The translations under genes were made by a program, and so were the position numbers. Of a stretch of 64,000 nt of DNA, positions 1 to 64,000 are shown piece by piece. The stretch's first letter is position 1. Each line of letters starts with the position of its first letter. The DNA comes from a virus, in the IMG/VR virus record IMGVR_UViG_3300033153_010718, positions 1 through 64,000 of that record. One strand, 5' to 3'. Below the pieces are notes generated by a model. That model was not told the origin of the DNA. It saw nothing but the letters and a program-made list of their open reading frames with translations, and did no database searches.

Positions 1-79
1 GGTCTACCGCAGACCTGGCGATCTTCTTGTTCCAGCGGCCTTGGTCACGGGCGGTGAACTTGCGGTAGTCGGTGGGCAT
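1..79 (-). CDS. partial hypothetical protein, runs off the window edge (MPTDYRKFTARDQGRWNKKIARSAVD...)
   Basis: GAGGT RBS before ATG at 79; frame open to position 1; ends in SAVD, possibly another copy of the shared motif. Confidence 0.5.
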   Translation of the reverse strand, partial: MPTDYRKFTARDQGRWNKKIARSAVD

Positions 80-210
80 CGTGTTGACCTCTGCCCGCAG
101 ATTAGAACAATGGTCAACACTCTGCAAGCTGCCCGGATGCAGAAGAGGCGGCAGCTCTCGCTACCGCCTCGTTCCGCTGACAATCGCTCTAGGCCGCTAT
201 GCGGCGGGCG

Positions 211-1647
211 CTAGAACAGGTTATCGATCTCGACGCGTGCGAAGAACTCGGGACGCACGAGACTGATCTTGTGACGCGTGCGGACCGCGCGGCGCAAGGA
301 GAGATCATTCGGGTCGATGAAGTTCGGGGTGATCTCCATCGGGACGTAGGGGCTGTAGATCAGGCCCGTGTCCAGGATGCTCGGTCCCTGGAACCCCATG
401 AGAATCTGATTCTCGGGGAACATGGGATCGACGAAGATCATCCACTTGCGGCGCAGGACACCCTGCTTGACGATCCCGCCCTGGTAGACGTGACCCTCTT
501 CCACCGCCGTGAAGCCGTCGATGCAGTCCAGCAGCGAGGCGACCTCGGAGCTGGTGATGCACCAGTTGCAGGGCGCGCGCTGGGTGCGCCGGTGCACGAT
601 GTGGCTCGCGCGCGACATGCGGATGACCAGGCTCTTGAGGTGCCTGTCGTCGTCCACGCCGCTCGGGGTCGCGCGGTCCCACTTGACCACGGCCATGGGC
701 TCGACAGCGTTCAGCGCCGTTCCGGCGATCTCGCGATCGATCTCGGCGGTCATCTCGTCGGACATCATGGCGACGTTGTCGGCGTCCACGTCCCGGCCCC
801 ACATGGCCTTGAGGTCGTCGGAAGCCTCGACGCTGGCCAGGCTCTTGAGCTTGCGGCTCTCGGCCTCGATCGACTTGATGTCGATGTCCAGCTGCACCTC
901 GGGGATGCGCGCGTTCAGCTCGTTGTCGTAACGGTACTCGATCGTGATCGCGTCGCCGTCCGCGGGAGCCGAGCCGAACACCAGACCGAGCTGGCCGCTC
1001 TGGTAGTTGACCGCGCCCGTGCCGCCGGCCATGTTCGTGCCAGCCACGACCGCGAAACCGCCAGCGCCGTTGTCGGTCGCGTTGACGATGCCGTTGACCT
1101 TGACGACCACGGTGCTCATCTGAGGCCGGGGCCACTTCAGGTTCTGGTTGTAGTCCAGCGTGACCGCATCGCCGGTGCCGAAGCGCTCGCCGTCGATGAA
1201 GTTGGAGCTGTACCACTTGTTCAGCACCTTGTTCATCTCGGTTCCGGCGACGACGGAGCCCTTGTCCGTGGCGTAGCGGGGCCGATAGAACGCGATTCCG
1301 CCGATCGGCCCAGTCATGGGCTGAACGGAAGCGATCTGGGTGGCGACGAGGCGCACGGCGGTCCGGCGAATCACCGGAAGCACGTACTTCATGAAGGGGC
1401 CGACATTCAGAGCGCGCGTCTCTTCGGTCAGTCGCAGAAGGTGACGCACCTCCTGCTCGATCATGAGCGCCGCGACGCCCTTGACGTAGTTGACGTAGCC
1501 GGGAGGCGAGCCGGACGAGATGTCCTCCTCGATGCCCTCCAGCATGTCTCCCCACTTGGCGACATACCGAGCCACCGCCGACGTGTCCTCGATCGGGCAC
1601 GCCTTCGCGAGGTCGGTCTGTCCTAACATTCGCCGTGCCGTCAGCAT
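211..1647 (-). CDS. gp23: major capsid protein, T4 gp23-like
   Basis: gp23 motifs QPMTGPIGG, SRKLK...E...DL.A..G.D.D, TAEIDREI, GLIYSPYVP; downstream of protease and portal. Confidence 0.95.
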   Translation of the reverse strand: MLTARRMLGQTDLAKACPIEDTSAVARYVAKWGDMLEGIEEDISSGSPPGYVNYVKGVAALMIEQEVRHLLRLTEETRALNVGPFMKYVLPVIRRTAVRLVATQIASVQPMTGPIGGIAFYRPRYATDKGSVVAGTEMNKVLNKWYSSNFIDGERFGTGDAVTLDYNQNLKWPRPQMSTVVVKVNGIVNATDNGAGGFAVVAGTNMAGGTGAVNYQSGQLGLVFGSAPADGDAITIEYRYDNELNARIPEVQLDIDIKSIEAESRKLKSLASVEASDDLKAMWGRDVDADNVAMMSDEMTAEIDREIAGTALNAVEPMAVVKWDRATPSGVDDDRHLKSLVIRMSRASHIVHRRTQRAPCNWCITSSEVASLLDCIDGFTAVEEGHVYQGGIVKQGVLRRKWMIFVDPMFPENQILMGFQGPSILDTGLIYSPYVPMEITPNFIDPNDLSLRRAVRTRHKISLVRPEFFARVEIDNLF

Positions 1648-1689
1648 GGCTCTACCTCCTGGTAAACGAGACGCCGCAGAATTGCGGCG

Positions 1690-3465
1690 CTACCTCCGTG
1701 ATTGGCCGTTGCGTACCGCGCGAGCCAGGTTCGTCTGTTCCGTCAACGAAGTGCCCAAGAACGACAGGTCGTGGGCCGCCTCTCCGTTGCCGCGTTGTTG
1801 TTCCTCTTGCGCGACCTCTTGCTCGTAGGCGACGCGCTCGTCTTCGCGCATGGTCTCGCGCCCGCCGGACATCGCTCGCCGCACGCGCTCCAGCGGTCCG
1901 CCGGCCTCCTGCCCGCGCGTCTCGTAGCGCGTCGCCACCTCGTCGAGCTTGCGCTGCGACTTGATGCGGCCGTTGTGCACAGCCTCCATGATCTGCTGGC
2001 GCTTCGGGTGCCCGACGGTGCGGTCGCTGGCATAGGCGAACAGCGTTGCCTTCTCGCCGGTGCTCAGCGCGCTGTGCAGCTCGTCCTCGCGGCGAGCGAT
2101 CAGCTTGCGGGCCTCCGACAGCTCCGCGTCCTTGTTGGCGAGGGTCGCGAGGAACTGCTCCTGCAGGCCGTCGATCCGGCCGGCGATCTCCTCGCGGAAC
2201 GTAGAGTTCTGCTCGTCGAGCAGGTGCAGCCGCTGCTCGGCCTGCGTCGCCCGCTCCTCGGCGACCGCCGTCTGCTGCGCAGCCTCCTCCTCGGCCTCCT
2301 CCTGGGCCTTCTCGACCGAGGCCAGCGCTGCCTCGACGCGGGTGCGCAGCTCCTCGGCCGTCTTGCACTCGGTCACGTTGCCGATCATGTCGCGGACGTG
2401 GCGGTGATGGGGGTGCCCGGCCAGCTGCTCCGACACGTAGAGGCGGAAGGCCAGCTCGCAGCCCTTCTGCTCCAGCTTGGCGATCCTCTCGGACTCGGCG
2501 CCCCTGGCGGCCTCCTGCTCGTCCACCACCTTGGACAGCTCGTCGATCTGCAGATCCTTCTCGCCGAGTACCTTCTTCCCTTCCGGGTCTGGACGGAACG
2601 GGTGGACCATCTCGGCGATCCTGCCGAGGGCCATCTTGGCGCCGGCAGTCTCGGGGTCGGAGGCAAAGTCCGAACGGACTTCCTCTTCAACCGCAGTTCG
2701 CATCTCGGCAAGGGACCGCACGAGCTTGGCGGCGAAGTCCTCGCGCAGCTCCTCGGCAACTTCCTCGCGCAGCTTGGCGCGGTCCTCGTCGCTGTTCTCG
2801 GCGACGGTATCGGAAGCGATGCGCAGCGCGTGCTCCTCGATCTCGCGCACGGCGTCGGGGAACTTCTGCCGCAGCGCGGACTCGGTGACATTCGCCGGGT
2901 CGATGAGGATCTTCCCGGTCGGGTTGCCTTCGGTGTCCATGTCTTCGGTGAACATGGCCGGATAGGCGTCGTGGCAGGCGGGGTCCGCCACGAAATCCCA
3001 CGTGTTGAGCTTGAAGTCCTCGCCCACCATGTCCCAGCCCTTCGGACCGGAAGCGGTGGAGCCCATGCCCCGCGAAGACATGCCGATGGCGGCGCCTCGC
3101 CGCAGGAACGCGGCAAGGTTGCGACCGGCGTCGGCTTCTTCCACGACCTCGAACTTGCCGTGGACCTCGCCGTTGTTCTCCATCCACAGGCCGCGCATGA
3201 TGCAGCCCGCTTCCCGAACACGGCTCTTGCCGTCGCCGGGGTGATCGACGGCGCCCAGCACCGAACCTTGCTTGATTCGGGGCTGGAGCCGGGCGATCTC
3301 CCGCTCCATGACGGAGCGGGGGTAGACACGGTTGTTGGCCGTCGGCTTGTCCACGTGACCGATCTTGCCCTGGACGACGAGAGTCCCGCCGTCCTCGCCC
3401 TCCACCACCTGCAACTTCAGGGGAGGACCGAACTGATCGATAAGCACGCGCCGGTGAACCGTCAT
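1690..3465 (-). CDS. gp21: prohead protease (T4 gp21-like) fused to a coiled-coil scaffold region
   Basis: N-terminal NNRVYP, GAVDHP, IGMSSRGMGS, WDFVADPA motifs; long E/A-rich helical C-terminus. Confidence 0.9.
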   Translation of the reverse strand: MTVHRRVLIDQFGPPLKLQVVEGEDGGTLVVQGKIGHVDKPTANNRVYPRSVMEREIARLQPRIKQGSVLGAVDHPGDGKSRVREAGCIMRGLWMENNGEVHGKFEVVEEADAGRNLAAFLRRGAAIGMSSRGMGSTASGPKGWDMVGEDFKLNTWDFVADPACHDAYPAMFTEDMDTEGNPTGKILIDPANVTESALRQKFPDAVREIEEHALRIASDTVAENSDEDRAKLREEVAEELREDFAAKLVRSLAEMRTAVEEEVRSDFASDPETAGAKMALGRIAEMVHPFRPDPEGKKVLGEKDLQIDELSKVVDEQEAARGAESERIAKLEQKGCELAFRLYVSEQLAGHPHHRHVRDMIGNVTECKTAEELRTRVEAALASVEKAQEEAEEEAAQQTAVAEERATQAEQRLHLLDEQNSTFREEIAGRIDGLQEQFLATLANKDAELSEARKLIARREDELHSALSTGEKATLFAYASDRTVGHPKRQQIMEAVHNGRIKSQRKLDEVATRYETRGQEAGGPLERVRRAMSGGRETMREDERVAYEQEVAQEEQQRGNGEAAHDLSFLGTSLTEQTNLARAVRNGQSRR

Positions 3466-3521
3466 AAGTGTCTCCGTAGGCTAGATGTTGAACGAGTAAA
3501 GCACCAGGTGCCAGCTGGCGG

Positions 3522-4796
<1,275 letters not shown>

Positions 4797-4805
4797 GGGT
4801 GTCTC

Positions 4806-5633
4806 CTATGCGGTGTCCTTGGTGTTTTCGGCGAGGCCCTTCAGAAACCTGGCCCCCAGCAGAAGGTGCCCGGCCATGTTCGCCACGCCCTCGTAGACTC
4901 CGGCCAGCTCGCTCTCGTCTTGGCGATCCGCCGTCGTCAGGGCCTGGATGGCGTACTTCAGGTCTGCCGCGATCTCGCGCGCCGTGGCGGCGGTGCCGAC
5001 CGGCGTCTGCGTCTCGGCAAGTGTCTTGATCGCACCGGCGGCCGTGCGAGCGGCCTCGGTCAGCGCTGCCTTGAGATCTTCCATCGTCCCGGGCAGATCG
5101 CCTTCGCGGATCGCGGGCAGCTCGATCTTGGCATCGGCCCCCACCGCCTCACGCACGACGCGATGCCAGTCGGCGTCCCGCTGCACGGAACGCTTGGCGA
5201 CCTCGGTCTGCACTCTGGTCGCGAGGTCCCCGCGGAAGTTGAGCGCGTTGGCGATCCCTGCCACCAGCGGCGTCGCCGACACCAGATCGTCGGCAAGGAT
5301 ATGGCTGACTGCGGCTTTCGCGGCCTCCATGACCTCGGCAGCCACGTCACCGATCGGCTCGGGAATCTCGAAGACCTCAACCTTCCCTAGCGTGACAGTT
5401 CCGTCGGCCTGGTCCTCGATCTTCACGCGCATGAGCGTCCCGTCGCGGGACGCGAGCACGTGGTGCGGGTAGGTCGCCATGAGCTGCGCGGGGCCCGCAG
5501 CCCACTCGGGCGTCTGCAGCGCCTCGATGATCTGCTCGCGGCGCGCCTCCAGGGAACCCTCGCGCAAACGCGAGAGCCGGTCGTCGGCCTTACGCGCGTT
5601 ACGCAAAATCGAGATGATGGCAGTGTCGTCCAC
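4806..5633 (-). CDS. hypothetical head-module protein
   Basis: 275-aa ORF tightly packed between portal and core genes. Confidence 0.7.
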   Translation of the reverse strand: MDDTAIISILRNARKADDRLSRLREGSLEARREQIIEALQTPEWAAGPAQLMATYPHHVLASRDGTLMRVKIEDQADGTVTLGKVEVFEIPEPIGDVAAEVMEAAKAAVSHILADDLVSATPLVAGIANALNFRGDLATRVQTEVAKRSVQRDADWHRVVREAVGADAKIELPAIREGDLPGTMEDLKAALTEAARTAAGAIKTLAETQTPVGTAATAREIAADLKYAIQALTTADRQDESELAGVYEGVANMAGHLLLGARFLKGLAENTKDTA

Positions 5634-5702
5634 GGCGGGTGCCCCTATCCTTCGTTTCTACGATCTACATCTATCCCTGGCAAGCACCCACCGGGGGTTA
5701 CG

Positions 5703-8700
5703 TCAGCGCCGCCCTCGGCGACTCTGGCCAGATGAGAAGCCCCGGCCCGACGGGAGGGCCATCATCCGGCCGTTTTGCTCCCGGAGCGCGAGCTTCTTCA
5801 GATCGGCGAAGAAGCCTCGGCGCGTGTGCTCGCGCGCGGCGAACTCCCGGTCGCGCCGATCGTCGCTCGACATGATGTTGCCGAGCTTGTCCACGATCTC
5901 CTGGTGCCGGCGCCGGGACTCCTTGTCGCGCTGCTCCTCCAGTCGGCGTTGGCGATCGTAGCGCCTCTGCTCCTCTGGCGTCTTGGCGGTGCCTTTCTTG
6001 ATCGCAGGCTTGCCGAACTTGGGCGCGGGCTTGGGCTTAGGCTCGGGCTTGCCACCAGCTGGCGCCTCCTCTGGCTCCTCCTCCGGCTTCTCCTCCGGCT
6101 CCTCCTCCGGGGCGCCACCCTCTTCTCCACCCTCTTCTCCACCCTCTTCTCCACCCATCGCCTCGCCGCCCGCGTAACTCGGCAGCTCGCCGGCCTGCTC
6201 CTCCCCGGCATCCTTCTTCTGCTCCTTCTCGATCGCCTTGATGTCGGCGTCGGAGAGCTTGAGGACGTTCTCTTGGATCCAGCGCGTGGACGTCCACGGA
6301 GCCACTCGGCTGGCGTAGTCCGCCGCCGCGTTCATCGTCTCGTAGGCCGCCAGCTCCCAAATCCCGGACGGGATCGTCATCTCGACGGAGAACTCCGGCT
6401 TCCACGGATCCTTCACGCCGCGCGCGGCCAGGTGCGTACGGATGATCCGCTCCCACCCAAGCCGCAGCTCGCGCTGCAGGTTCAACGTCACGCGCGCGGC
6501 GCGGACGTCGTCGTTCGACAGGATGCTCTTGCCGGGAATGCCGCCGTCCTGGCCGAGATAGTCGCTCGGCACGTTGAGCGTGCCGTGGAGCATCTTCTTG
6601 AAGTACTCGACGTCGTCCATGCTGTTGTGGACGAAGACGCCAGCCTCAAGCGCGAAGCACTCCGTGCCCGCGACGGTGAGGTCGTAGACCGGCTCTTGCC
6701 TGCCCGTCTTGCGGACGAACGTGACTTTGTGATTGCCAGGCGCGGCGGCGCGGCCCCGCGCGACCCAACCTGGGATATGCGCCTCAGCGAACGCACGCCA
6801 CGTGATACCAGCCTCGCGGAGCACACGCTTGATCACGCTTTGCGACAGCTTGGCCTCGTGCATCAGCTCGCGGACCGTGCGCGCCCCGGTCGCCTCGACC
6901 AGCTTGGCCAAGTCCTCGACAGACTCTACGGCTCGCCAGCGAGGGTTCTTCGCCCCCCTGATCCGCCGCTTGTGCTCCTCGCCCTGATTCCATGCCGTGA
7001 GGAGCTTGCTGTGCTTCGCCTTCTCCTCGGGCTTCGCCATCCGCGCCTTCATGCGCTTCCGGTGCCGCTCCTGACGAGCCGGATCGTTGGCCCACCGATC
7101 GCGAATGGACTGCCTGTTGGCCTCCGACTGGAGCGTTGCGCGCCGTTTGGCGGCTACCTCTGGCGAATGCAGCTGGCGGGCGTTCTCCTCGTGCAGCTTC
7201 GCGTGCGCCGAGCGCGTCACGCGCTGCAGCGCGGTCGGACGGTTGTCGCGCTTCCCGTTCTCGTGGTGGATCACGGTGCCCTTGATCCAGCCCTGATCCT
7301 CGTTCACAGCGTCGTAGACGCGCTGGTGCGTGTAGGCGTAGTCGTCCTCGGCCGGGTTGTAGACCTGCTCGTAGCCGTCGAGGCGGTCGCCGGCGGCCTT
7401 GGACGTCACTCGCCGATACAGCGGCATCAGCGAGTCGTCCTTCTTGAGATCTCTCGCCAGCACCCAGCGACCATCGCGCGTCAGGAACGGGTGGTTCCAG
7501 GTGCACTCCACGGTCTCGCCGTTGTCGAGCCCCACCTCCCAGATGTCCGCGCTCTCGTGAGAGAGCCGCGCAGAGCGCGCTTCGCCGGGGACGACCTCCC
7601 CGTCCTTGTTGCAGGAGTAGACCCAGTGCTTGCCGCCCTCGTCGGCCATCTCCTTGATGGTCTTGCTCGCGCCGTCGAGGAGCGGGATCCGGGTGCTGCC
7701 GACCAGGCATTGGTAGTCGGGACCGGCCAGCACGTCCACGCCGGCCAGCTCCTTGCCGTCGCGCACGGCAATGAAGATGTCCTCGTCCCGGGCAACCGCG
7801 TTGTAGCGCATGTCCAGGCGCCCGGTGCGCGGGTTGACCATCTTCTTCTTCTTGAGCGCGGACTTCGCCTGGCGAAGGAAGCCCTCCACCTTGTCCACGG
7901 GCACGTCGGTAACGTCGATCCGGTACACGAACCTCGCGGGCGCGCGGGTGAGCTTGTAGATCATCACGCTGTCTTCGAGCATGATCAAGCGTTTCCAGAT
8001 CCACCTGGCGCCTTCAGCGACCGAATTGTGCACCACCAGGCCATCGCAAAGGAAGTTGTGGTCGGTGTCGGCGACGCCGATGTCGTAGACCTCCTCTTCG
8101 CCGCAAGACTCGATCGACTTGATCGTTTCGAGCGCGAAGTCGCTGTCGCCGTCGAGGCGCTCGTCGTGCCACGTGATCGTGTAAGTCGGACCGCCCTTGA
8201 TGGGCTGGTCCTCGGCCTGCACCTTGCCGCTGTGGTAGTGAACAGTCCCGGCCTTGATACAGCCGTCGCGCGGCGCGCGCTCGCGAATGTTCCCGCACGT
8301 TAGCCCGAGTCCGTCCACCAGCGTCTTGATGTCCCGCACCAGAGCACGGTTGCATAGCTCGGTATGGTAGCGAACACGCCCATCCTGTTCCGTCGTCCAG
8401 CCATCCGCGTCGCGATACCCCTCCTCCAGGGCGAACACCCAGCTGGGAACGCGCTTGTCGTGCGCGCCGCCGATCCAACCGAGGTCACGTATGAGCGAAA
8501 CAAGCACGGTCGAGTTGGCGTGGACCTGCGCATTGTCTGTTGCCCTGCCGGGATTCGTTCCAAGCTCGGCCAGGTAGCTCTCGTAGTAGGCGTTCACGTC
8601 CTCGTTCGTGCCGCGCGCGAAGCAGAGCTGTTGGTCGGTCAACCAGCCGTCGCCGAGCATGAAGCCGAGGAACCGGCAGAACCGCTCGTCCACGAAGTCG

Positions 8701-10454
8701 GGAAGCCGTAGCTCGTTCGTGGACGGGTCGCGGTAAACGGCGAACGCGCCGTTGAACAACTCAAGTCCGACGGTCTGGAAGACACGCCGCAACGCCCCGA
8801 GGTCGATCGAGGAATTGCCCTCCAGCACGTCGCTCGCCTGCTTGCGTGTCAGCCCCTCCCGCTTGAGCGCGCCAGCGAGCCCGCGATCTCGTGGCCCGTA
8901 GCGAGTCGCGCGCCCATAACCGCTGGTCTGGAGCGCGGCGATACCGCGGTCCGTCAGCGACACGCGCGCGGCATCGTTGCCCATGTAGTCGAGCCGCAGC
9001 CCGAGCGGAGGCGGCGAACCGAGCGCCGGAGCCTTGGTCGCGGCGACGATCTCGTCCCCGACCTTCAGCTCCTCCAGCGGCTTCCAGCGGTTGATGCCGC
9101 CAACACGAACCAGGAACGGGTGGTTGGCAGTCGCGCGAATCTCGCGATGCACCGTCTTGAGCCGGAAGATCTCGCGAACGCCGTTGCACGTCGTGTCGAT
9201 CACCTTCGTAGTCCGAAGCATGCCGGCGTGTCGGCAGAACACGCGCTCGCCGACCTGGACATCGACAATGGGCTTTGGCCCTTGCTCGGTCCAAACGAGC
9301 CCATCGGCCGGGATGCACACTCCGTAAGGGGACCGCCGTCGCGTGGCCCTCATGCGGAAGTGGGCGACCTGCCAGTCCTCGAACAGCGCGAGGTTGGGAG
9401 GGATCTGCGCCTGGCCGGCCAACATCCGCCGCAGCTCCTGACCGTTCGCCGTGAACTTCCCGGTGATGTCCTGCACGAACCCGATCAGCCCGCCGTCGAG
9501 CCGCTCGACCCGCCGCACGGTGGGCACGGGCAGCAGGTTCGTGCCGACCACGCCGTTCTCGGTGATGAGCAGCTCCAGGAGATCGTTGCCCATCATCCCG
9601 AGCCCGTAGGCTTGGCTCCAGATCTCGTCCTCGACGCGCAGCACCTTGTGCAGGAGATCGTCGCCGATCCCGACGAGCGCCTTGTCCTGGCTCTGCGTCC
9701 AGATCGTGCGCCCGTCCTTGACCGACGGCTGCGTCGCGTCGTTGGCGAAGTAGCGGAACGCCGAGTTGTGGATGACCGCGCCTTCGCACACGAAGTTGTG
9801 CGTATCGGTGGTGATGTCGTAGACCTTTGCCTGGCCGGCGGGGTGCGGATTCCCGACCACCCCCAGCTGGCCGGAGCGCAGCGCGCCGATGAGGGTCGTG
9901 CCGGATGGGGAGAACCCGCCGTACATGCTGACGATCGTGTCGCCAGCGACGAGATCCTGGGCGTCCACGTAACCGCGGTCGGTGGTAAGGAGCTTGTGAT
10001 CGGCCGTCACCCGCATCTTCGAGCCGTTGCTGAGCGGGAAGGCGATCACCTCAACATCTCGACCGGAGAGCCTGGCGTGCGTCGCCTCCGTCGCGACGAT
10101 CTTCTTCGCCTTCACGTCGTAGGCGAGGATCTGCTGCTGGTCGTCGTCCATCGCCAACTGCTCGATCGGCACCGGCGAGCAGACCGCGCCGTCCATCACG
10201 TAGACGCGCATGCCCTCGGCGACGCAGTTTATATCCGGGTACTCCTCCATCGCCTCGTAGTCGGCGAGGCGGTCCATCAAGGACTGCGAGACGGTGAGCA
10301 GTCCGCCGATGTCCTCGCGGCCCCACACCGAGAACATGCTCGGGACGAGGTTGCGAGCTGCCGCTACCGAGGGCGAGTCCGCCTTCGCCCTCTCCTCGCG
10401 CTCAACGCCAAACACGGCGCGTAGCGCGCCGACTGCTCTGTCTCTAAGCGCCAT
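5703..10454 (-). CDS. gp20: portal protein (T4 gp20-like) with three inteins; ~636 aa after splicing
   Basis: extein motifs YEAMEEYPDI and LEDSVMIYKLTRAPARFVYRIDV match gp20; three C...HN/S intein junctions. Confidence 0.92.
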   Translation of the reverse strand: MALRDRAVGALRAVFGVEREERAKADSPSVAAARNLVPSMFSVWGREDIGGLLTVSQSLMDRLADYEAMEEYPDINCVAEGMRVYVMDGAVCSPVPIEQLAMDDDQQQILAYDVKAKKIVATEATHARLSGRDVEVIAFPLSNGSKMRVTADHKLLTTDRGYVDAQDLVAGDTIVSMYGGFSPSGTTLIGALRSGQLGVVGNPHPAGQAKVYDITTDTHNFVCEGAVIHNSAFRYFANDATQPSVKDGRTIWTQSQDKALVGIGDDLLHKVLRVEDEIWSQAYGLGMMGNDLLELLITENGVVGTNLLPVPTVRRVERLDGGLIGFVQDITGKFTANGQELRRMLAGQAQIPPNLALFEDWQVAHFRMRATRRRSPYGVCIPADGLVWTEQGPKPIVDVQVGERVFCRHAGMLRTTKVIDTTCNGVREIFRLKTVHREIRATANHPFLVRVGGINRWKPLEELKVGDEIVAATKAPALGSPPPLGLRLDYMGNDAARVSLTDRGIAALQTSGYGRATRYGPRDRGLAGALKREGLTRKQASDVLEGNSSIDLGALRRVFQTVGLELFNGAFAVYRDPSTNELRLPDFVDERFCRFLGFMLGDGWLTDQQLCFARGTNEDVNAYYESYLAELGTNPGRATDNAQVHANSTVLVSLIRDLGWIGGAHDKRVPSWVFALEEGYRDADGWTTEQDGRVRYHTELCNRALVRDIKTLVDGLGLTCGNIRERAPRDGCIKAGTVHYHSGKVQAEDQPIKGGPTYTITWHDERLDGDSDFALETIKSIESCGEEEVYDIGVADTDHNFLCDGLVVHNSVAEGARWIWKRLIMLEDSVMIYKLTRAPARFVYRIDVTDVPVDKVEGFLRQAKSALKKKKMVNPRTGRLDMRYNAVARDEDIFIAVRDGKELAGVDVLAGPDYQCLVGSTRIPLLDGASKTIKEMADEGGKHWVYSCNKDGEVVPGEARSARLSHESADIWEVGLDNGETVECTWNHPFLTRDGRWVLARDLKKDDSLMPLYRRVTSKAAGDRLDGYEQVYNPAEDDYAYTHQRVYDAVNEDQGWIKGTVIHHENGKRDNRPTALQRVTRSAHAKLHEENARQLHSPEVAAKRRATLQSEANRQSIRDRWANDPARQERHRKRMKARMAKPEEKAKHSKLLTAWNQGEEHKRRIRGAKNPRWRAVESVEDLAKLVEATGARTVRELMHEAKLSQSVIKRVLREAGITWRAFAEAHIPGWVARGRAAAPGNHKVTFVRKTGRQEPVYDLTVAGTECFALEAGVFVHNSMDDVEYFKKMLHGTLNVPSDYLGQDGGIPGKSILSNDDVRAARVTLNLQRELRLGWERIIRTHLAARGVKDPWKPEFSVEMTIPSGIWELAAYETMNAAADYASRVAPWTSTRWIQENVLKLSDADIKAIEKEQKKDAGEEQAGELPSYAGGEAMGGEEGGEEGGEEGGAPEEEPEEKPEEEPEEAPAGGKPEPKPKPAPKFGKPAIKKGTAKTPEEQRRYDRQRRLEEQRDKESRRRHQEIVDKLGNIMSSDDRRDREFAAREHTRRGFFADLKKLALREQNGRMMALPSGRGFSSGQSRRGRR
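6624..7709 (-). mobile_element. intein 3 (362 aa) with HNH endonuclease
   Basis: DYQ|CLVGSTRI ... FVHN|SMDD; HQRVY...IHHENGKRDNRPTAL HNH core. Confidence 0.92.
8025..9317 (-). mobile_element. intein 2 (431 aa) with LAGLIDADG-type endonuclease
   Basis: PYGV|CIPADG ... VVHN|SVAEG; FLGFMLGDGW and YRDADGW motifs. Confidence 0.92.
9765..10226 (-). mobile_element. intein 1 (154-aa mini-intein)
   Basis: PDIN|CVAEG ... VIHN|SAFRY; block B VTADHKLLT; no endonuclease. Confidence 0.9.
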
Positions 10455-10486
10455 CGGTCTTCTTCCCGGTCTGGGGCTTCACGCGA

Positions 10487-11182
10487 TCATACAGCACCGT
10501 AGGCCCCCATCAGGAAGATACCGCCGGCCGCGAAGGTCTCGCCGATCTGCGGCAGCACGTCGTAGACCTGCTCCTGCTCGAACTGCTCTTGGCCGAGAAT
10601 GCGGTGATTGTTAGGCGGCGGTGCCCACACTCGCTCGGCCATGCGCCGGAGCTTCGACTTGTTTCCGCGCCGCGGCTTGCCCTCGGTCACGAGGTTCGTC
10701 GGCTCGCAGTTCTCTGGATTGCCGTCCTGATGGCGCACGCGGACCCCTGAAGGAATTGGCTCCTCCGTAGCCCATTCATACACTAATCGCGCGACAGACC
10801 GCCATGCTTTCCTGTCGCAAGCCGCCGGCAACGCCCGCCTGTGCTCGCCGAGTTGCTTGAACAGCGGATGCGCGTCGCGCTTCCGCGCCTTGAGGTAGAG
10901 CGGCATCACCCGCGTGCCCGCGGACACGTAGCGCGCGTCAACCTGGTCGCCCTCGCGCGTCAGCAGCACCTGGTCGGGAGTCACGTGCAGACTGGTGCCG
11001 TCGTCGAGGACAACGCGATGGGTCTGCGCCATGCGGTGCTCGGCGTTCACGAAAATGCGGCCGACCGTGATCTTCCCGCCGTCCCACTGGAAGCAGTAGA
11101 CGGCCGCCTCCATTGCGGCCAGCTGGGCAACGGTCCGCGGTCCGCGAAGGGTGTGGATGATCATGTCGGCAGCGAGGCTCAC
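10487..11182 (-). CDS. free-standing Hint (intein-like) domain protein with HNH insert, lacking splice termini
   Basis: N-terminal MSLAADMII, block B VTPDQVLLT, VMPLY, HQDGNPENCEPTNL, VYDV; ends IFLMGAYGAV with no HN. Confidence 0.75.
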   Translation of the reverse strand: MSLAADMIIHTLRGPRTVAQLAAMEAAVYCFQWDGGKITVGRIFVNAEHRMAQTHRVVLDDGTSLHVTPDQVLLTREGDQVDARYVSAGTRVMPLYLKARKRDAHPLFKQLGEHRRALPAACDRKAWRSVARLVYEWATEEPIPSGVRVRHQDGNPENCEPTNLVTEGKPRRGNKSKLRRMAERVWAPPPNNHRILGQEQFEQEQVYDVLPQIGETFAAGGIFLMGAYGAV

Positions 11183-11184
11183 GG

Positions 11185-11412
11185 CTACCCCCGCGTGACC
11201 GTAACCGTGAACTCGTCGTCGTCGCCGTCCACGACATCGAAAACCTTGCCGCCGTGCTCGACGCCGACGTACTCGACGGATCCGCCGCCGGTCGTTTTCT
11301 TGAGGTACTTCAGGAGCGCGTTCTTCTCATCGCGCCCTTTGATGGTCGCGTCGAACTCGCCGAAGTCGGCATCGAACTTGGCTTCTGTCAGCACGCGATC
11401 ATAGAGGCTCAT
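11185..11412 (-). CDS. small protein with N-terminal MSLYDRVLTE motif (candidate internal head protein)
   Basis: N-terminal motif shared with ORFs starting at 11775, 34510, 34019 and 35399. Confidence 0.7.
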   Translation of the reverse strand: MSLYDRVLTEAKFDADFGEFDATIKGRDEKNALLKYLKKTTGGGSVEYVGVEHGGKVFDVVDGDDDEFTVTVTRG

Positions 11413-11415
11413 GTA

Positions 11416-11775
11416 CTACTCCCATACGATCTGTGCCGGCACCTTGTGACGACCTTTTGTTTTGCCCTTCATGCTCGTAATGTTGGCGCTTCCCGGATCG
11501 TAGGTCGATGCCTTCGTGTAGCCCTTCTCCAAGTGCAGGTGCTTGAGCCCGGTAATCTTGCCGATCTCCGCAGCCTTGCTTCGCAGAAGCGCTTGCACCT
11601 GACGCAAGGTCCCGTCGCTGTCGTACTGCGACATAAACTCGTCCATACCGATGGGCACCCGCGCCGGTAGCCCCATTTTCTTTCGACGCGTCAGCAGCCA
11701 CTTGATATGGCCGGCAACTGCTTGAATAGTTGGCCCGGCCTTGGCCTCGCCCAACACGCGCTCGTACAGACTCAT
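11416..11775 (-). CDS. small protein with N-terminal MSLYERVLGE motif (candidate internal head protein)
   Basis: same N-terminal motif; in head operon. Confidence 0.7.
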   Translation of the reverse strand: MSLYERVLGEAKAGPTIQAVAGHIKWLLTRRKKMGLPARVPIGMDEFMSQYDSDGTLRQVQALLRSKAAEIGKITGLKHLHLEKGYTKASTYDPGSANITSMKGKTKGRHKVPAQIVWE

Positions 11776-12116
11776 GCCTGTCCTCCGATAGCAGTGTGCA
11801 GCCGATCGCGGAACGTGTTCAGCGACCTGTAGAGGTAGGGCCAGAGAACTGCAAGCCGCGCGTTCAGATCCGCGTCGCTGATGTTCGCGTCAGCGCTGGC
11901 CTGCTTCCGAAGCGCGGCCACGAAATCCTCGGCCACCTTCTGCGCGAAGCGCAGATCGCCGGCGAGCACCGGGGACAGGTCGAAGTCGATGGCCGTCTCG
12001 CGCACGAGGTCGTCCACCAGCTCGGCCGCGATCGTGGCGGGGGGCGGTGGCCCGGACGCCTTGCGGCGGATGTAGACCTGCCGTTTGCGGACTTCTGGGC
12101 GTTTCGCGAGCGTCAT
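11772..12116 (-). CDS. hypothetical protein
   Basis: GGGAG RBS; ATGA overlap with next gene. Confidence 0.65.
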   Translation of the reverse strand: MTLAKRPEVRKRQVYIRRKASGPPPPATIAAELVDDLVRETAIDFDLSPVLAGDLRFAQKVAEDFVAALRKQASADANISDADLNARLAVLWPYLYRSLNTFRDRLHTAIGGQA

Positions 12117-12134
12117 CGTCGTCTCCCAACAGGC

Positions 12135-12527
12135 TCACCTCGCAGGATAAGGTTTCGCCAGCCCCTCTTCCAGCAGCAGATCGTTGACAGTCTTCGTGCG
12201 ATCCGCCGGATCGTGGTAGACCTGCGCAATCCAGCGCGCGAAGCTCCCGGTCTTGTACGTACGGATCACGACTTCGCGCCCTTCGAGCAGCTCGGCAACG
12301 CGCTCCTTGGCCTTGTGCGCCAGCAGGCGTTCCGCTTCGCGCTCCTCTGGCGTTCCGCGGCGCGGTCGCAGTTCCGGCGCATCGACGCCGGCAAGTCGTA
12401 GCCGTTCGACGCGGTACGAGCCGAAGCCGAGATCGCACACAGCTTCCACAGTGTCGCCGTCGATTACGCGCGTGATCTTCGCCCGGTAGAACCAGAGCCG
12501 CTTGTCGTTGACCCCGAACTCGATCAC
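12135..12527 (-). CDS. thermonuclease (SNase-like) family nuclease
   Basis: RVIDGDTV, RLRLAGVDAPE, K.GSFARWIA, VNDLLLEEGLA; GTG start inferred. Confidence 0.88.
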   Translation of the reverse strand: MIEFGVNDKRLWFYRAKITRVIDGDTVEAVCDLGFGSYRVERLRLAGVDAPELRPRRGTPEEREAERLLAHKAKERVAELLEGREVVIRTYKTGSFARWIAQVYHDPADRTKTVNDLLLEEGLAKPYPAR

Positions 12528-12626
12528 GTAGCGCCCTCTCTGTGCTGGTCCCACGAGGCGCCATCCTACGGACTTTGCGCGACAGCCGCGAGCGCAACCC
12601 GATCTGAGAACAATCTGATTTTGGGG

Positions 12627-12658
12627 TGTAGAACTTCCGGCCAGCGTTGTTGGCGGGG
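12627..12658 (+). repeat. 32-bp upstream element, copy 1
   Basis: TGTAGAACTTCCGGCCAGCGTTGTTGGCGGGG; 30/32 identical to 13077-13108; precedes AAGGAGG RBS. Confidence 0.85.
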
Positions 12659-12677
12659 TTGGACAAGGAGGTCCCAG

Positions 12678-12953
12678 ATGAACGCAGTAGACCTGAACGA
12701 GATCGTCACCGAACGCCTGACCGAAGATGGCGTGCAGCCCATCACGATGGGCGCCGTCGCCTGCGGGCAGATCCGCGCCCAGATTCGCGCCGTGCTCAAG
12801 GTCGCGGACGCGGAGGGCTACGCCGCCTACCGCGCCCTCAAGTACCCGGCCGGCGAGGGCTCGGCCACGCCCGAGAGCCGCCTCGCCGCAACGCGCTTCC
12901 TCTTCGACCGGGCGCGCGACCTGCTGACCCCGCACTACGTGTCGTCGGAGTAG
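12678..12953 (+). CDS. hypothetical protein (91 aa)
   Basis: AAGGAGG RBS; followed by a hairpin. Confidence 0.75.
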   Translation: MNAVDLNEIVTERLTEDGVQPITMGAVACGQIRAQIRAVLKVADAEGYAAYRALKYPAGEGSATPESRLAATRFLFDRARDLLTPHYVSSE

Positions 12954-12982
12954 CCCGCGCCTGAGACCTCAACCCCGCCAAC

Positions 12983-13015
12983 CGCCAGTCGGCCCCTCCT
13001 GGGGCCGGCTAGGCG
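12983..13015 (+). terminator. GC-rich hairpin, putative terminator
   Basis: AGTCGGCCCC-TCCT-GGGGCCGGCT followed by a short T run. Confidence 0.6.
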
Positions 13016-13063
13016 CGTTTGTAAGTCATTGCAAGATAGGAAATAACGACAATCCAAAATGCT

Positions 13064-13072
13064 GGGTAGAAC
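13064..13072 (+). promoter_or_regulatory. GGGTAGAAC putative extended -10 element
   Basis: recurrent motif; upstream of gene 13127. Confidence 0.65.
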
Positions 13073-13076
13073 AACC

Positions 13077-13108
13077 TGTAGAACTTCTGGCCAGCGTTGT
13101 TAGCGGGG
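13077..13108 (+). repeat. 32-bp upstream element, copy 2
   Basis: TGTAGAACTTCTGGCCAGCGTTGTTAGCGGGG; precedes AAGGAG RBS. Confidence 0.85.
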
Positions 13109-13126
13109 GTAGGAAGGAGAAACCAC

Positions 13127-14158
13127 ATGGCACTAAGCAAGAAGACGATCAACAAGCACAATATCAAGAGGGCAGAGGTGTTCGCGGAGCACGGGCTCGG
13201 CAACCACGACGTCCGCTACGCCCACCCGGCGTTCCTGGGATTCGGCGACGGCAGCGACCACAACTGCTGCCTCTGCGACCACAAGCACATCAAGTGGCTG
13301 TTCGCGATCCGCTTCGACGCCCCCGACCTGACGGTTGCGCTGGGCAAGGTCGCAACCGGCCTGGTCCGCACCGATGAGGTTACCCTGAGCGCGATCGGTT
13401 CCAAGTGCATCACCGACTGGCTCGACGCGGTCCCCGACTCGGTCGAGAAGCTCGAAGCGCTGAAGCGCTGGTCCGTCGAGATGGACAAGTGCAAGGAGGC
13501 CATGAAGGTCAAGGTCTGCGAGGATCTCTGCGCCGAGCTGGCCGAGGAGCGCGGCTGGGCGGTCCCCGAGGATTCCACGGCTCGCAAGGTCGTCCACACG
13601 GTCGGGTTCAAGAGCACCGGCTACCTCGCCCGCATGGCGATCCCCTGGAAGGAGCGCAAGCGCTTCAACAAGACCGCGGCCAAGGTGCTCTACGGAACCT
13701 GCGTGCGCAAGACCGCGCAGACCTGGATCAAGAACCTGGAGCTGGTGCTCGCCGAGCAGGCCAAGGTGGACGCCAAGAAGGCCGCCGAGGCGCCGGCGGC
13801 AACCGCGGCCCCGGTCAGCGATCTGCCCGAGGATCTGCTCAACATGAAGGACCCCGAGGAGGCCAAGCTGATCCTGCTCGGTCGCCAGGCGTGGATCGCA
13901 TGGGACCAGAGCGCGGACCCCGACCGGCTCAACGAGTGGGAGCGGACGACGTTCGCGGACATCGGCCAGAAGGTCGTCAAGTACCGCTCGTTCTGCCCCT
14001 CCCCCAGCAAGCAGAAGGGGCTCTACGAGAAGCTCCTGACCAAGCTCCTGGGCGAGCTGGAGGTCGCGCCCTGGTCCGCGGAGCCCGTCGCCGCCGGCGC
14101 GCTCCCCGGCGCCTTCACCTACCTGAGCTTGAGCGAGATCGCGGGGGCGCGCTACTAA
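13127..14158 (+). CDS. hypothetical protein with a Cys/His cluster (CCLCDHKH)
   Basis: strong RBS; TAATG overlap with next gene. Confidence 0.8.
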   Translation: MALSKKTINKHNIKRAEVFAEHGLGNHDVRYAHPAFLGFGDGSDHNCCLCDHKHIKWLFAIRFDAPDLTVALGKVATGLVRTDEVTLSAIGSKCITDWLDAVPDSVEKLEALKRWSVEMDKCKEAMKVKVCEDLCAELAEERGWAVPEDSTARKVVHTVGFKSTGYLARMAIPWKERKRFNKTAAKVLYGTCVRKTAQTWIKNLELVLAEQAKVDAKKAAEAPAATAAPVSDLPEDLLNMKDPEEAKLILLGRQAWIAWDQSADPDRLNEWERTTFADIGQKVVKYRSFCPSPSKQKGLYEKLLTKLLGELEVAPWSAEPVAAGALPGAFTYLSLSEIAGARY

Positions 14159-14544
14159 TGGCCAGCACACAGGACCGGGTGATCGCCTACTGCAAGACGA
14201 TCTCCCCAGAGACGCGGCCGAGCGAGCTGCTCGCGTTCTGTGGCGAGGTCGAGTCTGATCCGCTCCTCATGCCGCTGCCGATCATCTTCTTCGCCGCGCG
14301 CGGCGGCAACGTGTCGCAGCTCGTGGACACCGCGCACGCGGAGCGGAACGACGACGCTGTCGCGCCGTTTCTGACCACCTTGACGCGCTGCATTCAGTGC
14401 CGCACTCGCGGCCGAGACTACGTGCGAGCGGCCTACGAGCTGGCGCTCGACCTGGCCGGCGAATGGGACGACGAGGCCGTTGCCGTTGCCGCCCGACAGG
14501 CCCTGGCGCGCGAAGGAGCGGCAGAATGGGAAAAGCACAGCTGA
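14158..14544 (+). CDS. hypothetical protein
   Basis: TAATG translational coupling. Confidence 0.7.
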   Translation: MASTQDRVIAYCKTISPETRPSELLAFCGEVESDPLLMPLPIIFFAARGGNVSQLVDTAHAERNDDAVAPFLTTLTRCIQCRTRGRDYVRAAYELALDLAGEWDDEAVAVAARQALAREGAAEWEKHS

Positions 14545-15233
14545 CCGACTCGCCCAAAGTCACGTTGACCAAGATCAGAAAGGCCCGCGAGTGGGTCGCC
14601 TACTACCACCAGTGGCGCAACGAGCCGGACTGCCGAAAGAAGCTCAACCGCTGGCGCCGGCAGCTGAAGAAGGTGCTGGCGGCGGCGGCCGAGCAGAAGC
14701 TGGAAGTTCCGCCTGATCCTTACGCGCCGCCTCCTCCTCCTCCCACCGAGGAGGAACTGCGCGAGGCCGCCGTCGAAGAGGCGAGAGGCCGCGTGCTCTA
14801 CGATCTGCGCATCGACGTGGACCAGCCCTACTGGTACCCGTGGGGCAAGACCGGATGGTCCGCTGTCGTGGTTACCGAGTTGGGCCGGATCTGGTGCAGC
14901 GCGTCGCGCGTGAAGCCGCGCACGGGTGAGATCGTCAGCAAGAACGGACGCGTGCGCCGGGACCGACTGGTGCGCCGCGATCCTGCGCTGCGCGGCAAGG
15001 ACCGGCCGGCGGGAACGCCACCGGAGATCGTGCCCGCGCCGGCCGCGCCAGCTGAGACCGAAGCTGCGGCACAGGTCAGCGCTGGTCCGGTACTGGAACC
15101 AACCCAAGTACCTGTTCCGGCTCAGAACCCGGAGCCCGGGGTAGAACGCACACCAGAAGAGGAGGCCGCCCACCAGAAGCGGATCGCCGACATCTTCGGA
15201 ACGAGCGACAGCTCGGACATCGACGACTGGTAG
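14526..15233 (+). CDS. hypothetical protein
   Basis: AAGGAG RBS; operon packing. Confidence 0.7.
   Translation: MGKAQLTDSPKVTLTKIRKAREWVAYYHQWRNEPDCRKKLNRWRRQLKKVLAAAAEQKLEVPPDPYAPPPPPPTEEELREAAVEEARGRVLYDLRIDVDQPYWYPWGKTGWSAVVVTELGRIWCSASRVKPRTGEIVSKNGRVRRDRLVRRDPALRGKDRPAGTPPEIVPAPAAPAETEAAAQVSAGPVLEPTQVPVPAQNPEPGVERTPEEEAAHQKRIADIFGTSDSSDIDDW
15139..15147 (+). promoter_or_regulatory. GGGTAGAAC element
   Basis: recurrent motif, ~95 nt before gene 15241. Confidence 0.4.
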
Positions 15234-15240
15234 CACCGGC

Positions 15241-16089
15241 ATGAGCGAGCGCGAGATCAGAAAGCCGACAACCTACACGCACGTCCGCGGCGGCGGGCGC
15301 AGCATGCAGTACTACGCGCTGCGCACGCGCTGGGAATGGACGATGTCCGGGAAGACGCGCTGCTGGACCACACTCATGAAGGAGACGTGGGGCAACGACC
15401 TCGACGCGATCACGCTGCTCGGGATCGCCCCCAAGCCGGTCAGCCGCGACTGGCAGCGCTTCGACGAGATGCGGGAGCTGGTAGATCTGGGCCGCCACCG
15501 CGGGACCGCCGAGGCGCTGTTCGAGCAGCTGAAGAACGGCACGGAGCGCGAGCACGAGCTGCGGCGGACCGCCGGGCGTCGCGCTTTCGAGGAGGTGCCC
15601 AGGCAGATGGCGGACCTGATCGCCGATGCCGTTCAGCGCGCCCTGCAGCTCGCCGAACGATTGCAAGAGTACGGCGTTCGCTACGCGCTTCGCTCCGACT
15701 GCGACGACGCGGTAGAGGCCGACTACCACGCCGAATGGGCAAAGGCCATCGCCGAGAAGTTCGGGGCTGCCAAGGTGCTGATCTCAAAGGACGCCAACGA
15801 GGCCACGACCACCGCCAAAAGGATCGTGGCCGAGCACCTGGGGAGCGTCGATGAGCAGCTGGTCACGGGCGCGTCGCCGGGGCGGGGCTACAACCCGATC
15901 ACCAGCGCGGTTTTCGGCATGCACACCGGCTCGCTCGTCAAATGGCGCAAGCGGCTGGTCGAAGTCATGACGGCCATTGAAGAGACCGAGCGGGCGCGCG
16001 TCACGATCCGCGAGCGCGAGAACCTGGTCGGCGTAGCCCCCCACGGCTTCGACGCCGGATGGGTCTCAGGAACCGCAGGAGCCCCGTGA
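15241..16089 (+). CDS. hypothetical protein
   Basis: 282-aa ORF in the operon. Confidence 0.75.
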   Translation: MSEREIRKPTTYTHVRGGGRSMQYYALRTRWEWTMSGKTRCWTTLMKETWGNDLDAITLLGIAPKPVSRDWQRFDEMRELVDLGRHRGTAEALFEQLKNGTEREHELRRTAGRRAFEEVPRQMADLIADAVQRALQLAERLQEYGVRYALRSDCDDAVEADYHAEWAKAIAEKFGAAKVLISKDANEATTTAKRIVAEHLGSVDEQLVTGASPGRGYNPITSAVFGMHTGSLVKWRKRLVEVMTAIEETERARVTIRERENLVGVAPHGFDAGWVSGTAGAP

Positions 16090-16376
16090 CGGACACACCG
16101 ACGACCGACAGGGCTCTCGGCCCGCATTACTACGGCCACGGCGACGCAGCGACGCTGCGCCGCGTCGCGGCGCGCGGCGACTGGCTGTCCGTAAGTCATG
16201 GGCGGGGGCGGTTGATCAGGCACATCAACGCCGACGGTCGCCACTTCGTCATGCGCCGGGGGGCGCGAGCGGCGTTCGCCATCTGCGCAGCCTGCGGCAC
16301 GTTCGCCGAGATCAGCTACGTCGCGGGCAACCGCCCGTTCTGCTCTGCCAGCTGCACGAGGAGACGCGATGACTGA
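16086..16376 (+). CDS. hypothetical protein with C-terminal Cys cluster
   Basis: GTGA overlap; CAACG...FCSASC. Confidence 0.65.
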   Translation: MTDTPTTDRALGPHYYGHGDAATLRRVAARGDWLSVSHGRGRLIRHINADGRHFVMRRGARAAFAICAACGTFAEISYVAGNRPFCSASCTRRRDD

Positions 16377-17037
16377 ACGCCACGACGTCAGGGCACCGAG
16401 GCGAGATGTTGTGGACCCCCGGCCCAAGGGCACCGTCCGCGTGCGCCTGATCGTCGAGGAGTGGCACGGCGAGAGCTGGGACCGCGAGCCCGACTACAAC
16501 ACCACGCTCGCCACCTTCTCGCCGGACCTCGTCGGGCCCAATGGCGAGGGTCTGCACCTGGTGGGCTCCCCGCTCCAGGTCTACCTCGGCGCCGTCAAGA
16601 ACGCCGTGAAAGGCATCAACATCGAGCTGGCGACCGCCGACCACTGGAGGTGCTGCGGCACGTGGCACGCCGACGCCTTGAGCCACTGCCCGCACTGCTT
16701 CCGGTCGCGGCACGTCTGCGGCACCTGCGGCATAGCCGTCGTTGGCGAGGGCTGGTGTGTGAAGCACCACCCAAACACGAAGCCGGAGTACGCGGCAGTC
16801 TGGGAGAAGATCCGAGCGCAGCTCGACATTGCCGTCAAGCACGCGGCGACGCCGCTCGGGGAGCTGCGGGAATTCAGGGAACTCCTCGCGCACAACGAGC
16901 TGGAACTCGCCTGGGACGCTCTCTTCGAGGCGGCGCCGAACCCGCCCGGCGGCTTCTTCTGGAAACCAATGGCGCGCGCCGCAGAGCTGATGCAACTCCC
17001 CGAGAAGGCCGCGGCTGCCGAAGCGCGATCCAAGTGA
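16369..17037 (+). CDS. hypothetical protein with Cys-rich middle and helical C-terminal domain
   Basis: CCGT, CPHC, CGTC, C.KHH; C-terminal HNELELAWDAL...FWKPMARAAELMQL. Confidence 0.7.
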   Translation: MTERHDVRAPRRDVVDPRPKGTVRVRLIVEEWHGESWDREPDYNTTLATFSPDLVGPNGEGLHLVGSPLQVYLGAVKNAVKGINIELATADHWRCCGTWHADALSHCPHCFRSRHVCGTCGIAVVGEGWCVKHHPNTKPEYAAVWEKIRAQLDIAVKHAATPLGELREFRELLAHNELELAWDALFEAAPNPPGGFFWKPMARAAELMQLPEKAAAAEARSK

Positions 17038-17399
17038 ACCTGCCGGAGATCAAGCGCAACAAGAGGACCGGCAAGTTCCGGCTGAAGACCCCCGGCGACT
17101 ACATCGTGATGCACGGCGATCACGGTACGCGGACGGCCACGTGGGATGGCAGCACGTGGATCGACGGCGGCGGCGGCGGCCAACCGATCCAGTGGCGGGA
17201 GAAGGAACTCTACGAGGTCAATGGCCCGATCCCGGGCACCGAGTTCGAGCGCGAGCCGACCCAGGCGGACCGGGAGAAGCTGGCGCGCGACACGGCCTGG
17301 GCCTACACCAAGAAGCGCGGCGACATCGTCCGCACGCGCATCGCGTTCGATGGTGGCTGGGCGGCAGCGCTCAAGTGGGATGAGGACGGTAGACCATGA
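17034..17399 (+). CDS. hypothetical protein
   Basis: GTGA overlap. Confidence 0.7.
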   Translation: MNLPEIKRNKRTGKFRLKTPGDYIVMHGDHGTRTATWDGSTWIDGGGGGQPIQWREKELYEVNGPIPGTEFEREPTQADREKLARDTAWAYTKKRGDIVRTRIAFDGGWAAALKWDEDGRP

Positions 17400-17725
17400 G
17401 CGAAGGCGGAATGCTTCTCCCCCCAAAGCCTGGCGTCTGCCAGGAGTGCGCCGTCGATCATCCCCCCGAGGATCCCCACAACAACCAGTCGCTCTACTTC
17501 CAGTACAAGTTCCGCGGCGATCACGGGCGCTGGCCGACGTGGAAAGACGCCATCGCCCACTGCACGCCCGAGGTGCGGGAGTTCTGGGAAGAGGAGCTGC
17601 GCGCGGCCGGCGCGTGGGATGGCTGGGAAGGCGACACGCCGCCGGCTCCCGATGTCTTCCCGACGCCGGGCTACGTGGGGACAGTTGAGATCATCAAGGA
17701 CCCGGAGGAGGAGGAGCAGCCGTGA
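17396..17725 (+). CDS. hypothetical protein, possible Zn-binding (CQEC...H...H)
   Basis: ATGA overlap; GAGG RBS. Confidence 0.7.
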   Translation: MSEGGMLLPPKPGVCQECAVDHPPEDPHNNQSLYFQYKFRGDHGRWPTWKDAIAHCTPEVREFWEEELRAAGAWDGWEGDTPPAPDVFPTPGYVGTVEIIKDPEEEEQP

Positions 17726-18012
17726 TCACGATCAGCATCGAGTGCGGTGAGACCGAGTACAGCACCGGCAGCCTGCCGCAGCTCCCGGGCCACTTTCCGG
17801 CCCCGCCTCTCAGCGAAGAGGACAGCCAAAGCCTCACGGATCTGTGCATAGCCATGCTCACCGCGGCTCGCGGCGAGATCATCGGCCTGAAGGACGGTGA
17901 CGAGGTCACGGCGGTGCTGCGCGACGCCGATTACACTCACCGAAGGCGATTCGTCGTGAACGGCGAAACCTACGTGCTGGTGGCCGCCGCCGCCGGCCGC
18001 GGCCGGCCATGA
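17722..18012 (+). CDS. hypothetical protein
   Basis: GTGA overlap; GGAGG RBS. Confidence 0.7.
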   Translation: MITISIECGETEYSTGSLPQLPGHFPAPPLSEEDSQSLTDLCIAMLTAARGEIIGLKDGDEVTAVLRDADYTHRRRFVVNGETYVLVAAAAGRGRP

Positions 18013-18620
18013 CAGCAGAAGACGAGGCCGCGGGCGAGGCCGGTCCGTGCGCGCGGTGCCGCGACTACGAGCGCGAGCCGGGGGACTACGTCGAGGACGC
18101 TATCGAAGCGGAGGGCAAGGTCGCCGAGCTGACCAAGGAACTCGCCGAGCGCGATGCCTCCTTCGAGCTGCGGTGGAGCGCCGACATGCGGGCCATCGCG
18201 CGCTGGCGCGAAGAGTCGCCGGTCGAGCGCGACCTGTTCTGGCCCGATCACGCCGACATGGTCGTCTGGCTCCTCGGCCAGCTGACGGCCAAGGACGAGT
18301 TGATCAAGGCAGCGCTGGCTTACGCCATATGTCTGCGGAAACGCTTGCACGAGACCGGCGCCTACAAGCAGGCGTCAGCGGAGTGCCTCTACTGCGGCCA
18401 CGAGCACCAGGAGACCATCGACAAGCTGCGCGCGGACGTCGCGATGCAGGACCAGGTGCGCGAGGTCAGGGAAGCCGAAGAAGCCGAGGAGACCGACGAG
18501 GCCAAAGCCGCGGCGATAAGAGCCGCCTTCGAGGCTTGGGCGGGGACCGAGCCAAGCGAGTGGACCATGTACGGCAAGACCTTCGAGGCGGGCTGGGAAG
18601 CTGCGCGCAAGAAAGGCTGA
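18009..18620 (+). CDS. hypothetical coiled-coil protein
   Basis: ATGA overlap. Confidence 0.7.
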   Translation: MTAEDEAAGEAGPCARCRDYEREPGDYVEDAIEAEGKVAELTKELAERDASFELRWSADMRAIARWREESPVERDLFWPDHADMVVWLLGQLTAKDELIKAALAYAICLRKRLHETGAYKQASAECLYCGHEHQETIDKLRADVAMQDQVREVREAEEAEETDEAKAAAIRAAFEAWAGTEPSEWTMYGKTFEAGWEAARKKG

Positions 18621-18684
18621 GAATCTCCTTTCTCGCTCAAGGTCAGCACTGCCTTCTGCCGACAAGCAGGCCAGGAGGATGCAC

Positions 18685-18858
18685 ATGGCCGAGATTCGCT
18701 GGAACCTGGTCAACCATCTCCGCGAGCAGATCGCGCGCGGGACCTACGACAACGAGAAGAAGCTGAAGATCGCCGTCGATCGGATGCTCGGAAGGGAAGC
18801 GCCCCGTGCCCAAGATCACCGAGATGTTCGCGTTCGTGGCGGCCGACAAGGGGCCTGA
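18685..18858 (+). CDS. FlgM C-terminal-like small protein (57 aa; not in ORF track)
   Basis: AGGAGG RBS; MAEIRWNLVNHLREQIARGTYDNEKKLKIAVDRML matches the FlgM pattern R..V..(I/L)...I..GTY.....A. Confidence 0.6.
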   Translation: MAEIRWNLVNHLREQIARGTYDNEKKLKIAVDRMLGREAPRAQDHRDVRVRGGRQGA

Positions 18859-19039
18859 CGACGAGGGCGTCATGGCGATGATGCTCCCGGACGGGATGTG
18901 GGCGCCGATGGTCGGCGCGGACCTCGCGCGCGCGGTCTCGCTCAAGCCCATCGCGGAGCAGATCGCGAAGACGTCCGGGAAGCCCTACAGGTGCCTCCAC
19001 TTCAAGCTGGACGGCGAGCTACCGCTGACGGAGGGATGA
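18806..19039 (+). CDS. hypothetical protein
   Basis: last gene before the convergent tRNA array. Confidence 0.65.
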   Translation: MPKITEMFAFVAADKGPDDEGVMAMMLPDGMWAPMVGADLARAVSLKPIAEQIAKTSGKPYRCLHFKLDGELPLTEG

Positions 19040-19058
19040 TCAATTCGGTTGTTCTGGA

Positions 19059-19132
19059 TGGAGCCTGTGGGCTTTGCTCCCACCGCCTTCGGCTTGCAAC
19101 ACCGACGCTCTGCCTGAATGAGCTAAGGCCCC
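19059..19132 (-). tRNA. trnA: tRNA-Ala(UGC)
   Basis: cloverleaf; G3:U70; T-loop AGCAAAG. Confidence 0.88.
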
Positions 19133-19136
19133 ATGA

Positions 19137-19170
19137 TAGGTCCGCTCGGACTTGCACCGAGGTTGGCTTA
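19137..19170 (-). pseudogene. orphan tRNA 3' half (T arm plus acceptor strand)
   Basis: CTCGG-TGCAAGT-CCGAG-CGGACCT-A with no matching 5' half. Confidence 0.55.
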
Positions 19171-19241
19171 TAGACCCGCAGGGTAACGCGCCCTGTTCCC
19201 CAGGGTAAAAGCCTGGTGCATCACTTTAATGCTTCGGATCC
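19171..19241 (-). tRNA. trnK: tRNA-Lys(UUU)
   Basis: CCAGG-CTTTTAC-CCTGG; T-loop CGCGTTA. Confidence 0.85.
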
Positions 19242-19723
19242 TAGATCAATCCGTAAGCTCTGGCCCACTTGCGGATCGCGTTGTCTGTAACTCCATATTT
19301 CCGACCAAGCGCGCACCAGCTCGTCGTCTCAATCTCTGCGGCCAACTGCCCTACCGCCGGCCGCTCGACCTTGCGATTGGCGACCCCCGCGCACTGCACC
19401 GAGCAGTAGGTCTTGCTGAGGTGGCCGGAGATCGCAGACTCAAACGTGTCCCCGCAGCTTGGGCACGTGCGATCCTCGCGAAGAATCGGCCGGTTATGGT
19501 ACCGGTCGTGCTCCACCTTCGACATCAGCTTGAGGTTCTCTAGCGCGTTGTTGCTCCGGTCGTCGTCCCGGTGGTGCACCACCTCGTTCGAGCCGAGCAG
19601 TCTTCCCAGATGCTCCGACATCACTGCACGATGCACGTAAACGATCCCGGCGGCGTTCGCCATCGGGTGCTTGGGATCGTAGAAATATCTGTACCCGTTG
19701 ATGTTTCCTATACGCCCAGCCAT
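19241..19723 (-). CDS. HNH homing endonuclease with Zn-finger and HTH tail
   Basis: YVHRAVM...VVHHRDDDRSNNALENL; CPSC..YCSVQC; LGRKYGVTDNAIRKW. Confidence 0.88.
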   Translation of the reverse strand: MAGRIGNINGYRYFYDPKHPMANAAGIVYVHRAVMSEHLGRLLGSNEVVHHRDDDRSNNALENLKLMSKVEHDRYHNRPILREDRTCPSCGDTFESAISGHLSKTYCSVQCAGVANRKVERPAVGQLAAEIETTSWCALGRKYGVTDNAIRKWARAYGLI

Positions 19724-19758
19724 GGTCAGAGCATAAAAGGAGAGAGTTCGAGTTTCAA

Positions 19759-19824
19759 TACTCCCGCCCGGAGTCGCGCCGGGAAGGGCCGATTTAGAAG
19801 ACCAGCCTGCACTCTGCCGGGAGC
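19759..19824 (-). tRNA. trnR: tRNA-Arg(UCU), D arm strongly truncated (66 nt)
   Basis: acceptor GCTCCCG/CGGGAGT; loop CTTCTAA; only 12 nt between acceptor and anticodon stems. Confidence 0.65.
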
Positions 19825-19829
19825 GCGGA

Positions 19830-19902
19830 AGCGGGCGAAGGGATTCGCACCCTCGACATCCGATTTGGAAGAACGGCGCTCTGACTGCTGAGCTACGCCC
19901 GC
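19830..19902 (-). tRNA. trnG: tRNA-Gly(UCC)
   Basis: cloverleaf; loop CTTCCAA. Confidence 0.9.
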
Positions 19903-19906
19903 GAAA

Positions 19907-19977
19907 TATCCCGTAGGGGAATCGCACCCCTCGCTAGAACTTGAAAGGCTCTCGTCCTGCTACTAGACCGACGGGAC
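19907..19977 (-). tRNA. trnE: tRNA-Glu(UUC)
   Basis: cloverleaf; loop CTTTCAA. Confidence 0.88.
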
Positions 19978-19981
19978 AGGA

Positions 19982-20053
19982 TGGTCGTGAAGGGTTTCGC
20001 ACCCCTGGCCTTCTCGATGTCAACGAGATGCTCTACTCCTGAGCTACACGACC
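19982..20053 (-). tRNA. trnV: tRNA-Val(GAC)
   Basis: cloverleaf; loop TTGACAT. Confidence 0.9.
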
Positions 20054-20056
20054 GAA

Positions 20057-20146
20057 CGGAACGCCGAGGACTTGCACCCCACGCCTCTTGCGAGGACGCT
20101 CACCGCTTTCAAGGCGGGCCCCAGCACCTGACCGGGTTGACGTTCC
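20057..20146 (-). tRNA. trnS: tRNA-Ser(UGA)
   Basis: loop CTTGAAA; long variable arm; G73. Confidence 0.88.
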
Positions 20147-20149
20147 TGA

Positions 20150-20221
20150 TGGAGCAGGCGGGAATCGCACCCGCGGCCTCGTGCTTGCCGAGCACGCGCT
20201 CTCCTACTGAGCTACTGCCCC
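20150..20221 (-). tRNA. trnA: tRNA-Ala(GGC)
   Basis: loop TCGGCAA (C33); G3:U70. Confidence 0.88.
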
Positions 20222-20290
20222 GTAGCGCTCGGGGATCCTCCAACCAACGATCACCGCACGCAGCGAATGTCGTCGGCCAGCCGAGCATGA

Positions 20291-25294: not shown

Positions 25295-26653
25295 TTAGTA
25301 AAGGCTGCTGTACGAGAGACCTGTCCCCGGCGGCTTACGCTTCTTGCCGGCTGACTGTTTCGGCGCCGGCCGGCGCGGGGCCCGCTTCCGCGGCGTACGC
25401 AACGACGACAGCGACTGCGGCTTCTGCTTCTTGCCGCCCTTCGGCTTCCAGAGCTGCTCGATCGTGCGGAGCAGACCTTTGACGACCTCCGTCATGCGCG
25501 CGTTCAGGTTCGCCGCCCGGCCGAGCGGCAGCCACCTGGCGTCCTGCATCTCCGCGCTCGGATGCTTGTTCGTGCACTCGGGCTTGCCGTGATCCACGTG
25601 CGACGTGTCCGGCTTGCCGCCGGTGTACTTCATGACGAAGTAGTGCGTCGTGTTCCGCCACAGGAAGAACTTGCGGCAGAGCGCCTGCTTCTGATCTTCG
25701 ATGAAGGCCAAGTCGTCCTTGTTGTTGCCGACTGCCTTCCTGGCAGCCGCCATGACCGCGCCGATGTCGTACTTGCCGCTGTCGCCGAACGCGCTCTTGG
25801 TCACGTGCGCGTGCGAACCCGCGACCTTGGCTTTGACGCCGGCCTCCTCGCGCACCTCGCGCGCGGCCCCCTGCTTCAGCGACTCGCCCGGGTCGAGCCC
25901 GCCCTTCGGGAACACCCACTTGCCGCCGTACTTCTGCGCCGTCTTCGTCACGAGCACGGGCAGGTCCCACATGTTCTCCGACTCGAAGGTCTTGAACACG
26001 ATCCCGCCAGCTGCGGTGCGGTCCAGCGACTCGCCCATCTTCTTGATGATGCCGTAGAGCTTCGTCTCCTCGGGCGTGTACTTCTTGGGCTTGGGCTCGG
26101 GCGCCGGCGTATAGAGCGCGCTGCTCTTGCCCTTGCTCCCCCACCACGACGATGACGACGACTTCTTCTTCTTCTTCTTCTTCCAGTCGTCGTCGAAGTC
26201 GTCCCAGTCGTCGTCGCCGGCCAGCGCTGACAGCGCGAAGTTCTTGCCGCCCGGGATGTCCAGGTTCTTCGCGTGCGCGACGACCTTGCCCTGGGCGTTC
26301 ACGATGTAGGCGTCCTTGATCTTGCGGTCGATCGGCTTGCCTTCCTTCGCGAGCGCGACGAGCGCGTTGTAGATGTTGGCGTCGGTCGCCGAGCCCCAGC
26401 GCTTCTTCCAGCGCGAGACGATCTCCTTGCCGACGCGGAGTCGGAGCTGCGACTTCTCCGTCTTCGTTGGCGCCTTCGGCTTGGCCCCGCCGCTGAACGA
26501 GCCGCCGGCCGCGAGCCACTTCTTCCACGACACGCCGGACGGCTTCTTGCCCTTGTCCAGGTCCGCCTTCGTGATCTTGGGCGTCTTGAGCGGGCGGCGC
26601 GGGGTCAAGTGGCCGCGCGACTTCTTGGCTTCCAGCATCGTCATGCCCAGCAT
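25295..26653 (-). CDS. Nudix hydrolase domain protein with Lys-rich extensions (start uncertain)
   Basis: Nudix box FPKGGLDPGESLKQGAAREVREEAGV. Confidence 0.88.
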   Translation of the reverse strand: MLGMTMLEAKKSRGHLTPRRPLKTPKITKADLDKGKKPSGVSWKKWLAAGGSFSGGAKPKAPTKTEKSQLRLRVGKEIVSRWKKRWGSATDANIYNALVALAKEGKPIDRKIKDAYIVNAQGKVVAHAKNLDIPGGKNFALSALAGDDDWDDFDDDWKKKKKKKSSSSSWWGSKGKSSALYTPAPEPKPKKYTPEETKLYGIIKKMGESLDRTAAGGIVFKTFESENMWDLPVLVTKTAQKYGGKWVFPKGGLDPGESLKQGAAREVREEAGVKAKVAGSHAHVTKSAFGDSGKYDIGAVMAAARKAVGNNKDDLAFIEDQKQALCRKFFLWRNTTHYFVMKYTGGKPDTSHVDHGKPECTNKHPSAEMQDARWLPLGRAANLNARMTEVVKGLLRTIEQLWKPKGGKKQKPQSLSSLRTPRKRAPRRPAPKQSAGKKRKPPGTGLSYSSLY

Positions 26654-26804
26654 TCTAGCCGGACCGGCGCCCTGGCCGGTAGCACTCTCCATGGGAGCGC
26701 CGCGCGTGCGCCACGCCGATTGGCGCACGGCAGCGACTTGCTGTTCCGGGGGAGGGTCGCGAACCCCTAGCTGATCAGCCTAGCCGGCGCTCCCCGGGGG
26801 CGTA

Positions 26805-27143
26805 TCAGTCGTCGTCGTCGGAGTGCGGCCTGTCGTACCCCTCGACGCCCTGGGTGGTGCGCTTGGCAGTGCGCTCGTCGTCCCACATGATCGCGTCTTC
26901 GAGGTGCCTGATGACGATGCTGTTCTCCCGGCAGCGGAAGCTCTTGTTCAACATCTTGTAACGCGCAAGGCAGATGCGCAGCACCTGCGGAAGCTGCACG
27001 CCGTTGATGCCAAACTCCTTCACCGGTCCGTTCTGGAACTGGATCTGGAGATGGTCGCCGATGGCGACCTTGTCCCAATGACCGTTCGCATCGGCGTGCG
27101 TGTCGGGGGTGATATGAAACTCAGTCTTGAGCGTTTCGCTCAT
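26805..27143 (-). CDS. tad1: Tad1-like nucleotide-signal sponge (anti-Thoeris/anti-CBASS family)
   Basis: IQFQNGP...NGV...L...L.R....F.CRENS...HLEDAIMW..ERT.KR....VEG pattern. Confidence 0.8.
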   Translation of the reverse strand: MSETLKTEFHITPDTHADANGHWDKVAIGDHLQIQFQNGPVKEFGINGVQLPQVLRICLARYKMLNKSFRCRENSIVIRHLEDAIMWDDERTAKRTTQGVEGYDRPHSDDDD

Positions 27144-27199
27144 GGTGAACTACCTTTCCGGCCCGTTGTTCGAGCCGGCGGGAAGGTAGCACAACCGGC

Positions 27200-27469
27200 C
27201 TACACCGTGTTGTTGTCCCGCCTGGCGTACAGCTTCAGCATCTCGCTCAGGACGCGCGCGTTCCTCACGGCGCCTACGCCCGAATCGAGTCCTGTTCGCA
27301 GGATGTGCGCCGCCACCAGCTTGATCTTGGTGTCGCCGTGCGCCCAGATCTCGCTCCGAAAGTACTCGGGCGTGCGCTTGTCCAGGTCTCGCAGTGCGTG
27401 CAGAATCTCGAAGGGCACGGGCCTCGCCGATGTGTTGAGCTGCTCTGTTGGAATGGGCGCTGCCGCCAA
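27200..27469 (-). CDS. hypothetical protein
   Basis: 89-aa ORF in operon orientation. Confidence 0.6.
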   Translation of the reverse strand: MAAAPIPTEQLNTSARPVPFEILHALRDLDKRTPEYFRSEIWAHGDTKIKLVAAHILRTGLDSGVGAVRNARVLSEMLKLYARRDNNTV

Positions 27470-27513
27470 CCACCGGCGCCCTACAGGAGATTAGCGGCAT
27501 GGTGCGCAGTGCG

Positions 27514-28041
27514 CTAGGCGTCTGGCAACCGTCCGAGCAAATCGACCGCGGATTCCAGCTCTAGCCGCAGCTTGATGATCTGCGCGTGCAGGGTCGCCGC
27601 CTCCTTCGCCGCGTCCGGCTTCCAGAACGTGCCGCACTTCGCGCAGATCTCGCCATCGATCGCGATCGATTGCCCGCCGGACATCCCGTCCACGTACGCC
27701 TTGGTAGCCCACCCGTCGCTGGCCCCGTTGTTTACGAGAGGATCGCCTTGGATGGCGTTGCCGCACTGGACGGCGCTAATGGGAACGCCGACACCGGCGC
27801 CGGTGACGGGAACGCCGACGCTGGTGCCGCCGCCACCGCTAATGCCGCCGGCCAGCTGGATCGTCTTGCTGCCCTGTACCGACAGCCCCTGCCCCGCCTG
27901 GATAGGCGGGATCTTCTTCGGCAGCCTGGCCTTCTTGTCCAGAAGCTCGTCTCGGACGCGATGGAGCTTGTCCAACGAGACCCGATACCCGCAGGACGGG
28001 CACGGCGGGCCTGGCTCCACGCGTCCGAGGGGATCGCTCAC
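27514..28041 (-). CDS. hypothetical protein with two CxxC pairs and a Gly-rich linker
   Basis: GTGA overlap; CPSC, CAKC. Confidence 0.65.
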   Translation of the reverse strand: MSDPLGRVEPGPPCPSCGYRVSLDKLHRVRDELLDKKARLPKKIPPIQAGQGLSVQGSKTIQLAGGISGGGGTSVGVPVTGAGVGVPISAVQCGNAIQGDPLVNNGASDGWATKAYVDGMSGGQSIAIDGEICAKCGTFWKPDAAKEAATLHAQIIKLRLELESAVDLLGRLPDA

Positions 28042-28631
28042 GCGCCGGAGAGCCTCGCGAGGCGGGTGGGCGCCATGGCCTTCTGAACGGCTTCGGGGAG
28101 TCGCCCGAGGTTGTAGTTGGCGTGGAGCTTCTCCACGTAGGCGCGCAGCGTGCCCAGGTTCTCCTCGACCGCCAGCCGGTTGGGCCGCCCCGTCGTGCGG
28201 TTCTGCCTGCAGCCGAGCGTGAAGGCCACGTTGCGAACCGTCGTGTAACCGACCGTCCGCTCCCGCGTCTCGACGAGCTTGCGCGTTGCCGAAACGATCT
28301 GTCGCCTGTCGCGCTTGCCGAAGGTCAGCAGGAAGCCCATCGACGACCAGCCGCCCAGCTCGTGCCAGACCACCTCCTCCGGGAACAAGATGAACGCGCG
28401 CGCCGCGCGCGAGAGCATCTTGGCCGTGGCGCCGTGGGTTCCCATGTGGCTCACGCACCACGTGCGGAACTGCATGTCGCCGCTGCCGCCCCTCGGGAAC
28501 TCCTGCCGGACCTCGTGCGCGAGGCCGGCCGTCTCGAAATCCACCTTCGTCTGGAGCTTGGACAGTTCCCGCCATCGCTTGATGAACCGCCTCGCCTTGG
28601 CCCCGTCAATCTCCTGTTGCTTCTCTGCCAC
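28038..28631 (-). CDS. hypothetical protein
   Basis: GGAGGAG RBS; GTG start. Confidence 0.7.
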   Translation of the reverse strand: MAEKQQEIDGAKARRFIKRWRELSKLQTKVDFETAGLAHEVRQEFPRGGSGDMQFRTWCVSHMGTHGATAKMLSRAARAFILFPEEVVWHELGGWSSMGFLLTFGKRDRRQIVSATRKLVETRERTVGYTTVRNVAFTLGCRQNRTTGRPNRLAVEENLGTLRAYVEKLHANYNLGRLPEAVQKAMAPTRLARLSGA

Positions 28632-28703
28632 GATCTCCTCCTGCCGTGTTAGTTGGTTCTGTCGTCCTGCTCCTCGCAATCGGAGCAGGCGGAATCTAGC
28701 TCC

Positions 28704-29183
28704 TTAGCTGCCGAAACGGAAGTCGGCGAAATTGCCGCCCGCGCCTTTGTGCGCTCGTAGGGCTGCGCACACCAGCTCGCCCTGCTCGGTGAGCTTGACG
28801 ACTGGGTAGAGTCCGGTGCCGCCGACCTCGATCAAGCCGACGGCCTCCGCATCGTACATGGCATCCCAATCATCATGATCGGCCAGGTCCACGCCGCACG
28901 TGAGGCGCGTCGGGTACTTCGTCTCGTTGCCGTGCTCGTCCTCGAAGATTCGGAACGCGAGCCCCGGGTGCCGGTCGGCGTCGGTTCGCATGTGCTGCTT
29001 GGCCGGTACGCCCTTGTGGTCCACGGTGCGGCACTCCAGGTAGGCCAGCGTTGAGAAGTGGTCCTTCCCCCAGAGGGCCATCGGCACCGGCTTCCGGTCC
29101 GGCCACTCGCCGAGCGCGTCGGCCTGGACCTGGATTGCGGCTTTCGTGACTGCCCGAGGCTTACGCTTCTTGGTCTTTGGCAT
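28704..29183 (-). CDS. hypothetical phage protein (WGKDH..TLAY...HDDWD)
   Basis: GAGGAG RBS; well-formed ORF. Confidence 0.7.
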   Translation of the reverse strand: MPKTKKRKPRAVTKAAIQVQADALGEWPDRKPVPMALWGKDHFSTLAYLECRTVDHKGVPAKQHMRTDADRHPGLAFRIFEDEHGNETKYPTRLTCGVDLADHDDWDAMYDAEAVGLIEVGGTGLYPVVKLTEQGELVCAALRAHKGAGGNFADFRFGS

Positions 29184-29379
29184 CTGGCTTCCTCTCCTCA
29201 TCGCACTCGACCACGAACGGTCTGCGCTCGGTGTTCTCTAACCGCTGCCAGCCCGACCACAAGCCCGACGTCACGCGGTTGAGCACGTGCGAGATCGCCT
29301 CAGCGCCGGTCTCGGCAGACGTCCTGACGACAATGCTCTCGGACACCTCGCGCTGGAGCTTAATCGCCCAAACCGGCAT
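29161..29379 (-). CDS. hypothetical protein
   Basis: AAGGAG RBS. Confidence 0.6.
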   Translation of the reverse strand: MPVWAIKLQREVSESIVVRTSAETGAEAISHVLNRVTSGLWSGWQRLENTERRPFVVECDEERKPDAKDQEA

Positions 29380-29569
29380 CTGGATTCTCCTTGTCGTTGC
29401 GCACGATCTCAGCCAATTCGTCCACCGCCGACGCCTTCGGGCACGGGAAGGCCAACCTGCCCCAACCGCCGGGCACCTGATCGGTCGCGCCGCACTTCTC
29501 GCAGATCTCGTCGAAGGAGCTGGCGCCGAACGAGAATCGCGTCTTGTGGCTCGGGTGGAGACCGCTCAC
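29360..29569 (-). CDS. small Zn-ribbon protein with shared motif (SAVDELAEIV)
   Basis: CEKC...C; motif near the C-terminus. Confidence 0.7.
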   Translation of the reverse strand: MSGLHPSHKTRFSFGASSFDEICEKCGATDQVPGGWGRLAFPCPKASAVDELAEIVRNDKENPDAGLGD

Positions 29570-29573
29570 GGCG

Positions 29574-30056
29574 CTAGTCCGTTCCCGTGTGACCGAAGCC
29601 GCCCTCGCCGCGGAGCGTGGTGGACAGCTTCTCGCCTGGCGCGAGCCGCGCGACGTGGGCGCGCGCGACGGGCGCGACCACGAGCTGCGCGATACGCATG
29701 CCGTGCTCGACCGCGAATGGGGTGGCGCCGTGGTTGATCAGGATGACCTGGATTTCGCCACGGTAGTCGCTGTCGATGGTTCCCGGGGCGTTGGCCACGG
29801 TGATCCCGTGCTTGAGCGCCAGACCGCTGCGCGGCCTGATCTGGCCCTCGAACCCGTGGGGGATCGCCATCCGCAATCCGGTCGGAATGAGTGTGCGCTC
29901 GCCGACGTAGACCTTGGGAACGAGCACGCTGAGTGGGCCTTTGGGCCTCAGAGCGGCCCGCAGGTCGAGCCCAGCTGCCCCTCCGGTCTTGTAGCTGGGC
30001 GGCTCCAGCCCCTCGGCGTGCGGCAACATCTCGATCAGCAGCTCAGGTTCGGGCAT
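29574..30056 (-). CDS. dut: dUTPase (trimeric)
   Basis: all five motifs: [35 protein letters not shown]. Confidence 0.97.
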
Positions 30057-30072
30057 TGGCCCTCCGGGGTGT

Positions 30073-30081
30073 GTTCTACCC
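30073..30081 (-). promoter_or_regulatory. GGGTAGAAC element (leadered; GGAGG RBS follows)
   Basis: recurrent motif upstream of dut. Confidence 0.7.
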
Positions 30082-30101
30082 CGGTCGAGCGTTTCCGAGA
30101 G

Positions 30102-33100
30102 CTATTTCTTGCGTGTGCGCAGCGATTTGAGCGACCGCCGCTTGAGCCCCTCCGGTGCCTGCTCCCCAACGATCACCCGGTCGAACAGCGACTCCTCCGA
30201 GAGCTTGTCGAGGATGGTCGTCCGCCACTTGCCGGTCTTCTTGCTGCCGTAGTTGTAGGCCCCGGCGCGCTTGTGGCGATCGAACAGGGCGCCATCGCGC
30301 ATGTCGCTGGCGCCGCCGGTCCCCTGGAGCGGCGTGTCGAAGTCGATGAACAGCCCGTGCGCGCCACTGAGCGGCGACACGCGGCCTGTGAACTCCTGCC
30401 CCAGGAAAACGCCCTTGATGCGGTCACCCTTGCTCAAGGTGCCCTGGTAGCCTCCCTCCTTCTCGGCCTTGATCTTCAGCTTGAGGGTCTTGAGAGCATC
30501 GGCCACGGTCTTGCCGGCCTTGCTGACCGCGAGCAGGTAGTTGGGCTCGCCTTTGGGCGAGAGCTGCACAGCCCACCGCCGCGGTCCCAGGTTCAGGACC
30601 GAGAGCACGTAGAGGTTCCCGTAGGCCAGCTTGGTCGAGCCGGTCGGCACGAGGTACGCGCTGTAGCTCGTCTTTGACCCGTAGGAGGGGTGCCCCGGCG
30701 ACATCTTCATGTCGAGCTTGAGCCGCTTCTTGATGATCCCGACGATGTTCTTGTCGAGCCACGCCTTCGCGGAGTCGGGCAGGAAGTCGGTGGCCTCGGT
30801 CAGCCCGACATCCTGCTCCGACAGCCTCAGCGAGTTCATGTAGGCGTCTGCCCATATCTCCGCAAGCTGTTCCACGACGGCGACACCCTTGGGCGTAAGA
30901 GTGAAGACCGTGTAGGTGCCTTTGTCGTCTTGAGGACCACCAGCGAATTCTCGCGTCCCCAACCCACGTTGCTGCATCGAACTCGCGAACGTGTCGTGCA
31001 CCTCGATCTTCTTGCGCTTGTGCCCCGGCTGCGTAAACCCGCGCAGGACTGCGCGCAATTCGTAGATAGCGAGCAGGCCGGCGACCTGCTTGGCGGTCAG
31101 CTTGTGCGACTTGGCGAGCTTGCTCTTGCTCGCCGCTGCGTCGGCGATCTTCAGCGCTGCGCGCTTTGCGTTGAACGACGCTTTGACGCCTTTCGCCCTA
31201 CCGTAGAGAACATCTGCCTCGGTCAGCGCTGACGCGTCGAGTTCCAGCTCCTCCATCGTGCGGTCCAGATTCGCCGGCATTGATCGTTCTCCGGTCGGTT
31301 GGTCGATGGCCGTCTTACCCAGCAGCGTGCGATACTTCTCCCAGCCCCAGACTTCAAGCTCGGTCACGCGCCAGGAGCCTTCGGGCCTCGGCCCCTTGTA
31401 GGGCAGCTCATCCGCGTCCACGTAGGCCAGCGTCGCATGGGTCTTGAACTGCTCGGCGTAGGGCAGCTCAGCCTCTTCGGGCCCGTAGGTGTGTGCGATC
31501 GGGATTCCGGCCGCCTCCGCTGCCATGCGCAGATCAGAGTGCAGGCCGCCCAGGTTCGGCGTCGCGCCCATGTGCGGAATCGTCTGCCCGTCGTTATTCA
31601 CGAACTCGCTGTAGTGCTTCATGGTCATCGTGAACGGCTCGTACCCGCGCGAGACGCGCCTGACGACCTTGACCAGCTTGTCGTAGTCCGCGGCCGACAG
31701 GTCACCGGCGAACAGCAGCGTGTAGTGCGGAACCGAGTCGTCCTCTTCGCTCTTGTCCGGGAACAGCCGGGCGATGTTGTGCGGCACCGGCAGGAAGACG
31801 CCGCAGGTCGTGTTGTCGTTGGCGTCGGCCTCGCGTTCTTCGTCCAGCACGTCCAGCTCCTCGTCTTCTTCCGACTCGCGCACCTGCCCGAACAGCCGCC
31901 GCACCATCGCCTGCAGGAACTCCGACGGCTTGCGCCCGCGCTTGCTTCTCGCGCGACGCAATAGCGTACCGGTCACGGCCTCGGGCCACGCCTCCCTCGG
32001 CGTCGCGTTGGCGTAGTTGGTCGGCAGCTCATCGGTGTGCTTCTTCTTCTCCAACCAGGCGACAAGGTAGTCGTAGTCTTGGTAGGCGTACTGGTCCTGG
32101 AACCACCAGGACAACGACCCTACGAGCGTGGCGTCGTCGCCTTTCAGGCTGTAGTCACGGCCCCAGGAAGACGGAACGGTGTCCATTACCTTGAAACGGT
32201 CGTCCTTCCGGCGTTTGGCCACGTCGGTCACGATGCCGAGCTTCATGTCTCTGGTGAGCGGCTTGCCCATCGCCCAGAGCATCTTGTTCCAGAAGTTCCG
32301 ACCGTTCGCCGACAGCCCCTTGTAGTAGACCCGGTGTGCCAGCTCGTGCACGAGCGTCCAAGAGGCGTCCGCTATACCAACATCGCGAACCTTTCCGTCC
32401 GCAAGACCGATCTGGTCCGCGTAGACGATCAGCCGATTCGTACTGCTGCTGTAGCGGCCGGCTGAGCCGTCGGTCTTGTCGCGCCACATGAGCGTTACCG
32501 GACCGGCCAACCCCTTCGACCCGACGCCCGCTTGCTGGTAGAGCTTCAACGCTAACCCGCAGGCGTGGCGGAAGAAATCGTAACTCTTCCGCAACTCGTC
32601 ACCGTCGGCTTCGAGCTGGCGTTGGCCGAATTCGGCGTAGAGCAGCATTGGGCCGGCGCGCCCTAGTTCCACGCGATGCCGCTTCGTATCGGCAACCTTC
32701 TTCGCGAAAAACGGATACGCCCGGTGGAGCCAGTCGATACCAAAGTCAACTGCGCGTCGGATTTCGTGCACGCGCTGCATGACAGTCGTCTCGACGACGT
32801 ACCAGTTCAGTTTGTAGTAGGCTTTCTGCTCGCCACCACCTACGCGGTCGCCGATTTCTCGTAGATGCTTGGAACCTTCGCCCAGCCGCTCGATAGCCCA
32901 CTCCAGCGGTCCGGTGGAGTTGCTGCCGTAGCTGATACCAATGACGCTCTGGACACCGCGGTGAAAGATCATCCACAGGTCGCTTGCGGGGCTGCCGTGC
33001 CCAGCAGCGGCCAGGACATTGCGCGGCGTTCGCATGTCGTAGAGCTTGACCGCCGCCGCATCAAGCGAAGCCAGCGGCGAATTGGCCTTGTCAATCACAT

Positions 33101-34019
33101 CGGCAGCGCTGTGCGCCCACGCTTTGAATACCTGCTGCCACTTCTCCTCTGTGCCAGCTTCGTGACCGCCAAACGCATAGCCGGGAGGACTGGGAAGCGA
33201 CTTGTTGAGCTTCTTGATCGCAGTCTCGAATTCGCGTGCCGCTTTCACGCCCTTGCGCGCGGGCGCGAGTATCGCCTTCCAGTCCTTCGGCAGATCGCCG
33301 GCCTTCGCGCGCGGGTATTTCTTGAGGAGCTGCTTGTCGGACTTGTCGGCCTCGATCAGCGTAGTCGGCCGCGGCTCGCCAGCTGCGCGGGCGAAGAGGT
33401 TGACCGCATCGAGCGCGGCCTCCTGCTTTGGCGAGTAGCTGTTCTGTACCCGGAGTCGGCCGGCCTTCTTCCGAACAGGCTCCTCGTAGTGAACCCAAAC
33501 CACGTCGTTCGACTTCTTCGCCGCGAACGCCTGAGCATCCTTCTTGTGCCGGAAGGCGACGATGCCGCGGCCGTCGGCCCAGAGCATGACGAACGCCTTG
33601 CCCTCCTCGGCGGTCGCCGGCCACTCCGGCTTGAAGTCGGCGCTCTCCGCGTGAATGAGCGGAGCGCCCCGCGCGAACTTCTTCTGCGTCTGCATGTCGT
33701 CCATGCGCGCCGAGATCGGGTCGGCGCACGCCTGGCAGAGGTAGGACCACCTGCCCCACGCGCCCTTACGCATCGTGGTCGCCGCAATCTGGCCCCGTCC
33801 CGCGTGCCGGCACTTCTCGCACCCCGCCCCGCTCGGCGGCACCGCCTCGACGACGCCCTCCCGCTTGACGCCGGGAATCCCTCCCCGGTGCCCCCAAAGG
33901 CGCGCGCGGACCTCTTGCCACATCTCGCTGTTGACTTCCCGGGAAGCGCCCACGATGTCATCGGCGAGCTTCTGGTCCTCGGAACTCAGATCCTCGGTCA
34001 GCCGCGCGAAGAGGCTCAC
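30102..34019 (-). CDS. large polyvalent protein (~1305 aa): HExxH zincin-like peptidase plus 2H phosphoesterase (Acb1-like) domains
   Basis: LVHELAH...PREAWPE; PHYTL and THATL HxT pair; N-terminal MSLFARLTE; repeated L/I-x-E linkers. Confidence 0.8.
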   Translation of the reverse strand: MSLFARLTEDLSSEDQKLADDIVGASREVNSEMWQEVRARLWGHRGGIPGVKREGVVEAVPPSGAGCEKCRHAGRGQIAATTMRKGAWGRWSYLCQACADPISARMDDMQTQKKFARGAPLIHAESADFKPEWPATAEEGKAFVMLWADGRGIVAFRHKKDAQAFAAKKSNDVVWVHYEEPVRKKAGRLRVQNSYSPKQEAALDAVNLFARAAGEPRPTTLIEADKSDKQLLKKYPRAKAGDLPKDWKAILAPARKGVKAAREFETAIKKLNKSLPSPPGYAFGGHEAGTEEKWQQVFKAWAHSAADVIDKANSPLASLDAAAVKLYDMRTPRNVLAAAGHGSPASDLWMIFHRGVQSVIGISYGSNSTGPLEWAIERLGEGSKHLREIGDRVGGGEQKAYYKLNWYVVETTVMQRVHEIRRAVDFGIDWLHRAYPFFAKKVADTKRHRVELGRAGPMLLYAEFGQRQLEADGDELRKSYDFFRHACGLALKLYQQAGVGSKGLAGPVTLMWRDKTDGSAGRYSSSTNRLIVYADQIGLADGKVRDVGIADASWTLVHELAHRVYYKGLSANGRNFWNKMLWAMGKPLTRDMKLGIVTDVAKRRKDDRFKVMDTVPSSWGRDYSLKGDDATLVGSLSWWFQDQYAYQDYDYLVAWLEKKKHTDELPTNYANATPREAWPEAVTGTLLRRARSKRGRKPSEFLQAMVRRLFGQVRESEEDEELDVLDEEREADANDNTTCGVFLPVPHNIARLFPDKSEEDDSVPHYTLLFAGDLSAADYDKLVKVVRRVSRGYEPFTMTMKHYSEFVNNDGQTIPHMGATPNLGGLHSDLRMAAEAAGIPIAHTYGPEEAELPYAEQFKTHATLAYVDADELPYKGPRPEGSWRVTELEVWGWEKYRTLLGKTAIDQPTGERSMPANLDRTMEELELDASALTEADVLYGRAKGVKASFNAKRAALKIADAAASKSKLAKSHKLTAKQVAGLLAIYELRAVLRGFTQPGHKRKKIEVHDTFASSMQQRGLGTREFAGGPQDDKGTYTVFTLTPKGVAVVEQLAEIWADAYMNSLRLSEQDVGLTEATDFLPDSAKAWLDKNIVGIIKKRLKLDMKMSPGHPSYGSKTSYSAYLVPTGSTKLAYGNLYVLSVLNLGPRRWAVQLSPKGEPNYLLAVSKAGKTVADALKTLKLKIKAEKEGGYQGTLSKGDRIKGVFLGQEFTGRVSPLSGAHGLFIDFDTPLQGTGGASDMRDGALFDRHKRAGAYNYGSKKTGKWRTTILDKLSEESLFDRVIVGEQAPEGLKRRSLKSLRTRKK

Positions 34020-34510
34020 CTGACCTCCATCCTGAAAGGCCCATCGCCGTCGATGCCGAAGCGCTTGCGATACTGCCGGTCGTCGGGGTCCACAACGACC
34101 TCGAACGAGTGGCCAACACCGGCGGTGTCGCGAATGTACTCCAGGAGCTTCCGCAAGCCGCCCTCGTCGCCGCGCACGGAGACCTTGAAGCTCGTGTCCC
34201 ACTCCTTCTCTTCGATGACGATCGGCGTACCCCGCTCACCGCGCTTGACCTTGAACACCGCGTCGCCGCCGGTGCTGACGTAAGCGCCCTCAACGAACGG
34301 CCGACCCAACAAGCTCTTGAGCTTGGCGAAAATACGGTCACGAACCTGGCCCTGGTTGAACCCTTCCTCGGTTCGCGGCCCCAGAATCTCCGTCCACTCC
34401 TCGTGGTTGAACAGGTAGCACGGGTCCACGACGATCACCGACCCGGTGTCCACCGGCACGTCGTACTGGCCGAACTCTCCTTCGCACAGCACGCGATCGT
34501 AGAGGCTCAT
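34016..34510 (-). CDS. two-domain protein with N-terminal MSLYDRVLCE motif
   Basis: VDTG.V.VVDPCY domain; second domain after IVIEE. Confidence 0.75.
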   Translation of the reverse strand: MSLYDRVLCEGEFGQYDVPVDTGSVIVVDPCYLFNHEEWTEILGPRTEEGFNQGQVRDRIFAKLKSLLGRPFVEGAYVSTGGDAVFKVKRGERGTPIVIEEKEWDTSFKVSVRGDEGGLRKLLEYIRDTAGVGHSFEVVVDPDDRQYRKRFGIDGDGPFRMEVR

Positions 34511-35136
34511 TTCGCCGCCTTCTTCTTGATGGTCTTGAGCGGCCGGCGCTCTGGCCAGCTGGACTCTTGCCGGTTCCGCTTTCTGGCCCGGTTCCGCTTG
34601 GCGAGCCACTTCTCGTAGACCTTGGTGCCCGGCTTGAGCAGGCTCACGGCCACGGAACCGCAGCGCTCGGCGCGCTCCTCGGACCACTGGCGTTTCTTGG
34701 AGCCCCTCTTCTCGCGCGCGCTGATGGCCGCGTCGAGCTTGCGCCTGAGCGCCGCCGCCTGAGCCGCAGTCTCCGGTCCCTGCTTGCCGGAGTTGAGCCG
34801 CTGGAGCTGCGAAAGCACCCGACTGACGTCATCCTCACCGAGCCGCCCGCACCCGCCGACGTCCTCAGCCAGCTTCGACGCCATCTCGATCAGCTTCACG
34901 ATCGGCACCACGTAGTCGAGGCCCGTCATGTAGCGCAAGCGGTGCTTGCGGATCTCGTCGGCCAGCTTCGGGTAGTCCTTGCAGCACTCCTCGGCGGCCT
35001 CGGCCATGTGACCAACGGCGAGCCACCGGTGCGCGGGATAGTCCTGCCGCGTCTCGGACATCAGCGCGGCGGCTTGGCCGAGGTGCTTCAAAACACAAAG
35101 GAGGCAACTTTCCCTTAGCTCCTGGAGAACCTTCAT
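34507..35136 (-). CDS. hypothetical protein (MKVLQELRE...), basic C-terminus
   Basis: TGATG coupling. Confidence 0.7.
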   Translation of the reverse strand: MKVLQELRESCLLCVLKHLGQAAALMSETRQDYPAHRWLAVGHMAEAAEECCKDYPKLADEIRKHRLRYMTGLDYVVPIVKLIEMASKLAEDVGGCGRLGEDDVSRVLSQLQRLNSGKQGPETAAQAAALRRKLDAAISAREKRGSKKRQWSEERAERCGSVAVSLLKPGTKVYEKWLAKRNRARKRNRQESSWPERRPLKTIKKKAAK

Positions 35137-35399
35137 CAGTGCGCCCCCATGGCGGCTTTCGCGAGGTGAACGAGCGAAGCGGCAGTCTCGCTGTCCTTGT
35201 AGGTGCTCTTGGCCTGACCGGCGATGGTCGAGAGCACGGCGCGGGAGATGTAGGCGTTCTGCATCTCCGGCGTCAGGCGCGCCCAGCCTGCTCCCCACTG
35301 CGCCTTCGCGCTCTTGCGCGCCGCGCCAACGGTCTGGCCGATCCAAGCCTTGTCCGGCTGCGCTTCGCCCTCGGTCATGAGCCTGCTGTGGAGATTCAC
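35136..35399 (-). CDS. small protein with N-terminal MNLHSRLMTE motif
   Basis: variant of the shared N-terminal motif. Confidence 0.7.
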   Translation of the reverse strand: MNLHSRLMTEGEAQPDKAWIGQTVGAARKSAKAQWGAGWARLTPEMQNAYISRAVLSTIAGQAKSTYKDSETAASLVHLAKAAMGAH

Positions 35400-35460
35400 G
35401 GGATCGCCCCCTTAGCCGCTCCCATGTTCTCTGCTGGAGGCGTCGGAGGCAAGCAAAGGC

Positions 35461-35709
35461 TCAAGCCAGCTCGCCCAGCATGTCCACGGCGCTTCTGGCC
35501 TTGACCGGCACCCAGTCGTCGTGGTCGTAGACGCCTTTGAACGGCACGCGCTGGGCCCGGTCCGCGGCCGGGTTGTCCCGGTTCCGGTTGAAGGCGCGCG
35601 CTTGGCCGCTCGACAACCGCTGTACGAAGTCGGGCTCAGGCCAAAATCCGGCCGTGCGGCGTTCAGCGCAGTTCACGGTGCTGCAGTCGCAAGCCCGGTC
35701 CCACTTCAC
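35461..35709 (-). CDS. tagged small protein (SAVDMLGELA)
   Basis: GTGA overlap; C-terminal motif. Confidence 0.72.
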   Translation of the reverse strand: MKWDRACDCSTVNCAERRTAGFWPEPDFVQRLSSGQARAFNRNRDNPAADRAQRVPFKGVYDHDDWVPVKARSAVDMLGELA

Positions 35710-36053
35710 GACAGCCGGGCCAGCCGCTCTACCGCCGACGTCCCGACGTGCTCGTCGAGGCGGTCGATTCTGAGCTGCAGCGCCTTGCGTATCTGCATTT
35801 GCGGGCAGCAGGCGCGCGCATCGCGCAGGATGTCGCGGAGGACCACGACGTAGGACGGCGGCCACGTCGTCACGTCAATCCGAACCTCTCCGCGGCTGGT
35901 CTCGTCGCTGTCGTCCAGCGCCTTCGCGATCTGGAGCAGCGCGGCGTAGGGCGGCGGGCGGCCGAGCAGATCGCGCCAAAGTCCGGCGTCCGTGCGTTCC
36001 CGCAGGCGCGGCCGGATCTCGGCGCAGATTCGTTTGGTCAGGTGCAGCTTCAC
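35706..36053 (-). CDS. tagged small protein (SAVERLARLS)
   Basis: GTGA overlap; C-terminal motif. Confidence 0.72.
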   Translation of the reverse strand: MKLHLTKRICAEIRPRLRERTDAGLWRDLLGRPPPYAALLQIAKALDDSDETSRGEVRIDVTTWPPSYVVVLRDILRDARACCPQMQIRKALQLRIDRLDEHVGTSAVERLARLS

Positions 36054-36493
36054 AACTCTTCGGCGTTGTAGTAAATATCGGCGATGCGCTGGCACTTCCA
36101 CTCCCGGCCCTCGCGCATGTCCAGCTCTTTCTTACGATCCGTGATCCTGCGCTGCCGCGAGACCAGCTGGTCGTCGCCGCCGAGGTCGGCCAACATCGTG
36201 ATCGGATCGCCGCGGTCCAACGGTTCCCAATCGTCCAGCTTCTTGGCCAGTACCAGAGCCATCGGAGTGCCGCTGTAGTTGTAGACGCGCGTCTCGTAGA
36301 CCGGCTCGTCGGTCTCCAGATCGAACTTCACCAGGTTGCTGGCGGCGATGAACGGCTGCTCCCAGGCCCGGTGCTCTTGCTCGAACTCCGGCGTGCGGCG
36401 GTGAATGCCCCACGTCTCGTTCTTGGGGCCCAGCAGGAACGGCCTGATCGCAACGTGGATCGCGCTTATCTTGGTCGCCAAATGCACCTTCAT
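36050..36493 (-). CDS. hypothetical protein with internal motif variant (DPITMLADLG)
   Basis: ATGA overlap. Confidence 0.7.
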   Translation of the reverse strand: MKVHLATKISAIHVAIRPFLLGPKNETWGIHRRTPEFEQEHRAWEQPFIAASNLVKFDLETDEPVYETRVYNYSGTPMALVLAKKLDDWEPLDRGDPITMLADLGGDDQLVSRQRRITDRKKELDMREGREWKCQRIADIYYNAEEL

Positions 36494-36747
36494 GCCACAA
36501 CTCGCACGAGATCGCCCATGGTCGAGATGACATCACCGTCCTCTAGCTCGACCTCTGTGCAACCAATCGGCCGATCGGGGTCGGAAACCGGGGCGACGAC
36601 GATGACCGGCGCAAGGTCCAGCCGTTTCGGGTCGCCGATGATCTTCACCACAAACCCGTTCTGGCCCACGACGTTCGGCCGAATCGGCCGCGGCCACGCC
36701 TTCTGCAACTTCCTGATCCGCACGAGCGAGCCAATCTCGATCTTCAT
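36490..36747 (-). CDS. SH3/KOW-like protein with motif variant (DVISTMGDLV); leaderless
   Basis: IEIGSLVRI; promoter motif 6 nt upstream. Confidence 0.72.
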   Translation of the reverse strand: MKIEIGSLVRIRKLQKAWPRPIRPNVVGQNGFVVKIIGDPKRLDLAPVIVVAPVSDPDRPIGCTEVELEDGDVISTMGDLVRVVA

Positions 36748-37100
36748 ACGGTTGTTCTACCCAGGTCGATCGAACCCAGCCGCTCAACACCGCCCATCCC
36801 CTCCAGCATCTCGGCGCGTTCGCGCAGCGCCTTGCCGGTGCCGGAGAGCGCCGGAAACTCCGACACCAGCCGAAAGGCGCGCGCGTAGGCGTCGTGCATG
36901 AGCACCGGCACGCGGATCGTGCGAACCTTGATCCCGTCGAGGTGGATGCGCGGCGATTCCAGCGGCGGGCGCGGCAGCGCTCGCATGACGGAGGCCAGCT
37001 CCTCATCGTCCGGGTTCTCCCACAGGATGTGAGCCAGCCCGCAGCGCAGCATCATGAGCTGAACACCGGTCAGCTTGATCGGTGTGCCGGATTTCTTCAC
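36744..37100 (-). CDS. tagged protein (GGVERLGSID); leaderless
   Basis: ATGA overlap; promoter motif 6 nt upstream. Confidence 0.72.
   Translation of the reverse strand: MKKSGTPIKLTGVQLMMLRCGLAHILWENPDDEELASVMRALPRPPLESPRIHLDGIKVRTIRVPVLMHDAYARAFRLVSEFPALSGTGKALRERAEMLEGMGGVERLGSIDLGRTTV
36754..36762 (-). promoter_or_regulatory. GGGTAGAAC-N6-ATG leaderless promoter element
   Basis: exact 6-nt spacing. Confidence 0.78.
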
Positions 37101-37106
37101 GACCCT

Positions 37107-37115
37107 GTTCTACCC
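37107..37115 (-). promoter_or_regulatory. GGGTAGAAC-N6-GTG leaderless promoter element
   Basis: exact 6-nt spacing. Confidence 0.78.
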
Positions 37116-37148
37116 CGGCTCTTGCCCATCACCGGCCGATCTGTGAGC

Positions 37149-37661
37149 CTAACCACAGGAAGAGTCGTCGCTACCGTCGTCTGGCGCCAGCGCGGCCAAA
37201 GCGTCGATCACGGACACGTGCGCCAGGATCGCGGCACAGACCGCCTCGAACGCACGACCTTCCCACTTGGCAATGCGCTTCACCGCCGCTCGTCCCATCT
37301 CCACGAAGTTCTCGCCGCTGTTGAATTGCTCCTTCAGGATGACGCAGACGTACGGCTTGTATCGGTAGCGCTTGCCTTTGGGTGGATAGTACTGGTGATA
37401 GCCGCCGGAGCCGCAAGAGCGCCGCCAGTCGGTGGCGAGCATGTAGCTCTTGATCCACGTCCAGTCCAGGCTCTCGATGAGCTGCGCTCGGCGGTCGTCG
37501 CGGTAGACATCCGCGAGCCACTCGGCAACATCGTCCTTCGAGTGCGCCTTCTCGTCCGAGAACGCGAGCATTAGCTTGCGAACGATCGGCACGAGCGCCG
37601 GCCGCAGATCGATCTCGGTCGCGCCAGCTGGAACTTGCACAACGAACGGATCCCCGGTCAC
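37149..37661 (-). CDS. tagged protein (SVIDALAALA)
   Basis: GTGA overlap. Confidence 0.72.
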   Translation of the reverse strand: MTGDPFVVQVPAGATEIDLRPALVPIVRKLMLAFSDEKAHSKDDVAEWLADVYRDDRRAQLIESLDWTWIKSYMLATDWRRSCGSGGYHQYYPPKGKRYRYKPYVCVILKEQFNSGENFVEMGRAAVKRIAKWEGRAFEAVCAAILAHVSVIDALAALAPDDGSDDSSCG

Positions 37662-37951
37662 GTCCCCCACGCCTCCTCGGACAGCCGCGCCTTTTCGCGC
37701 AGCCAACGCCAGTAGCCGTCCTCCGTTCGCTTGCCGATCATCATGTAGTGCGGCGCGTGCGTCCCGTCGATGACCTTCTGCTCCATCGCGGTCAGGCCCA
37801 TCACACAATCGCCTTCGTGGTCTCTCGCGCGTACGCAACGCGACCACGCGGGCGAGCCGACGTAAAAGGCAAGAGACGTCGCGCTGCCGTCCCCGCACCG
37901 GAAGAGGTGGGCCAGGCGATCGACAGCGCTCTTGACCTCCTCAGTCATCAT
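37658..37951 (-). CDS. protein with the motif at its N-terminus (SAVDRLAHLF)
   Basis: GGGAGG RBS; coupled. Confidence 0.7.
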   Translation of the reverse strand: MMTEEVKSAVDRLAHLFRCGDGSATSLAFYVGSPAWSRCVRARDHEGDCVMGLTAMEQKVIDGTHAPHYMMIGKRTEDGYWRWLREKARLSEEAWGT

Positions 37952-38153
37952 CCTCCCGCACCAGGTCCCCGAGTTGATCTACGGCCGAGCGCGGCGGGCC
38001 GAACGCCGTCACGGTAATCTCGTCGTGGATAGTGGAGAACACCGGGCCGAGCTTCGTGACCCCGGCCGTCGCGATCTTCATCGAGGCGGCTAGGCGCTTG
38101 AAGGCCGGGAGCAACTGCGCGAAGGCGTCGGAGGTGTTGGTCTGCCGGCTCAT
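37941..38153 (-). CDS. tagged small protein (SAVDQLGDLV)
   Basis: ATGA overlap. Confidence 0.72.
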   Translation of the reverse strand: MSRQTNTSDAFAQLLPAFKRLAASMKIATAGVTKLGPVFSTIHDEITVTAFGPPRSAVDQLGDLVREDDD

Positions 38154-38422
38154 GGTTCCACCACCCGCGCCAGCCGGTCTACCGCAGACCAGGGCTCGTA
38201 GACCGGCTCCAGATGCGAGTCCAGCATGCCCTCCCCGAGCCGGAACGTGATGTTGAACCGCTGCACCAACGAGGGGCACGTCTCGCGCAATCGTAGGATC
38301 GTGCCGAACGCGACGCGCTGCCAGTCCCAGGGCGCCAAGCCGTCCGCCGGCTCCAAGCACTCGCACTCCTCGATCGTTCGGGCCACCAGAACTTTCTCGG
38401 CGTGGGTCGGTTCTTCGGTCAC
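38150..38422 (-). CDS. tagged small protein (SAVDRLARVV)
   Basis: GTGA overlap. Confidence 0.72.
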   Translation of the reverse strand: MTEEPTHAEKVLVARTIEECECLEPADGLAPWDWQRVAFGTILRLRETCPSLVQRFNITFRLGEGMLDSHLEPVYEPWSAVDRLARVVEP

Positions 38423-38706
38423 GGTACGACCCGCCACGGCAAGCGCGGAGGCGAGGGCGCGCCGGGCCGCACCAGATCTGCGAGCCGGTCTACCGCCGAG
38501 CGCCGGTCCTGGTAACAGGCCATGGCCATGGCCGTCGCCATGTAGTTGACCGCGTCGTTCGCCTCCCGCCGCATCCTGTCAACACGGGTCTCGAAGTGTT
38601 GGAGTTCGGCGGCGAAACTGGGGGACGCCGGCTCCATGAAATGCGCCGGCACCACGAGCGCCTTGCTCATCATCAGATTGCGCAGGCGCTCGTATTCCTC
38701 CCTCAT
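38419..38706 (-). CDS. tagged small protein (SAVDRLADLV)
   Basis: ATGA overlap. Confidence 0.72.
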   Translation of the reverse strand: MREEYERLRNLMMSKALVVPAHFMEPASPSFAAELQHFETRVDRMRREANDAVNYMATAMAMACYQDRRSAVDRLADLVRPGAPSPPRLPWRVVP

Positions 38707-39050
38707 GGTTCGTTCCTCCCAACATCGCCCAGCAGGTCCACCGCGCTGATGCCGATAAGATCGGCCACGTCTCGCGCGATCCGCGCCATCTCGGCGCGGT
38801 GCTCATCCGGGCCGTGCACCACAGCGAAGCGCGCGAGCCAGTAGAGCGGTTCGACGAACGACGCGCGCTTGACCATCGTCCCCTCCGCGCGCCCTTGGCC
38901 CTGGAACAGCAGAAGTTCTGCGTCGGCGAGCGAGTAGACCATCAGATGGCCGGGAACCGCCTCGCGAATCTGCTCCTCCCGGCAGACGGACATCAGGTCG
39001 AGCAGGTAGGCGCAGGCGGCAGCGCTGACCGGCACTCCATCAGTCGGCAT
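38703..39050 (-). CDS. tagged small protein (SAVDLLGDVG)
   Basis: GGGAGG RBS. Confidence 0.72.
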   Translation of the reverse strand: MPTDGVPVSAAACAYLLDLMSVCREEQIREAVPGHLMVYSLADAELLLFQGQGRAEGTMVKRASFVEPLYWLARFAVVHGPDEHRAEMARIARDVADLIGISAVDLLGDVGRNEP

Positions 39051-39303
39051 CGGCTAGCCCTCCCAGCAGGTCAACCGCGCTAGCCTCCAAGTACTCCTTC
39101 AGCATCCAATCGGCGTCTCGGTGCGCGAACGAGCGCATCAGCTGTTTGTTGATCCGCGCCATGCGCTCCTCTGGGCACACGATCTCGAACAACTCCTGCC
39201 GTACCTTGGTATCGCCCGAGCGGGCGCGCTCGGTCAGTTCTGGATTCTCCTCGCACGCGGCGCACACACGCGCGGACCACGGCTCGCCCTTCCGCCAGGT
39301 CAC
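39040..39303 (-). CDS. tagged small protein (SAVDLLGGLA)
   Basis: GTGA overlap; CAAC. Confidence 0.72.
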   Translation of the reverse strand: MTWRKGEPWSARVCAACEENPELTERARSGDTKVRQELFEIVCPEERMARINKQLMRSFAHRDADWMLKEYLEASAVDLLGGLADAD

Positions 39304-39539
39304 GACACCAGCTCGCCGAGTTGATCCACCACGGAAACGAGCACCAGACCGCCAGAGCGCCGATTGCCGGGCACGTGGCTCGCCACGCGTCCGTTATCGT
39401 CCCTGCGCGCACTCACGACAACCCTGTGCGGTTGAACATCGACCGCGGTCACCGTTCCCATGCGCCGCCCGTAGGTTTCCCTGTGAACCTCCCCGGACCA
39501 GTAACACCAGGACACGCGGTCTCCAACGCGGAAGGTCAC
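39300..39539 (-). CDS. tagged SH3/KOW-like protein (SVVDQLGELV)
   Basis: FRVGDRV. Confidence 0.72.
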   Translation of the reverse strand: MTFRVGDRVSWCYWSGEVHRETYGRRMGTVTAVDVQPHRVVVSARRDDNGRVASHVPGNRRSGGLVLVSVVDQLGELVS

Positions 39540-39772
39540 ACCAGCTCCCCCAGCTTGTCCACAACGCCGAGCGGCCGGAGCAGGCCGACCACCTCGTGCG
39601 CGGGGTGGTCCGGCGTATCGTCGAAGCGGACTACGCACGTCGCGCCCGCCTTCTCGGAGTAGCCGAGCACCGTGCCGCGCCGCCCGCCGAGAGACGCCGA
39701 CTCTGGAATGCCCTCGACGCGGTCGCCGATCTTGAAGCGGTACCAGTAGTCGTCGCTGGGACGATCTTTCAT
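39536..39772 (-). CDS. tagged SH3/KOW-like protein (GVVDKLGELV)
   Basis: FKIGDRV. Confidence 0.72.
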   Translation of the reverse strand: MKDRPSDDYWYRFKIGDRVEGIPESASLGGRRGTVLGYSEKAGATCVVRFDDTPDHPAHEVVGLLRPLGVVDKLGELV

Positions 39773-40176
39773 CGAGGCAGCGCCAGACTACCGAGCGCAT
39801 CCACGGCCTGCAGACCGGTCGCGTTGATCATCTCCGTGATGCGCCGCTCCAGGGCCGCGCGCACCTGCGGATTGGTCACCGGCTTCCGGTGCTGCGTCGG
39901 GCAGTCGTGCGAGTGGTCCGGCTCGTCCAGCGTGGACCTGATCAGCGAGAGCAAGAGCCGCACGCTCGGCAACGGCCACCCGTCGATGTCCTTGTAGACG
40001 CTGCCGCCGTACGTGCCCTTGTGAGAGCCGCTCATGATGAAGCTGCTGACCCGCTGATAGTGCTCGTCGCCGGAGCGGGTATCGGTCGGACGTCCGTGCC
40101 AGTCCCATGAGCCGAACGTGCGCTTGAGCGCGCGACACTGCGTCTTGCTGAACCGGACCTCGGTCTTAGGTCTCAT
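39769..40176 (-). CDS. tagged protein (QAVDALGSLA)
   Basis: coupled. Confidence 0.72.
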   Translation of the reverse strand: MRPKTEVRFSKTQCRALKRTFGSWDWHGRPTDTRSGDEHYQRVSSFIMSGSHKGTYGGSVYKDIDGWPLPSVRLLLSLIRSTLDEPDHSHDCPTQHRKPVTNPQVRAALERRITEMINATGLQAVDALGSLALPR

Positions 40177-40384
40177 CGACCAGCTCCGCCAGTTGATCGA
40201 CCGCGGGCGCGGGCGCGAGACGATCGGGCGAGAAGACCCCGCCCTCTCCGTTGTTGAACTTCACGAACCAGCCGCCAGGTCCGTCACCGCCGCGGCTCGT
40301 GTCGCGGAGGATCCGACCGAGCATGCTCTGGTACTTCCCGCGCCGGCCGGTGTAGATGACCAGATCGCCCTCTTTCAGCATCAC
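40166..40384 (-). CDS. tagged SH3/KOW-like protein (PAVDQLAELV)
   Basis: LKEGDLV; GGAGGAGG RBS. Confidence 0.75.
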   Translation of the reverse strand: MMLKEGDLVIYTGRRGKYQSMLGRILRDTSRGGDGPGGWFVKFNNGEGGVFSPDRLAPAPAVDQLAELVDET

Positions 40385-40593
40385 GCCTCCTCCCGAACGA
40401 TGTTGGCCAGCTGGACCACGGCGGGCTCCGGCTCCAGCACTTCCTCATCGAGTGTGTACGTCCACGACGCGTCGCACGCGACGCGATAGGCGTGAGCGGC
40501 TCCCCAGTCGTAACAGTCAACGACGGTTCCCGGACCGGCGACCGGCTCCACCACGCGGTCACCGACCTTGAATCTTCCCTTGCGCTTACTCAC
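40381..40593 (-). CDS. tagged SH3/KOW-like protein (PAVVQLANIV)
   Basis: FKVGDRV. Confidence 0.75.
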   Translation of the reverse strand: MSKRKGRFKVGDRVVEPVAGPGTVVDCYDWGAAHAYRVACDASWTYTLDEEVLEPEPAVVQLANIVREEA

Positions 40594-40813
40594 GGGCCAA
40601 CCTGGCGAGCCGGTCTATGGCCGGCTCCGGCCACAGGGCCTCCTCGACGAGGGTAATCCGCTCCTCGAAGAAGGGGGCGGTGATGGGGAGATCGAGCAGG
40701 AGTTGGTAGCTCCAGCCGATGTTCTGGTCCAGGTAGAAGAACTCGATGACCGCGGCACCGTAGAGGTAAGTCACTACGCGGTCGCCGATCTTGAAGCGCG
40801 CCGGCTCAGGCAT
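40586..40813 (-). CDS. tagged SH3/KOW-like protein (PAIDRLARLA)
   Basis: FKIGDRV. Confidence 0.75.
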   Translation of the reverse strand: MPEPARFKIGDRVVTYLYGAAVIEFFYLDQNIGWSYQLLLDLPITAPFFEERITLVEEALWPEPAIDRLARLARE

Positions 40814-41021
40814 CGTCCCCCACGATCGCGGCGAGCTGGACTACAACCGATTCCGGCTCCAACGCCCCCTGAACGTACTGGACCAAGGGCGCCGGGCGGT
40901 CGAGCGCGACCGTGTAGATCGGGCCGATAACACGGCCCTGGTAGTAGGTCTTGATCTTGCCGGAGCCGTGATGCGCGGTCACCACGCGGTCGCCGACCGC
41001 AAAGTGTGCCGGGCTAGGCAT
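40806..41021 (-). CDS. tagged SH3/KOW-like protein (SVVVQLAAIV)
   Basis: FAVGDRV. Confidence 0.72.
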   Translation of the reverse strand: MPSPAHFAVGDRVVTAHHGSGKIKTYYQGRVIGPIYTVALDRPAPLVQYVQGALEPESVVVQLAAIVGDDA

Positions 41022-41226
41022 CGGCCAGCTCCCCGAGCAGATCGATCGCGGATCTCGGCACGACCTTCTCGACCGGCACCTCCTTGAGAATCCCGTTCGT
41101 GAACGAGAGATCGTAGGACGCGCGTCCGCGCACATTCCCGCGCACGGCCCAGATCGTCGCCCGCCAGCGCTCCTGCGCGCCTTCCACAGTCTCGTGCAGG
41201 TAGTAGACCTTGTCGCCAACCTTCAT
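41014..41226 (-). CDS. tagged SH3/KOW-like protein (SAIDLLGELA); leaderless
   Basis: MKVGDKV; promoter motif 6 nt upstream. Confidence 0.78.
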   Translation of the reverse strand: MKVGDKVYYLHETVEGAQERWRATIWAVRGNVRGRASYDLSFTNGILKEVPVEKVVPRSAIDLLGELADA

Positions 41227-41232
41227 ACCTAC

Positions 41233-41241
41233 GTTCTACCC
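41233..41241 (-). promoter_or_regulatory. GGGTAGAAC-N6-ATG leaderless promoter element
   Basis: exact 6-nt spacing. Confidence 0.78.
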
Positions 41242-41289
41242 CCGCTCTTGCGCTGCGGTGCACACGCATAGACCATGAAAGCGGAAGAG

Positions 41290-41883
41290 TCAGTCGCTAC
41301 CCCGCTCGCGCGGCGCCAGCTTCGCGAGCAGCTCCACCACGCTCGGCATGCCGGCCTCGTTCAGGTCCACGTAGATGCTGGACGCCATGCCGTCGGCCTC
41401 GAACACGACTAGCCGCAGGCAGTTCAGGTGCGCCCTCGGCTCGCACGCGCACACCCAGTGCTTTGCCCGGCGCCTCCAGCGGCGATAGCCGGCGCCCGAT
41501 TCCATGCCCTCGGGCGGGTCCGTGCTGTTCCAGTAGGGGTAGTCCTCCACGAAGTCGGGCAGCTCCAGCTCGTGCCGCGTCAGGTACTCGCCCCAGGGCA
41601 CCGTGTAGGCCCATCTGCCCCGCGGCCACCAGATCCGCCAGCCGCACTCCAGATCGAGAAGCGGGGTCCGGTGGGACTCTGCCGCCACCTTCCTGAAGAT
41701 GTCGGTGATCTTCCGCGTGCGCGCGTGCCAGGTATTCTTGTCCAGCACCTCCGGCTTGATCGCCGCGGCCAGGTGCCGCGCCTGCTCCAGGATGAACGCG
41801 TAATGCGCCGGCCGCACGGTGTCTACGAATTCGCCGAGCTTCGTCTTGGGGAAGCGCTTGCCCTCGAAGATCTTGGTACTCAC
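41290..41883 (-). CDS. tagged protein (SVVELLAKLA)
   Basis: GTGA overlap; YPYWNSTDPPEG motif. Confidence 0.72.
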   Translation of the reverse strand: MSTKIFEGKRFPKTKLGEFVDTVRPAHYAFILEQARHLAAAIKPEVLDKNTWHARTRKITDIFRKVAAESHRTPLLDLECGWRIWWPRGRWAYTVPWGEYLTRHELELPDFVEDYPYWNSTDPPEGMESGAGYRRWRRRAKHWVCACEPRAHLNCLRLVVFEADGMASSIYVDLNEAGMPSVVELLAKLAPRERGSD

Positions 41884-42104
41884 CCGACAACCTCCGCGAG
41901 TAGATCGACAGCCGACATCGGACGTATATGGTCTGGGCGCACCCCGATGATGCGGGCCCGACCGACGCCGCGCGTGACCAAAGCGAGGATGGTGTAGCCG
42001 GCGTAGTTGGGCGGCGGGCAGCGCTCGATGGTCGCGTAGAGCCGGCGACCGGACTTCCAGCGCGGATCGTACATCACCCGGTCGCCGGTCTCGAACCCGC
42101 TCAT
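41880..42104 (-). CDS. tagged SH3/KOW-like protein (SAVDLLAEVV)
   Basis: FETGDRV. Confidence 0.75.
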   Translation of the reverse strand: MSGFETGDRVMYDPRWKSGRRLYATIERCPPPNYAGYTILALVTRGVGRARIIGVRPDHIRPMSAVDLLAEVVG

Positions 42105-42328
42105 CGGACGATGTCCGCAAGAAGCTCTACGGCCGACAGCGGCTCCAGCTGGCCGACCAACGCGCGCCTGGGCTGCCGCGGCACGCCCCCTAAACCGGGC
42201 CCGTCCATTCGGATGACGTAGCCTCCGTCATGGCACGGCCCGCTCACGGTTGCCCGCTCACGGTTGCCGTGCCACTGGCGCGGGTCGTAGATCACCCTGT
42301 CTCCAGGCTCATACGAGGTCAGGCTCAT
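42101..42328 (-). CDS. tagged SH3/KOW-like protein (SAVELLADIV)
   Basis: YEPGDRV. Confidence 0.72.
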   Translation of the reverse strand: MSLTSYEPGDRVIYDPRQWHGNRERATVSGPCHDGGYVIRMDGPGLGGVPRQPRRALVGQLEPLSAVELLADIVR

Positions 42329-42702
42329 AGGAGGCCGGGCTCGCGCGCGACCATGGCCAGCGCCGTGACTGCGTCCATGGTCTTGAGCATCTCCTTGCGC
42401 ATCGCTTTGGCGAAGAACGCCTGCGCAACCTTGAGCCCTTCGGCGTGTGCGGTCTCGGCGGCGGCGGCCTCGGCGTTCTTGTACACCACGCGATGCTCCT
42501 CGCAGCAGAACAGCCGCGGGAGCACGTCCGCGTCGTAGTGTCCGTGCTGCCACTCTGTGTAGAGCTTCGCAACCGAGTCGCCGACGTGGACGCTGCGCGC
42601 AACCCACGGGGCCGGCAGCTCGATCTTATCGCGCAGCGCGGCCCCGATCTCGTGAACCGTGAAGCAGAGCTGGCAGCGGAGCACGAGCGCCAGGCCCTTC
42701 AT
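42325..42702 (-). CDS. tagged Zn-binding protein (DAVTALAMVA); leaderless
   Basis: CQLC...FCCEEH; promoter motif 6 nt upstream. Confidence 0.72.
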   Translation of the reverse strand: MKGLALVLRCQLCFTVHEIGAALRDKIELPAPWVARSVHVGDSVAKLYTEWQHGHYDADVLPRLFCCEEHRVVYKNAEAAAAETAHAEGLKVAQAFFAKAMRKEMLKTMDAVTALAMVAREPGLL

Positions 42703-43022
42703 GACGCCGTTCTACCCAGGTCCGCGAGACGGTCCACGGCGCTCCGCTGCTCCTCAAGAAGCTCGTCCAGATCCGAGAAGCCCGCCTCCTCGATCTTCTC
42801 TTCGGCGTCGAGCGCCCCTTTGGCGATCTCCAGCAGCTCGAACAGCGTGCTGTCGGTCAGCGCTTCAAAGAGGTTGGCCTCGTCATCGTCGGTAGTGCGT
42901 GCCAACAGCTGGTCGTGTACGTCGGTGATCTCCCACGAACCGTAGCGCAGCCTGCTGAACCGCTTGCCGCCGGCCATGCGCGCTGCGAGCAGCTCCAGCG
43001 CGGCGATCTTGCCTCTAGTCAT
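42699..43022 (-). CDS. tagged protein (SAVDRLADLG)
   Basis: ATGA overlap. Confidence 0.72.
   Translation of the reverse strand: MTRGKIAALELLAARMAGGKRFSRLRYGSWEITDVHDQLLARTTDDDEANLFEALTDSTLFELLEIAKGALDAEEKIEEAGFSDLDELLEEQRSAVDRLADLGRTAS
42709..42717 (-). promoter_or_regulatory. GGGTAGAAC-N6-ATG leaderless promoter element
   Basis: exact 6-nt spacing. Confidence 0.78.
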
Positions 43023-43266
43023 CGTCGGCAACCTCCCCGAGCAATGTCACCGCGTCCAGCGGCACCAGGCAGAACACAAACGTCCTCAACGGCGGCGCGC
43101 CGCCACTGTCGTCGTAGTCCACCGAGACTTGGGCCACGAGCTTGCCGTCCATCCAGGTCCCGAAGAAGGGCACCGAGACCACAGTCCCAACGCGACCCGA
43201 GCGCGGCCCTCGGAACGCCCGCACGCGCACGCCCTCCTGCGCCCACGTGTCGATCGAAACGAGCAT
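43015..43266 (-). CDS. tagged SH3-like protein (DAVTLLGEVA)
   Basis: TGATG coupling. Confidence 0.7.
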   Translation of the reverse strand: MLVSIDTWAQEGVRVRAFRGPRSGRVGTVVSVPFFGTWMDGKLVAQVSVDYDDSGGAPPLRTFVFCLVPLDAVTLLGEVADDD

Positions 43267-43577
43267 CAGACCAGATCCGCCAGGCGGTCCACCGCCGGCA
43301 GCGCCACCAGGTAGCGCTCCTCCGTGCCGAGGAGCCGCTCGGTCGTGCGCGGAAGCGGGCGCAGGTTGTAGGTCCACCAGCCAAAGCCGAAGTGGGCGCG
43401 CTCCTTCAGCGACGAGTAGAGGTTCACCTCCTCGACCTCGAACCGCCGGCCGTAGCAGTATTTGCGCAAGACCACGTCGCCAACGGCGAACAGCGGGTAG
43501 CCGGCTTCCTCGGGAACGCGAACGCTCCCGCGCGTTCCGGCGTGCCACCGCCACCCCGCTTTTCCGACGTCGTTCAT
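43266..43577 (-). CDS. tagged SH3/KOW-like protein (PAVDRLADLV); leaderless; first gene of the minus-strand array
   Basis: FAVGDVV; GGGTAAAAC 6 nt upstream. Confidence 0.75.
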   Translation of the reverse strand: MNDVGKAGWRWHAGTRGSVRVPEEAGYPLFAVGDVVLRKYCYGRRFEVEEVNLYSSLKERAHFGFGWWTYNLRPLPRTTERLLGTEERYLVALPAVDRLADLV

Positions 43578-43583
43578 ACAGCT

Positions 43584-43592
43584 GTTTTACCC
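43584..43592 (-). promoter_or_regulatory. GGGTAAAAC-N6-ATG variant promoter element
   Basis: one mismatch to consensus; exact 6-nt spacing. Confidence 0.7.
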
Positions 43593-43612
43593 CCCTCGTG
43601 CGCCGGCAGCGG

Positions 43613-43621
43613 GGGTAGAAC
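43613..43621 (+). promoter_or_regulatory. GGGTAGAAC element, divergent partner (AGGAG RBS follows)
   Basis: back-to-back with the element at 43584. Confidence 0.75.
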
Positions 43622-43640
43622 AACACCAGGAGCAACCGCC

Positions 43641-44024
43641 GTGACGATCATCACGACCAAAAGCGACATTGACGTCCTCGACCTGTTCGTCCACGACCGC
43701 TACGACGCCGGCAACCTGGACGAGCGCGAACTGGCCGCAGCGCTCACCGCGCACATCCAGACAGCACTGACCAAGCACCTGAATTCCTGCCCGATGGACG
43801 AATGGGAACGGCTCACCAACCTCAAGGTCCAGGCGCCGGACGAGACCAACCTCGACCGCTTCGTGTTGGGCAACATCGCCGAACGCTGCAGCTCGTGGGA
43901 CGCGGTCGAGGCGACGTGGGCAAGAGCCGGACTACCTGAGACGATCTCCAATTCGCTAGCGAGCCTGCAGCAGAGCGGCGCGACCTGGCGGCTGGTGGAC
44001 GGAAAGCTGAAGAGGATTCGATGA
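43641..44024 (+). CDS. hypothetical protein
   Basis: AGGAG RBS; GTG start. Confidence 0.72.
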   Translation: MTIITTKSDIDVLDLFVHDRYDAGNLDERELAAALTAHIQTALTKHLNSCPMDEWERLTNLKVQAPDETNLDRFVLGNIAERCSSWDAVEATWARAGLPETISNSLASLQQSGATWRLVDGKLKRIR

Positions 44025-44383
44025 CCGACCACAAGTTCGAGCCGGGCGACCGGGTGCGCACGAGCTTCGAGGGCGAGGAGTTCCCCGGCGTCTACGAGAT
44101 CGTGGGCTTCGACGCCGGCAACGGACCGGGCGCGCTGCTCGAATCCGCCGATGGCGATAAGACCTGGTGCCCGATCTCCGATCTGCACCTGGTCACAGAG
44201 CCGCAGCCCGCGCTCTCGCCCCGGCAGAAACGGAAGGTGCTCGACTTCGCCACCTTCTTCGCCAACCTGAAGCTGGCGCCCGCCGAAGCAGCGCTGACCT
44301 TGCTCAAAAGCCTGCTCTGCCTCGCCTGCGGCACTCCGCTCACAGAGAAGCACCCCGTCTGCTACTGCGAGAGGGACGATTGA
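44021..44383 (+). CDS. SH3/KOW-like protein with C-terminal Cys cluster
   Basis: FEPGDRV; CLAC...CYC. Confidence 0.7.
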   Translation: MTDHKFEPGDRVRTSFEGEEFPGVYEIVGFDAGNGPGALLESADGDKTWCPISDLHLVTEPQPALSPRQKRKVLDFATFFANLKLAPAEAALTLLKSLLCLACGTPLTEKHPVCYCERDD

Positions 44384-44489
44384 CCTCAGAACCAAGCCCC
44401 TACGCGCCCAAGTTCCCCTGCTGCCGGTGCGGCAAGCCGGTGCACGTCAAAGGCGCCTACTGCGACGAGTGCTACCGCGCGAGGAACAA

Positions 44490-44822
44490 ATGACAGCGCC
44501 CAGCTACTCAACGAACGACCCCAAGGGTTGGTGCGGCGACCCGCGCCGCGGCGCTGCGATGGGGCGTCCGACGGTCCAGGATGGCCAGCCCGAGGGCGAG
44601 CTGTTCCTGCGCCGCGTCCACCTGCGCGACGGCTACGACACCAACGGGACCTACTTCGGAGCGTGCATCAACGGCGTGCCGCCCCTCTGGTGGTACGCGG
44701 ACGAGAACGGCAACGTGGACGCCATGCTGCGGGCGCGCAGCGCGGAAGACGCCATCGCCCAGCTGATCAAGCTCTACCCCAACGCCAGGATCAAGGTCGC
44801 CACCGCGGTAAGGCACAAGTGA
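44490..44822 (+). CDS. hypothetical phage protein (GAAMGRP...GYDTNGTYFG)
   Basis: GAGGA RBS. Confidence 0.7.
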   Translation: MTAPSYSTNDPKGWCGDPRRGAAMGRPTVQDGQPEGELFLRRVHLRDGYDTNGTYFGACINGVPPLWWYADENGNVDAMLRARSAEDAIAQLIKLYPNARIKVATAVRHK

Positions 44823-45052
44823 GCTTCGCCGCTGGCGACCGCGTGATGTGGATTGACCCGGAGACCTCCGTGCCGCCGGTCATTCGCCTTCCGGGCACGA
44901 TCGTGTGGGTTGCCCCAGACGAAGGCCCCGGCCGGCATTGGCGACGCGTGCGCATTCGGCTCGATGAGAACCACCGGCCCTTCACGGTCACCGTTGACGA
45001 GATCGAGCCGATGTCGGCGGTCGAGCAGCTCGGCGACTTGGTCCACGAATGA
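44819..45052 (+). CDS. tagged SH3/KOW-like protein (SAVEQLGDLV)
   Basis: FAAGDRV. Confidence 0.75.
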   Translation: MSFAAGDRVMWIDPETSVPPVIRLPGTIVWVAPDEGPGRHWRRVRIRLDENHRPFTVTVDEIEPMSAVEQLGDLVHE

Positions 45053-45255
45053 GCGGCAGCCCGACGAGCAAGTACCAGTGCGTGTCGCGCCCAGGCAAGT
45101 GCAAGTTCGAGTGGACCTGCGGACCGTGCTGCGCGTGCCACGTCCCCAGCTCGCCCAAGTCCAAGGCGAACGAAGCGGAGGCCGAACGTAGGCAGGCGCG
45201 GTGGCGGGCGAAGGATGCCGTGACGAAGCTCGGCAACGTGGTGAGTCCGCCGTGA
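45049..45255 (+). CDS. tagged Cys-rich protein (DAVTKLGNVV)
   Basis: C...C...CGPCCACH. Confidence 0.7.
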   Translation: MSGSPTSKYQCVSRPGKCKFEWTCGPCCACHVPSSPKSKANEAEAERRQARWRAKDAVTKLGNVVSPP

Positions 45256-45470
45256 CCGCCAACGAAGCGCTCGCGCTCAAGAACGGCGACACCGTGATGA
45301 TGCGCGGGCTAGCCGATTGGCGTCGCGTCCGGGTGGCCCACAAGCGCCTCCGCAAAGACGGCTCGGTCCGCGCTATCGACCTGACCTGGCCGAACTCGCT
45401 CCTCAAGGAAGTGCCGCTGTCGCACATCGCCGCACTGTCGGCGATCGATCGCCTCGGAGATCTGGCGTGA
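45252..45470 (+). CDS. tagged SH3/KOW-like protein (SAIDRLGDLA)
   Basis: LKNGDTV. Confidence 0.72.
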   Translation: MTANEALALKNGDTVMMRGLADWRRVRVAHKRLRKDGSVRAIDLTWPNSLLKEVPLSHIAALSAIDRLGDLA

Positions 45471-45697
45471 TGGCGAAGGCGAGATCGGCCCCCTTCTTCA
45501 AGCGCGGCGACCGTGTGCTGCTCCTGACCAAGCACTGGCGCGGCAAGGACCAGCGCGGAACAGTGAAGAAACACGGGTGGTGTGTCGGCGCTTGGCGCTA
45601 CGCCGTACGGCTCGATGGCCGGCGGGGGCTGACCCGCTACAACCGCACGTCGCTCCGCTTGCTGAACGCCATCGAACTGCTGGGGGAGCTGACATGA
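45470..45697 (+). CDS. tagged SH3/KOW-like protein (NAIELLGELT)
   Basis: FKRGDRV. Confidence 0.72.
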   Translation: MAKARSAPFFKRGDRVLLLTKHWRGKDQRGTVKKHGWCVGAWRYAVRLDGRRGLTRYNRTSLRLLNAIELLGELT

Positions 45698-45933
45698 CCG
45701 AGCCCGACTACGGCAAGCCCATCACCCGCTACGACCTCCTGCTGTCCCGCCCGCACCGAGCGTTTCTCGATGCGTTGGACGACGCCTTTGATGAGCCCGG
45801 CGCCTTCACGGCCGAACACGCAGACGACGAGTTCTGGCTGGAGACCAAGAAGGGGACTCGCGTGCTCCTGATCGCGCACGCGGTCTACCCGCCAGCGCCA
45901 CCAAAGCCCAAGAAGCCGGAGAGCCTGACATGA
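45694..45933 (+). CDS. hypothetical protein
   Basis: ATGA overlap. Confidence 0.65.
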   Translation: MTEPDYGKPITRYDLLLSRPHRAFLDALDDAFDEPGAFTAEHADDEFWLETKKGTRVLLIAHAVYPPAPPKPKKPESLT

Positions 45934-46325
45934 AGTTCGGAGAATACGACGACGGCTACGACGAGCAGCCAGAGATCGACGGCCGCGTCACGCTCTACGT
46001 CATGGGAGCAATCGACGAGCTGCGGGCCATCGGCATCATCGAGACGATCGCCGGCGACCCGCCGCTCACGAACCACAAGCAGCGGAAGCTCTACCGCGAG
46101 CTGAAACTGGACGGCTTCAAGCCAACGCTTGACGAGGCCGAGGCGGTGCTCAGCAGGTCCGTGTGCGCCGACGACCAGGCCCTCTTCCTGCGCCTGTTCC
46201 AAGGCATCATCGAGGACGGCTGGAGCAAGATCCGCCGGATCCACGCCGAGCAGAAGGTGCAGGAGGCCCGCGATGACGAGGTCCGTCGCACCTACGGCTG
46301 GCCGGACAACTGGATTCCGCTATGA
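45930..46325 (+). CDS. hypothetical protein
   Basis: ATGA overlap. Confidence 0.7.
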   Translation: MKFGEYDDGYDEQPEIDGRVTLYVMGAIDELRAIGIIETIAGDPPLTNHKQRKLYRELKLDGFKPTLDEAEAVLSRSVCADDQALFLRLFQGIIEDGWSKIRRIHAEQKVQEARDDEVRRTYGWPDNWIPL

Positions 46326-46606
46326 CCCGCTCTCCCAAGCACTCCGGTGTTCCCCAACGGGTGGCGATTGAGCTGCTAACAACGCGGAAGAAGAACAGGT
46401 TCAAGGCTCTTTCGCGCTACAAGCAAGACGGCTGGCGGATCATCGCCGGAGCAATAATGGTCGTTCCTCAGAAGAACGGCCGCTACAGCATCGTAGACGG
46501 CGCGCTTCGCTACTACGCAGCAAAGAGATTCAAGATGCCGACGATGATGTGTCTGGTGTTCCCCTCCCGAGCACTGGCGCTGGAGTACTTGAGCGTATGG
46601 ACATGA
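46322..46606 (+). CDS. ParB/Srx N-terminal-like domain protein
   Basis: YSIVDGALRYYAA resembles the ParB (I/V)DGxxR motif. Confidence 0.55.
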   Translation: MTRSPKHSGVPQRVAIELLTTRKKNRFKALSRYKQDGWRIIAGAIMVVPQKNGRYSIVDGALRYYAAKRFKMPTMMCLVFPSRALALEYLSVWT

Positions 46607-46812
46607 CGGTGCGCGGATTCTTCGACGGCCACTGCACCAAGTGCGGCGCCCGGATCGGCTGGGCCGGAACGGTAGCGGACAGGCCGCCCTGCCACGCCTG
46701 CGGGTTCCAGCAGGATCCGAAGGAACTGGCCGCCGCCCAGAAGGCGATGGACGACGCTCGGAAGGCGATGACCAAGGCGATAGAGGCGCGCGCGAAGGAG
46801 CCCGATGACTGA
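46603..46812 (+). CDS. Zn-ribbon protein
   Basis: CTKC...CHAC; ATGA overlap. Confidence 0.65.
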   Translation: MTVRGFFDGHCTKCGARIGWAGTVADRPPCHACGFQQDPKELAAAQKAMDDARKAMTKAIEARAKEPDD

Positions 46813-47023
46813 GCCGGATTACAAGATCGGCGATCGGGTCGTGGTAGCTGTTCATCAGCCGGGGCACCGCCGGGAAGGAAAGATCGAAAAGCTGCCCACC
46901 GAATGGCCACAGCTCTACGGGACGTGCTACCTGGTGCGGTTCCCGTCCGGCGCGACGGCTATGCTCACTGCGAGCGAAATCAACCACGTCGATGTCGTGA
47001 CGCGTCTCGCGGAGCTGGCATGA
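46805..47023 (+). CDS. tagged SH3/KOW-like protein (DVVTRLAELA)
   Basis: YKIGDRV. Confidence 0.75.
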   Translation: MTEPDYKIGDRVVVAVHQPGHRREGKIEKLPTEWPQLYGTCYLVRFPSGATAMLTASEINHVDVVTRLAELA

Positions 47024-47325
47024 GTCTGCTCGGAACCAAAGACAAACGAGAGGGACTGTGGAAGTGGGCGCGCGGGCAGCAGCACAAGCTCAAGAACGAG
47101 CGCGGCAAGCTCGAAGATCGGATCAAGGCCATCGACTTCGACCTGGAGCGCTTCGCGCAGATCGAGTACGCGGCCAAGCCGAACCCGTGCAAGGCGTGCG
47201 ACGGGCTCGGCAAGATCCGTCACTGGATCGCTCAGGATGAGAGCGAGGTCAAGGACTGCCGCACCTGCAGAGGCTCCGGCGAAGGCCCGGATGTGGTGAC
47301 TCAGCTGGGCAAGGTGGTGTCGTGA
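47020..47325 (+). CDS. tagged protein with DnaJ-type CxxCxGxG repeats (DVVTQLGKVV)
   Basis: CKACDGLG, CRTCRGSG. Confidence 0.72.
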   Translation: MSLLGTKDKREGLWKWARGQQHKLKNERGKLEDRIKAIDFDLERFAQIEYAAKPNPCKACDGLGKIRHWIAQDESEVKDCRTCRGSGEGPDVVTQLGKVVS

Positions 47326-47606
47326 ACCACGACCCCGGCCTGTGGGGACCGCCGATGCCCTTCTACGAGGCGGTCGGGTTAAGCCGGGATGGCGTAGCCG
47401 GCCTGTTCGATGAGCTGCCCGACGACTACCCCGAGGATGCCCCGGGCACCGTGCTGAACGTCACGCTCCACGAGGGCGAGCCGCGCGCGATCAACGGCAA
47501 CCACTACCAAGCCCTGTGGCTCGACGAGCACGTCCGCGAGTGCAAGGACTGGCGCGCCTTTCACCCCAAGGATGCCGTAACCCGGCTCGGCGAGGCAGCA
47601 CCATGA
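47322..47606 (+). CDS. tagged protein (DAVTRLGEAA)
   Basis: GTGA overlap. Confidence 0.72.
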   Translation: MNHDPGLWGPPMPFYEAVGLSRDGVAGLFDELPDDYPEDAPGTVLNVTLHEGEPRAINGNHYQALWLDEHVRECKDWRAFHPKDAVTRLGEAAP

Positions 47607-48031
47607 AGCGCGGCGATCTGGTCCGGGTCAGGCAGGACTGTGGCTTCACCAACGACGGGTTCTTCAGGCGCGGTCAGACCGGCAGGCTCGTGACGACCCC
47701 CGAGGAAGTTTGCGTTGACTGGCACAAGGGCCACTTCGAGACGAGCTGCCAGGTCCGCTTCGGCCCAGGCGACACCGCCACGATCGACAAGGACGATCTG
47801 GAGCCGATCGACGACGTCGTCTCGGCGCTCGCGCAGCTCGGGCACTTCCTGCCGACCGACGCTGACATCGGCCGCGGCGTGATCTACACCCCGCCGCACG
47901 GCGGACCGTCTGAGGACGGCGCGATCACCGGCTTCAACGATCAGTACGTGTTCGTGCGCTACCAGGACCAGCACCCGAGCGCGTCCGGCAAGGCCACGCT
48001 CCACGCGGATCTGAGGTGGCTGTCCCAATGA
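47603..48031 (+). CDS. two SH3-like barrels with the motif between them (DVVSALAQLG)
   Basis: MKRGDLV...; second unit DIGRGVIY. Confidence 0.72.
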   Translation: MKRGDLVRVRQDCGFTNDGFFRRGQTGRLVTTPEEVCVDWHKGHFETSCQVRFGPGDTATIDKDDLEPIDDVVSALAQLGHFLPTDADIGRGVIYTPPHGGPSEDGAITGFNDQYVFVRYQDQHPSASGKATLHADLRWLSQ

Positions 48032-48276
48032 AATACGAAGGCCCGCCCTACTACGTCGGCGACATAGTGAACTGGCTCGGCTGGAAGAACAAACTCAACG
48101 GCTTCCCGCGCGTGCGCCGCGGGCACGTGTGGCGCATCAAACCGGCGCGATCGATGCACGGTCCGACGCTCTACGTGCGCGCACTAGACGGGTTCGGCAA
48201 CGCGACGCTGCTGCCCGGCCTGCACGGCGTCAGCAAGGTCTCGGCCGTGGACGCGCTCGCGGAGCTGGGACGATGA
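48028..48276 (+). CDS. tagged SH3/KOW-like protein (SAVDALAELG)
   Basis: YYVGDIV. Confidence 0.72.
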   Translation: MKYEGPPYYVGDIVNWLGWKNKLNGFPRVRRGHVWRIKPARSMHGPTLYVRALDGFGNATLLPGLHGVSKVSAVDALAELGR

Positions 48277-48393
48277 CCGTCGTAGACACGCTGCTCGCGA
48301 TCATCGCCGCCACGCAGTCCGGCATTGAGACCATGCCCATCGCGCGGGCGCTTCGCCAAGCGGCGATCCGGCGTCTGGCAGAGGAGCTGGCGA

Positions 48394-48636
48394 ATGAAAC
48401 TCCCTGACCTCAAGCCTGGCGATTGGCTGCGGTGCACGCTGCCCGAACTCACCTCGATCTACGGCACCTACTGCCGGGTCATTCGCCTGCCGGACCCGGT
48501 CGCGCGGCGGGGAGCGTTCGTCGCGTTCCCGCCCATGCGCGAGGGCTGGAAGCCTTACCGCACTGCGCTGGACGACGGGCATTGGGTAAGACCCGACGAC
48601 GCCGTGACGCTGCTGGGATGGGTCGCCGCACGATGA
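48394..48636 (+). CDS. tagged SH3/KOW-like protein (DAVTLLGWVA)
   Basis: LKPGDWL; GAGGAG RBS. Confidence 0.7.
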   Translation: MKLPDLKPGDWLRCTLPELTSIYGTYCRVIRLPDPVARRGAFVAFPPMREGWKPYRTALDDGHWVRPDDAVTLLGWVAAR

Positions 48637-49082
48637 AGACCGTCGAGCGCGTCCTCTGTCTCTTCGGTCACCACGACTGGCACGTGGACAAAGAGGAAGA
48701 CCGGTTCGACCCCGACCACTTCGCCGACAACCACGACAGCCCCAACTGGTGGGGTATTGTCGGTGTCGGCGTTGCGGTGTTGCTCGCCTTCGTCGGCCTG
48801 ATCGGGACCATCGTCATTGTGGCCAAGCCCGCCGACGGCCCGCACAACCTCTTCCTCGGGTTCCTCGTGCTCGGCGCCGTCTGGGGCTGGGTCGCCTCGT
48901 TCATCTACCGCCACAGGAAACGGCGCGACGCCGTCTGCATTCGGTGCGGCAAGAAGCGCATGGAGTTCACCGACCGTCAGCAGCAGTTGAAGAACGCAAA
49001 GCTGTTCTTCACAAGCCTGCGCGAAGTGGAGGATTGGGACGACGATGACGCCCGCCAGAGGCCACCGAAGGTGAAGGCGTGA
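48633..49082 (+). CDS. membrane protein (2 TM) flanked by Cys/His motifs
   Basis: CLFGHH...two hydrophobic segments...CIRCG. Confidence 0.72.
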   Translation: MKTVERVLCLFGHHDWHVDKEEDRFDPDHFADNHDSPNWWGIVGVGVAVLLAFVGLIGTIVIVAKPADGPHNLFLGFLVLGAVWGWVASFIYRHRKRRDAVCIRCGKKRMEFTDRQQQLKNAKLFFTSLREVEDWDDDDARQRPPKVKA

Positions 49083-49558
49083 ACAAGACCAAGGTACGCC
49101 TCTTCGCGGACTGGTCCCGTCCCAACAACAACAACGGGGTCGGATTCGCCGCCATCGGACGGCCCAATCCCGGCGGCGTCGAGTTCCACATCGACTTCGC
49201 GGACTGGACCCGTAGCGACGACAAGATCTCGATCGGTTTCACCATCATTCAGGAGCCCGTCAACGAGCCCAGCGACGACCTGTTCATCGTGAAGCTCGTC
49301 ATCCCGGACGACCCCGAGGAGGACGGCGCGGTGAACCAGCTGGGCGAGCTGGCCGGCGGTAACGCCTGGCACCGGGTCCAACGCGTGATCGGGCAGCAGG
49401 CTCCCGGCGGCTCCAAGCTCGAACGCGGCGTGCTCTACAACGTGATGCCCAACGTGCAGTGCATCGTCGAGCTGGACCCGCGCGGTCTCATCGAAACCGG
49501 CGTAGCCGATGGAGGGCTCACGATCATCCCGACCGTCTACAAGGTCGTGGAGCCGTGA
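49079..49558 (+). CDS. protein with internal motif (GAVNQLGELA)
   Basis: GTGA overlap. Confidence 0.72.
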   Translation: MNKTKVRLFADWSRPNNNNGVGFAAIGRPNPGGVEFHIDFADWTRSDDKISIGFTIIQEPVNEPSDDLFIVKLVIPDDPEEDGAVNQLGELAGGNAWHRVQRVIGQQAPGGSKLERGVLYNVMPNVQCIVELDPRGLIETGVADGGLTIIPTVYKVVEP

Positions 49559-49818
49559 AGCGCTACAAGCTGGCCGCGGGACTGCTCAAGCTCACCAGCG
49601 CCCTCGCCCGCGCCCTGCCAAAGAAGTGGTCGCTGACCATCCTCAACGGCCAGGTCTACGCCTACAAGGACGACCAGTACTGGGTCTACCTGGACGACCC
49701 CGTCTCCAGGCTGGCGAGCGTCCTCGACGAATCGTCGCGGGCCGGCGCGCCGGACATCACGCACCTACCCGACAGGGGCGCCTGGCGCCGGGCCGAGTCG
49801 CTGCCGGAACGGCGATGA
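49555..49818 (+). CDS. protein with motif variant (DPVSRLASVL)
   Basis: GTGA overlap. Confidence 0.65.
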   Translation: MKRYKLAAGLLKLTSALARALPKKWSLTILNGQVYAYKDDQYWVYLDDPVSRLASVLDESSRAGAPDITHLPDRGAWRRAESLPERR

Positions 49819-50198
49819 TCTGCAAGTGGTGCAAGCGCAACCGCGCGCCCGCAAAGAGCGGCGGGCTGGGCTGCGCGGCATGTTTGCGCCAACGCGGGCG
49901 CCACCCGCGCTGTGCGCTATGCGACGGCCCAACCTACGGCACCGCCCCCGATCCGCGCTATCGGTTCTGCCCAACCTGCTCGCCGCGGAAACCAGCCCGT
50001 GCCCCCAGAGCCGACGAAATCGCCATCGTCCTGGTCAATCCGGTCGGCGAGGAGCGCGAAGTCTACCGCACCAGGAAAAGCACGCTCCCAACCCATTTCC
50101 GCGACGGCGCGCTGGTTCGCAACAAGTCGGTCTCCGGGCTTACCCCGCAGGTACTCGACACGACTTGGCAAGCCTGGGCCACAGCGCGAGCGCTTTGA
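49815..50198 (+). CDS. Cys-rich hypothetical protein
   Basis: four CxxC pairs. Confidence 0.65.
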   Translation: MICKWCKRNRAPAKSGGLGCAACLRQRGRHPRCALCDGPTYGTAPDPRYRFCPTCSPRKPARAPRADEIAIVLVNPVGEEREVYRTRKSTLPTHFRDGALVRNKSVSGLTPQVLDTTWQAWATARAL

Positions 50199-50221
50199 TA
50201 GCCTGGGGACAGGAGGGCGCC

Positions 50222-50422
50222 ATGAACACCATCAGGCTATACACGCGCGACGGCCGCATGGTCACCGAGGTCCAGGTACCGCCGTGGAATTCCGCGCCCG
50301 AGGTCTACGTGTGGGGCGAGCGAATCTTCGTCCTGCACACCAATGGCCGTTACGAAGAGGCGGCCGGCGTCTTCTTCATCCCGCCACAGATCGCCGAGCC
50401 CGACGCGCCGACACCGGGGTAG
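50222..50422 (+). CDS. hypothetical protein
   Basis: AGGAGG RBS. Confidence 0.68.
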   Translation: MNTIRLYTRDGRMVTEVQVPPWNSAPEVYVWGERIFVLHTNGRYEEAAGVFFIPPQIAEPDAPTPG

Positions 50423-50425
50423 AAC
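50417..50425 (+). promoter_or_regulatory. GGGTAGAAC element (AGGAGG RBS follows)
   Basis: recurrent motif. Confidence 0.72.
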
Positions 50426-50446
50426 CAGAGGGCCAGGAGGAACACC

Positions 50447-50737
50447 ATGGCCCTGACGCCTAAAGAGCTGCTCAAGCCGGACCCCGAGCAGGTAGAACTG
50501 CTGAAGACGATCGAAACGCTCATCGACTGCAAGCTGAGCACGTACGAGATGGAGCAGGGCAAGGTGCTCTCGTTTTCCTTCGAGGACGTGAAGCCTCGCG
50601 CAAACCCGGCCACCATCAAAGCGCTCAAGCGGCTCTACACGAAGGCCGGCTGGCGCGACGTTCAGATCAACACCACGCACAGCATCATCACCATGACCTG
50701 TCCGCGTTACCGGGGCGGCCGTGGCCCCTGCGTCTGA
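50447..50737 (+). CDS. hypothetical protein
   Basis: AGGAGG RBS. Confidence 0.72.
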   Translation: MALTPKELLKPDPEQVELLKTIETLIDCKLSTYEMEQGKVLSFSFEDVKPRANPATIKALKRLYTKAGWRDVQINTTHSIITMTCPRYRGGRGPCV

Positions 50738-51050
50738 GCCCAAGTTCAAGATCGGCGACCGCGCCACGGCTTTTGGCCATATCGGGACCGTTGTCGCCGT
50801 CGGCTGGACGCCAATGGCCGAGCCAACCGCCGTCTACCGGTTGAAGCTGGAGTACGAGAACCCGTGGGCGACGGACCCGTGGCCGCGCCCGATCAGCAGC
50901 GGTCCGTACGGCGAGACCGTGCTCCCTGGTCTGCTAAAGAACGGCGAGCGCGACTTTCACGAGACGTATCTCACAGCCTACGGCTCTGCCGTAGACCGAC
51001 TCGGCGATCTCGTCCGGCCGGGGCAAGACCTGGGTAGAACAAGGGCATGA
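50721..51050 (+). CDS. tagged SH3/KOW-like protein (SAVDRLGDLV)
   Basis: FKIGDRA. Confidence 0.72.
   Translation: MAPASEPKFKIGDRATAFGHIGTVVAVGWTPMAEPTAVYRLKLEYENPWATDPWPRPISSGPYGETVLPGLLKNGERDFHETYLTAYGSAVDRLGDLVRPGQDLGRTRA
51032..51040 (+). promoter_or_regulatory. GGGTAGAAC-N6-ATG leaderless promoter element
   Basis: exact 6-nt spacing. Confidence 0.78.
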
Positions 51051-51427
51051 TCCACGAGCCGCACCGACACCGGGTCCGCTTCAAGAAGGTCAAGCACACC
51101 GGCAGCCACCAGGACTACCGGATCCTGCTGAACGACACGCACGTCGGCAACATCCGCGCCGGGTTCAAGAACGCGCGCGGGCGTGGGCGCACCAAGAACT
51201 GGACAGCGCGCAGCGATGTAGAGGGCGTCGAGATCACCGTCCGCGGCGCCGGACCGCGCTGGTCCATCGCGCAGAAGCTCATCCGGTGCCTGAGCGAGCT
51301 GGGCGCGTTCCGCGCCTACCCGCCGCCCAAGTTCATGCAGACGACGCGGGATGTCGGCGCCGACGAGAAACCGCAGCGGACACCGGTCTCGGCCGACTAC
51401 CTGGCCAAGTGCAAAGCGAGGCGCTAA
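51047..51427 (+). CDS. basic hypothetical protein; leaderless
   Basis: promoter motif 6 nt upstream. Confidence 0.7.
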   Translation: MIHEPHRHRVRFKKVKHTGSHQDYRILLNDTHVGNIRAGFKNARGRGRTKNWTARSDVEGVEITVRGAGPRWSIAQKLIRCLSELGAFRAYPPPKFMQTTRDVGADEKPQRTPVSADYLAKCKARR

Positions 51428-52050
51428 TGAGCTTCCAGCTGGAGATCGAAGCCTGGTTCGAGCATACCGATTTCGACGTCGTCGCCCCGCTCATCAGCTC
51501 GGGCTCGGAGTTCCACATCGACGTGAACGTCCGCACCGAGTTCCGCGGCGAGCACAACATCAAGCTCCAGCTCAACGAGACGAACGCGCGCGCCTTGCGC
51601 GACGATCTGACCGAAGCGCTCAAGAAGTGCTACTACGAGCACGAGCGGGTGCACAGCGAGGAGCCGCCGCTCGTAGACCGGTCGCCGCAGAAGGCTGACG
51701 GTCTCGTTCAGCGGAATCCGGGCCCCGGCCCTGGCACCAGCTGCAGAATGCTGCCCTGGCACCAAGAGGCCCACTCGCTCGGCTCGACGTGCCCGTCTTG
51801 CGGGGGCAGCCATTGGGATACGGAGGAGGCCGACATCGCCTGCAGTACCCCGAGCTGCGGAAACGCGCGGGCTCCTGGCGGCGGCTACTGCCGGATCTGC
51901 ATAGCGGACGCCGAGGCGCGCCGCGCGCCGCCGGCCGATGGCCTGCCGCAGTGCTTCCGGCACCCGGAGTTCGGCGCAGGCGACTGCCCGCTCTGCGATG
52001 TCGGAGAACCGCCCAGCGACGGCGACACCGCCCCGGACGTCCCGTTTTGA
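51427..52050 (+). CDS. hypothetical protein with Cys-rich C-terminus
   Basis: TAATG coupling. Confidence 0.68.
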   Translation: MSFQLEIEAWFEHTDFDVVAPLISSGSEFHIDVNVRTEFRGEHNIKLQLNETNARALRDDLTEALKKCYYEHERVHSEEPPLVDRSPQKADGLVQRNPGPGPGTSCRMLPWHQEAHSLGSTCPSCGGSHWDTEEADIACSTPSCGNARAPGGGYCRICIADAEARRAPPADGLPQCFRHPEFGAGDCPLCDVGEPPSDGDTAPDVPF

Positions 52051-52247
52051 TCACCGCAATCATCGTCTGGCTAATCCTGCTCACCATCGCGTGGATGGTC
52101 CTCTTCTGCTGGGTAATCTCGGGCTTCGCCCGGTGCCTCGGCGTCCACCGCGAGGTGCGCATAGTGCGCGAAGACCTGCTCGAACTGGCCAAGCTCTGCG
52201 CCGAAACGGACGCGGGGTGCGGCGGAAAGAAGTGTGGCGATGTCTGA
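52047..52247 (+). CDS. small membrane protein
   Basis: single long hydrophobic helix. Confidence 0.55.
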   Translation: MITAIIVWLILLTIAWMVLFCWVISGFARCLGVHREVRIVREDLLELAKLCAETDAGCGGKKCGDV

Positions 52248-52545
52248 CCTCGATCAACACGATCTCCAAGTAGGCAGGTGCCTTCTCCATCCGCAGCAGC
52301 AGGCGCACGGCTGCCCGGAGTGCGCCAGGATGCGCGCCTACCCGGTCACGCCCTGCCCGCGATGTAAGCAGCCCATGCTGCAACCGTGGGACGGCATCTG
52401 CACCCGCTGCCACAAGATGCAGGACAAGCAAAAGCGCCTCAACTACGACAGGCGCTACCGCGATCTGGTCTGGAAGAACCGAGACGTGATCGACTTTGCC
52501 GGCTACGAGGACATCCGCGCCGATCTCAAGGAAGCTCGCGGATGA
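52240..52545 (+). CDS. Cys-rich hypothetical protein
   Basis: CPEC, CPRC, CTRC. Confidence 0.62.
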   Translation: MSDLDQHDLQVGRCLLHPQQQAHGCPECARMRAYPVTPCPRCKQPMLQPWDGICTRCHKMQDKQKRLNYDRRYRDLVWKNRDVIDFAGYEDIRADLKEARG

Positions 52546-52639
52546 GGCGCTTCCGGTTCGACTGGGACAGCGACAACTGCGGCGACAACAACGGCCACTG
52601 CGAGTGCAACCCGCCCTGGGCCGCCTACAGGATCAAGGC

Positions 52640-53617
52640 ATGAGCTTCGTGCTGCAAGGCATCGACTTCGGGCCAGTCCACTGCGCCTCGGGCGCCCAGG
52701 GCTGGTTCGGCGAGGGCTACTGGTTCCACCGGTGGGTTCCCGGCCTCGACTGGACGAACTGCGCATTCGTCGCCAAGACGACGACCCTCGCCGCGTGCGC
52801 GGGGAACATGCCGCTCGCGCACGTGCCGCCGCCCTCGCGCTACTACGAGCCGCGGGAGCTGTTCCCCAAGTGCATCGTGGTCAAGCTCCTCCGCGGCGTC
52901 ATCCTCAATTCCGTGGGCCTGTCTGGACCCGGAGCGTACGCCCTGTTCGAGACGGGGCGGTGGCAGAAGCGCACCGAACCGTTCTTCCTGAGCTTCATGT
53001 CCGTCGCCGATTCGGCTGAGGAGCGCTACAACGAGGCCGCCGCGTTCGCCATAATGCTGGAGATCCGCCGCCCTTGGTTCGCGGCCCCGTTCGGGCTCCA
53101 GGTCAACCTCTCCTGTCCCAACGCCGGCCATGCGCCAGCTGAGATCGCGGCCGAGGCCGAGAGCATCCTCGGCGTCTTCCAGCAGCTCCGCGCGTCCGGC
53201 GTCCCCATCGTTCCCAAGTTCAACGTGCTGTCCTCGCCAGACGCCGTGCAGCGCCTCCAAGGACTCTGCGATGCGGTCTGCGTGAGCAACACGATCCCGT
53301 GGGGCATGCTGCCCGAACGGATCCGCTGGTCGAGCCTCTTTCCGGGAAGTCAGATCTTCGGCTCGCCGCTCGCGCACCTGGGCGGCGGCGGGCTCTCCGG
53401 CCGTCCGCTGCTACCGCTCGTTGCCGAGTGGGTGCGGGAAGCCAAGCGGGCCGGCCTTGTAGTCCCGGTCAGCGCTGGCGGCGGCATTCTGCACCCGATG
53501 GACGTGGACTTCCTGGTCAACGCTGGCGCCGACAGCGTCTTCCTGGGGTCGATCGCGATGCTGCGCGGCTGGAGACTGTCGCGAACGATCCAACGCGCAC
53601 ACGAAAGGTTGACATGA
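52640..53617 (+). CDS. pyrD: dihydroorotate dehydrogenase-like FMN enzyme (class 1)
   Basis: ASG, KTTT, NSVGL.GPG, VNLSCPN, VSNTI, GGLSG, AGGGI motifs. Confidence 0.85.
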   Translation: MSFVLQGIDFGPVHCASGAQGWFGEGYWFHRWVPGLDWTNCAFVAKTTTLAACAGNMPLAHVPPPSRYYEPRELFPKCIVVKLLRGVILNSVGLSGPGAYALFETGRWQKRTEPFFLSFMSVADSAEERYNEAAAFAIMLEIRRPWFAAPFGLQVNLSCPNAGHAPAEIAAEAESILGVFQQLRASGVPIVPKFNVLSSPDAVQRLQGLCDAVCVSNTIPWGMLPERIRWSSLFPGSQIFGSPLAHLGGGGLSGRPLLPLVAEWVREAKRAGLVVPVSAGGGILHPMDVDFLVNAGADSVFLGSIAMLRGWRLSRTIQRAHERLT

Positions 53618-53838
53618 GTCTCAAGAGACACGAGCTGTCCGTGATCGCCGACCTCCTGGAGTTCGCGTCCGGCGACTTCTGCTCGAAGGGCTGTTCCGAC
53701 TACCTCATCGAGTCGAAAGCCGAGAAGCTGGTGGCCCGCGACATGGGCCAGGCCGGCGAGGACATCCTGCTCGGCGAGGACATCGCCGATCACCTGGAGA
53801 AGCGGGTCAGGCGGGAGCTGAAGAAGGCGAAGACATGA
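53614..53838 (+). CDS. hypothetical protein
   Basis: ATGA overlap. Confidence 0.65.
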   Translation: MSLKRHELSVIADLLEFASGDFCSKGCSDYLIESKAEKLVARDMGQAGEDILLGEDIADHLEKRVRRELKKAKT

Positions 53839-53985
53839 ACGGCTCCAATCTGCGGCACTGGCTCGGCGACCTGAACAACGAATTCATGCCGGTCGTCGTG
53901 CGCGTCGGCGACAAGAACATCGCGGTCGTGGACGCCAAGGAAGAGGGCGGGAAGATCATCCTGCTCGTCAAGCCGGAGGACCCCG

Positions 53986-54312
53986 ATGCCTGACCCCGAC
54001 GGACTGCCCCCCGAGCTGCTCGCCCAAATCGAGGCCAACTGCGAGGCCGAGACCGTGATCCACAGGATTCGCGTCATCCTGGGCAGTACGACCCGCCCGG
54101 GGTGCTTCGGCGGCCTGCCCGCCCCCGGCATGGACTACTCCGAGGCCCTGGCGAAGATCCGAGCCCTCTTCCCGGCCGCCCGCACCCCGCTTGAGGCTTA
54201 CCTGCGGCGCGCGCTCCTGCCGGGCAAGTGCGCGGAGTGCGGCGAGGAGCGCTTCAGGACAGCCGAAGGCGCGATCTGTGCCCTCGGGCACGAGGACACC
54301 GGACCGACGTGA
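53986..54312 (+). CDS. hypothetical protein with C-terminal Zn ribbon
   Basis: CAEC...CALGH; GGAGG RBS. Confidence 0.65.
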   Translation: MPDPDGLPPELLAQIEANCEAETVIHRIRVILGSTTRPGCFGGLPAPGMDYSEALAKIRALFPAARTPLEAYLRRALLPGKCAECGEERFRTAEGAICALGHEDTGPT

Positions 54313-54971
54313 GCGACGACGAGCTGCGCGAGGCCGAGCGTCACCGCAACGACAACCAGGCGCGGTACCTCAAGGCTCGCCTCCGCGCCGGCACCCTGAC
54401 GCGCGGCCAGCTGGCCATCGCCGCCTACGTCGGCCACGAGCCCGCGGGCGAGGTCATCGGCGAGATGCCGGACCGGTCGCTGCCGCAGAGCGCCACCAAG
54501 TGGCATCCGACCTCGCGCTTCCACGCGTTCGTGAAAGACCTTCCCGCGCCGGCAGCGCTGACCGCCGCCATCGCCGCGGCGCGCGCCGTCCAGCTCGCGA
54601 CCTGCTTCGAGCACCGGCGCGACTGCACGCGCTCGCGCTGCGTCCCGATCCGCGCCGTCATCGATGCCGCAACGCGTTATCGCGACGACCAGACGGACGA
54701 TGCCCAGACCGAGTGGGACACGGTGTGCACGGACATCGGCAACGACATGGCCCTGTGGCTGCCCGTGCCCTATTGCACCGAGAAGCTCTACCGGGCGAAC
54801 GTCCTGACGGCCTGCGATGAGGCCGGGGTCTACCCGGTCCGCCGCGAGGTGTGCCGCCAGATCATCGAGTGGGTGCTGGGTGACCCCGGACCGTGCCGCC
54901 AGGCGGTCAGGTGGGCGCTGCATGGTGTCCCTGAGCCACACACGGCCGTCAGGAGCGACGATCCTGTCTAA
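54309..54971 (+). CDS. hypothetical protein
   Basis: GTGA overlap; last gene of the plus-strand array. Confidence 0.68.
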   Translation: MSDDELREAERHRNDNQARYLKARLRAGTLTRGQLAIAAYVGHEPAGEVIGEMPDRSLPQSATKWHPTSRFHAFVKDLPAPAALTAAIAAARAVQLATCFEHRRDCTRSRCVPIRAVIDAATRYRDDQTDDAQTEWDTVCTDIGNDMALWLPVPYCTEKLYRANVLTACDEAGVYPVRREVCRQIIEWVLGDPGPCRQAVRWALHGVPEPHTAVRSDDPV

Positions 54972-55213
54972 GTCGGCCGCCTGACCCCGGTCGGCGGGGT
55001 CAGGGCATCCGATCCCCTAACTCCAGTCGGCGGCGCAGGGGGCTCCAGGGCTCGGCGACGGTACGGAAAGACCAGCAGCTCCTGGATCTCGCCCGGAACA
55101 GCGGACAGGATAATCGAGACGCCTTCCCGGCCGCCCTCGTGGCAGCGCACCACGGCTTCCGCCGGCAGCTTCGAGAGAGTATCACCTTCGTGCGCGCGCC
55201 CGTAGACTTCCAC
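54968..55213 (-). CDS. hypothetical protein (start uncertain)
   Basis: GGATAGAAT-N7-GTG variant upstream. Confidence 0.4.
   Translation of the reverse strand: MEVYGRAHEGDTLSKLPAEAVVRCHEGGREGVSIILSAVPGEIQELLVFPYRRRALEPPAPPTGVRGSDALTPPTGVRRPT
54980..55004. terminator. perfect 10-bp hairpin at an operon convergence point
   Basis: CCTGACCCCG-GTCGG-CGGGGTCAGG. Confidence 0.65.
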
Positions 55214-55223
55214 AGGCCCGATT

Positions 55224-55577
55224 CTATCCGACGTGTGCCGCCGACCCGGACACCGGATTTTGAGGAAGCGCGGCGATGTACGTCTGCAGCGCCTCCAGCA
55301 GGTCGCCGTCCCTGGTGCAGGGGACCATGAGGTACTGCTCCGCGCCGAGGCCCTCGGCCTCGCGGCAGGTGTCGCAAAGGAAAGCGCCCAGCCGGAGCGG
55401 GAACTTCCTCGGGTACTTGAAGCCCGGCTTCCAGAGCACGAGCACCCCGAGCCGGATCTCGTCCATCTCGGCTTCGCAGATGTTGCAGTAGGGCAGTTCA
55501 AGCTCGACGCCGCCTTGGCCTTTGACCGTGCGCGTCTTGATGGGGTGCGATCCGTCTCGTGCGAACGCTCGTGCCAT
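55224..55577 (-). CDS. Zn-binding hypothetical protein
   Basis: CNIC...CDTC; GGGGAGG RBS. Confidence 0.7.
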   Translation of the reverse strand: MARAFARDGSHPIKTRTVKGQGGVELELPYCNICEAEMDEIRLGVLVLWKPGFKYPRKFPLRLGAFLCDTCREAEGLGAEQYLMVPCTRDGDLLEALQTYIAALPQNPVSGSAAHVG

Positions 55578-55592
55578 GATTCCTCCCCGCAG

Positions 55593-55850
55593 CTACAGCA
55601 TAGCCGAGATGTTCTTGGCGGCCGACGCGATCTCGCTGAGAGCGACCTCGCGCGCCTTCCAACGCGCGACACGCCCGGCCGCTTCCCCGTCAGGATCGCC
55701 GAGGGCGGCCAGCTGGTCCACGGCAGACGGCTCGTACGGCTCGAAACAGCTCGACTGGCGCAACGCCTTCCTGTGCTTCGCGCTGTCCATCATCGGCTTG
55801 ATGCTCATGAGCACGTTCCACAGGCCCGACATCAGCCGCAGCAGCGTCAC
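55593..55850 (-). CDS. paralog 1 of EPSAVDxLAAL-D-G-AA...W trio
   Basis: EPSAVDQLAALGDPDGEAAGRVARW. Confidence 0.72.
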   Translation of the reverse strand: MTLLRLMSGLWNVLMSIKPMMDSAKHRKALRQSSCFEPYEPSAVDQLAALGDPDGEAAGRVARWKAREVALSEIASAAKNISAML

Positions 55851-56167
55851 TCGTCACCGCCGAAGCCGCCCATGAAACTGATCGACCATCGCATCTCCTC
55901 CTGGTGCTCGTCCCACAGCTTGATGTTCTCGGCCGCGGCCCCGTCGGGATCGACCAGCGCGGCCAAGCGATCGACCGCGGACGGCTCCCGAGCCGCGAAC
56001 ATCGCCCGTCTGTGGGCCGCCTTCGCCGCCCGTTCCGCCTTCCGCGCCTTCCGCTCGTCGCGGATGGCCTTCCGCCGGTCGTACTCGGCCTTCTGCGCCG
56101 CCGATCTCGCCTTCGCCGACCGCGACTTGGGCGTCTTGGTCGCTTGCCGGCGCGATCGGCCTCTCAC
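55847..56167 (-). CDS. paralog 2 of trio; basic coiled-coil N-terminus
   Basis: EPSAVDRLAALVDPDGAAAENIKLW. Confidence 0.72.
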   Translation of the reverse strand: MRGRSRRQATKTPKSRSAKARSAAQKAEYDRRKAIRDERKARKAERAAKAAHRRAMFAAREPSAVDRLAALVDPDGAAAENIKLWDEHQEEMRWSISFMGGFGGDE

Positions 56168-56355
56168 GACAGCCACCCATCGAACCACCGGGCGCGGTCC
56201 GAAGCCTCCGCAGCCTGGTACTCCTCCCAGCGCGCGACTTTCTTGGCAGCCGCGCCGCAGGAATCCTCCAGAGCGGCCAGCCGGTCAACCGCGGAAGGCT
56301 CGGGCACCGGCCGCGAGAGAATCCTGTCGTCGTCGTAGATCTTGTCGTCGATCAC
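56164..56355 (-). CDS. paralog 3 of trio
   Basis: EPSAVDRLAALEDSCGAAAKKVARW. Confidence 0.72.
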   Translation of the reverse strand: MIDDKIYDDDRILSRPVPEPSAVDRLAALEDSCGAAAKKVARWEEYQAAEASDRARWFDGWLS

Positions 56356-56561
56356 GGCAGGTTGTCGTCCAGGATCTGCACAGCAGCGCTGACCGTCGCC
56401 GTAGCCTGCGCCTTCGCCTTGCCGATGCCGGCCTGCAGAACCGTGCGCGCCGCTCGCATCGCCGTGTGCGCCTTGGTCAGCTCCAGCGCGAGCATCTGCT
56501 CGCCGTCGCCGTCCCGCACGATGGAATTCATGAGCCCCGCGTCGGCCTTCTTCGCGGTCAT
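56352..56561 (-). CDS. hypothetical protein
   Basis: ATGA overlap. Confidence 0.62.
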   Translation of the reverse strand: MTAKKADAGLMNSIVRDGDGEQMLALELTKAHTAMRAARTVLQAGIGKAKAQATATVSAAVQILDDNLP

Positions 56562-56869
56562 CGTTCCCCGAGCGCCTTCAGCGCCTTTCGGATCCTGGTG
56601 TCCCCGCTCATGGTCATGTCGCACGTGAACTGGAACCGGCCGGTGGGGAGAAAGTGGGCCGACCACGTCCCGTGCCGCGGACTGCCGTCTACTCGAACGC
56701 CGCCGCGGATCGTGGCGAACGCCTCTACGCCGTCCTCGTACTTGAGACCGTCGAGGAATTTGAGCGCCCTCTTGATGCTCGACTTGGCCACCGCGCCCCA
56801 CTCGAACACGGGCTCCTGCAACGCCGTCTCAAGCTCGGCCATGACCGCGTCTACGCTGCGCCTGGTCAT
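56558..56869 (-). CDS. hypothetical protein
   Basis: ATGA overlap. Confidence 0.65.
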   Translation of the reverse strand: MTRRSVDAVMAELETALQEPVFEWGAVAKSSIKRALKFLDGLKYEDGVEAFATIRGGVRVDGSPRHGTWSAHFLPTGRFQFTCDMTMSGDTRIRKALKALGER

Positions 56870-57243
56870 TCGAGGCGCAGCTCGATCAGCGGGTGCTCGC
56901 GGATGATGTTCACCAGCCAGTCGAAGACCGTCGGTCCAATCCTGGCCTCTGCCGCCGCCAGATCGTGGCTCACCGCCGACCGCGACCCCGGGTGACACCG
57001 CCGCAGCCGCAGCTTGAGGCGCCACACGGTCTCCTCGTAGCCCAACCGCTTGGCCGATTCGATGGCGTTCTTCCACACGAGCACGAAACCGCCGGACGGC
57101 GTGCCCCATTCACCCCGCAGGACATCGTTGAACGCGTCGAGGTTGCGGCCCCACGCGGCAGGCTCGATCTCCAGCACGCGCTCGATCTCGTCGTAGAAGC
57201 CGTTGAGGCCCTGGAACCGTGCGCCGTCGATCTCGTACACCAT
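56866..57243 (-). CDS. barstar-family (ribonuclease inhibitor) protein
   Basis: YEIDG.RF..L..FY.EI...L....WGRNLDAFNDVLRG...LVWKN. Confidence 0.85.
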   Translation of the reverse strand: MVYEIDGARFQGLNGFYDEIERVLEIEPAAWGRNLDAFNDVLRGEWGTPSGGFVLVWKNAIESAKRLGYEETVWRLKLRLRRCHPGSRSAVSHDLAAAEARIGPTVFDWLVNIIREHPLIELRLE

Positions 57244-57271
57244 CAGTCGCTCCAGCGTTGTTGGGCCATGC

Positions 57272-57457
57272 CTACCCTCCCGCCTCCTCAACCTCTGCCG
57301 TGTTCATGCCAAACGCCTCGGCAATCACGATCGCGCCCTGACGAGCAAAGTGCCCCGCCCGGTCCGCCGCGTCACAGTGCACGGACGTTAGTAGGAACAA
57401 AGTGGCGTCAATGAGGGCCTCGGCCTGATCACGCGACAGCTCCACGTGCTTGCTCAT
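57272..57457 (-). CDS. hypothetical protein
   Basis: coupled small ORF. Confidence 0.55.
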   Translation of the reverse strand: MSKHVELSRDQAEALIDATLFLLTSVHCDAADRAGHFARQGAIVIAEAFGMNTAEVEEAGG

Positions 57458-57458
57458 C

Positions 57459-57938
57459 TCAGTCGCTCCATCGCTTGCCGCAGTCGAGGCAGAGGAGGTG
57501 CTCGACAGACCCTTGGCTCCAGCCGGTCGTCTCGCGGTTGAGGTGCCGGCAGCGCGCCTGCACGTCGCGCGTCGCGAGCTGCTCGGGCAAGCCGCGCATC
57601 GGTGTCAGGAGATCGTGCCGCCACAGATGCGGCCAGCCCAGTGACGAGCGCTCGCTGGAGAAGCTCATGGTCACGATCTCACCGTCGGGCCGCTCCAGGC
57701 TCCAGCTCTCGCTCTCCCAGACCACGTGATAGCGCCAGTGGTTGCGCGACTCGCTCTCGGCCTGACCGTAGTTGACGCCTCCCACGACACCTACGACACA
57801 CACCCCGGAACCGCGCCACGGGTTCGGATCGTCGCTCTCGCGGAAGCGCTCCATCGTCATGGCCACGACGGTCACCGGCTCGATGGGGATCTCGGGCGGC
57901 AGCGGCAGCGTGGGGTGCAGTTGGTGCGGCACCGTCAC
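57459..57938 (-). CDS. hypothetical protein, paralog of 59011-59460
   Basis: shared GVNYG.AE.E.RN.WRY.VVW...RPDGE..TM.FSSE...GWPH.WRHD.L..MRGLP. Confidence 0.75.
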   Translation of the reverse strand: MTVPHQLHPTLPLPPEIPIEPVTVVAMTMERFRESDDPNPWRGSGVCVVGVVGGVNYGQAESESRNHWRYHVVWESESWSLERPDGEIVTMSFSSERSSLGWPHLWRHDLLTPMRGLPEQLATRDVQARCRHLNRETTGWSQGSVEHLLCLDCGKRWSD

Positions 57939-58581
57939 CGCGGTCCGCTCGTCGTCGTAGCCAACCCAGCCGCTCGATCGCGCTAGCGCTCTCGGCGATG
58001 TACTCGGCGTTGTCGAAGGTGAGGAACCCCGAGTCCACGCCCGAGTAGTGCCGCGCCGCGACCTCCTCCCCCGTCAGCCGCCTGGGCCCGGCCGGCTCGG
58101 GGCCGTAGATGAGCAGCGTGTTGGCCCGGTTCGGCGCGTGAGCGATCAGCTCCCGCCGACCGAGGCACTCGAAGAGGCCGGGCCACCCGCACGCCGACCC
58201 GTCGGTGTTCTGCCCCAGGTAGATGACGACCTCGGCGCGGTCCAGGATCCCCAGCAGCCCAGGCATCGGGCGGTTGGCTGGCCAGCTGAGGAACGCGACG
58301 CTGGGCACGGGACCGTCGTAGTGCTCGAAGTAGCTCTGGACGAACTGAATCTTGTCGGGCACGGGATTGCTCCCTACCAGCCAGACGGCCCCGCCTTCGA
58401 GATCAACGTCGAGGCGTTCCGGCGGATTGCGGTCCACCGCGATGACGCGCCCAACGTCGCAGTGCGCCACGAGGAACTTCGACCAGCCCAGGTCCCCGCA
58501 TCCCAGGTCGATCACCTCGCAACCGCGCACCGCCACCTTCACGTGGTCCCGCTGATAGGCGCTCAAGCGGCCGTAGGTCAT
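57679..58581 (-). CDS. class I SAM-dependent methyltransferase-like protein (internal SAIERLGWL; 3' end overlaps next gene)
   Basis: VIDLGCGD...IAVD; FLSWP. Confidence 0.7.
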   Translation of the reverse strand: MTYGRLSAYQRDHVKVAVRGCEVIDLGCGDLGWSKFLVAHCDVGRVIAVDRNPPERLDVDLEGGAVWLVGSNPVPDKIQFVQSYFEHYDGPVPSVAFLSWPANRPMPGLLGILDRAEVVIYLGQNTDGSACGWPGLFECLGRRELIAHAPNRANTLLIYGPEPAGPRRLTGEEVAARHYSGVDSGFLTFDNAEYIAESASAIERLGWLRRRADRGDGAAPTAPHAAAAARDPHRAGDRRGHDDGALPRERRSEPVARFRGVCRRCRGRRQLRSGRERVAQPLALSRGLGERELEPGAARR

Positions 58582-58799
58582 GGCGCGCGGTCCGAGCCTT
58601 TTCGGTAAGGCCCGGGGTGCTGGTCGTAGCGGTCGCGCACGCGAAGGCCGTCCGCCTCGCTCGCCTTCATGGAGTCGAACCGCAGGCCGCTCATGCCGTG
58701 CTCGCCGTGGCAACGGAAAGCCACGCCAGACTCGGTAACGGTCACGCGAACGGCGGGTCCTCCACAGTAAGGGCAGTCTACGTTCATGCGCTTGGCCAT
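58578..58799 (-). CDS. Zn-ribbon protein
   Basis: CPYCGG...CH. Confidence 0.62.
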   Translation of the reverse strand: MAKRMNVDCPYCGGPAVRVTVTESGVAFRCHGEHGMSGLRFDSMKASEADGLRVRDRYDQHPGPYRKGSDRAP

Positions 58800-59014
58800 C
58801 ACGCCTCCGGGTGCACGCGGCAGTGAACCCGCTTCTTCAGGAGCTTCTTGCACGTCTTGCAGGTGACCTTCTTCGCGTCCCGCGTCGCGTTGCCCTCGCG
58901 CTTGATCTTCCGAGCCCGATCTCCCGAGCAGCACGCCGCCCAGCCGCCGATGATGTGCGTCGTCGAGCGCACCGCGGCGTAACAGATCGCGCCGGAGTAG
59001 TGGATTGCGCTCAC
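58799..59014 (-). CDS. Cys-rich basic protein
   Basis: ACC...VTCKTC. Confidence 0.62.
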   Translation of the reverse strand: MSAIHYSGAICYAAVRSTTHIIGGWAACCSGDRARKIKREGNATRDAKKVTCKTCKKLLKKRVHCRVHPEA

Positions 59015-59460
59015 GCCTGCGCCGCCCCCGGCAACCCCCGCATGACCACCAGCATGTCGTGCCGCCACGGATGCGGCCAGCCCGGCAGCCCAGGCTCGCT
59101 GGAGAAAGCCATCGTGATGACCTCGCCGTCCGGCCGCGTCATCTCCCAGCCCTCGAACTGCCAGACCACGCGGTACCGCCAGTAGTTCCTCGGCTCGCCC
59201 TCGGCCCTGCCGTAGTTGACGCCGGCCACGACGCCCACCGCCGACACGCCGGAGTCCCGCCACAGTTCGCGGCTCTCGTCGTCGTGCTGGAAGTAGAGCG
59301 CCATCGGCATGGCCACCGTAGCCCCCGGCGGAATCGGCACCTCGGGCGGCAGCTGAGCAGTCACCGCATGCGGGTGCGGGCACGCAGCCCGCTCCGCGTC
59401 GTATTGCCGCAGCGCGTTGATCACGGCGGAACTCAAACCAGGTTCGTCTTCGTATTTCAT
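59011..59460 (-). CDS. hypothetical protein, paralog of 57459-57938; leaderless
   Basis: shared motifs; promoter motif 6 nt upstream. Confidence 0.75.
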   Translation of the reverse strand: MKYEDEPGLSSAVINALRQYDAERAACPHPHAVTAQLPPEVPIPPGATVAMPMALYFQHDDESRELWRDSGVSAVGVVAGVNYGRAEGEPRNYWRYRVVWQFEGWEMTRPDGEVITMAFSSEPGLPGWPHPWRHDMLVVMRGLPGAAQA

Positions 59461-59669
59461 GTCTCTGTTCTACCCAGCTCTGCCAACGCGAGCACCGCAG
59501 GCTGCTCGATGTAGCAGCCGTCGGCGTGACGACTCAGGCGATGGCCCTCGCACGTGTGCCACGCCCAGACCTCGCCGTCGCCTCCCAAGATCAGCTCGCC
59601 CCAGCACGGCCTGCCCGAAGCACCGCGGTCGCTGAGCGTGCTTACCCAGCACTCGGGCTGCTCAGGCAT
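59457..59669 (-). CDS. C/PCWG/CEGH family member 1 (PAVLALAELG)
   Basis: family motifs. Confidence 0.75.
   Translation of the reverse strand: MPEQPECWVSTLSDRGASGRPCWGELILGGDGEVWAWHTCEGHRLSRHADGCYIEQPAVLALAELGRTET
59467..59475 (-). promoter_or_regulatory. GGGTAGAAC-N6-ATG leaderless promoter element
   Basis: exact 6-nt spacing. Confidence 0.78.
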
Positions 59670-59898
59670 CAGCCAACTCCGCAAGCGCGAGGACAGCAGG
59701 CTGTTCGACGTAGACCTGCTGGTCGTAGAGCAGCCGGTGACCCTCGCACGCGTAGACCGCGTGCGAGGAGAAGGGCTTCCCCGACTTCCAGTTCGTCCTG
59801 ATCGTCGCTGCGACCTTCACCACTCCCCAGCACGGTCCGCCGAGCTGCCCGCTGACCAGCGAGTTGTCCACGTCCCTCGTCCAGCACTTCTCAGTCAT
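59662..59898 (-). CDS. C/PCWG/CEGH family member 2 (PAVLALAELA)
   Basis: family motifs. Confidence 0.75.
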   Translation of the reverse strand: MTEKCWTRDVDNSLVSGQLGGPCWGVVKVAATIRTNWKSGKPFSSHAVYACEGHRLLYDQQVYVEQPAVLALAELADA

Positions 59899-60094
59899 CG
59901 ACAAGATCCGACAGCGCGATGACGGCCGGCTTCTCGACGTAGGGTCCGCCGCTGTAGACCAGCCGATGGCCCTCGCACGCGTAGATCGGATCGAGAGCTT
60001 CGACGATGAGGATGCGGCGAGCCTCCCCGATCGCGCCCCAGCACGCCCCCAGCTTGTCATCAGCCGCCCGGCACCCGCGCCCCGGCTCAGTCAC
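59891..60094 (-). CDS. C/ACWG/CEGH family member 3 (PAVIALSDLV)
   Basis: family motifs. Confidence 0.75.
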   Translation of the reverse strand: MTEPGRGCRAADDKLGACWGAIGEARRILIVEALDPIYACEGHRLVYSGGPYVEKPAVIALSDLVDD

Positions 60095-60284
60095 GGGCTA
60101 GCTCCGCGAGAGCGAGCACAGCCGGCTGTTTGATGTAGTCGTCGCCGCGCCACGTGTTCCGGTGACCCTCGCACGCGCAGAGAACCTCCTCGTCGAGCCG
60201 GACCGGATCCACGCGTGTCACCGCGCCCCAGCACGGCCCCCCGTAGCGGCCCCCGTACACGCAGCACTCGGGCTTCTCAGGCAT
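60087..60284 (-). CDS. C/PCWG/CEGH family member 4 (PAVLALAELA)
   Basis: family motifs. Confidence 0.75.
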   Translation of the reverse strand: MPEKPECCVYGGRYGGPCWGAVTRVDPVRLDEEVLCACEGHRNTWRGDDYIKQPAVLALAELARD

Positions 60285-60594
60285 CAGCCAGCTCGGCCAA
60301 AGCCACGACCGCGGGCTTCTCGATGTAGGCGCCCTGCTCGTAGAACAGCTGGTGCCCCTCGCACGCGTAGATCTCGTGCGCGACGTCGCGATCCCCCTCC
60401 TCGTAGTCGCAGTAGGGCTCCGAGACCAGTCGATCGATCTTGACCGTAGCCACGCACCGCGTCGCGCCCCAACACGGCCCACCGATCACGGTCAGGTCCA
60501 GGTCCCGGTCCGACCAAGCGCACTCCGGCGCGCAAGGCTCGCGGTGGACAGCGTAGAGGTCAGGCCATTTTGGGTATTTTGCCAGCCCTTCCAC
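60277..60594 (-). CDS. C/PCWG/CEGH family member 5 (PAVVALAELA); start uncertain
   Basis: family motifs; GGGAGG RBS. Confidence 0.72.
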   Translation of the reverse strand: MEGLAKYPKWPDLYAVHREPCAPECAWSDRDLDLTVIGGPCWGATRCVATVKIDRLVSEPYCDYEEGDRDVAHEIYACEGHQLFYEQGAYIEKPAVVALAELADA

Positions 60595-60619
60595 ACCGCC
60601 CTCCCGCGTTACAGAACCG

Positions 60620-60832
60620 TTACTCACCAGCCCCAGCCGCCGTCCGACAGCTCGCACACATGGCCGTCAACACCGGACCCGGCGGCCCGATGGTAATCCC
60701 CTGTCCCGGAACCGCCTCGATCTTCAATCTCGGCACGTTCGGATCCTCGCACGGCACCCATCGCCACCCTTCCGGCAGCTCGGCACCCTCGTGCTCGACC
60801 TCCCGCCGACACGGCCCGCCGCAGCGCACTAC
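60620..60832 (-). CDS. small Zn-binding protein
   Basis: CGGPC...CASC; GTGA overlap. Confidence 0.55.
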   Translation of the reverse strand, partial: VVRCGGPCRREVEHEGAELPEGWRWVPCEDPNVPRLKIEAVPGQGITIGPPGPVLTAMCASCRTAAGAGE

Positions 60833-62106
60833 TTGCCGGTCTTCGGGACCTTCATGAGATCCAGGCACGCCAGCGGGAAGATCGCCTCACCCGCGCCACC
60901 GTTCTCGCGGAACCACGCCACGTCCGCGGTCGCCGACGCTCGGCAGTTGTCCGTCGCCGTGGTCCGCGTCACGCTCGTCACCGTCATGAACGGCCCGCCC
61001 GACTTCAGCCGCACGATGTCGCCAGCCTTGATCTCGGGAGTCGCATCAGCGCCCGGCCCCTGACCGCACGTGTGCGGCGCGTTGTCGCCAGCGCAACCGC
61101 GGCACAGCCCGCCCCCCGAGAGCATCTTACCCAGGCCGGTCAAGCCGGCCTCGCGTTCCTCTGCCATTGCACTCTCCTCGGTCTTCTTGGGCTTCTTCGC
61201 CTTCTTGGTCTTGGCGTTGTCCACGTTCGTCTCGTCCACCGCCACGCCGGCCATGTCGCGCAGCGACCCGCGCAGGTCCGCCTCGAAATCCCGCCGCAGC
61301 TCCTCGGGCACGGCGATGATCTTCAGGCCGGGATCGTCCGCCGGACCCTCGCCACCTTCCAGGATCCTGCTGACCTTGATCCTTACCGGCGTAGCGCCCT
61401 TGGGGTAAATGGCCACGCGAAAGTTCTTCTTGGACCACGCCGCCGGGTTCGCGTCCCACGCGGCCATGGACACGTAGGTCGCACCGTTCTCCGCAATAGC
61501 GCGCGTGTTCCTGTACCCCGACCCGGTCACGACTATCGCGCCCGGCAGCGGAACGCAGCCGACGTTGGCCACGGTGCTGCGCCGATGCAGGTCGTGCGCG
61601 GTCGCGGCCAGCCTCTTGCCGTCAATGCCGGAATCGTTGGCGTTGTCCACGATCAGCCCCACCACGTTGAGCCCCATGATCGCCGGATCGTCAGCCGGCG
61701 CCGCGATCACGACGACGTTGTCGGGAAACTCCAGCGTGTTCTTGGTCGCGACGTACCTGCCGTTGAAGTAGGGCGCGGTGCGCAACAGCGCGTCCAGGAG
61801 CTGCACCATGTTGTTGCCGCACAGGACCACGTGCAGCTTCTCGCTCTTGCTGATCCCGTAGGCCCGCGCCCCGCCGACCTCCATCAGCTCGTACAGCAGG
61901 CGCAGAGCGACCAGCTGGCAGAACGTGGTCTTGCCGGTCGCCAGCGCACCGTCCACGACGAGCGGTTGGTGCCTGTAGGGCTGGCCGAATACCACGGCGA
62001 AGAGGTCAATCCAGCCGGGGTAGACCGTGCCCGCCAGCTTTCCGCTGAACTCGGACAGCGACAGGAACTCCCCGAGGCTCGCCAAATCGCGCTCGATCTT
62101 CAACAT
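60829..62106 (-). CDS. terminase-large-subunit-like ATPase domain (degenerate, no nuclease) fused to DUF2158/YodC-like domain
   Basis: GALATGKTT Walker A; GLNVVGLIVDNAN Walker B lacking Glu; F..DL..SLRDMAG; C-terminal GDIVRLKSGGPFMTV...WF. Confidence 0.65.
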   Translation of the reverse strand: MLKIERDLASLGEFLSLSEFSGKLAGTVYPGWIDLFAVVFGQPYRHQPLVVDGALATGKTTFCQLVALRLLYELMEVGGARAYGISKSEKLHVVLCGNNMVQLLDALLRTAPYFNGRYVATKNTLEFPDNVVVIAAPADDPAIMGLNVVGLIVDNANDSGIDGKRLAATAHDLHRRSTVANVGCVPLPGAIVVTGSGYRNTRAIAENGATYVSMAAWDANPAAWSKKNFRVAIYPKGATPVRIKVSRILEGGEGPADDPGLKIIAVPEELRRDFEADLRGSLRDMAGVAVDETNVDNAKTKKAKKPKKTEESAMAEEREAGLTGLGKMLSGGGLCRGCAGDNAPHTCGQGPGADATPEIKAGDIVRLKSGGPFMTVTSVTRTTATDNCRASATADVAWFRENGGAGEAIFPLACLDLMKVPKTGK

Positions 62107-62125
62107 GTTCTGCCTCTTCTCTCTT

Positions 62126-62386
62126 CTAGCTGTTAATGATCAGGCACGCGCGCGGGAACGTGTGCGTCTGTACCAGCCCGTCGTCGTTGATCCAGACCAC
62201 GTCCACGCGCGGTGGCAGAGACGGCCCCGGGCCGTCGGCCAGCGTTCGGGCCAACTGCATCACGCCCGTCACCGTCATGATCGGTCCGCCGCTTTTGAGC
62301 CTCACGGTGTCGCCGACGAAGACAGGCTCCAGCTTCTCGGGCGGCTTGTCGGCAGGCTTCTCGGTCTCTTCGGACACGTTGTCCAT
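62126..62386 (-). CDS. DUF2158/YodC-like protein
   Basis: GDTVRLKSGGPIMTV...VVW...FPRACL. Confidence 0.75.
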   Translation of the reverse strand: MDNVSEETEKPADKPPEKLEPVFVGDTVRLKSGGPIMTVTGVMQLARTLADGPGPSLPPRVDVVWINDDGLVQTHTFPRACLIINS

Positions 62387-63273
62387 CAGTCCCTCAGTTC
62401 CGCCACGCAGATGCTCTTGGGATTGGTGATGACAACCTTCTGCCGCAGGACCATGCTCATGCCGTTCTTCTTCACAGCGTCGTTCGGCAGGAACTGGAAC
62501 ACGTAGGGCACCCACGCGATACTGCCGAACAGCGCCGCGTGCGCGCCCTTGTTCAAGAGCAGCAGCCGATCGCCCGGGAAGTGGTGCTGCGGCATGACGC
62601 GCACGATCTGCTGATTCTGCAGCCCCGCAGCCCGCGCGTGACTGCACACCGCGACATTCGGCAGGAGACCCGAACGACTGAAGCCCTTCTGCCGCTCCAG
62701 CTCGGCAATGTCAACCAGCGTCTGGCCCATGGTGACACGGGTGTTCGGCTCCTCCACCACCTCCAGAGCTTGGGCCAGCGCGCTGTGCATGCAGAAGGTG
62801 ATCGCCTCGTCGAACAGGTACTCCAGGATCGGGGCGTGCAGCTCACTCAGGTAGGTCGGCAGCCACGTGAGCCTGGTCGGCAGATCGAGCGGGTCCACGG
62901 ACACCGCCTCGGTCTCCACGCGGAACGCGAGATCGAGACGCGCATCACCAGTCGGCTTCGCGGCCGGATCGTCCGGGTCCAGCCGCGTCAGCAGCGGCAA
63001 CCCGTAGCACGGCTGCGAAGCAGGGTGTACTGCGAAGAGATCGTGCACCTGGTGCCTGGCGAAGGCGAAGCCCAGGCCCTTCATGATCAAGTTCTTCCAA
63101 TCCCCGCCGAGCAGCTCCTCCAAGGGATCGGTCGAGCGCTCGTCGAGCCGCCCGAAGTAGGCGAACTGGCTCGACAGGAGCCGCGCTGTTGCTGCGGCCC
63201 TCGTCACCGATGTATCGCGCGGGATGCAATGCTCCCACGCGTCCGCTTCGTTGCCCCAGTAGCTCGGTCGCAT
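62386..63273 (-). CDS. diverged gp23/gp24-family capsid protein paralog
   Basis: TARLLSSQ; DLFAVHPASQP; GSIAWVPYV...RQKVVITNPKSI aligns with GLIYSPYVP...RHKISLVRPEFF of the window's MCP. Confidence 0.6.
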   Translation of the reverse strand: MRPSYWGNEADAWEHCIPRDTSVTRAAATARLLSSQFAYFGRLDERSTDPLEELLGGDWKNLIMKGLGFAFARHQVHDLFAVHPASQPCYGLPLLTRLDPDDPAAKPTGDARLDLAFRVETEAVSVDPLDLPTRLTWLPTYLSELHAPILEYLFDEAITFCMHSALAQALEVVEEPNTRVTMGQTLVDIAELERQKGFSRSGLLPNVAVCSHARAAGLQNQQIVRVMPQHHFPGDRLLLLNKGAHAALFGSIAWVPYVFQFLPNDAVKKNGMSMVLRQKVVITNPKSICVAELRD

Positions 63274-63296
63274 GTCGGCCCTCCTCGCCTGGCGCT

Positions 63297-63305
63297 GTTC
63301 TACCC
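63297..63305 (-). promoter_or_regulatory. GGGTAGAAC element (GAGGAGG RBS follows)
   Basis: recurrent motif. Confidence 0.72.
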
Positions 63306-63487
63306 TGGTTCGCGGACTCTGCGCAGTCCTCGGTTCCCGGATCTGGACTTGGTGTTGATGTGAAGGCGGGCTCTTAGGAGTCCCGATGTTGCCGAGGCGG
63401 CGGGGTAGGGGGTCGGCGTGGCGGACCTCGACAGCAGCCACCATTCTGTGCAGGAGCTTGCGCAGTCCGCCGTGCTACTCTGGATGG

Positions 63488-63853
63488 ATGGCCGACGATC
63501 GAGACAGGCTGTCTAAACTGAAGATCCTCCGGGACAGGACCGACAACGCTGGCGAAAGAGCTGCAGCAGAGGCTGCACTCCAGCGCGGACTCCGTCGAGC
63601 TGGCTTGGTCGAGGCAGACCTGGTGCCGCCCACACCAGCTCGGCCTCCTGGCGCTCCCCCCGTTGGCGCGCGAGTGATGACGCCGTTCGGGGTCGGGACG
63701 ATGATGCCTGATGGTCGGATCCGGCTGGACGGCCCGCCACCAATGCCGCAGCCGATCATCCAGGTGCGGGTGTTCGGTGGCGGCTTCGGCGGCTTCAGCG
63801 CGACGTCGGCGAGTACCGACACCGGCACGAGCGGATTCAGCTTCAACTTCTAA
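63488..63853 (+). CDS. protein with DUF2786-like N-terminus and Pro/Gly-rich tail
   Basis: RLSKLKIL...T.NAGERAAAEAA. Confidence 0.55.
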   Translation: MADDRDRLSKLKILRDRTDNAGERAAAEAALQRGLRRAGLVEADLVPPTPARPPGAPPVGARVMTPFGVGTMMPDGRIRLDGPPPMPQPIIQVRVFGGGFGGFSATSASTDTGTSGFSFNF

Positions 63854-64000
63854 GGCCCGGCGTTGGCGTCTGCCCCAGCTTCCGGTTCTGCCCCGCAGCG
63901 TTGGTATCCGATGTATCCGAACGGGGGCCGGATTTCGGATACCTTCGGCGCTGGTGCACCTACTGTCGGGGCAGCCGGCGCCCCGAACTGCGAACTGCGC

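Follow-up and report, generated by a model that had tools for sequence, protein, structure and literature searches.

The window analysed here is a 64,000-nucleotide stretch (positions 1 to 64,000) of the virus record IMGVR_UViG_3300033153_010718, a half-genome of 120,043 bp from an uncultured T4-like jumbo phage, with the assignment to T4-like phages made from its major head protein and prohead protease. The clade to which it belongs consists of GC-rich T4-like phages of roughly 275 kb. About 40% of the genes, encoding small and mostly unrelated proteins, carry a ten-residue peptide, referred to here as the tag, with the position-matrix consensus [S/D/P]-[A/V]-[V/I]-x-x-L-[A/G]-x-[L/V/I]-[A/V]. 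A stop codon lies 0-7 aa beyond most copies, the tail after the tag ranges from 0 to 16 aa and is often acidic, and a hydrophobic-x-Pro-x segment is often found directly ahead of the tag. Internal or N-terminal copies account for about 15-20% (Table 1).

The tag is strongly enriched over chance. Six-frame translation yields 104 matches to the strict pattern across the entire 120,043-bp record, of which 44 fall in the window. The 270 gene calls contain 95 matches, compared with a mean of 0.47 and a maximum of 4 in 500 residue shuffles, an enrichment of ~200-fold; 81 matches fall within the final 30 residues, compared with 0.17 for shuffles restricted to that segment. The gene calls are home-made, from codon log-odds plus ribosome-binding sites (RBS), and gene counts are therefore approximate. 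A 10-column matrix built from the strict-pattern copies gave a distribution of scores that splits into two peaks, and with a cut-off of ≥10 bits it marked 113 ten-residue stretches in 112 of the 270 proteins called in the record, where shuffles predict ~0.5; 94 of the 113 lie ≤20 aa from the C terminus. A six-frame scan with the matrix gave 126 matches in the record and 51 in the window, three of which are chance-like low scorers (7308, 23575, and 26321), and 48 window copies are credible. The preliminary description had counted about 50 tagged ORFs, and the pattern proved more extensive than it stated. Its count of 26 tagged genes, variants included, among 27 consecutive genes at 35461-43577 corresponds to 25 that score ≥10 bits and two weak variants. 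The internal copies (47813, 49325, and 55698-56295) and the N-terminal copy (37901) that it listed are present, and, as it had noted, neither the head genes nor the tRNA region contains a tag.

Table 1 Tag copies and tag-like variants in the window, with matrix scores.
Feature	Position	Strand	Score (bits)	Remarks
Tag, 2 aa from stop, gene 27514-27975	27523..27552	-	21.3	Conserved in G005, G007 homologues
Tag, 13 aa from stop	29402..29431	-	23.2	
Weak internal tag-like copy, 1305-aa protein	30852..30881	-	12.3	
Tag, extreme C terminus	35464..35493	-	25.7	
Tag, extreme C terminus	35709..35738	-	21.8	
Internal variant, D-P-I-T type, 42 aa from stop	36179..36208	-	10.1	
Tag, 11 aa from stop, 173-aa protein	37185..37214	-	22.2	
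N-terminal tag, residue 7 of 96-aa protein	37901..37930	-	13.4	
Tag, 5 aa from stop	37959..37988	-	28.9	
Tag, 2 aa from stop	38159..38188	-	24.6	
Tag, 16 aa from stop	38470..38499	-	27.9	
Tag, 4 aa from stop	38718..38747	-	22.7	
Tag, 3 aa from stop	39052..39081	-	23.3	
Tag, 1 aa from stop	39306..39335	-	27.7	ORF missed by home-made gene caller
Variant, extreme C terminus, barrel family	39539..39568	-	14.7	
Variant, 3 aa from stop	39781..39810	-	14.0	
Tag, 3 aa from stop	40178..40207	-	27.1	Retained in G001 homologue
Tag, 4 aa from stop	40396..40425	-	20.8	
Tag, 2 aa from stop	40595..40624	-	24.0	
Tag, 4 aa from stop	40821..40850	-	20.5	
Tag, 2 aa from stop	41023..41052	-	26.5	
Tag, 7 aa from stop, 197-aa protein	41314..41343	-	20.7	
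Tag, 1 aa from stop, AlphaFold2-modelled carrier	41886..41915	-	24.8	Helix 65-73 in model
Tag, 1 aa from stop	42107..42136	-	22.9	ORF missed by home-made gene caller
Tag, D-x-x-T type, 6 aa from stop	42346..42375	-	19.1	
Tag, tail running into GGGTAGAAC element	42714..42743	-	25.9	
Tag, D-x-x-T type, 3 aa from stop	43027..43056	-	21.8	
Tag, extreme C terminus	43269..43298	-	26.0	
Tag, 2 aa from stop	45014..45043	+	26.9	
Tag, D-x-x-T type, 3 aa from stop	45214..45243	+	18.2	
Tag, extreme C terminus	45438..45467	+	27.6	
Variant, extreme C terminus	45665..45694	+	13.1	
Tag, extreme C terminus	46991..47020	+	23.5	
Tag, 1 aa from stop	47290..47319	+	19.5	
Tag, 1 aa from stop	47571..47600	+	19.4	
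Internal copy, 142-aa protein	47813..47842	+	10.0	Separates two barrel-like halves
Tag, 1 aa from stop	48241..48270	+	24.7	
Tag, 2 aa from stop	48598..48627	+	18.6	
Internal variant, 159-aa protein	49325..49354	+	12.1	
Tag, 11 aa from stop	50985..51014	+	28.2	Tail overlaps GGGTAGAAC
Internal copy, paralogue 1	55698..55727	-	24.8	Followed by conserved second segment, ~34 aa
Internal copy, paralogue 2	55952..55981	-	26.1	Followed by conserved second segment, ~34 aa
Internal copy, paralogue 3	56266..56295	-	21.8	Followed by conserved second segment, ~34 aa
Tag-like copy, ORF status uncertain	57955..57984	-	18.2	In gap between gene calls
Tag, P-A-V type, Cys-rich paralogue 1	59472..59501	-	18.5	
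Tag, Cys-rich paralogue 2	59671..59700	-	20.7	
Weak variant, Cys-rich paralogue 3	59900..59929	-	8.2	
Tag, Cys-rich paralogue 4	60096..60125	-	20.7	
Tag, Cys-rich paralogue 5	60286..60315	-	21.7	

The tag is under selection as a peptide. Its codons are conserved at their first two positions, whereas the third varies as freely as in the flanking codons, synonymous codon use matches that of the genome, and serine is encoded by both TCN and AGC. Across 20 pairs of homologues from related phages, residue identity is 59% in the tag and 35% in the remainder of the protein, and identical residues are encoded by different codons in 54% of cases in the tag, compared with 40% elsewhere. Nucleotide conservation in the tag is thus below amino-acid conservation, which agrees with the initial claim of synonymous variation and of selection on the peptide instead of a DNA repeat. 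Conservation could also arise at the nucleic-acid level, if the stretch were a promoter, a ribosome-binding site, or an element for coupling to the following gene and its translation were incidental. In 82 of the 101 C-terminal carriers the next start is ≤10 nt from the stop, a spacing that puts tag codons 7-8 (GGN/GCN GAG) where a Shine-Dalgarno sequence would lie, and GGA/GGG and GAG are mildly enriched at these codons. Further, the valine codon GTA is used at tag position 3 in 26% of cases, compared with 7% genome-wide, which creates GGTAGAC, similar to the genome's GGGTAGAAC element. However, such a signal does not fit the codon freedom described above, the coupled changes between residues 1 (S/D) and 4 (D/T), which need multi-base substitutions, or the 14 of 101 carriers that have no close downstream gene, five of which are convergent with their neighbour. 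By comparison, GGGTAGAAC, the genuine DNA motif of the genome, is an exact 9-mer for which reading frame is irrelevant. The codon freedom, the co-variation, and the carriers with no downstream gene largely refute a DNA-level explanation, which we regard as extremely improbable, and the tag's independence of the following gene is in line with the earlier argument that overlapping ribosome-binding sites cannot explain its upstream part.

The proteins that carry the tag are diverse. By homology outside the tag, the 101 C-terminal carriers do not form a single paralogous family: they fall into 80 clusters by BLAST and 67 by iterative HMM searches, with 60 of the 67 being singletons and the largest family having 21 members, in line with the original impression of unrelated proteins. 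About a third of carriers contain a barrel-like G-[DE]-x-V box, others are helical or Cys-rich proteins, and in two-domain proteins a tag follows each domain. The methyltransferase carrier described previously was not found in the window; a tagged DNA methylase of 255 aa is instead present in a relative (G006), where the tag follows a complete PF01555 domain. In the same relative a tag follows an L7/L12 C-terminal-like domain. Methylase orthologues with ≥57% identity retain the tag, one copy being degenerate, whereas more distant homologues lack it and have different ends. Pfam, PHROGs, and NCBIfam contain no family that spans the tag, and neither these databases nor the literature searched yielded a description of such tags.

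The tag is a trait of this phage clade. Its profile matches 66 places in the complete 275-kb relative (G005), 42 in G001, and 28 in G006. Among unrelated viruses, 57 loci totalling 498 kb, each chosen for a single exact match to a tag-coding DNA pattern, had just one of these matches near the end of an ORF. The presence of the tag in at least 67 families, its absence from distant methylase homologues, its restriction to the clade, and selection at the peptide level together indicate that it is a portable element and not a repeat, a promoter, or the signature of one paralogous family.

Both sequence and structure prediction point to an N-capped amphipathic helix, as had been proposed. Positions 2, 3, 6, 7, 9, and 10 form the hydrophobic face, and co-variation between positions 1 and 4 matches a capping box, with Ser1 accompanied by Asp/Glu4 in 54 of 58 copies and Asp1 by Thr/Ser4 in 21 of 22; in some tags an acidic residue is missing from both positions. 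AlphaFold2 models the tag of two unrelated carriers as helical. For the barrel family, the modelled helix begins ~three residues past the last strand with pLDDT about 90, and given this proximity and confidence it may be packed against the domain that bears it. In the DNA methylase the pLDDT is 77-85, so that the tag there is not clearly a loose tail.

Packing of this kind could be general, with the tag serving as a generic terminal helix that caps or stabilises each small domain in cis with no common reader, for example by closing the open face of SH3/Tudor-like barrels, and spreading whenever duplication and recombination create new small genes with the 3′ end retained. The size of the largest carrier family, the frequency of the barrel-like box, and the placement of a tag after each domain of two-domain proteins fit this explanation, as does the barrel model. 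Yet at least 67 sequence families, among them helical proteins, Cys-rich proteins, and the 255-aa methylase, would each have to offer an identical docking groove, the more distant relatives of the methylase fold with no tag present, and between phages the tag is better conserved than the bodies that carry it, making a purely cis role rather unlikely. The helices could instead bind each other as small bundles, producing mixed oligomers or a condensate-like factory. The wide hydrophobic face, with its small residues Ala2, Ala/Gly7, and Ala/Val10, suits tight helix packing, and some proteins, including L008, have two tags; ten residues is short for a stable bundle, however, and no heptad continuation is seen, and we consider tag-tag binding improbable.

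We instead favour the interpretation, at a probability of about one half, that the tag is an address or docking label for a common reader, the single partner first proposed, on which it would act in trans, as we infer. In this model, the clade appends the helix, mostly at the C terminus, to more than 100 small accessory proteins of varied origin, and its conserved hydrophobic face would plug into one shared reader. A fast-changing library of small proteins could thereby be handled as one group and be recruited, remodelled, processed, or cleared. The likeliest reader, with low confidence, would be the clade's pair of a MoxR-type AAA+ ATPase (CobS-like) and a HExxH/vWA partner (CobT-like): a site on the vWA domain would catch the acidic N-cap region of the tag, leaving the client to be acted on by the ATPase or peptidase. 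An equally open alternative is that the reader is a protein of the host. The fullest version of the model, a clade-specific address code of large phages that marks more than 40% of the genes here and is read by the phage's MoxR AAA+/peptidase-vWA machine, which would control the recruitment, remodelling, processing, or timed removal of a rapidly changing set of small effectors, is doubtful.

The AAA_5 and CobT_C genes of the candidate pair adjoin in the complete genome G005 and in G006, where a tagged gene of 103 aa lies between them, and in G001 an AAA_5 gene is found at the contig end. The pair was not found in the fragments G000 and G007 or in the present 120-kb fragment. The ATPase has AAA_5 and CbbQ_C domains, and the CobT-like protein combines an HExxH motif at its N terminus with a vWA domain whose MIDAS starts D-x-S-x-S; the Walker A motif, MIDAS start, and HExxH motif are all intact (L077 proteins). 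This architecture is shared with the MoxR/vWA pairs CbbQ-CbbO, NorQ-NorD, RavA-ViaA, and CobS-CobT. A MoxR plus peptidase-vWA architecture has been described for T4-like (group 2.2) jumbo phages, where client tags are undescribed and a role in virion assembly was proposed (PMC7824862), and peptide capture by vWA domains has also been proposed (PMC7159879). T4-like phages that are not known to carry tags often encode MoxR/vWA (CobS/CobT-like) pairs, and for this reason the presence of a pair here is weak evidence; any connection of the pair with the tag is our inference.

A close parallel is the capsid targeting sequence (CTS) of T4, which is the sole shared element of otherwise diverse internal proteins (PMC3012670). 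Like the tag, the CTS is an amphipathic peptide of ~10 residues that is the only element common to diverse small proteins of a T4-type phage, and it is portable, being transferable to foreign proteins. The resemblance raises the possibility that the tag is a C-terminal equivalent that targets its carriers to the scaffold core, so that they would be packed in the head and delivered into the cell along with the DNA, as a prepared counter-defence set. The T4-like head protein and prohead protease of this phage, and the similarity of L-[AG]-[ED] in the tag to the T4 protease site L/I-x-E, are in keeping with such a route. However, the CTS is N-terminal, occurs on a handful of head proteins, and ends in the protease site, whereas the tag is mostly C-terminal and has no obligatory Glu: position 8 is Glu in just 30 of 95 copies, Asp in 22, and another residue in 43. 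The phage also places a CTS-like leader of its own, ending in L-x-E, at the N terminus of five proteins, and these M-S-L-[YF]-x-R leaders are unlike the tag, scoring -13 to -25 bits with its matrix. A cargo of over 100 protein species, or about 40% of the genes, would be unprecedented for such a pathway. We consider capsid targeting quite improbable.

Short terminal peptides also address unrelated cargo to a single shell, as with the encapsulation peptides of bacterial microcompartments (BMC) and the cargo-loading peptides of encapsulins. The microcompartment encapsulation peptide is an amphipathic helix, and the capping box, periodicity, and two AlphaFold2 models of the tag suggest the same for it at the protein terminus. 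The sequences differ, however, and tag carriers are far more numerous; neither a microcompartment shell gene (PF00936) nor an encapsulin gene (PF04454) was found in five clade records, including the complete one. In ssrA and SspB-ClpX tagging, C-terminal peptides deliver many proteins to one machine and free C-terminal residues are needed. The tag is similarly a mostly C-terminal peptide on many different proteins, and it could be a degron or timer with which a host or phage protease clears the accessory set at a fixed stage of infection. Many copies end in a nonpolar -L-A or -L-V, the carriers are small accessory proteins, and the CobT-like partner has a HExxH motif. In contrast to the ssrA degron, the tag has no fixed register to the carboxyl end, with 0 to 16 aa of often acidic tail, and internal and N-terminal copies exist, bearing out the earlier view that no free C terminus is needed. 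ClpP was not found in the clade, the complete genome included. We therefore give a degron little probability compared with a docking label.

Most of the unexplained gene content of large phages consists of small orphan genes. A shared address label on nearly half of them in a clade, if true, would give one handle on the destination and handling of this whole class of proteins. The tag could be used as a sequence signature for accessory proteins in metagenomic phages, and it may provide a portable label for sending proteins to the same destination. If the MoxR/vWA pair is the reader, it would also explain the widespread 'CobS/CobT' genes of T4-like and jumbo phages, which have no established role.

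The tag is built on an extended motif of hydrophobic-x-Pro-x, then [S/D/P]-[A/V]-[V/I]-[D/T/E]-x-L-[A/G]-x-[L/V/I]-[A/V], followed by 0 to 7 variable residues. On six-frame translation, the pattern given in the preliminary description has 44 matches in the window and 104 in the whole record, nearly always in the coding frame and strand and directly ahead of a stop codon. Our own gene calling, with a codon log-odds model, yielded 270 genes in the record, in which the pattern occurs 95 times compared with 0.47 in residue shuffles; the final 30 residues alone account for 81 occurrences, compared with 0.17 when shuffling was restricted to those residues. A ten-column position matrix derived from these matches separates tag copies cleanly, with 113 segments in 112 proteins (41% of genes) scoring at least 10 bits, and 94 of these matches lie no more than 20 residues from the C terminus. 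About 50 tagged ORFs had been claimed in the window, where 48 credible copies were confirmed after three low-scoring matches out of context were dropped. The claim that, variants included, 26 of 27 consecutive genes at 35461-43577 are tagged was borne out, as 25 score at least 10 bits and the remaining two have weak variants. As had been reported, neither the head genes nor the tRNA block contains the tag. For comparison, we took unrelated viral loci that each contain one exact match to a tag-coding DNA pattern; there were 57 of these, totalling 498 kb, and 29 had at least 60% G+C. Only one pattern match near an ORF end was present in these loci, compared with 33 such copies in 87 kb of loci from the phage's own clade. 

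The 120,043-bp record has a G+C content of ~65%, and its first 64 kb encode a T4-type major head protein, a prohead protease, and a large tRNA block. Its head protein is only ~24-31% identical to those of the closest cultured phages, and IMG/VR relatives exist with head proteins 74-80% identical. One of these relatives, the 275,101-bp contig G005, has terminal repeats and a rating of complete, and CheckV gives the record a completeness of 53%. Therefore, together with the head and protease genes, these values indicate a T4-like jumbo phage that is uncultured and GC-rich, with about half of its genome in the record. Clues to the host were sought in two scans of reference genomes, and neither gave any. 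The portal gene carries HNH- and recombinase-like inserts that are probably one or two inteins, with the relatives' versions being 757-1080 aa long. A nearby protein, in which long poly-acidic runs precede a Lys/Arg-rich block, is like a scaffold or core protein. The ESM Atlas gave nothing usable for two conserved untagged proteins.

Coordinates of features in the window, the whole record (G000), and related phages (G005, G006; clade loci L008, L067, L074, L077)
Feature	Location	Strand	Remark
Portal gene	window 5703-10415	-	1570 aa
Acidic-run protein	window 3522-4796	-	424 aa; between portal and protease
Leader M-S-L-[YF]-x-R-[VL]-..-E	window 11185-11412, 11416-11775, 30102-34019, 34016-34510; G000 113810-114727	- (all)	at protein start; 5 proteins
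Conserved untagged proteins	45930-46325; G000 90519-91670		
Tag followed by second segment	window 55593-56355; G000 ~83.7 kb; L008; L074	- (window)	one family
PF01555 DNA methylase with tag	L067:4038-4802 (G006)		tag behind complete domain
L7/L12 C-terminal-domain-like protein with tag	L067:11294-11695 (G006)		tag behind domain
CobS-like and CobT-like genes	L077:1303-4819 (G006); G005 ~36.5-39 kb		adjoining primase-like gene
GGGTAGAAC	window, e.g. 13064, 15139, 43613, 50417, 51032	unmarked	exact 9-mer
GGGTAGAAC	window, e.g. 30081, 36762, 37115, 41241, 42717, 59475, 63305	-	exact 9-mer

Positions 1 and 4 of the tag co-vary, with Ser paired with Asp or Glu in 54 of 58 cases and Asp paired with Thr or Ser in 21 of 22, which we take to be the reciprocal capping box of a helix N terminus. 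A single broad face is made up of the hydrophobic positions 2, 3, 6, 7, 9, and 10. Two mutually unrelated carriers modelled with AlphaFold2 have the tag in a helix, at residues 65-73 of a five-stranded KOW/Tudor-like barrel (pLDDT ~90) and, behind a six-residue linker, at residues 246-254 of a DNA methylase (pLDDT 77-85). The covariation, the single hydrophobic face, and the two models together point to the N-capped amphipathic helix that had been proposed. In the barrels, the helix is confidently modelled directly behind the domain, as would be expected if the tag acted in cis to stabilise its own protein as a terminal helix and had spread through gene birth, a reading that we consider unlikely. 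A weak PDB-sequence profile likeness to designed repeat proteins and the alphaRep/PBS-HEAT helix (E 0.64) was treated as chance. One family has a conserved second segment of ~25-35 aa (D-P-x3-A-A-x2-[VI]-x2-W) behind the tag, which may represent an extended version of the module.

With the tag trimmed off, the 101 C-terminal carriers fall into 80 BLAST clusters, or 67 after iterative HMM searches. The largest cluster contains 21 small barrels and the next is a Cys-rich family of 7, followed by a few clusters of 2-4 and 60 singletons, so a single paralogue family was rejected. Carriers are 31-197 aa long and nearly devoid of Pfam, PHROG, or NCBIfam matches, and in scans of 111 carriers against these three collections, no family extended over the tag. 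Portability is demonstrated most clearly by the tagged methylase and L7/L12-like protein of the related phage G006, and these bodies, with the 67 clusters, bear out the description of the carriers as unrelated. Among 46 methylase homologues, those with at least 57% identity end in the tag, one as a degenerate copy, while in all more distant homologues the final domain helix, which is shared, leads straight into an unrelated tail. Fusion proteins retain the tag behind each module, and in one orthologous pair the tag is present in one member only.

Within tag codons, the first two positions have high information content and the third has no more than the flanks, and synonymous codon use is roughly as genome-wide for every residue; Ser at tag position 1 is encoded by TCN in 39 copies and by AGC in 10. 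Comparison of 20 homologous pairs from related phages gave 59% identity in the tag and 35% in the rest of the protein, and identical residues use different codons in 54% of cases in the tag compared with 40% elsewhere. The free third positions, the switch between TCN and AGC, and the synonymous differences support the earlier claim that selection acts on the peptide and not on the DNA. In contrast, the element GGGTAGAAC is a genuine DNA motif, an exact 9-mer with ~36 copies in the record that are independent of reading frame. It is located 5-6 nt ahead of an ATG without a Shine-Dalgarno sequence, or 20-28 nt ahead of an ATG with one, and looks like a lone -10-type promoter element for leaderless or short-leader mRNAs. 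Where it follows a tag, the tail reads G-R-T. Mild purine enrichment is seen at tag codons 7-8, which occupy the expected Shine-Dalgarno place of the next gene. At tag position 3, the Val codon GTA is used in 26% of tags compared with 7% genome-wide, often as GCG-GTA-GAC, which is similar to GGGTAGAAC, and some tags may thus also act as weak promoter-like sites. These overlays cannot explain the tag pattern, as had been argued for overlapping ribosome-binding sites. A closely following gene is missing for 14 of 101 carriers, 5 of them convergent, so the tag does not serve as a translational-coupling signal. Its varying register to the stop led us to reject a nascent-peptide stalling element, and a DNA repeat or promoter was rejected because third positions are free and synonymous codons differ. 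A nucleic-acid signal is essentially excluded.

The tag could instead target proteins to the capsid, given that a targeting sequence is the sole feature common to the internal proteins of T-even phages (PMC3012670). However, five proteins of this phage begin with a separate leader that ends in L-x-E and is similar to the capsid targeting sequence of T4-type phages with its protease site. This leader fails the tag matrix and was rejected as the same motif, and Glu occupies the would-be cleavage position in just a third of tags, making capsid targeting a highly improbable role. Assembly of tags with one another is improbable, and we judge a function as degron or timer to be equally so. Searches of the clade found no genes for microcompartment shells, encapsulin, ClpP, the T4 gp45 clamp (PF02916), or the MoxR AAA_3 family.

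That dozens of different bodies have a single helix sequence in common speaks for a conserved receiving surface, and hence a common reader. We assign a probability of about 0.5 to the tag being an address label, in which case the short helix would dock on the same conserved surface for all carriers. Judged from sequence, the best candidate reader, albeit a doubtful one, is the clade's pair of a MoxR-type ATPase (AAA_5/CbbQ_C, Walker A intact) and a CobT_C/vWA protein, which has HExxH in its N-terminal part and a MIDAS start of the form D-x-S-x-S. In both G005 and G006, the genes for these proteins are neighbours, separated in G006 by a tagged 103-aa gene, and the 120-kb record is without the pair. 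Elsewhere, clade genomes contain a second gene of each type (AAA_5 and vWA). The MoxR/vWA architecture has been described in T4-like jumbo phages, where virion assembly was proposed as its role (PMC7824862), and vWA domains of MoxR pairs have been proposed to capture substrate peptides (PMC7159879). Such pairs are common in phages, and the presence of this one is therefore weak evidence.

Neither keyword searches of the literature nor family models yielded an account of this tag, or of others like it in phages; short portable addressing peptides are a known concept, and for the tag itself no family model or paper was found. A megablast search of the array against GenBank phages returned no match. 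The tag profile matches 66 places in the complete G005, 42 in G001, 28 in G006, and 9 in G007. In the relatives, parts of which were read, the arrays have almost no DNA similarity to the window and few protein homologues. DNA comparison with one relative gave only two 250-bp matches, indicating that the arrays turn over fast. In this clade, the tag persists while the carrier proteins are replaced.
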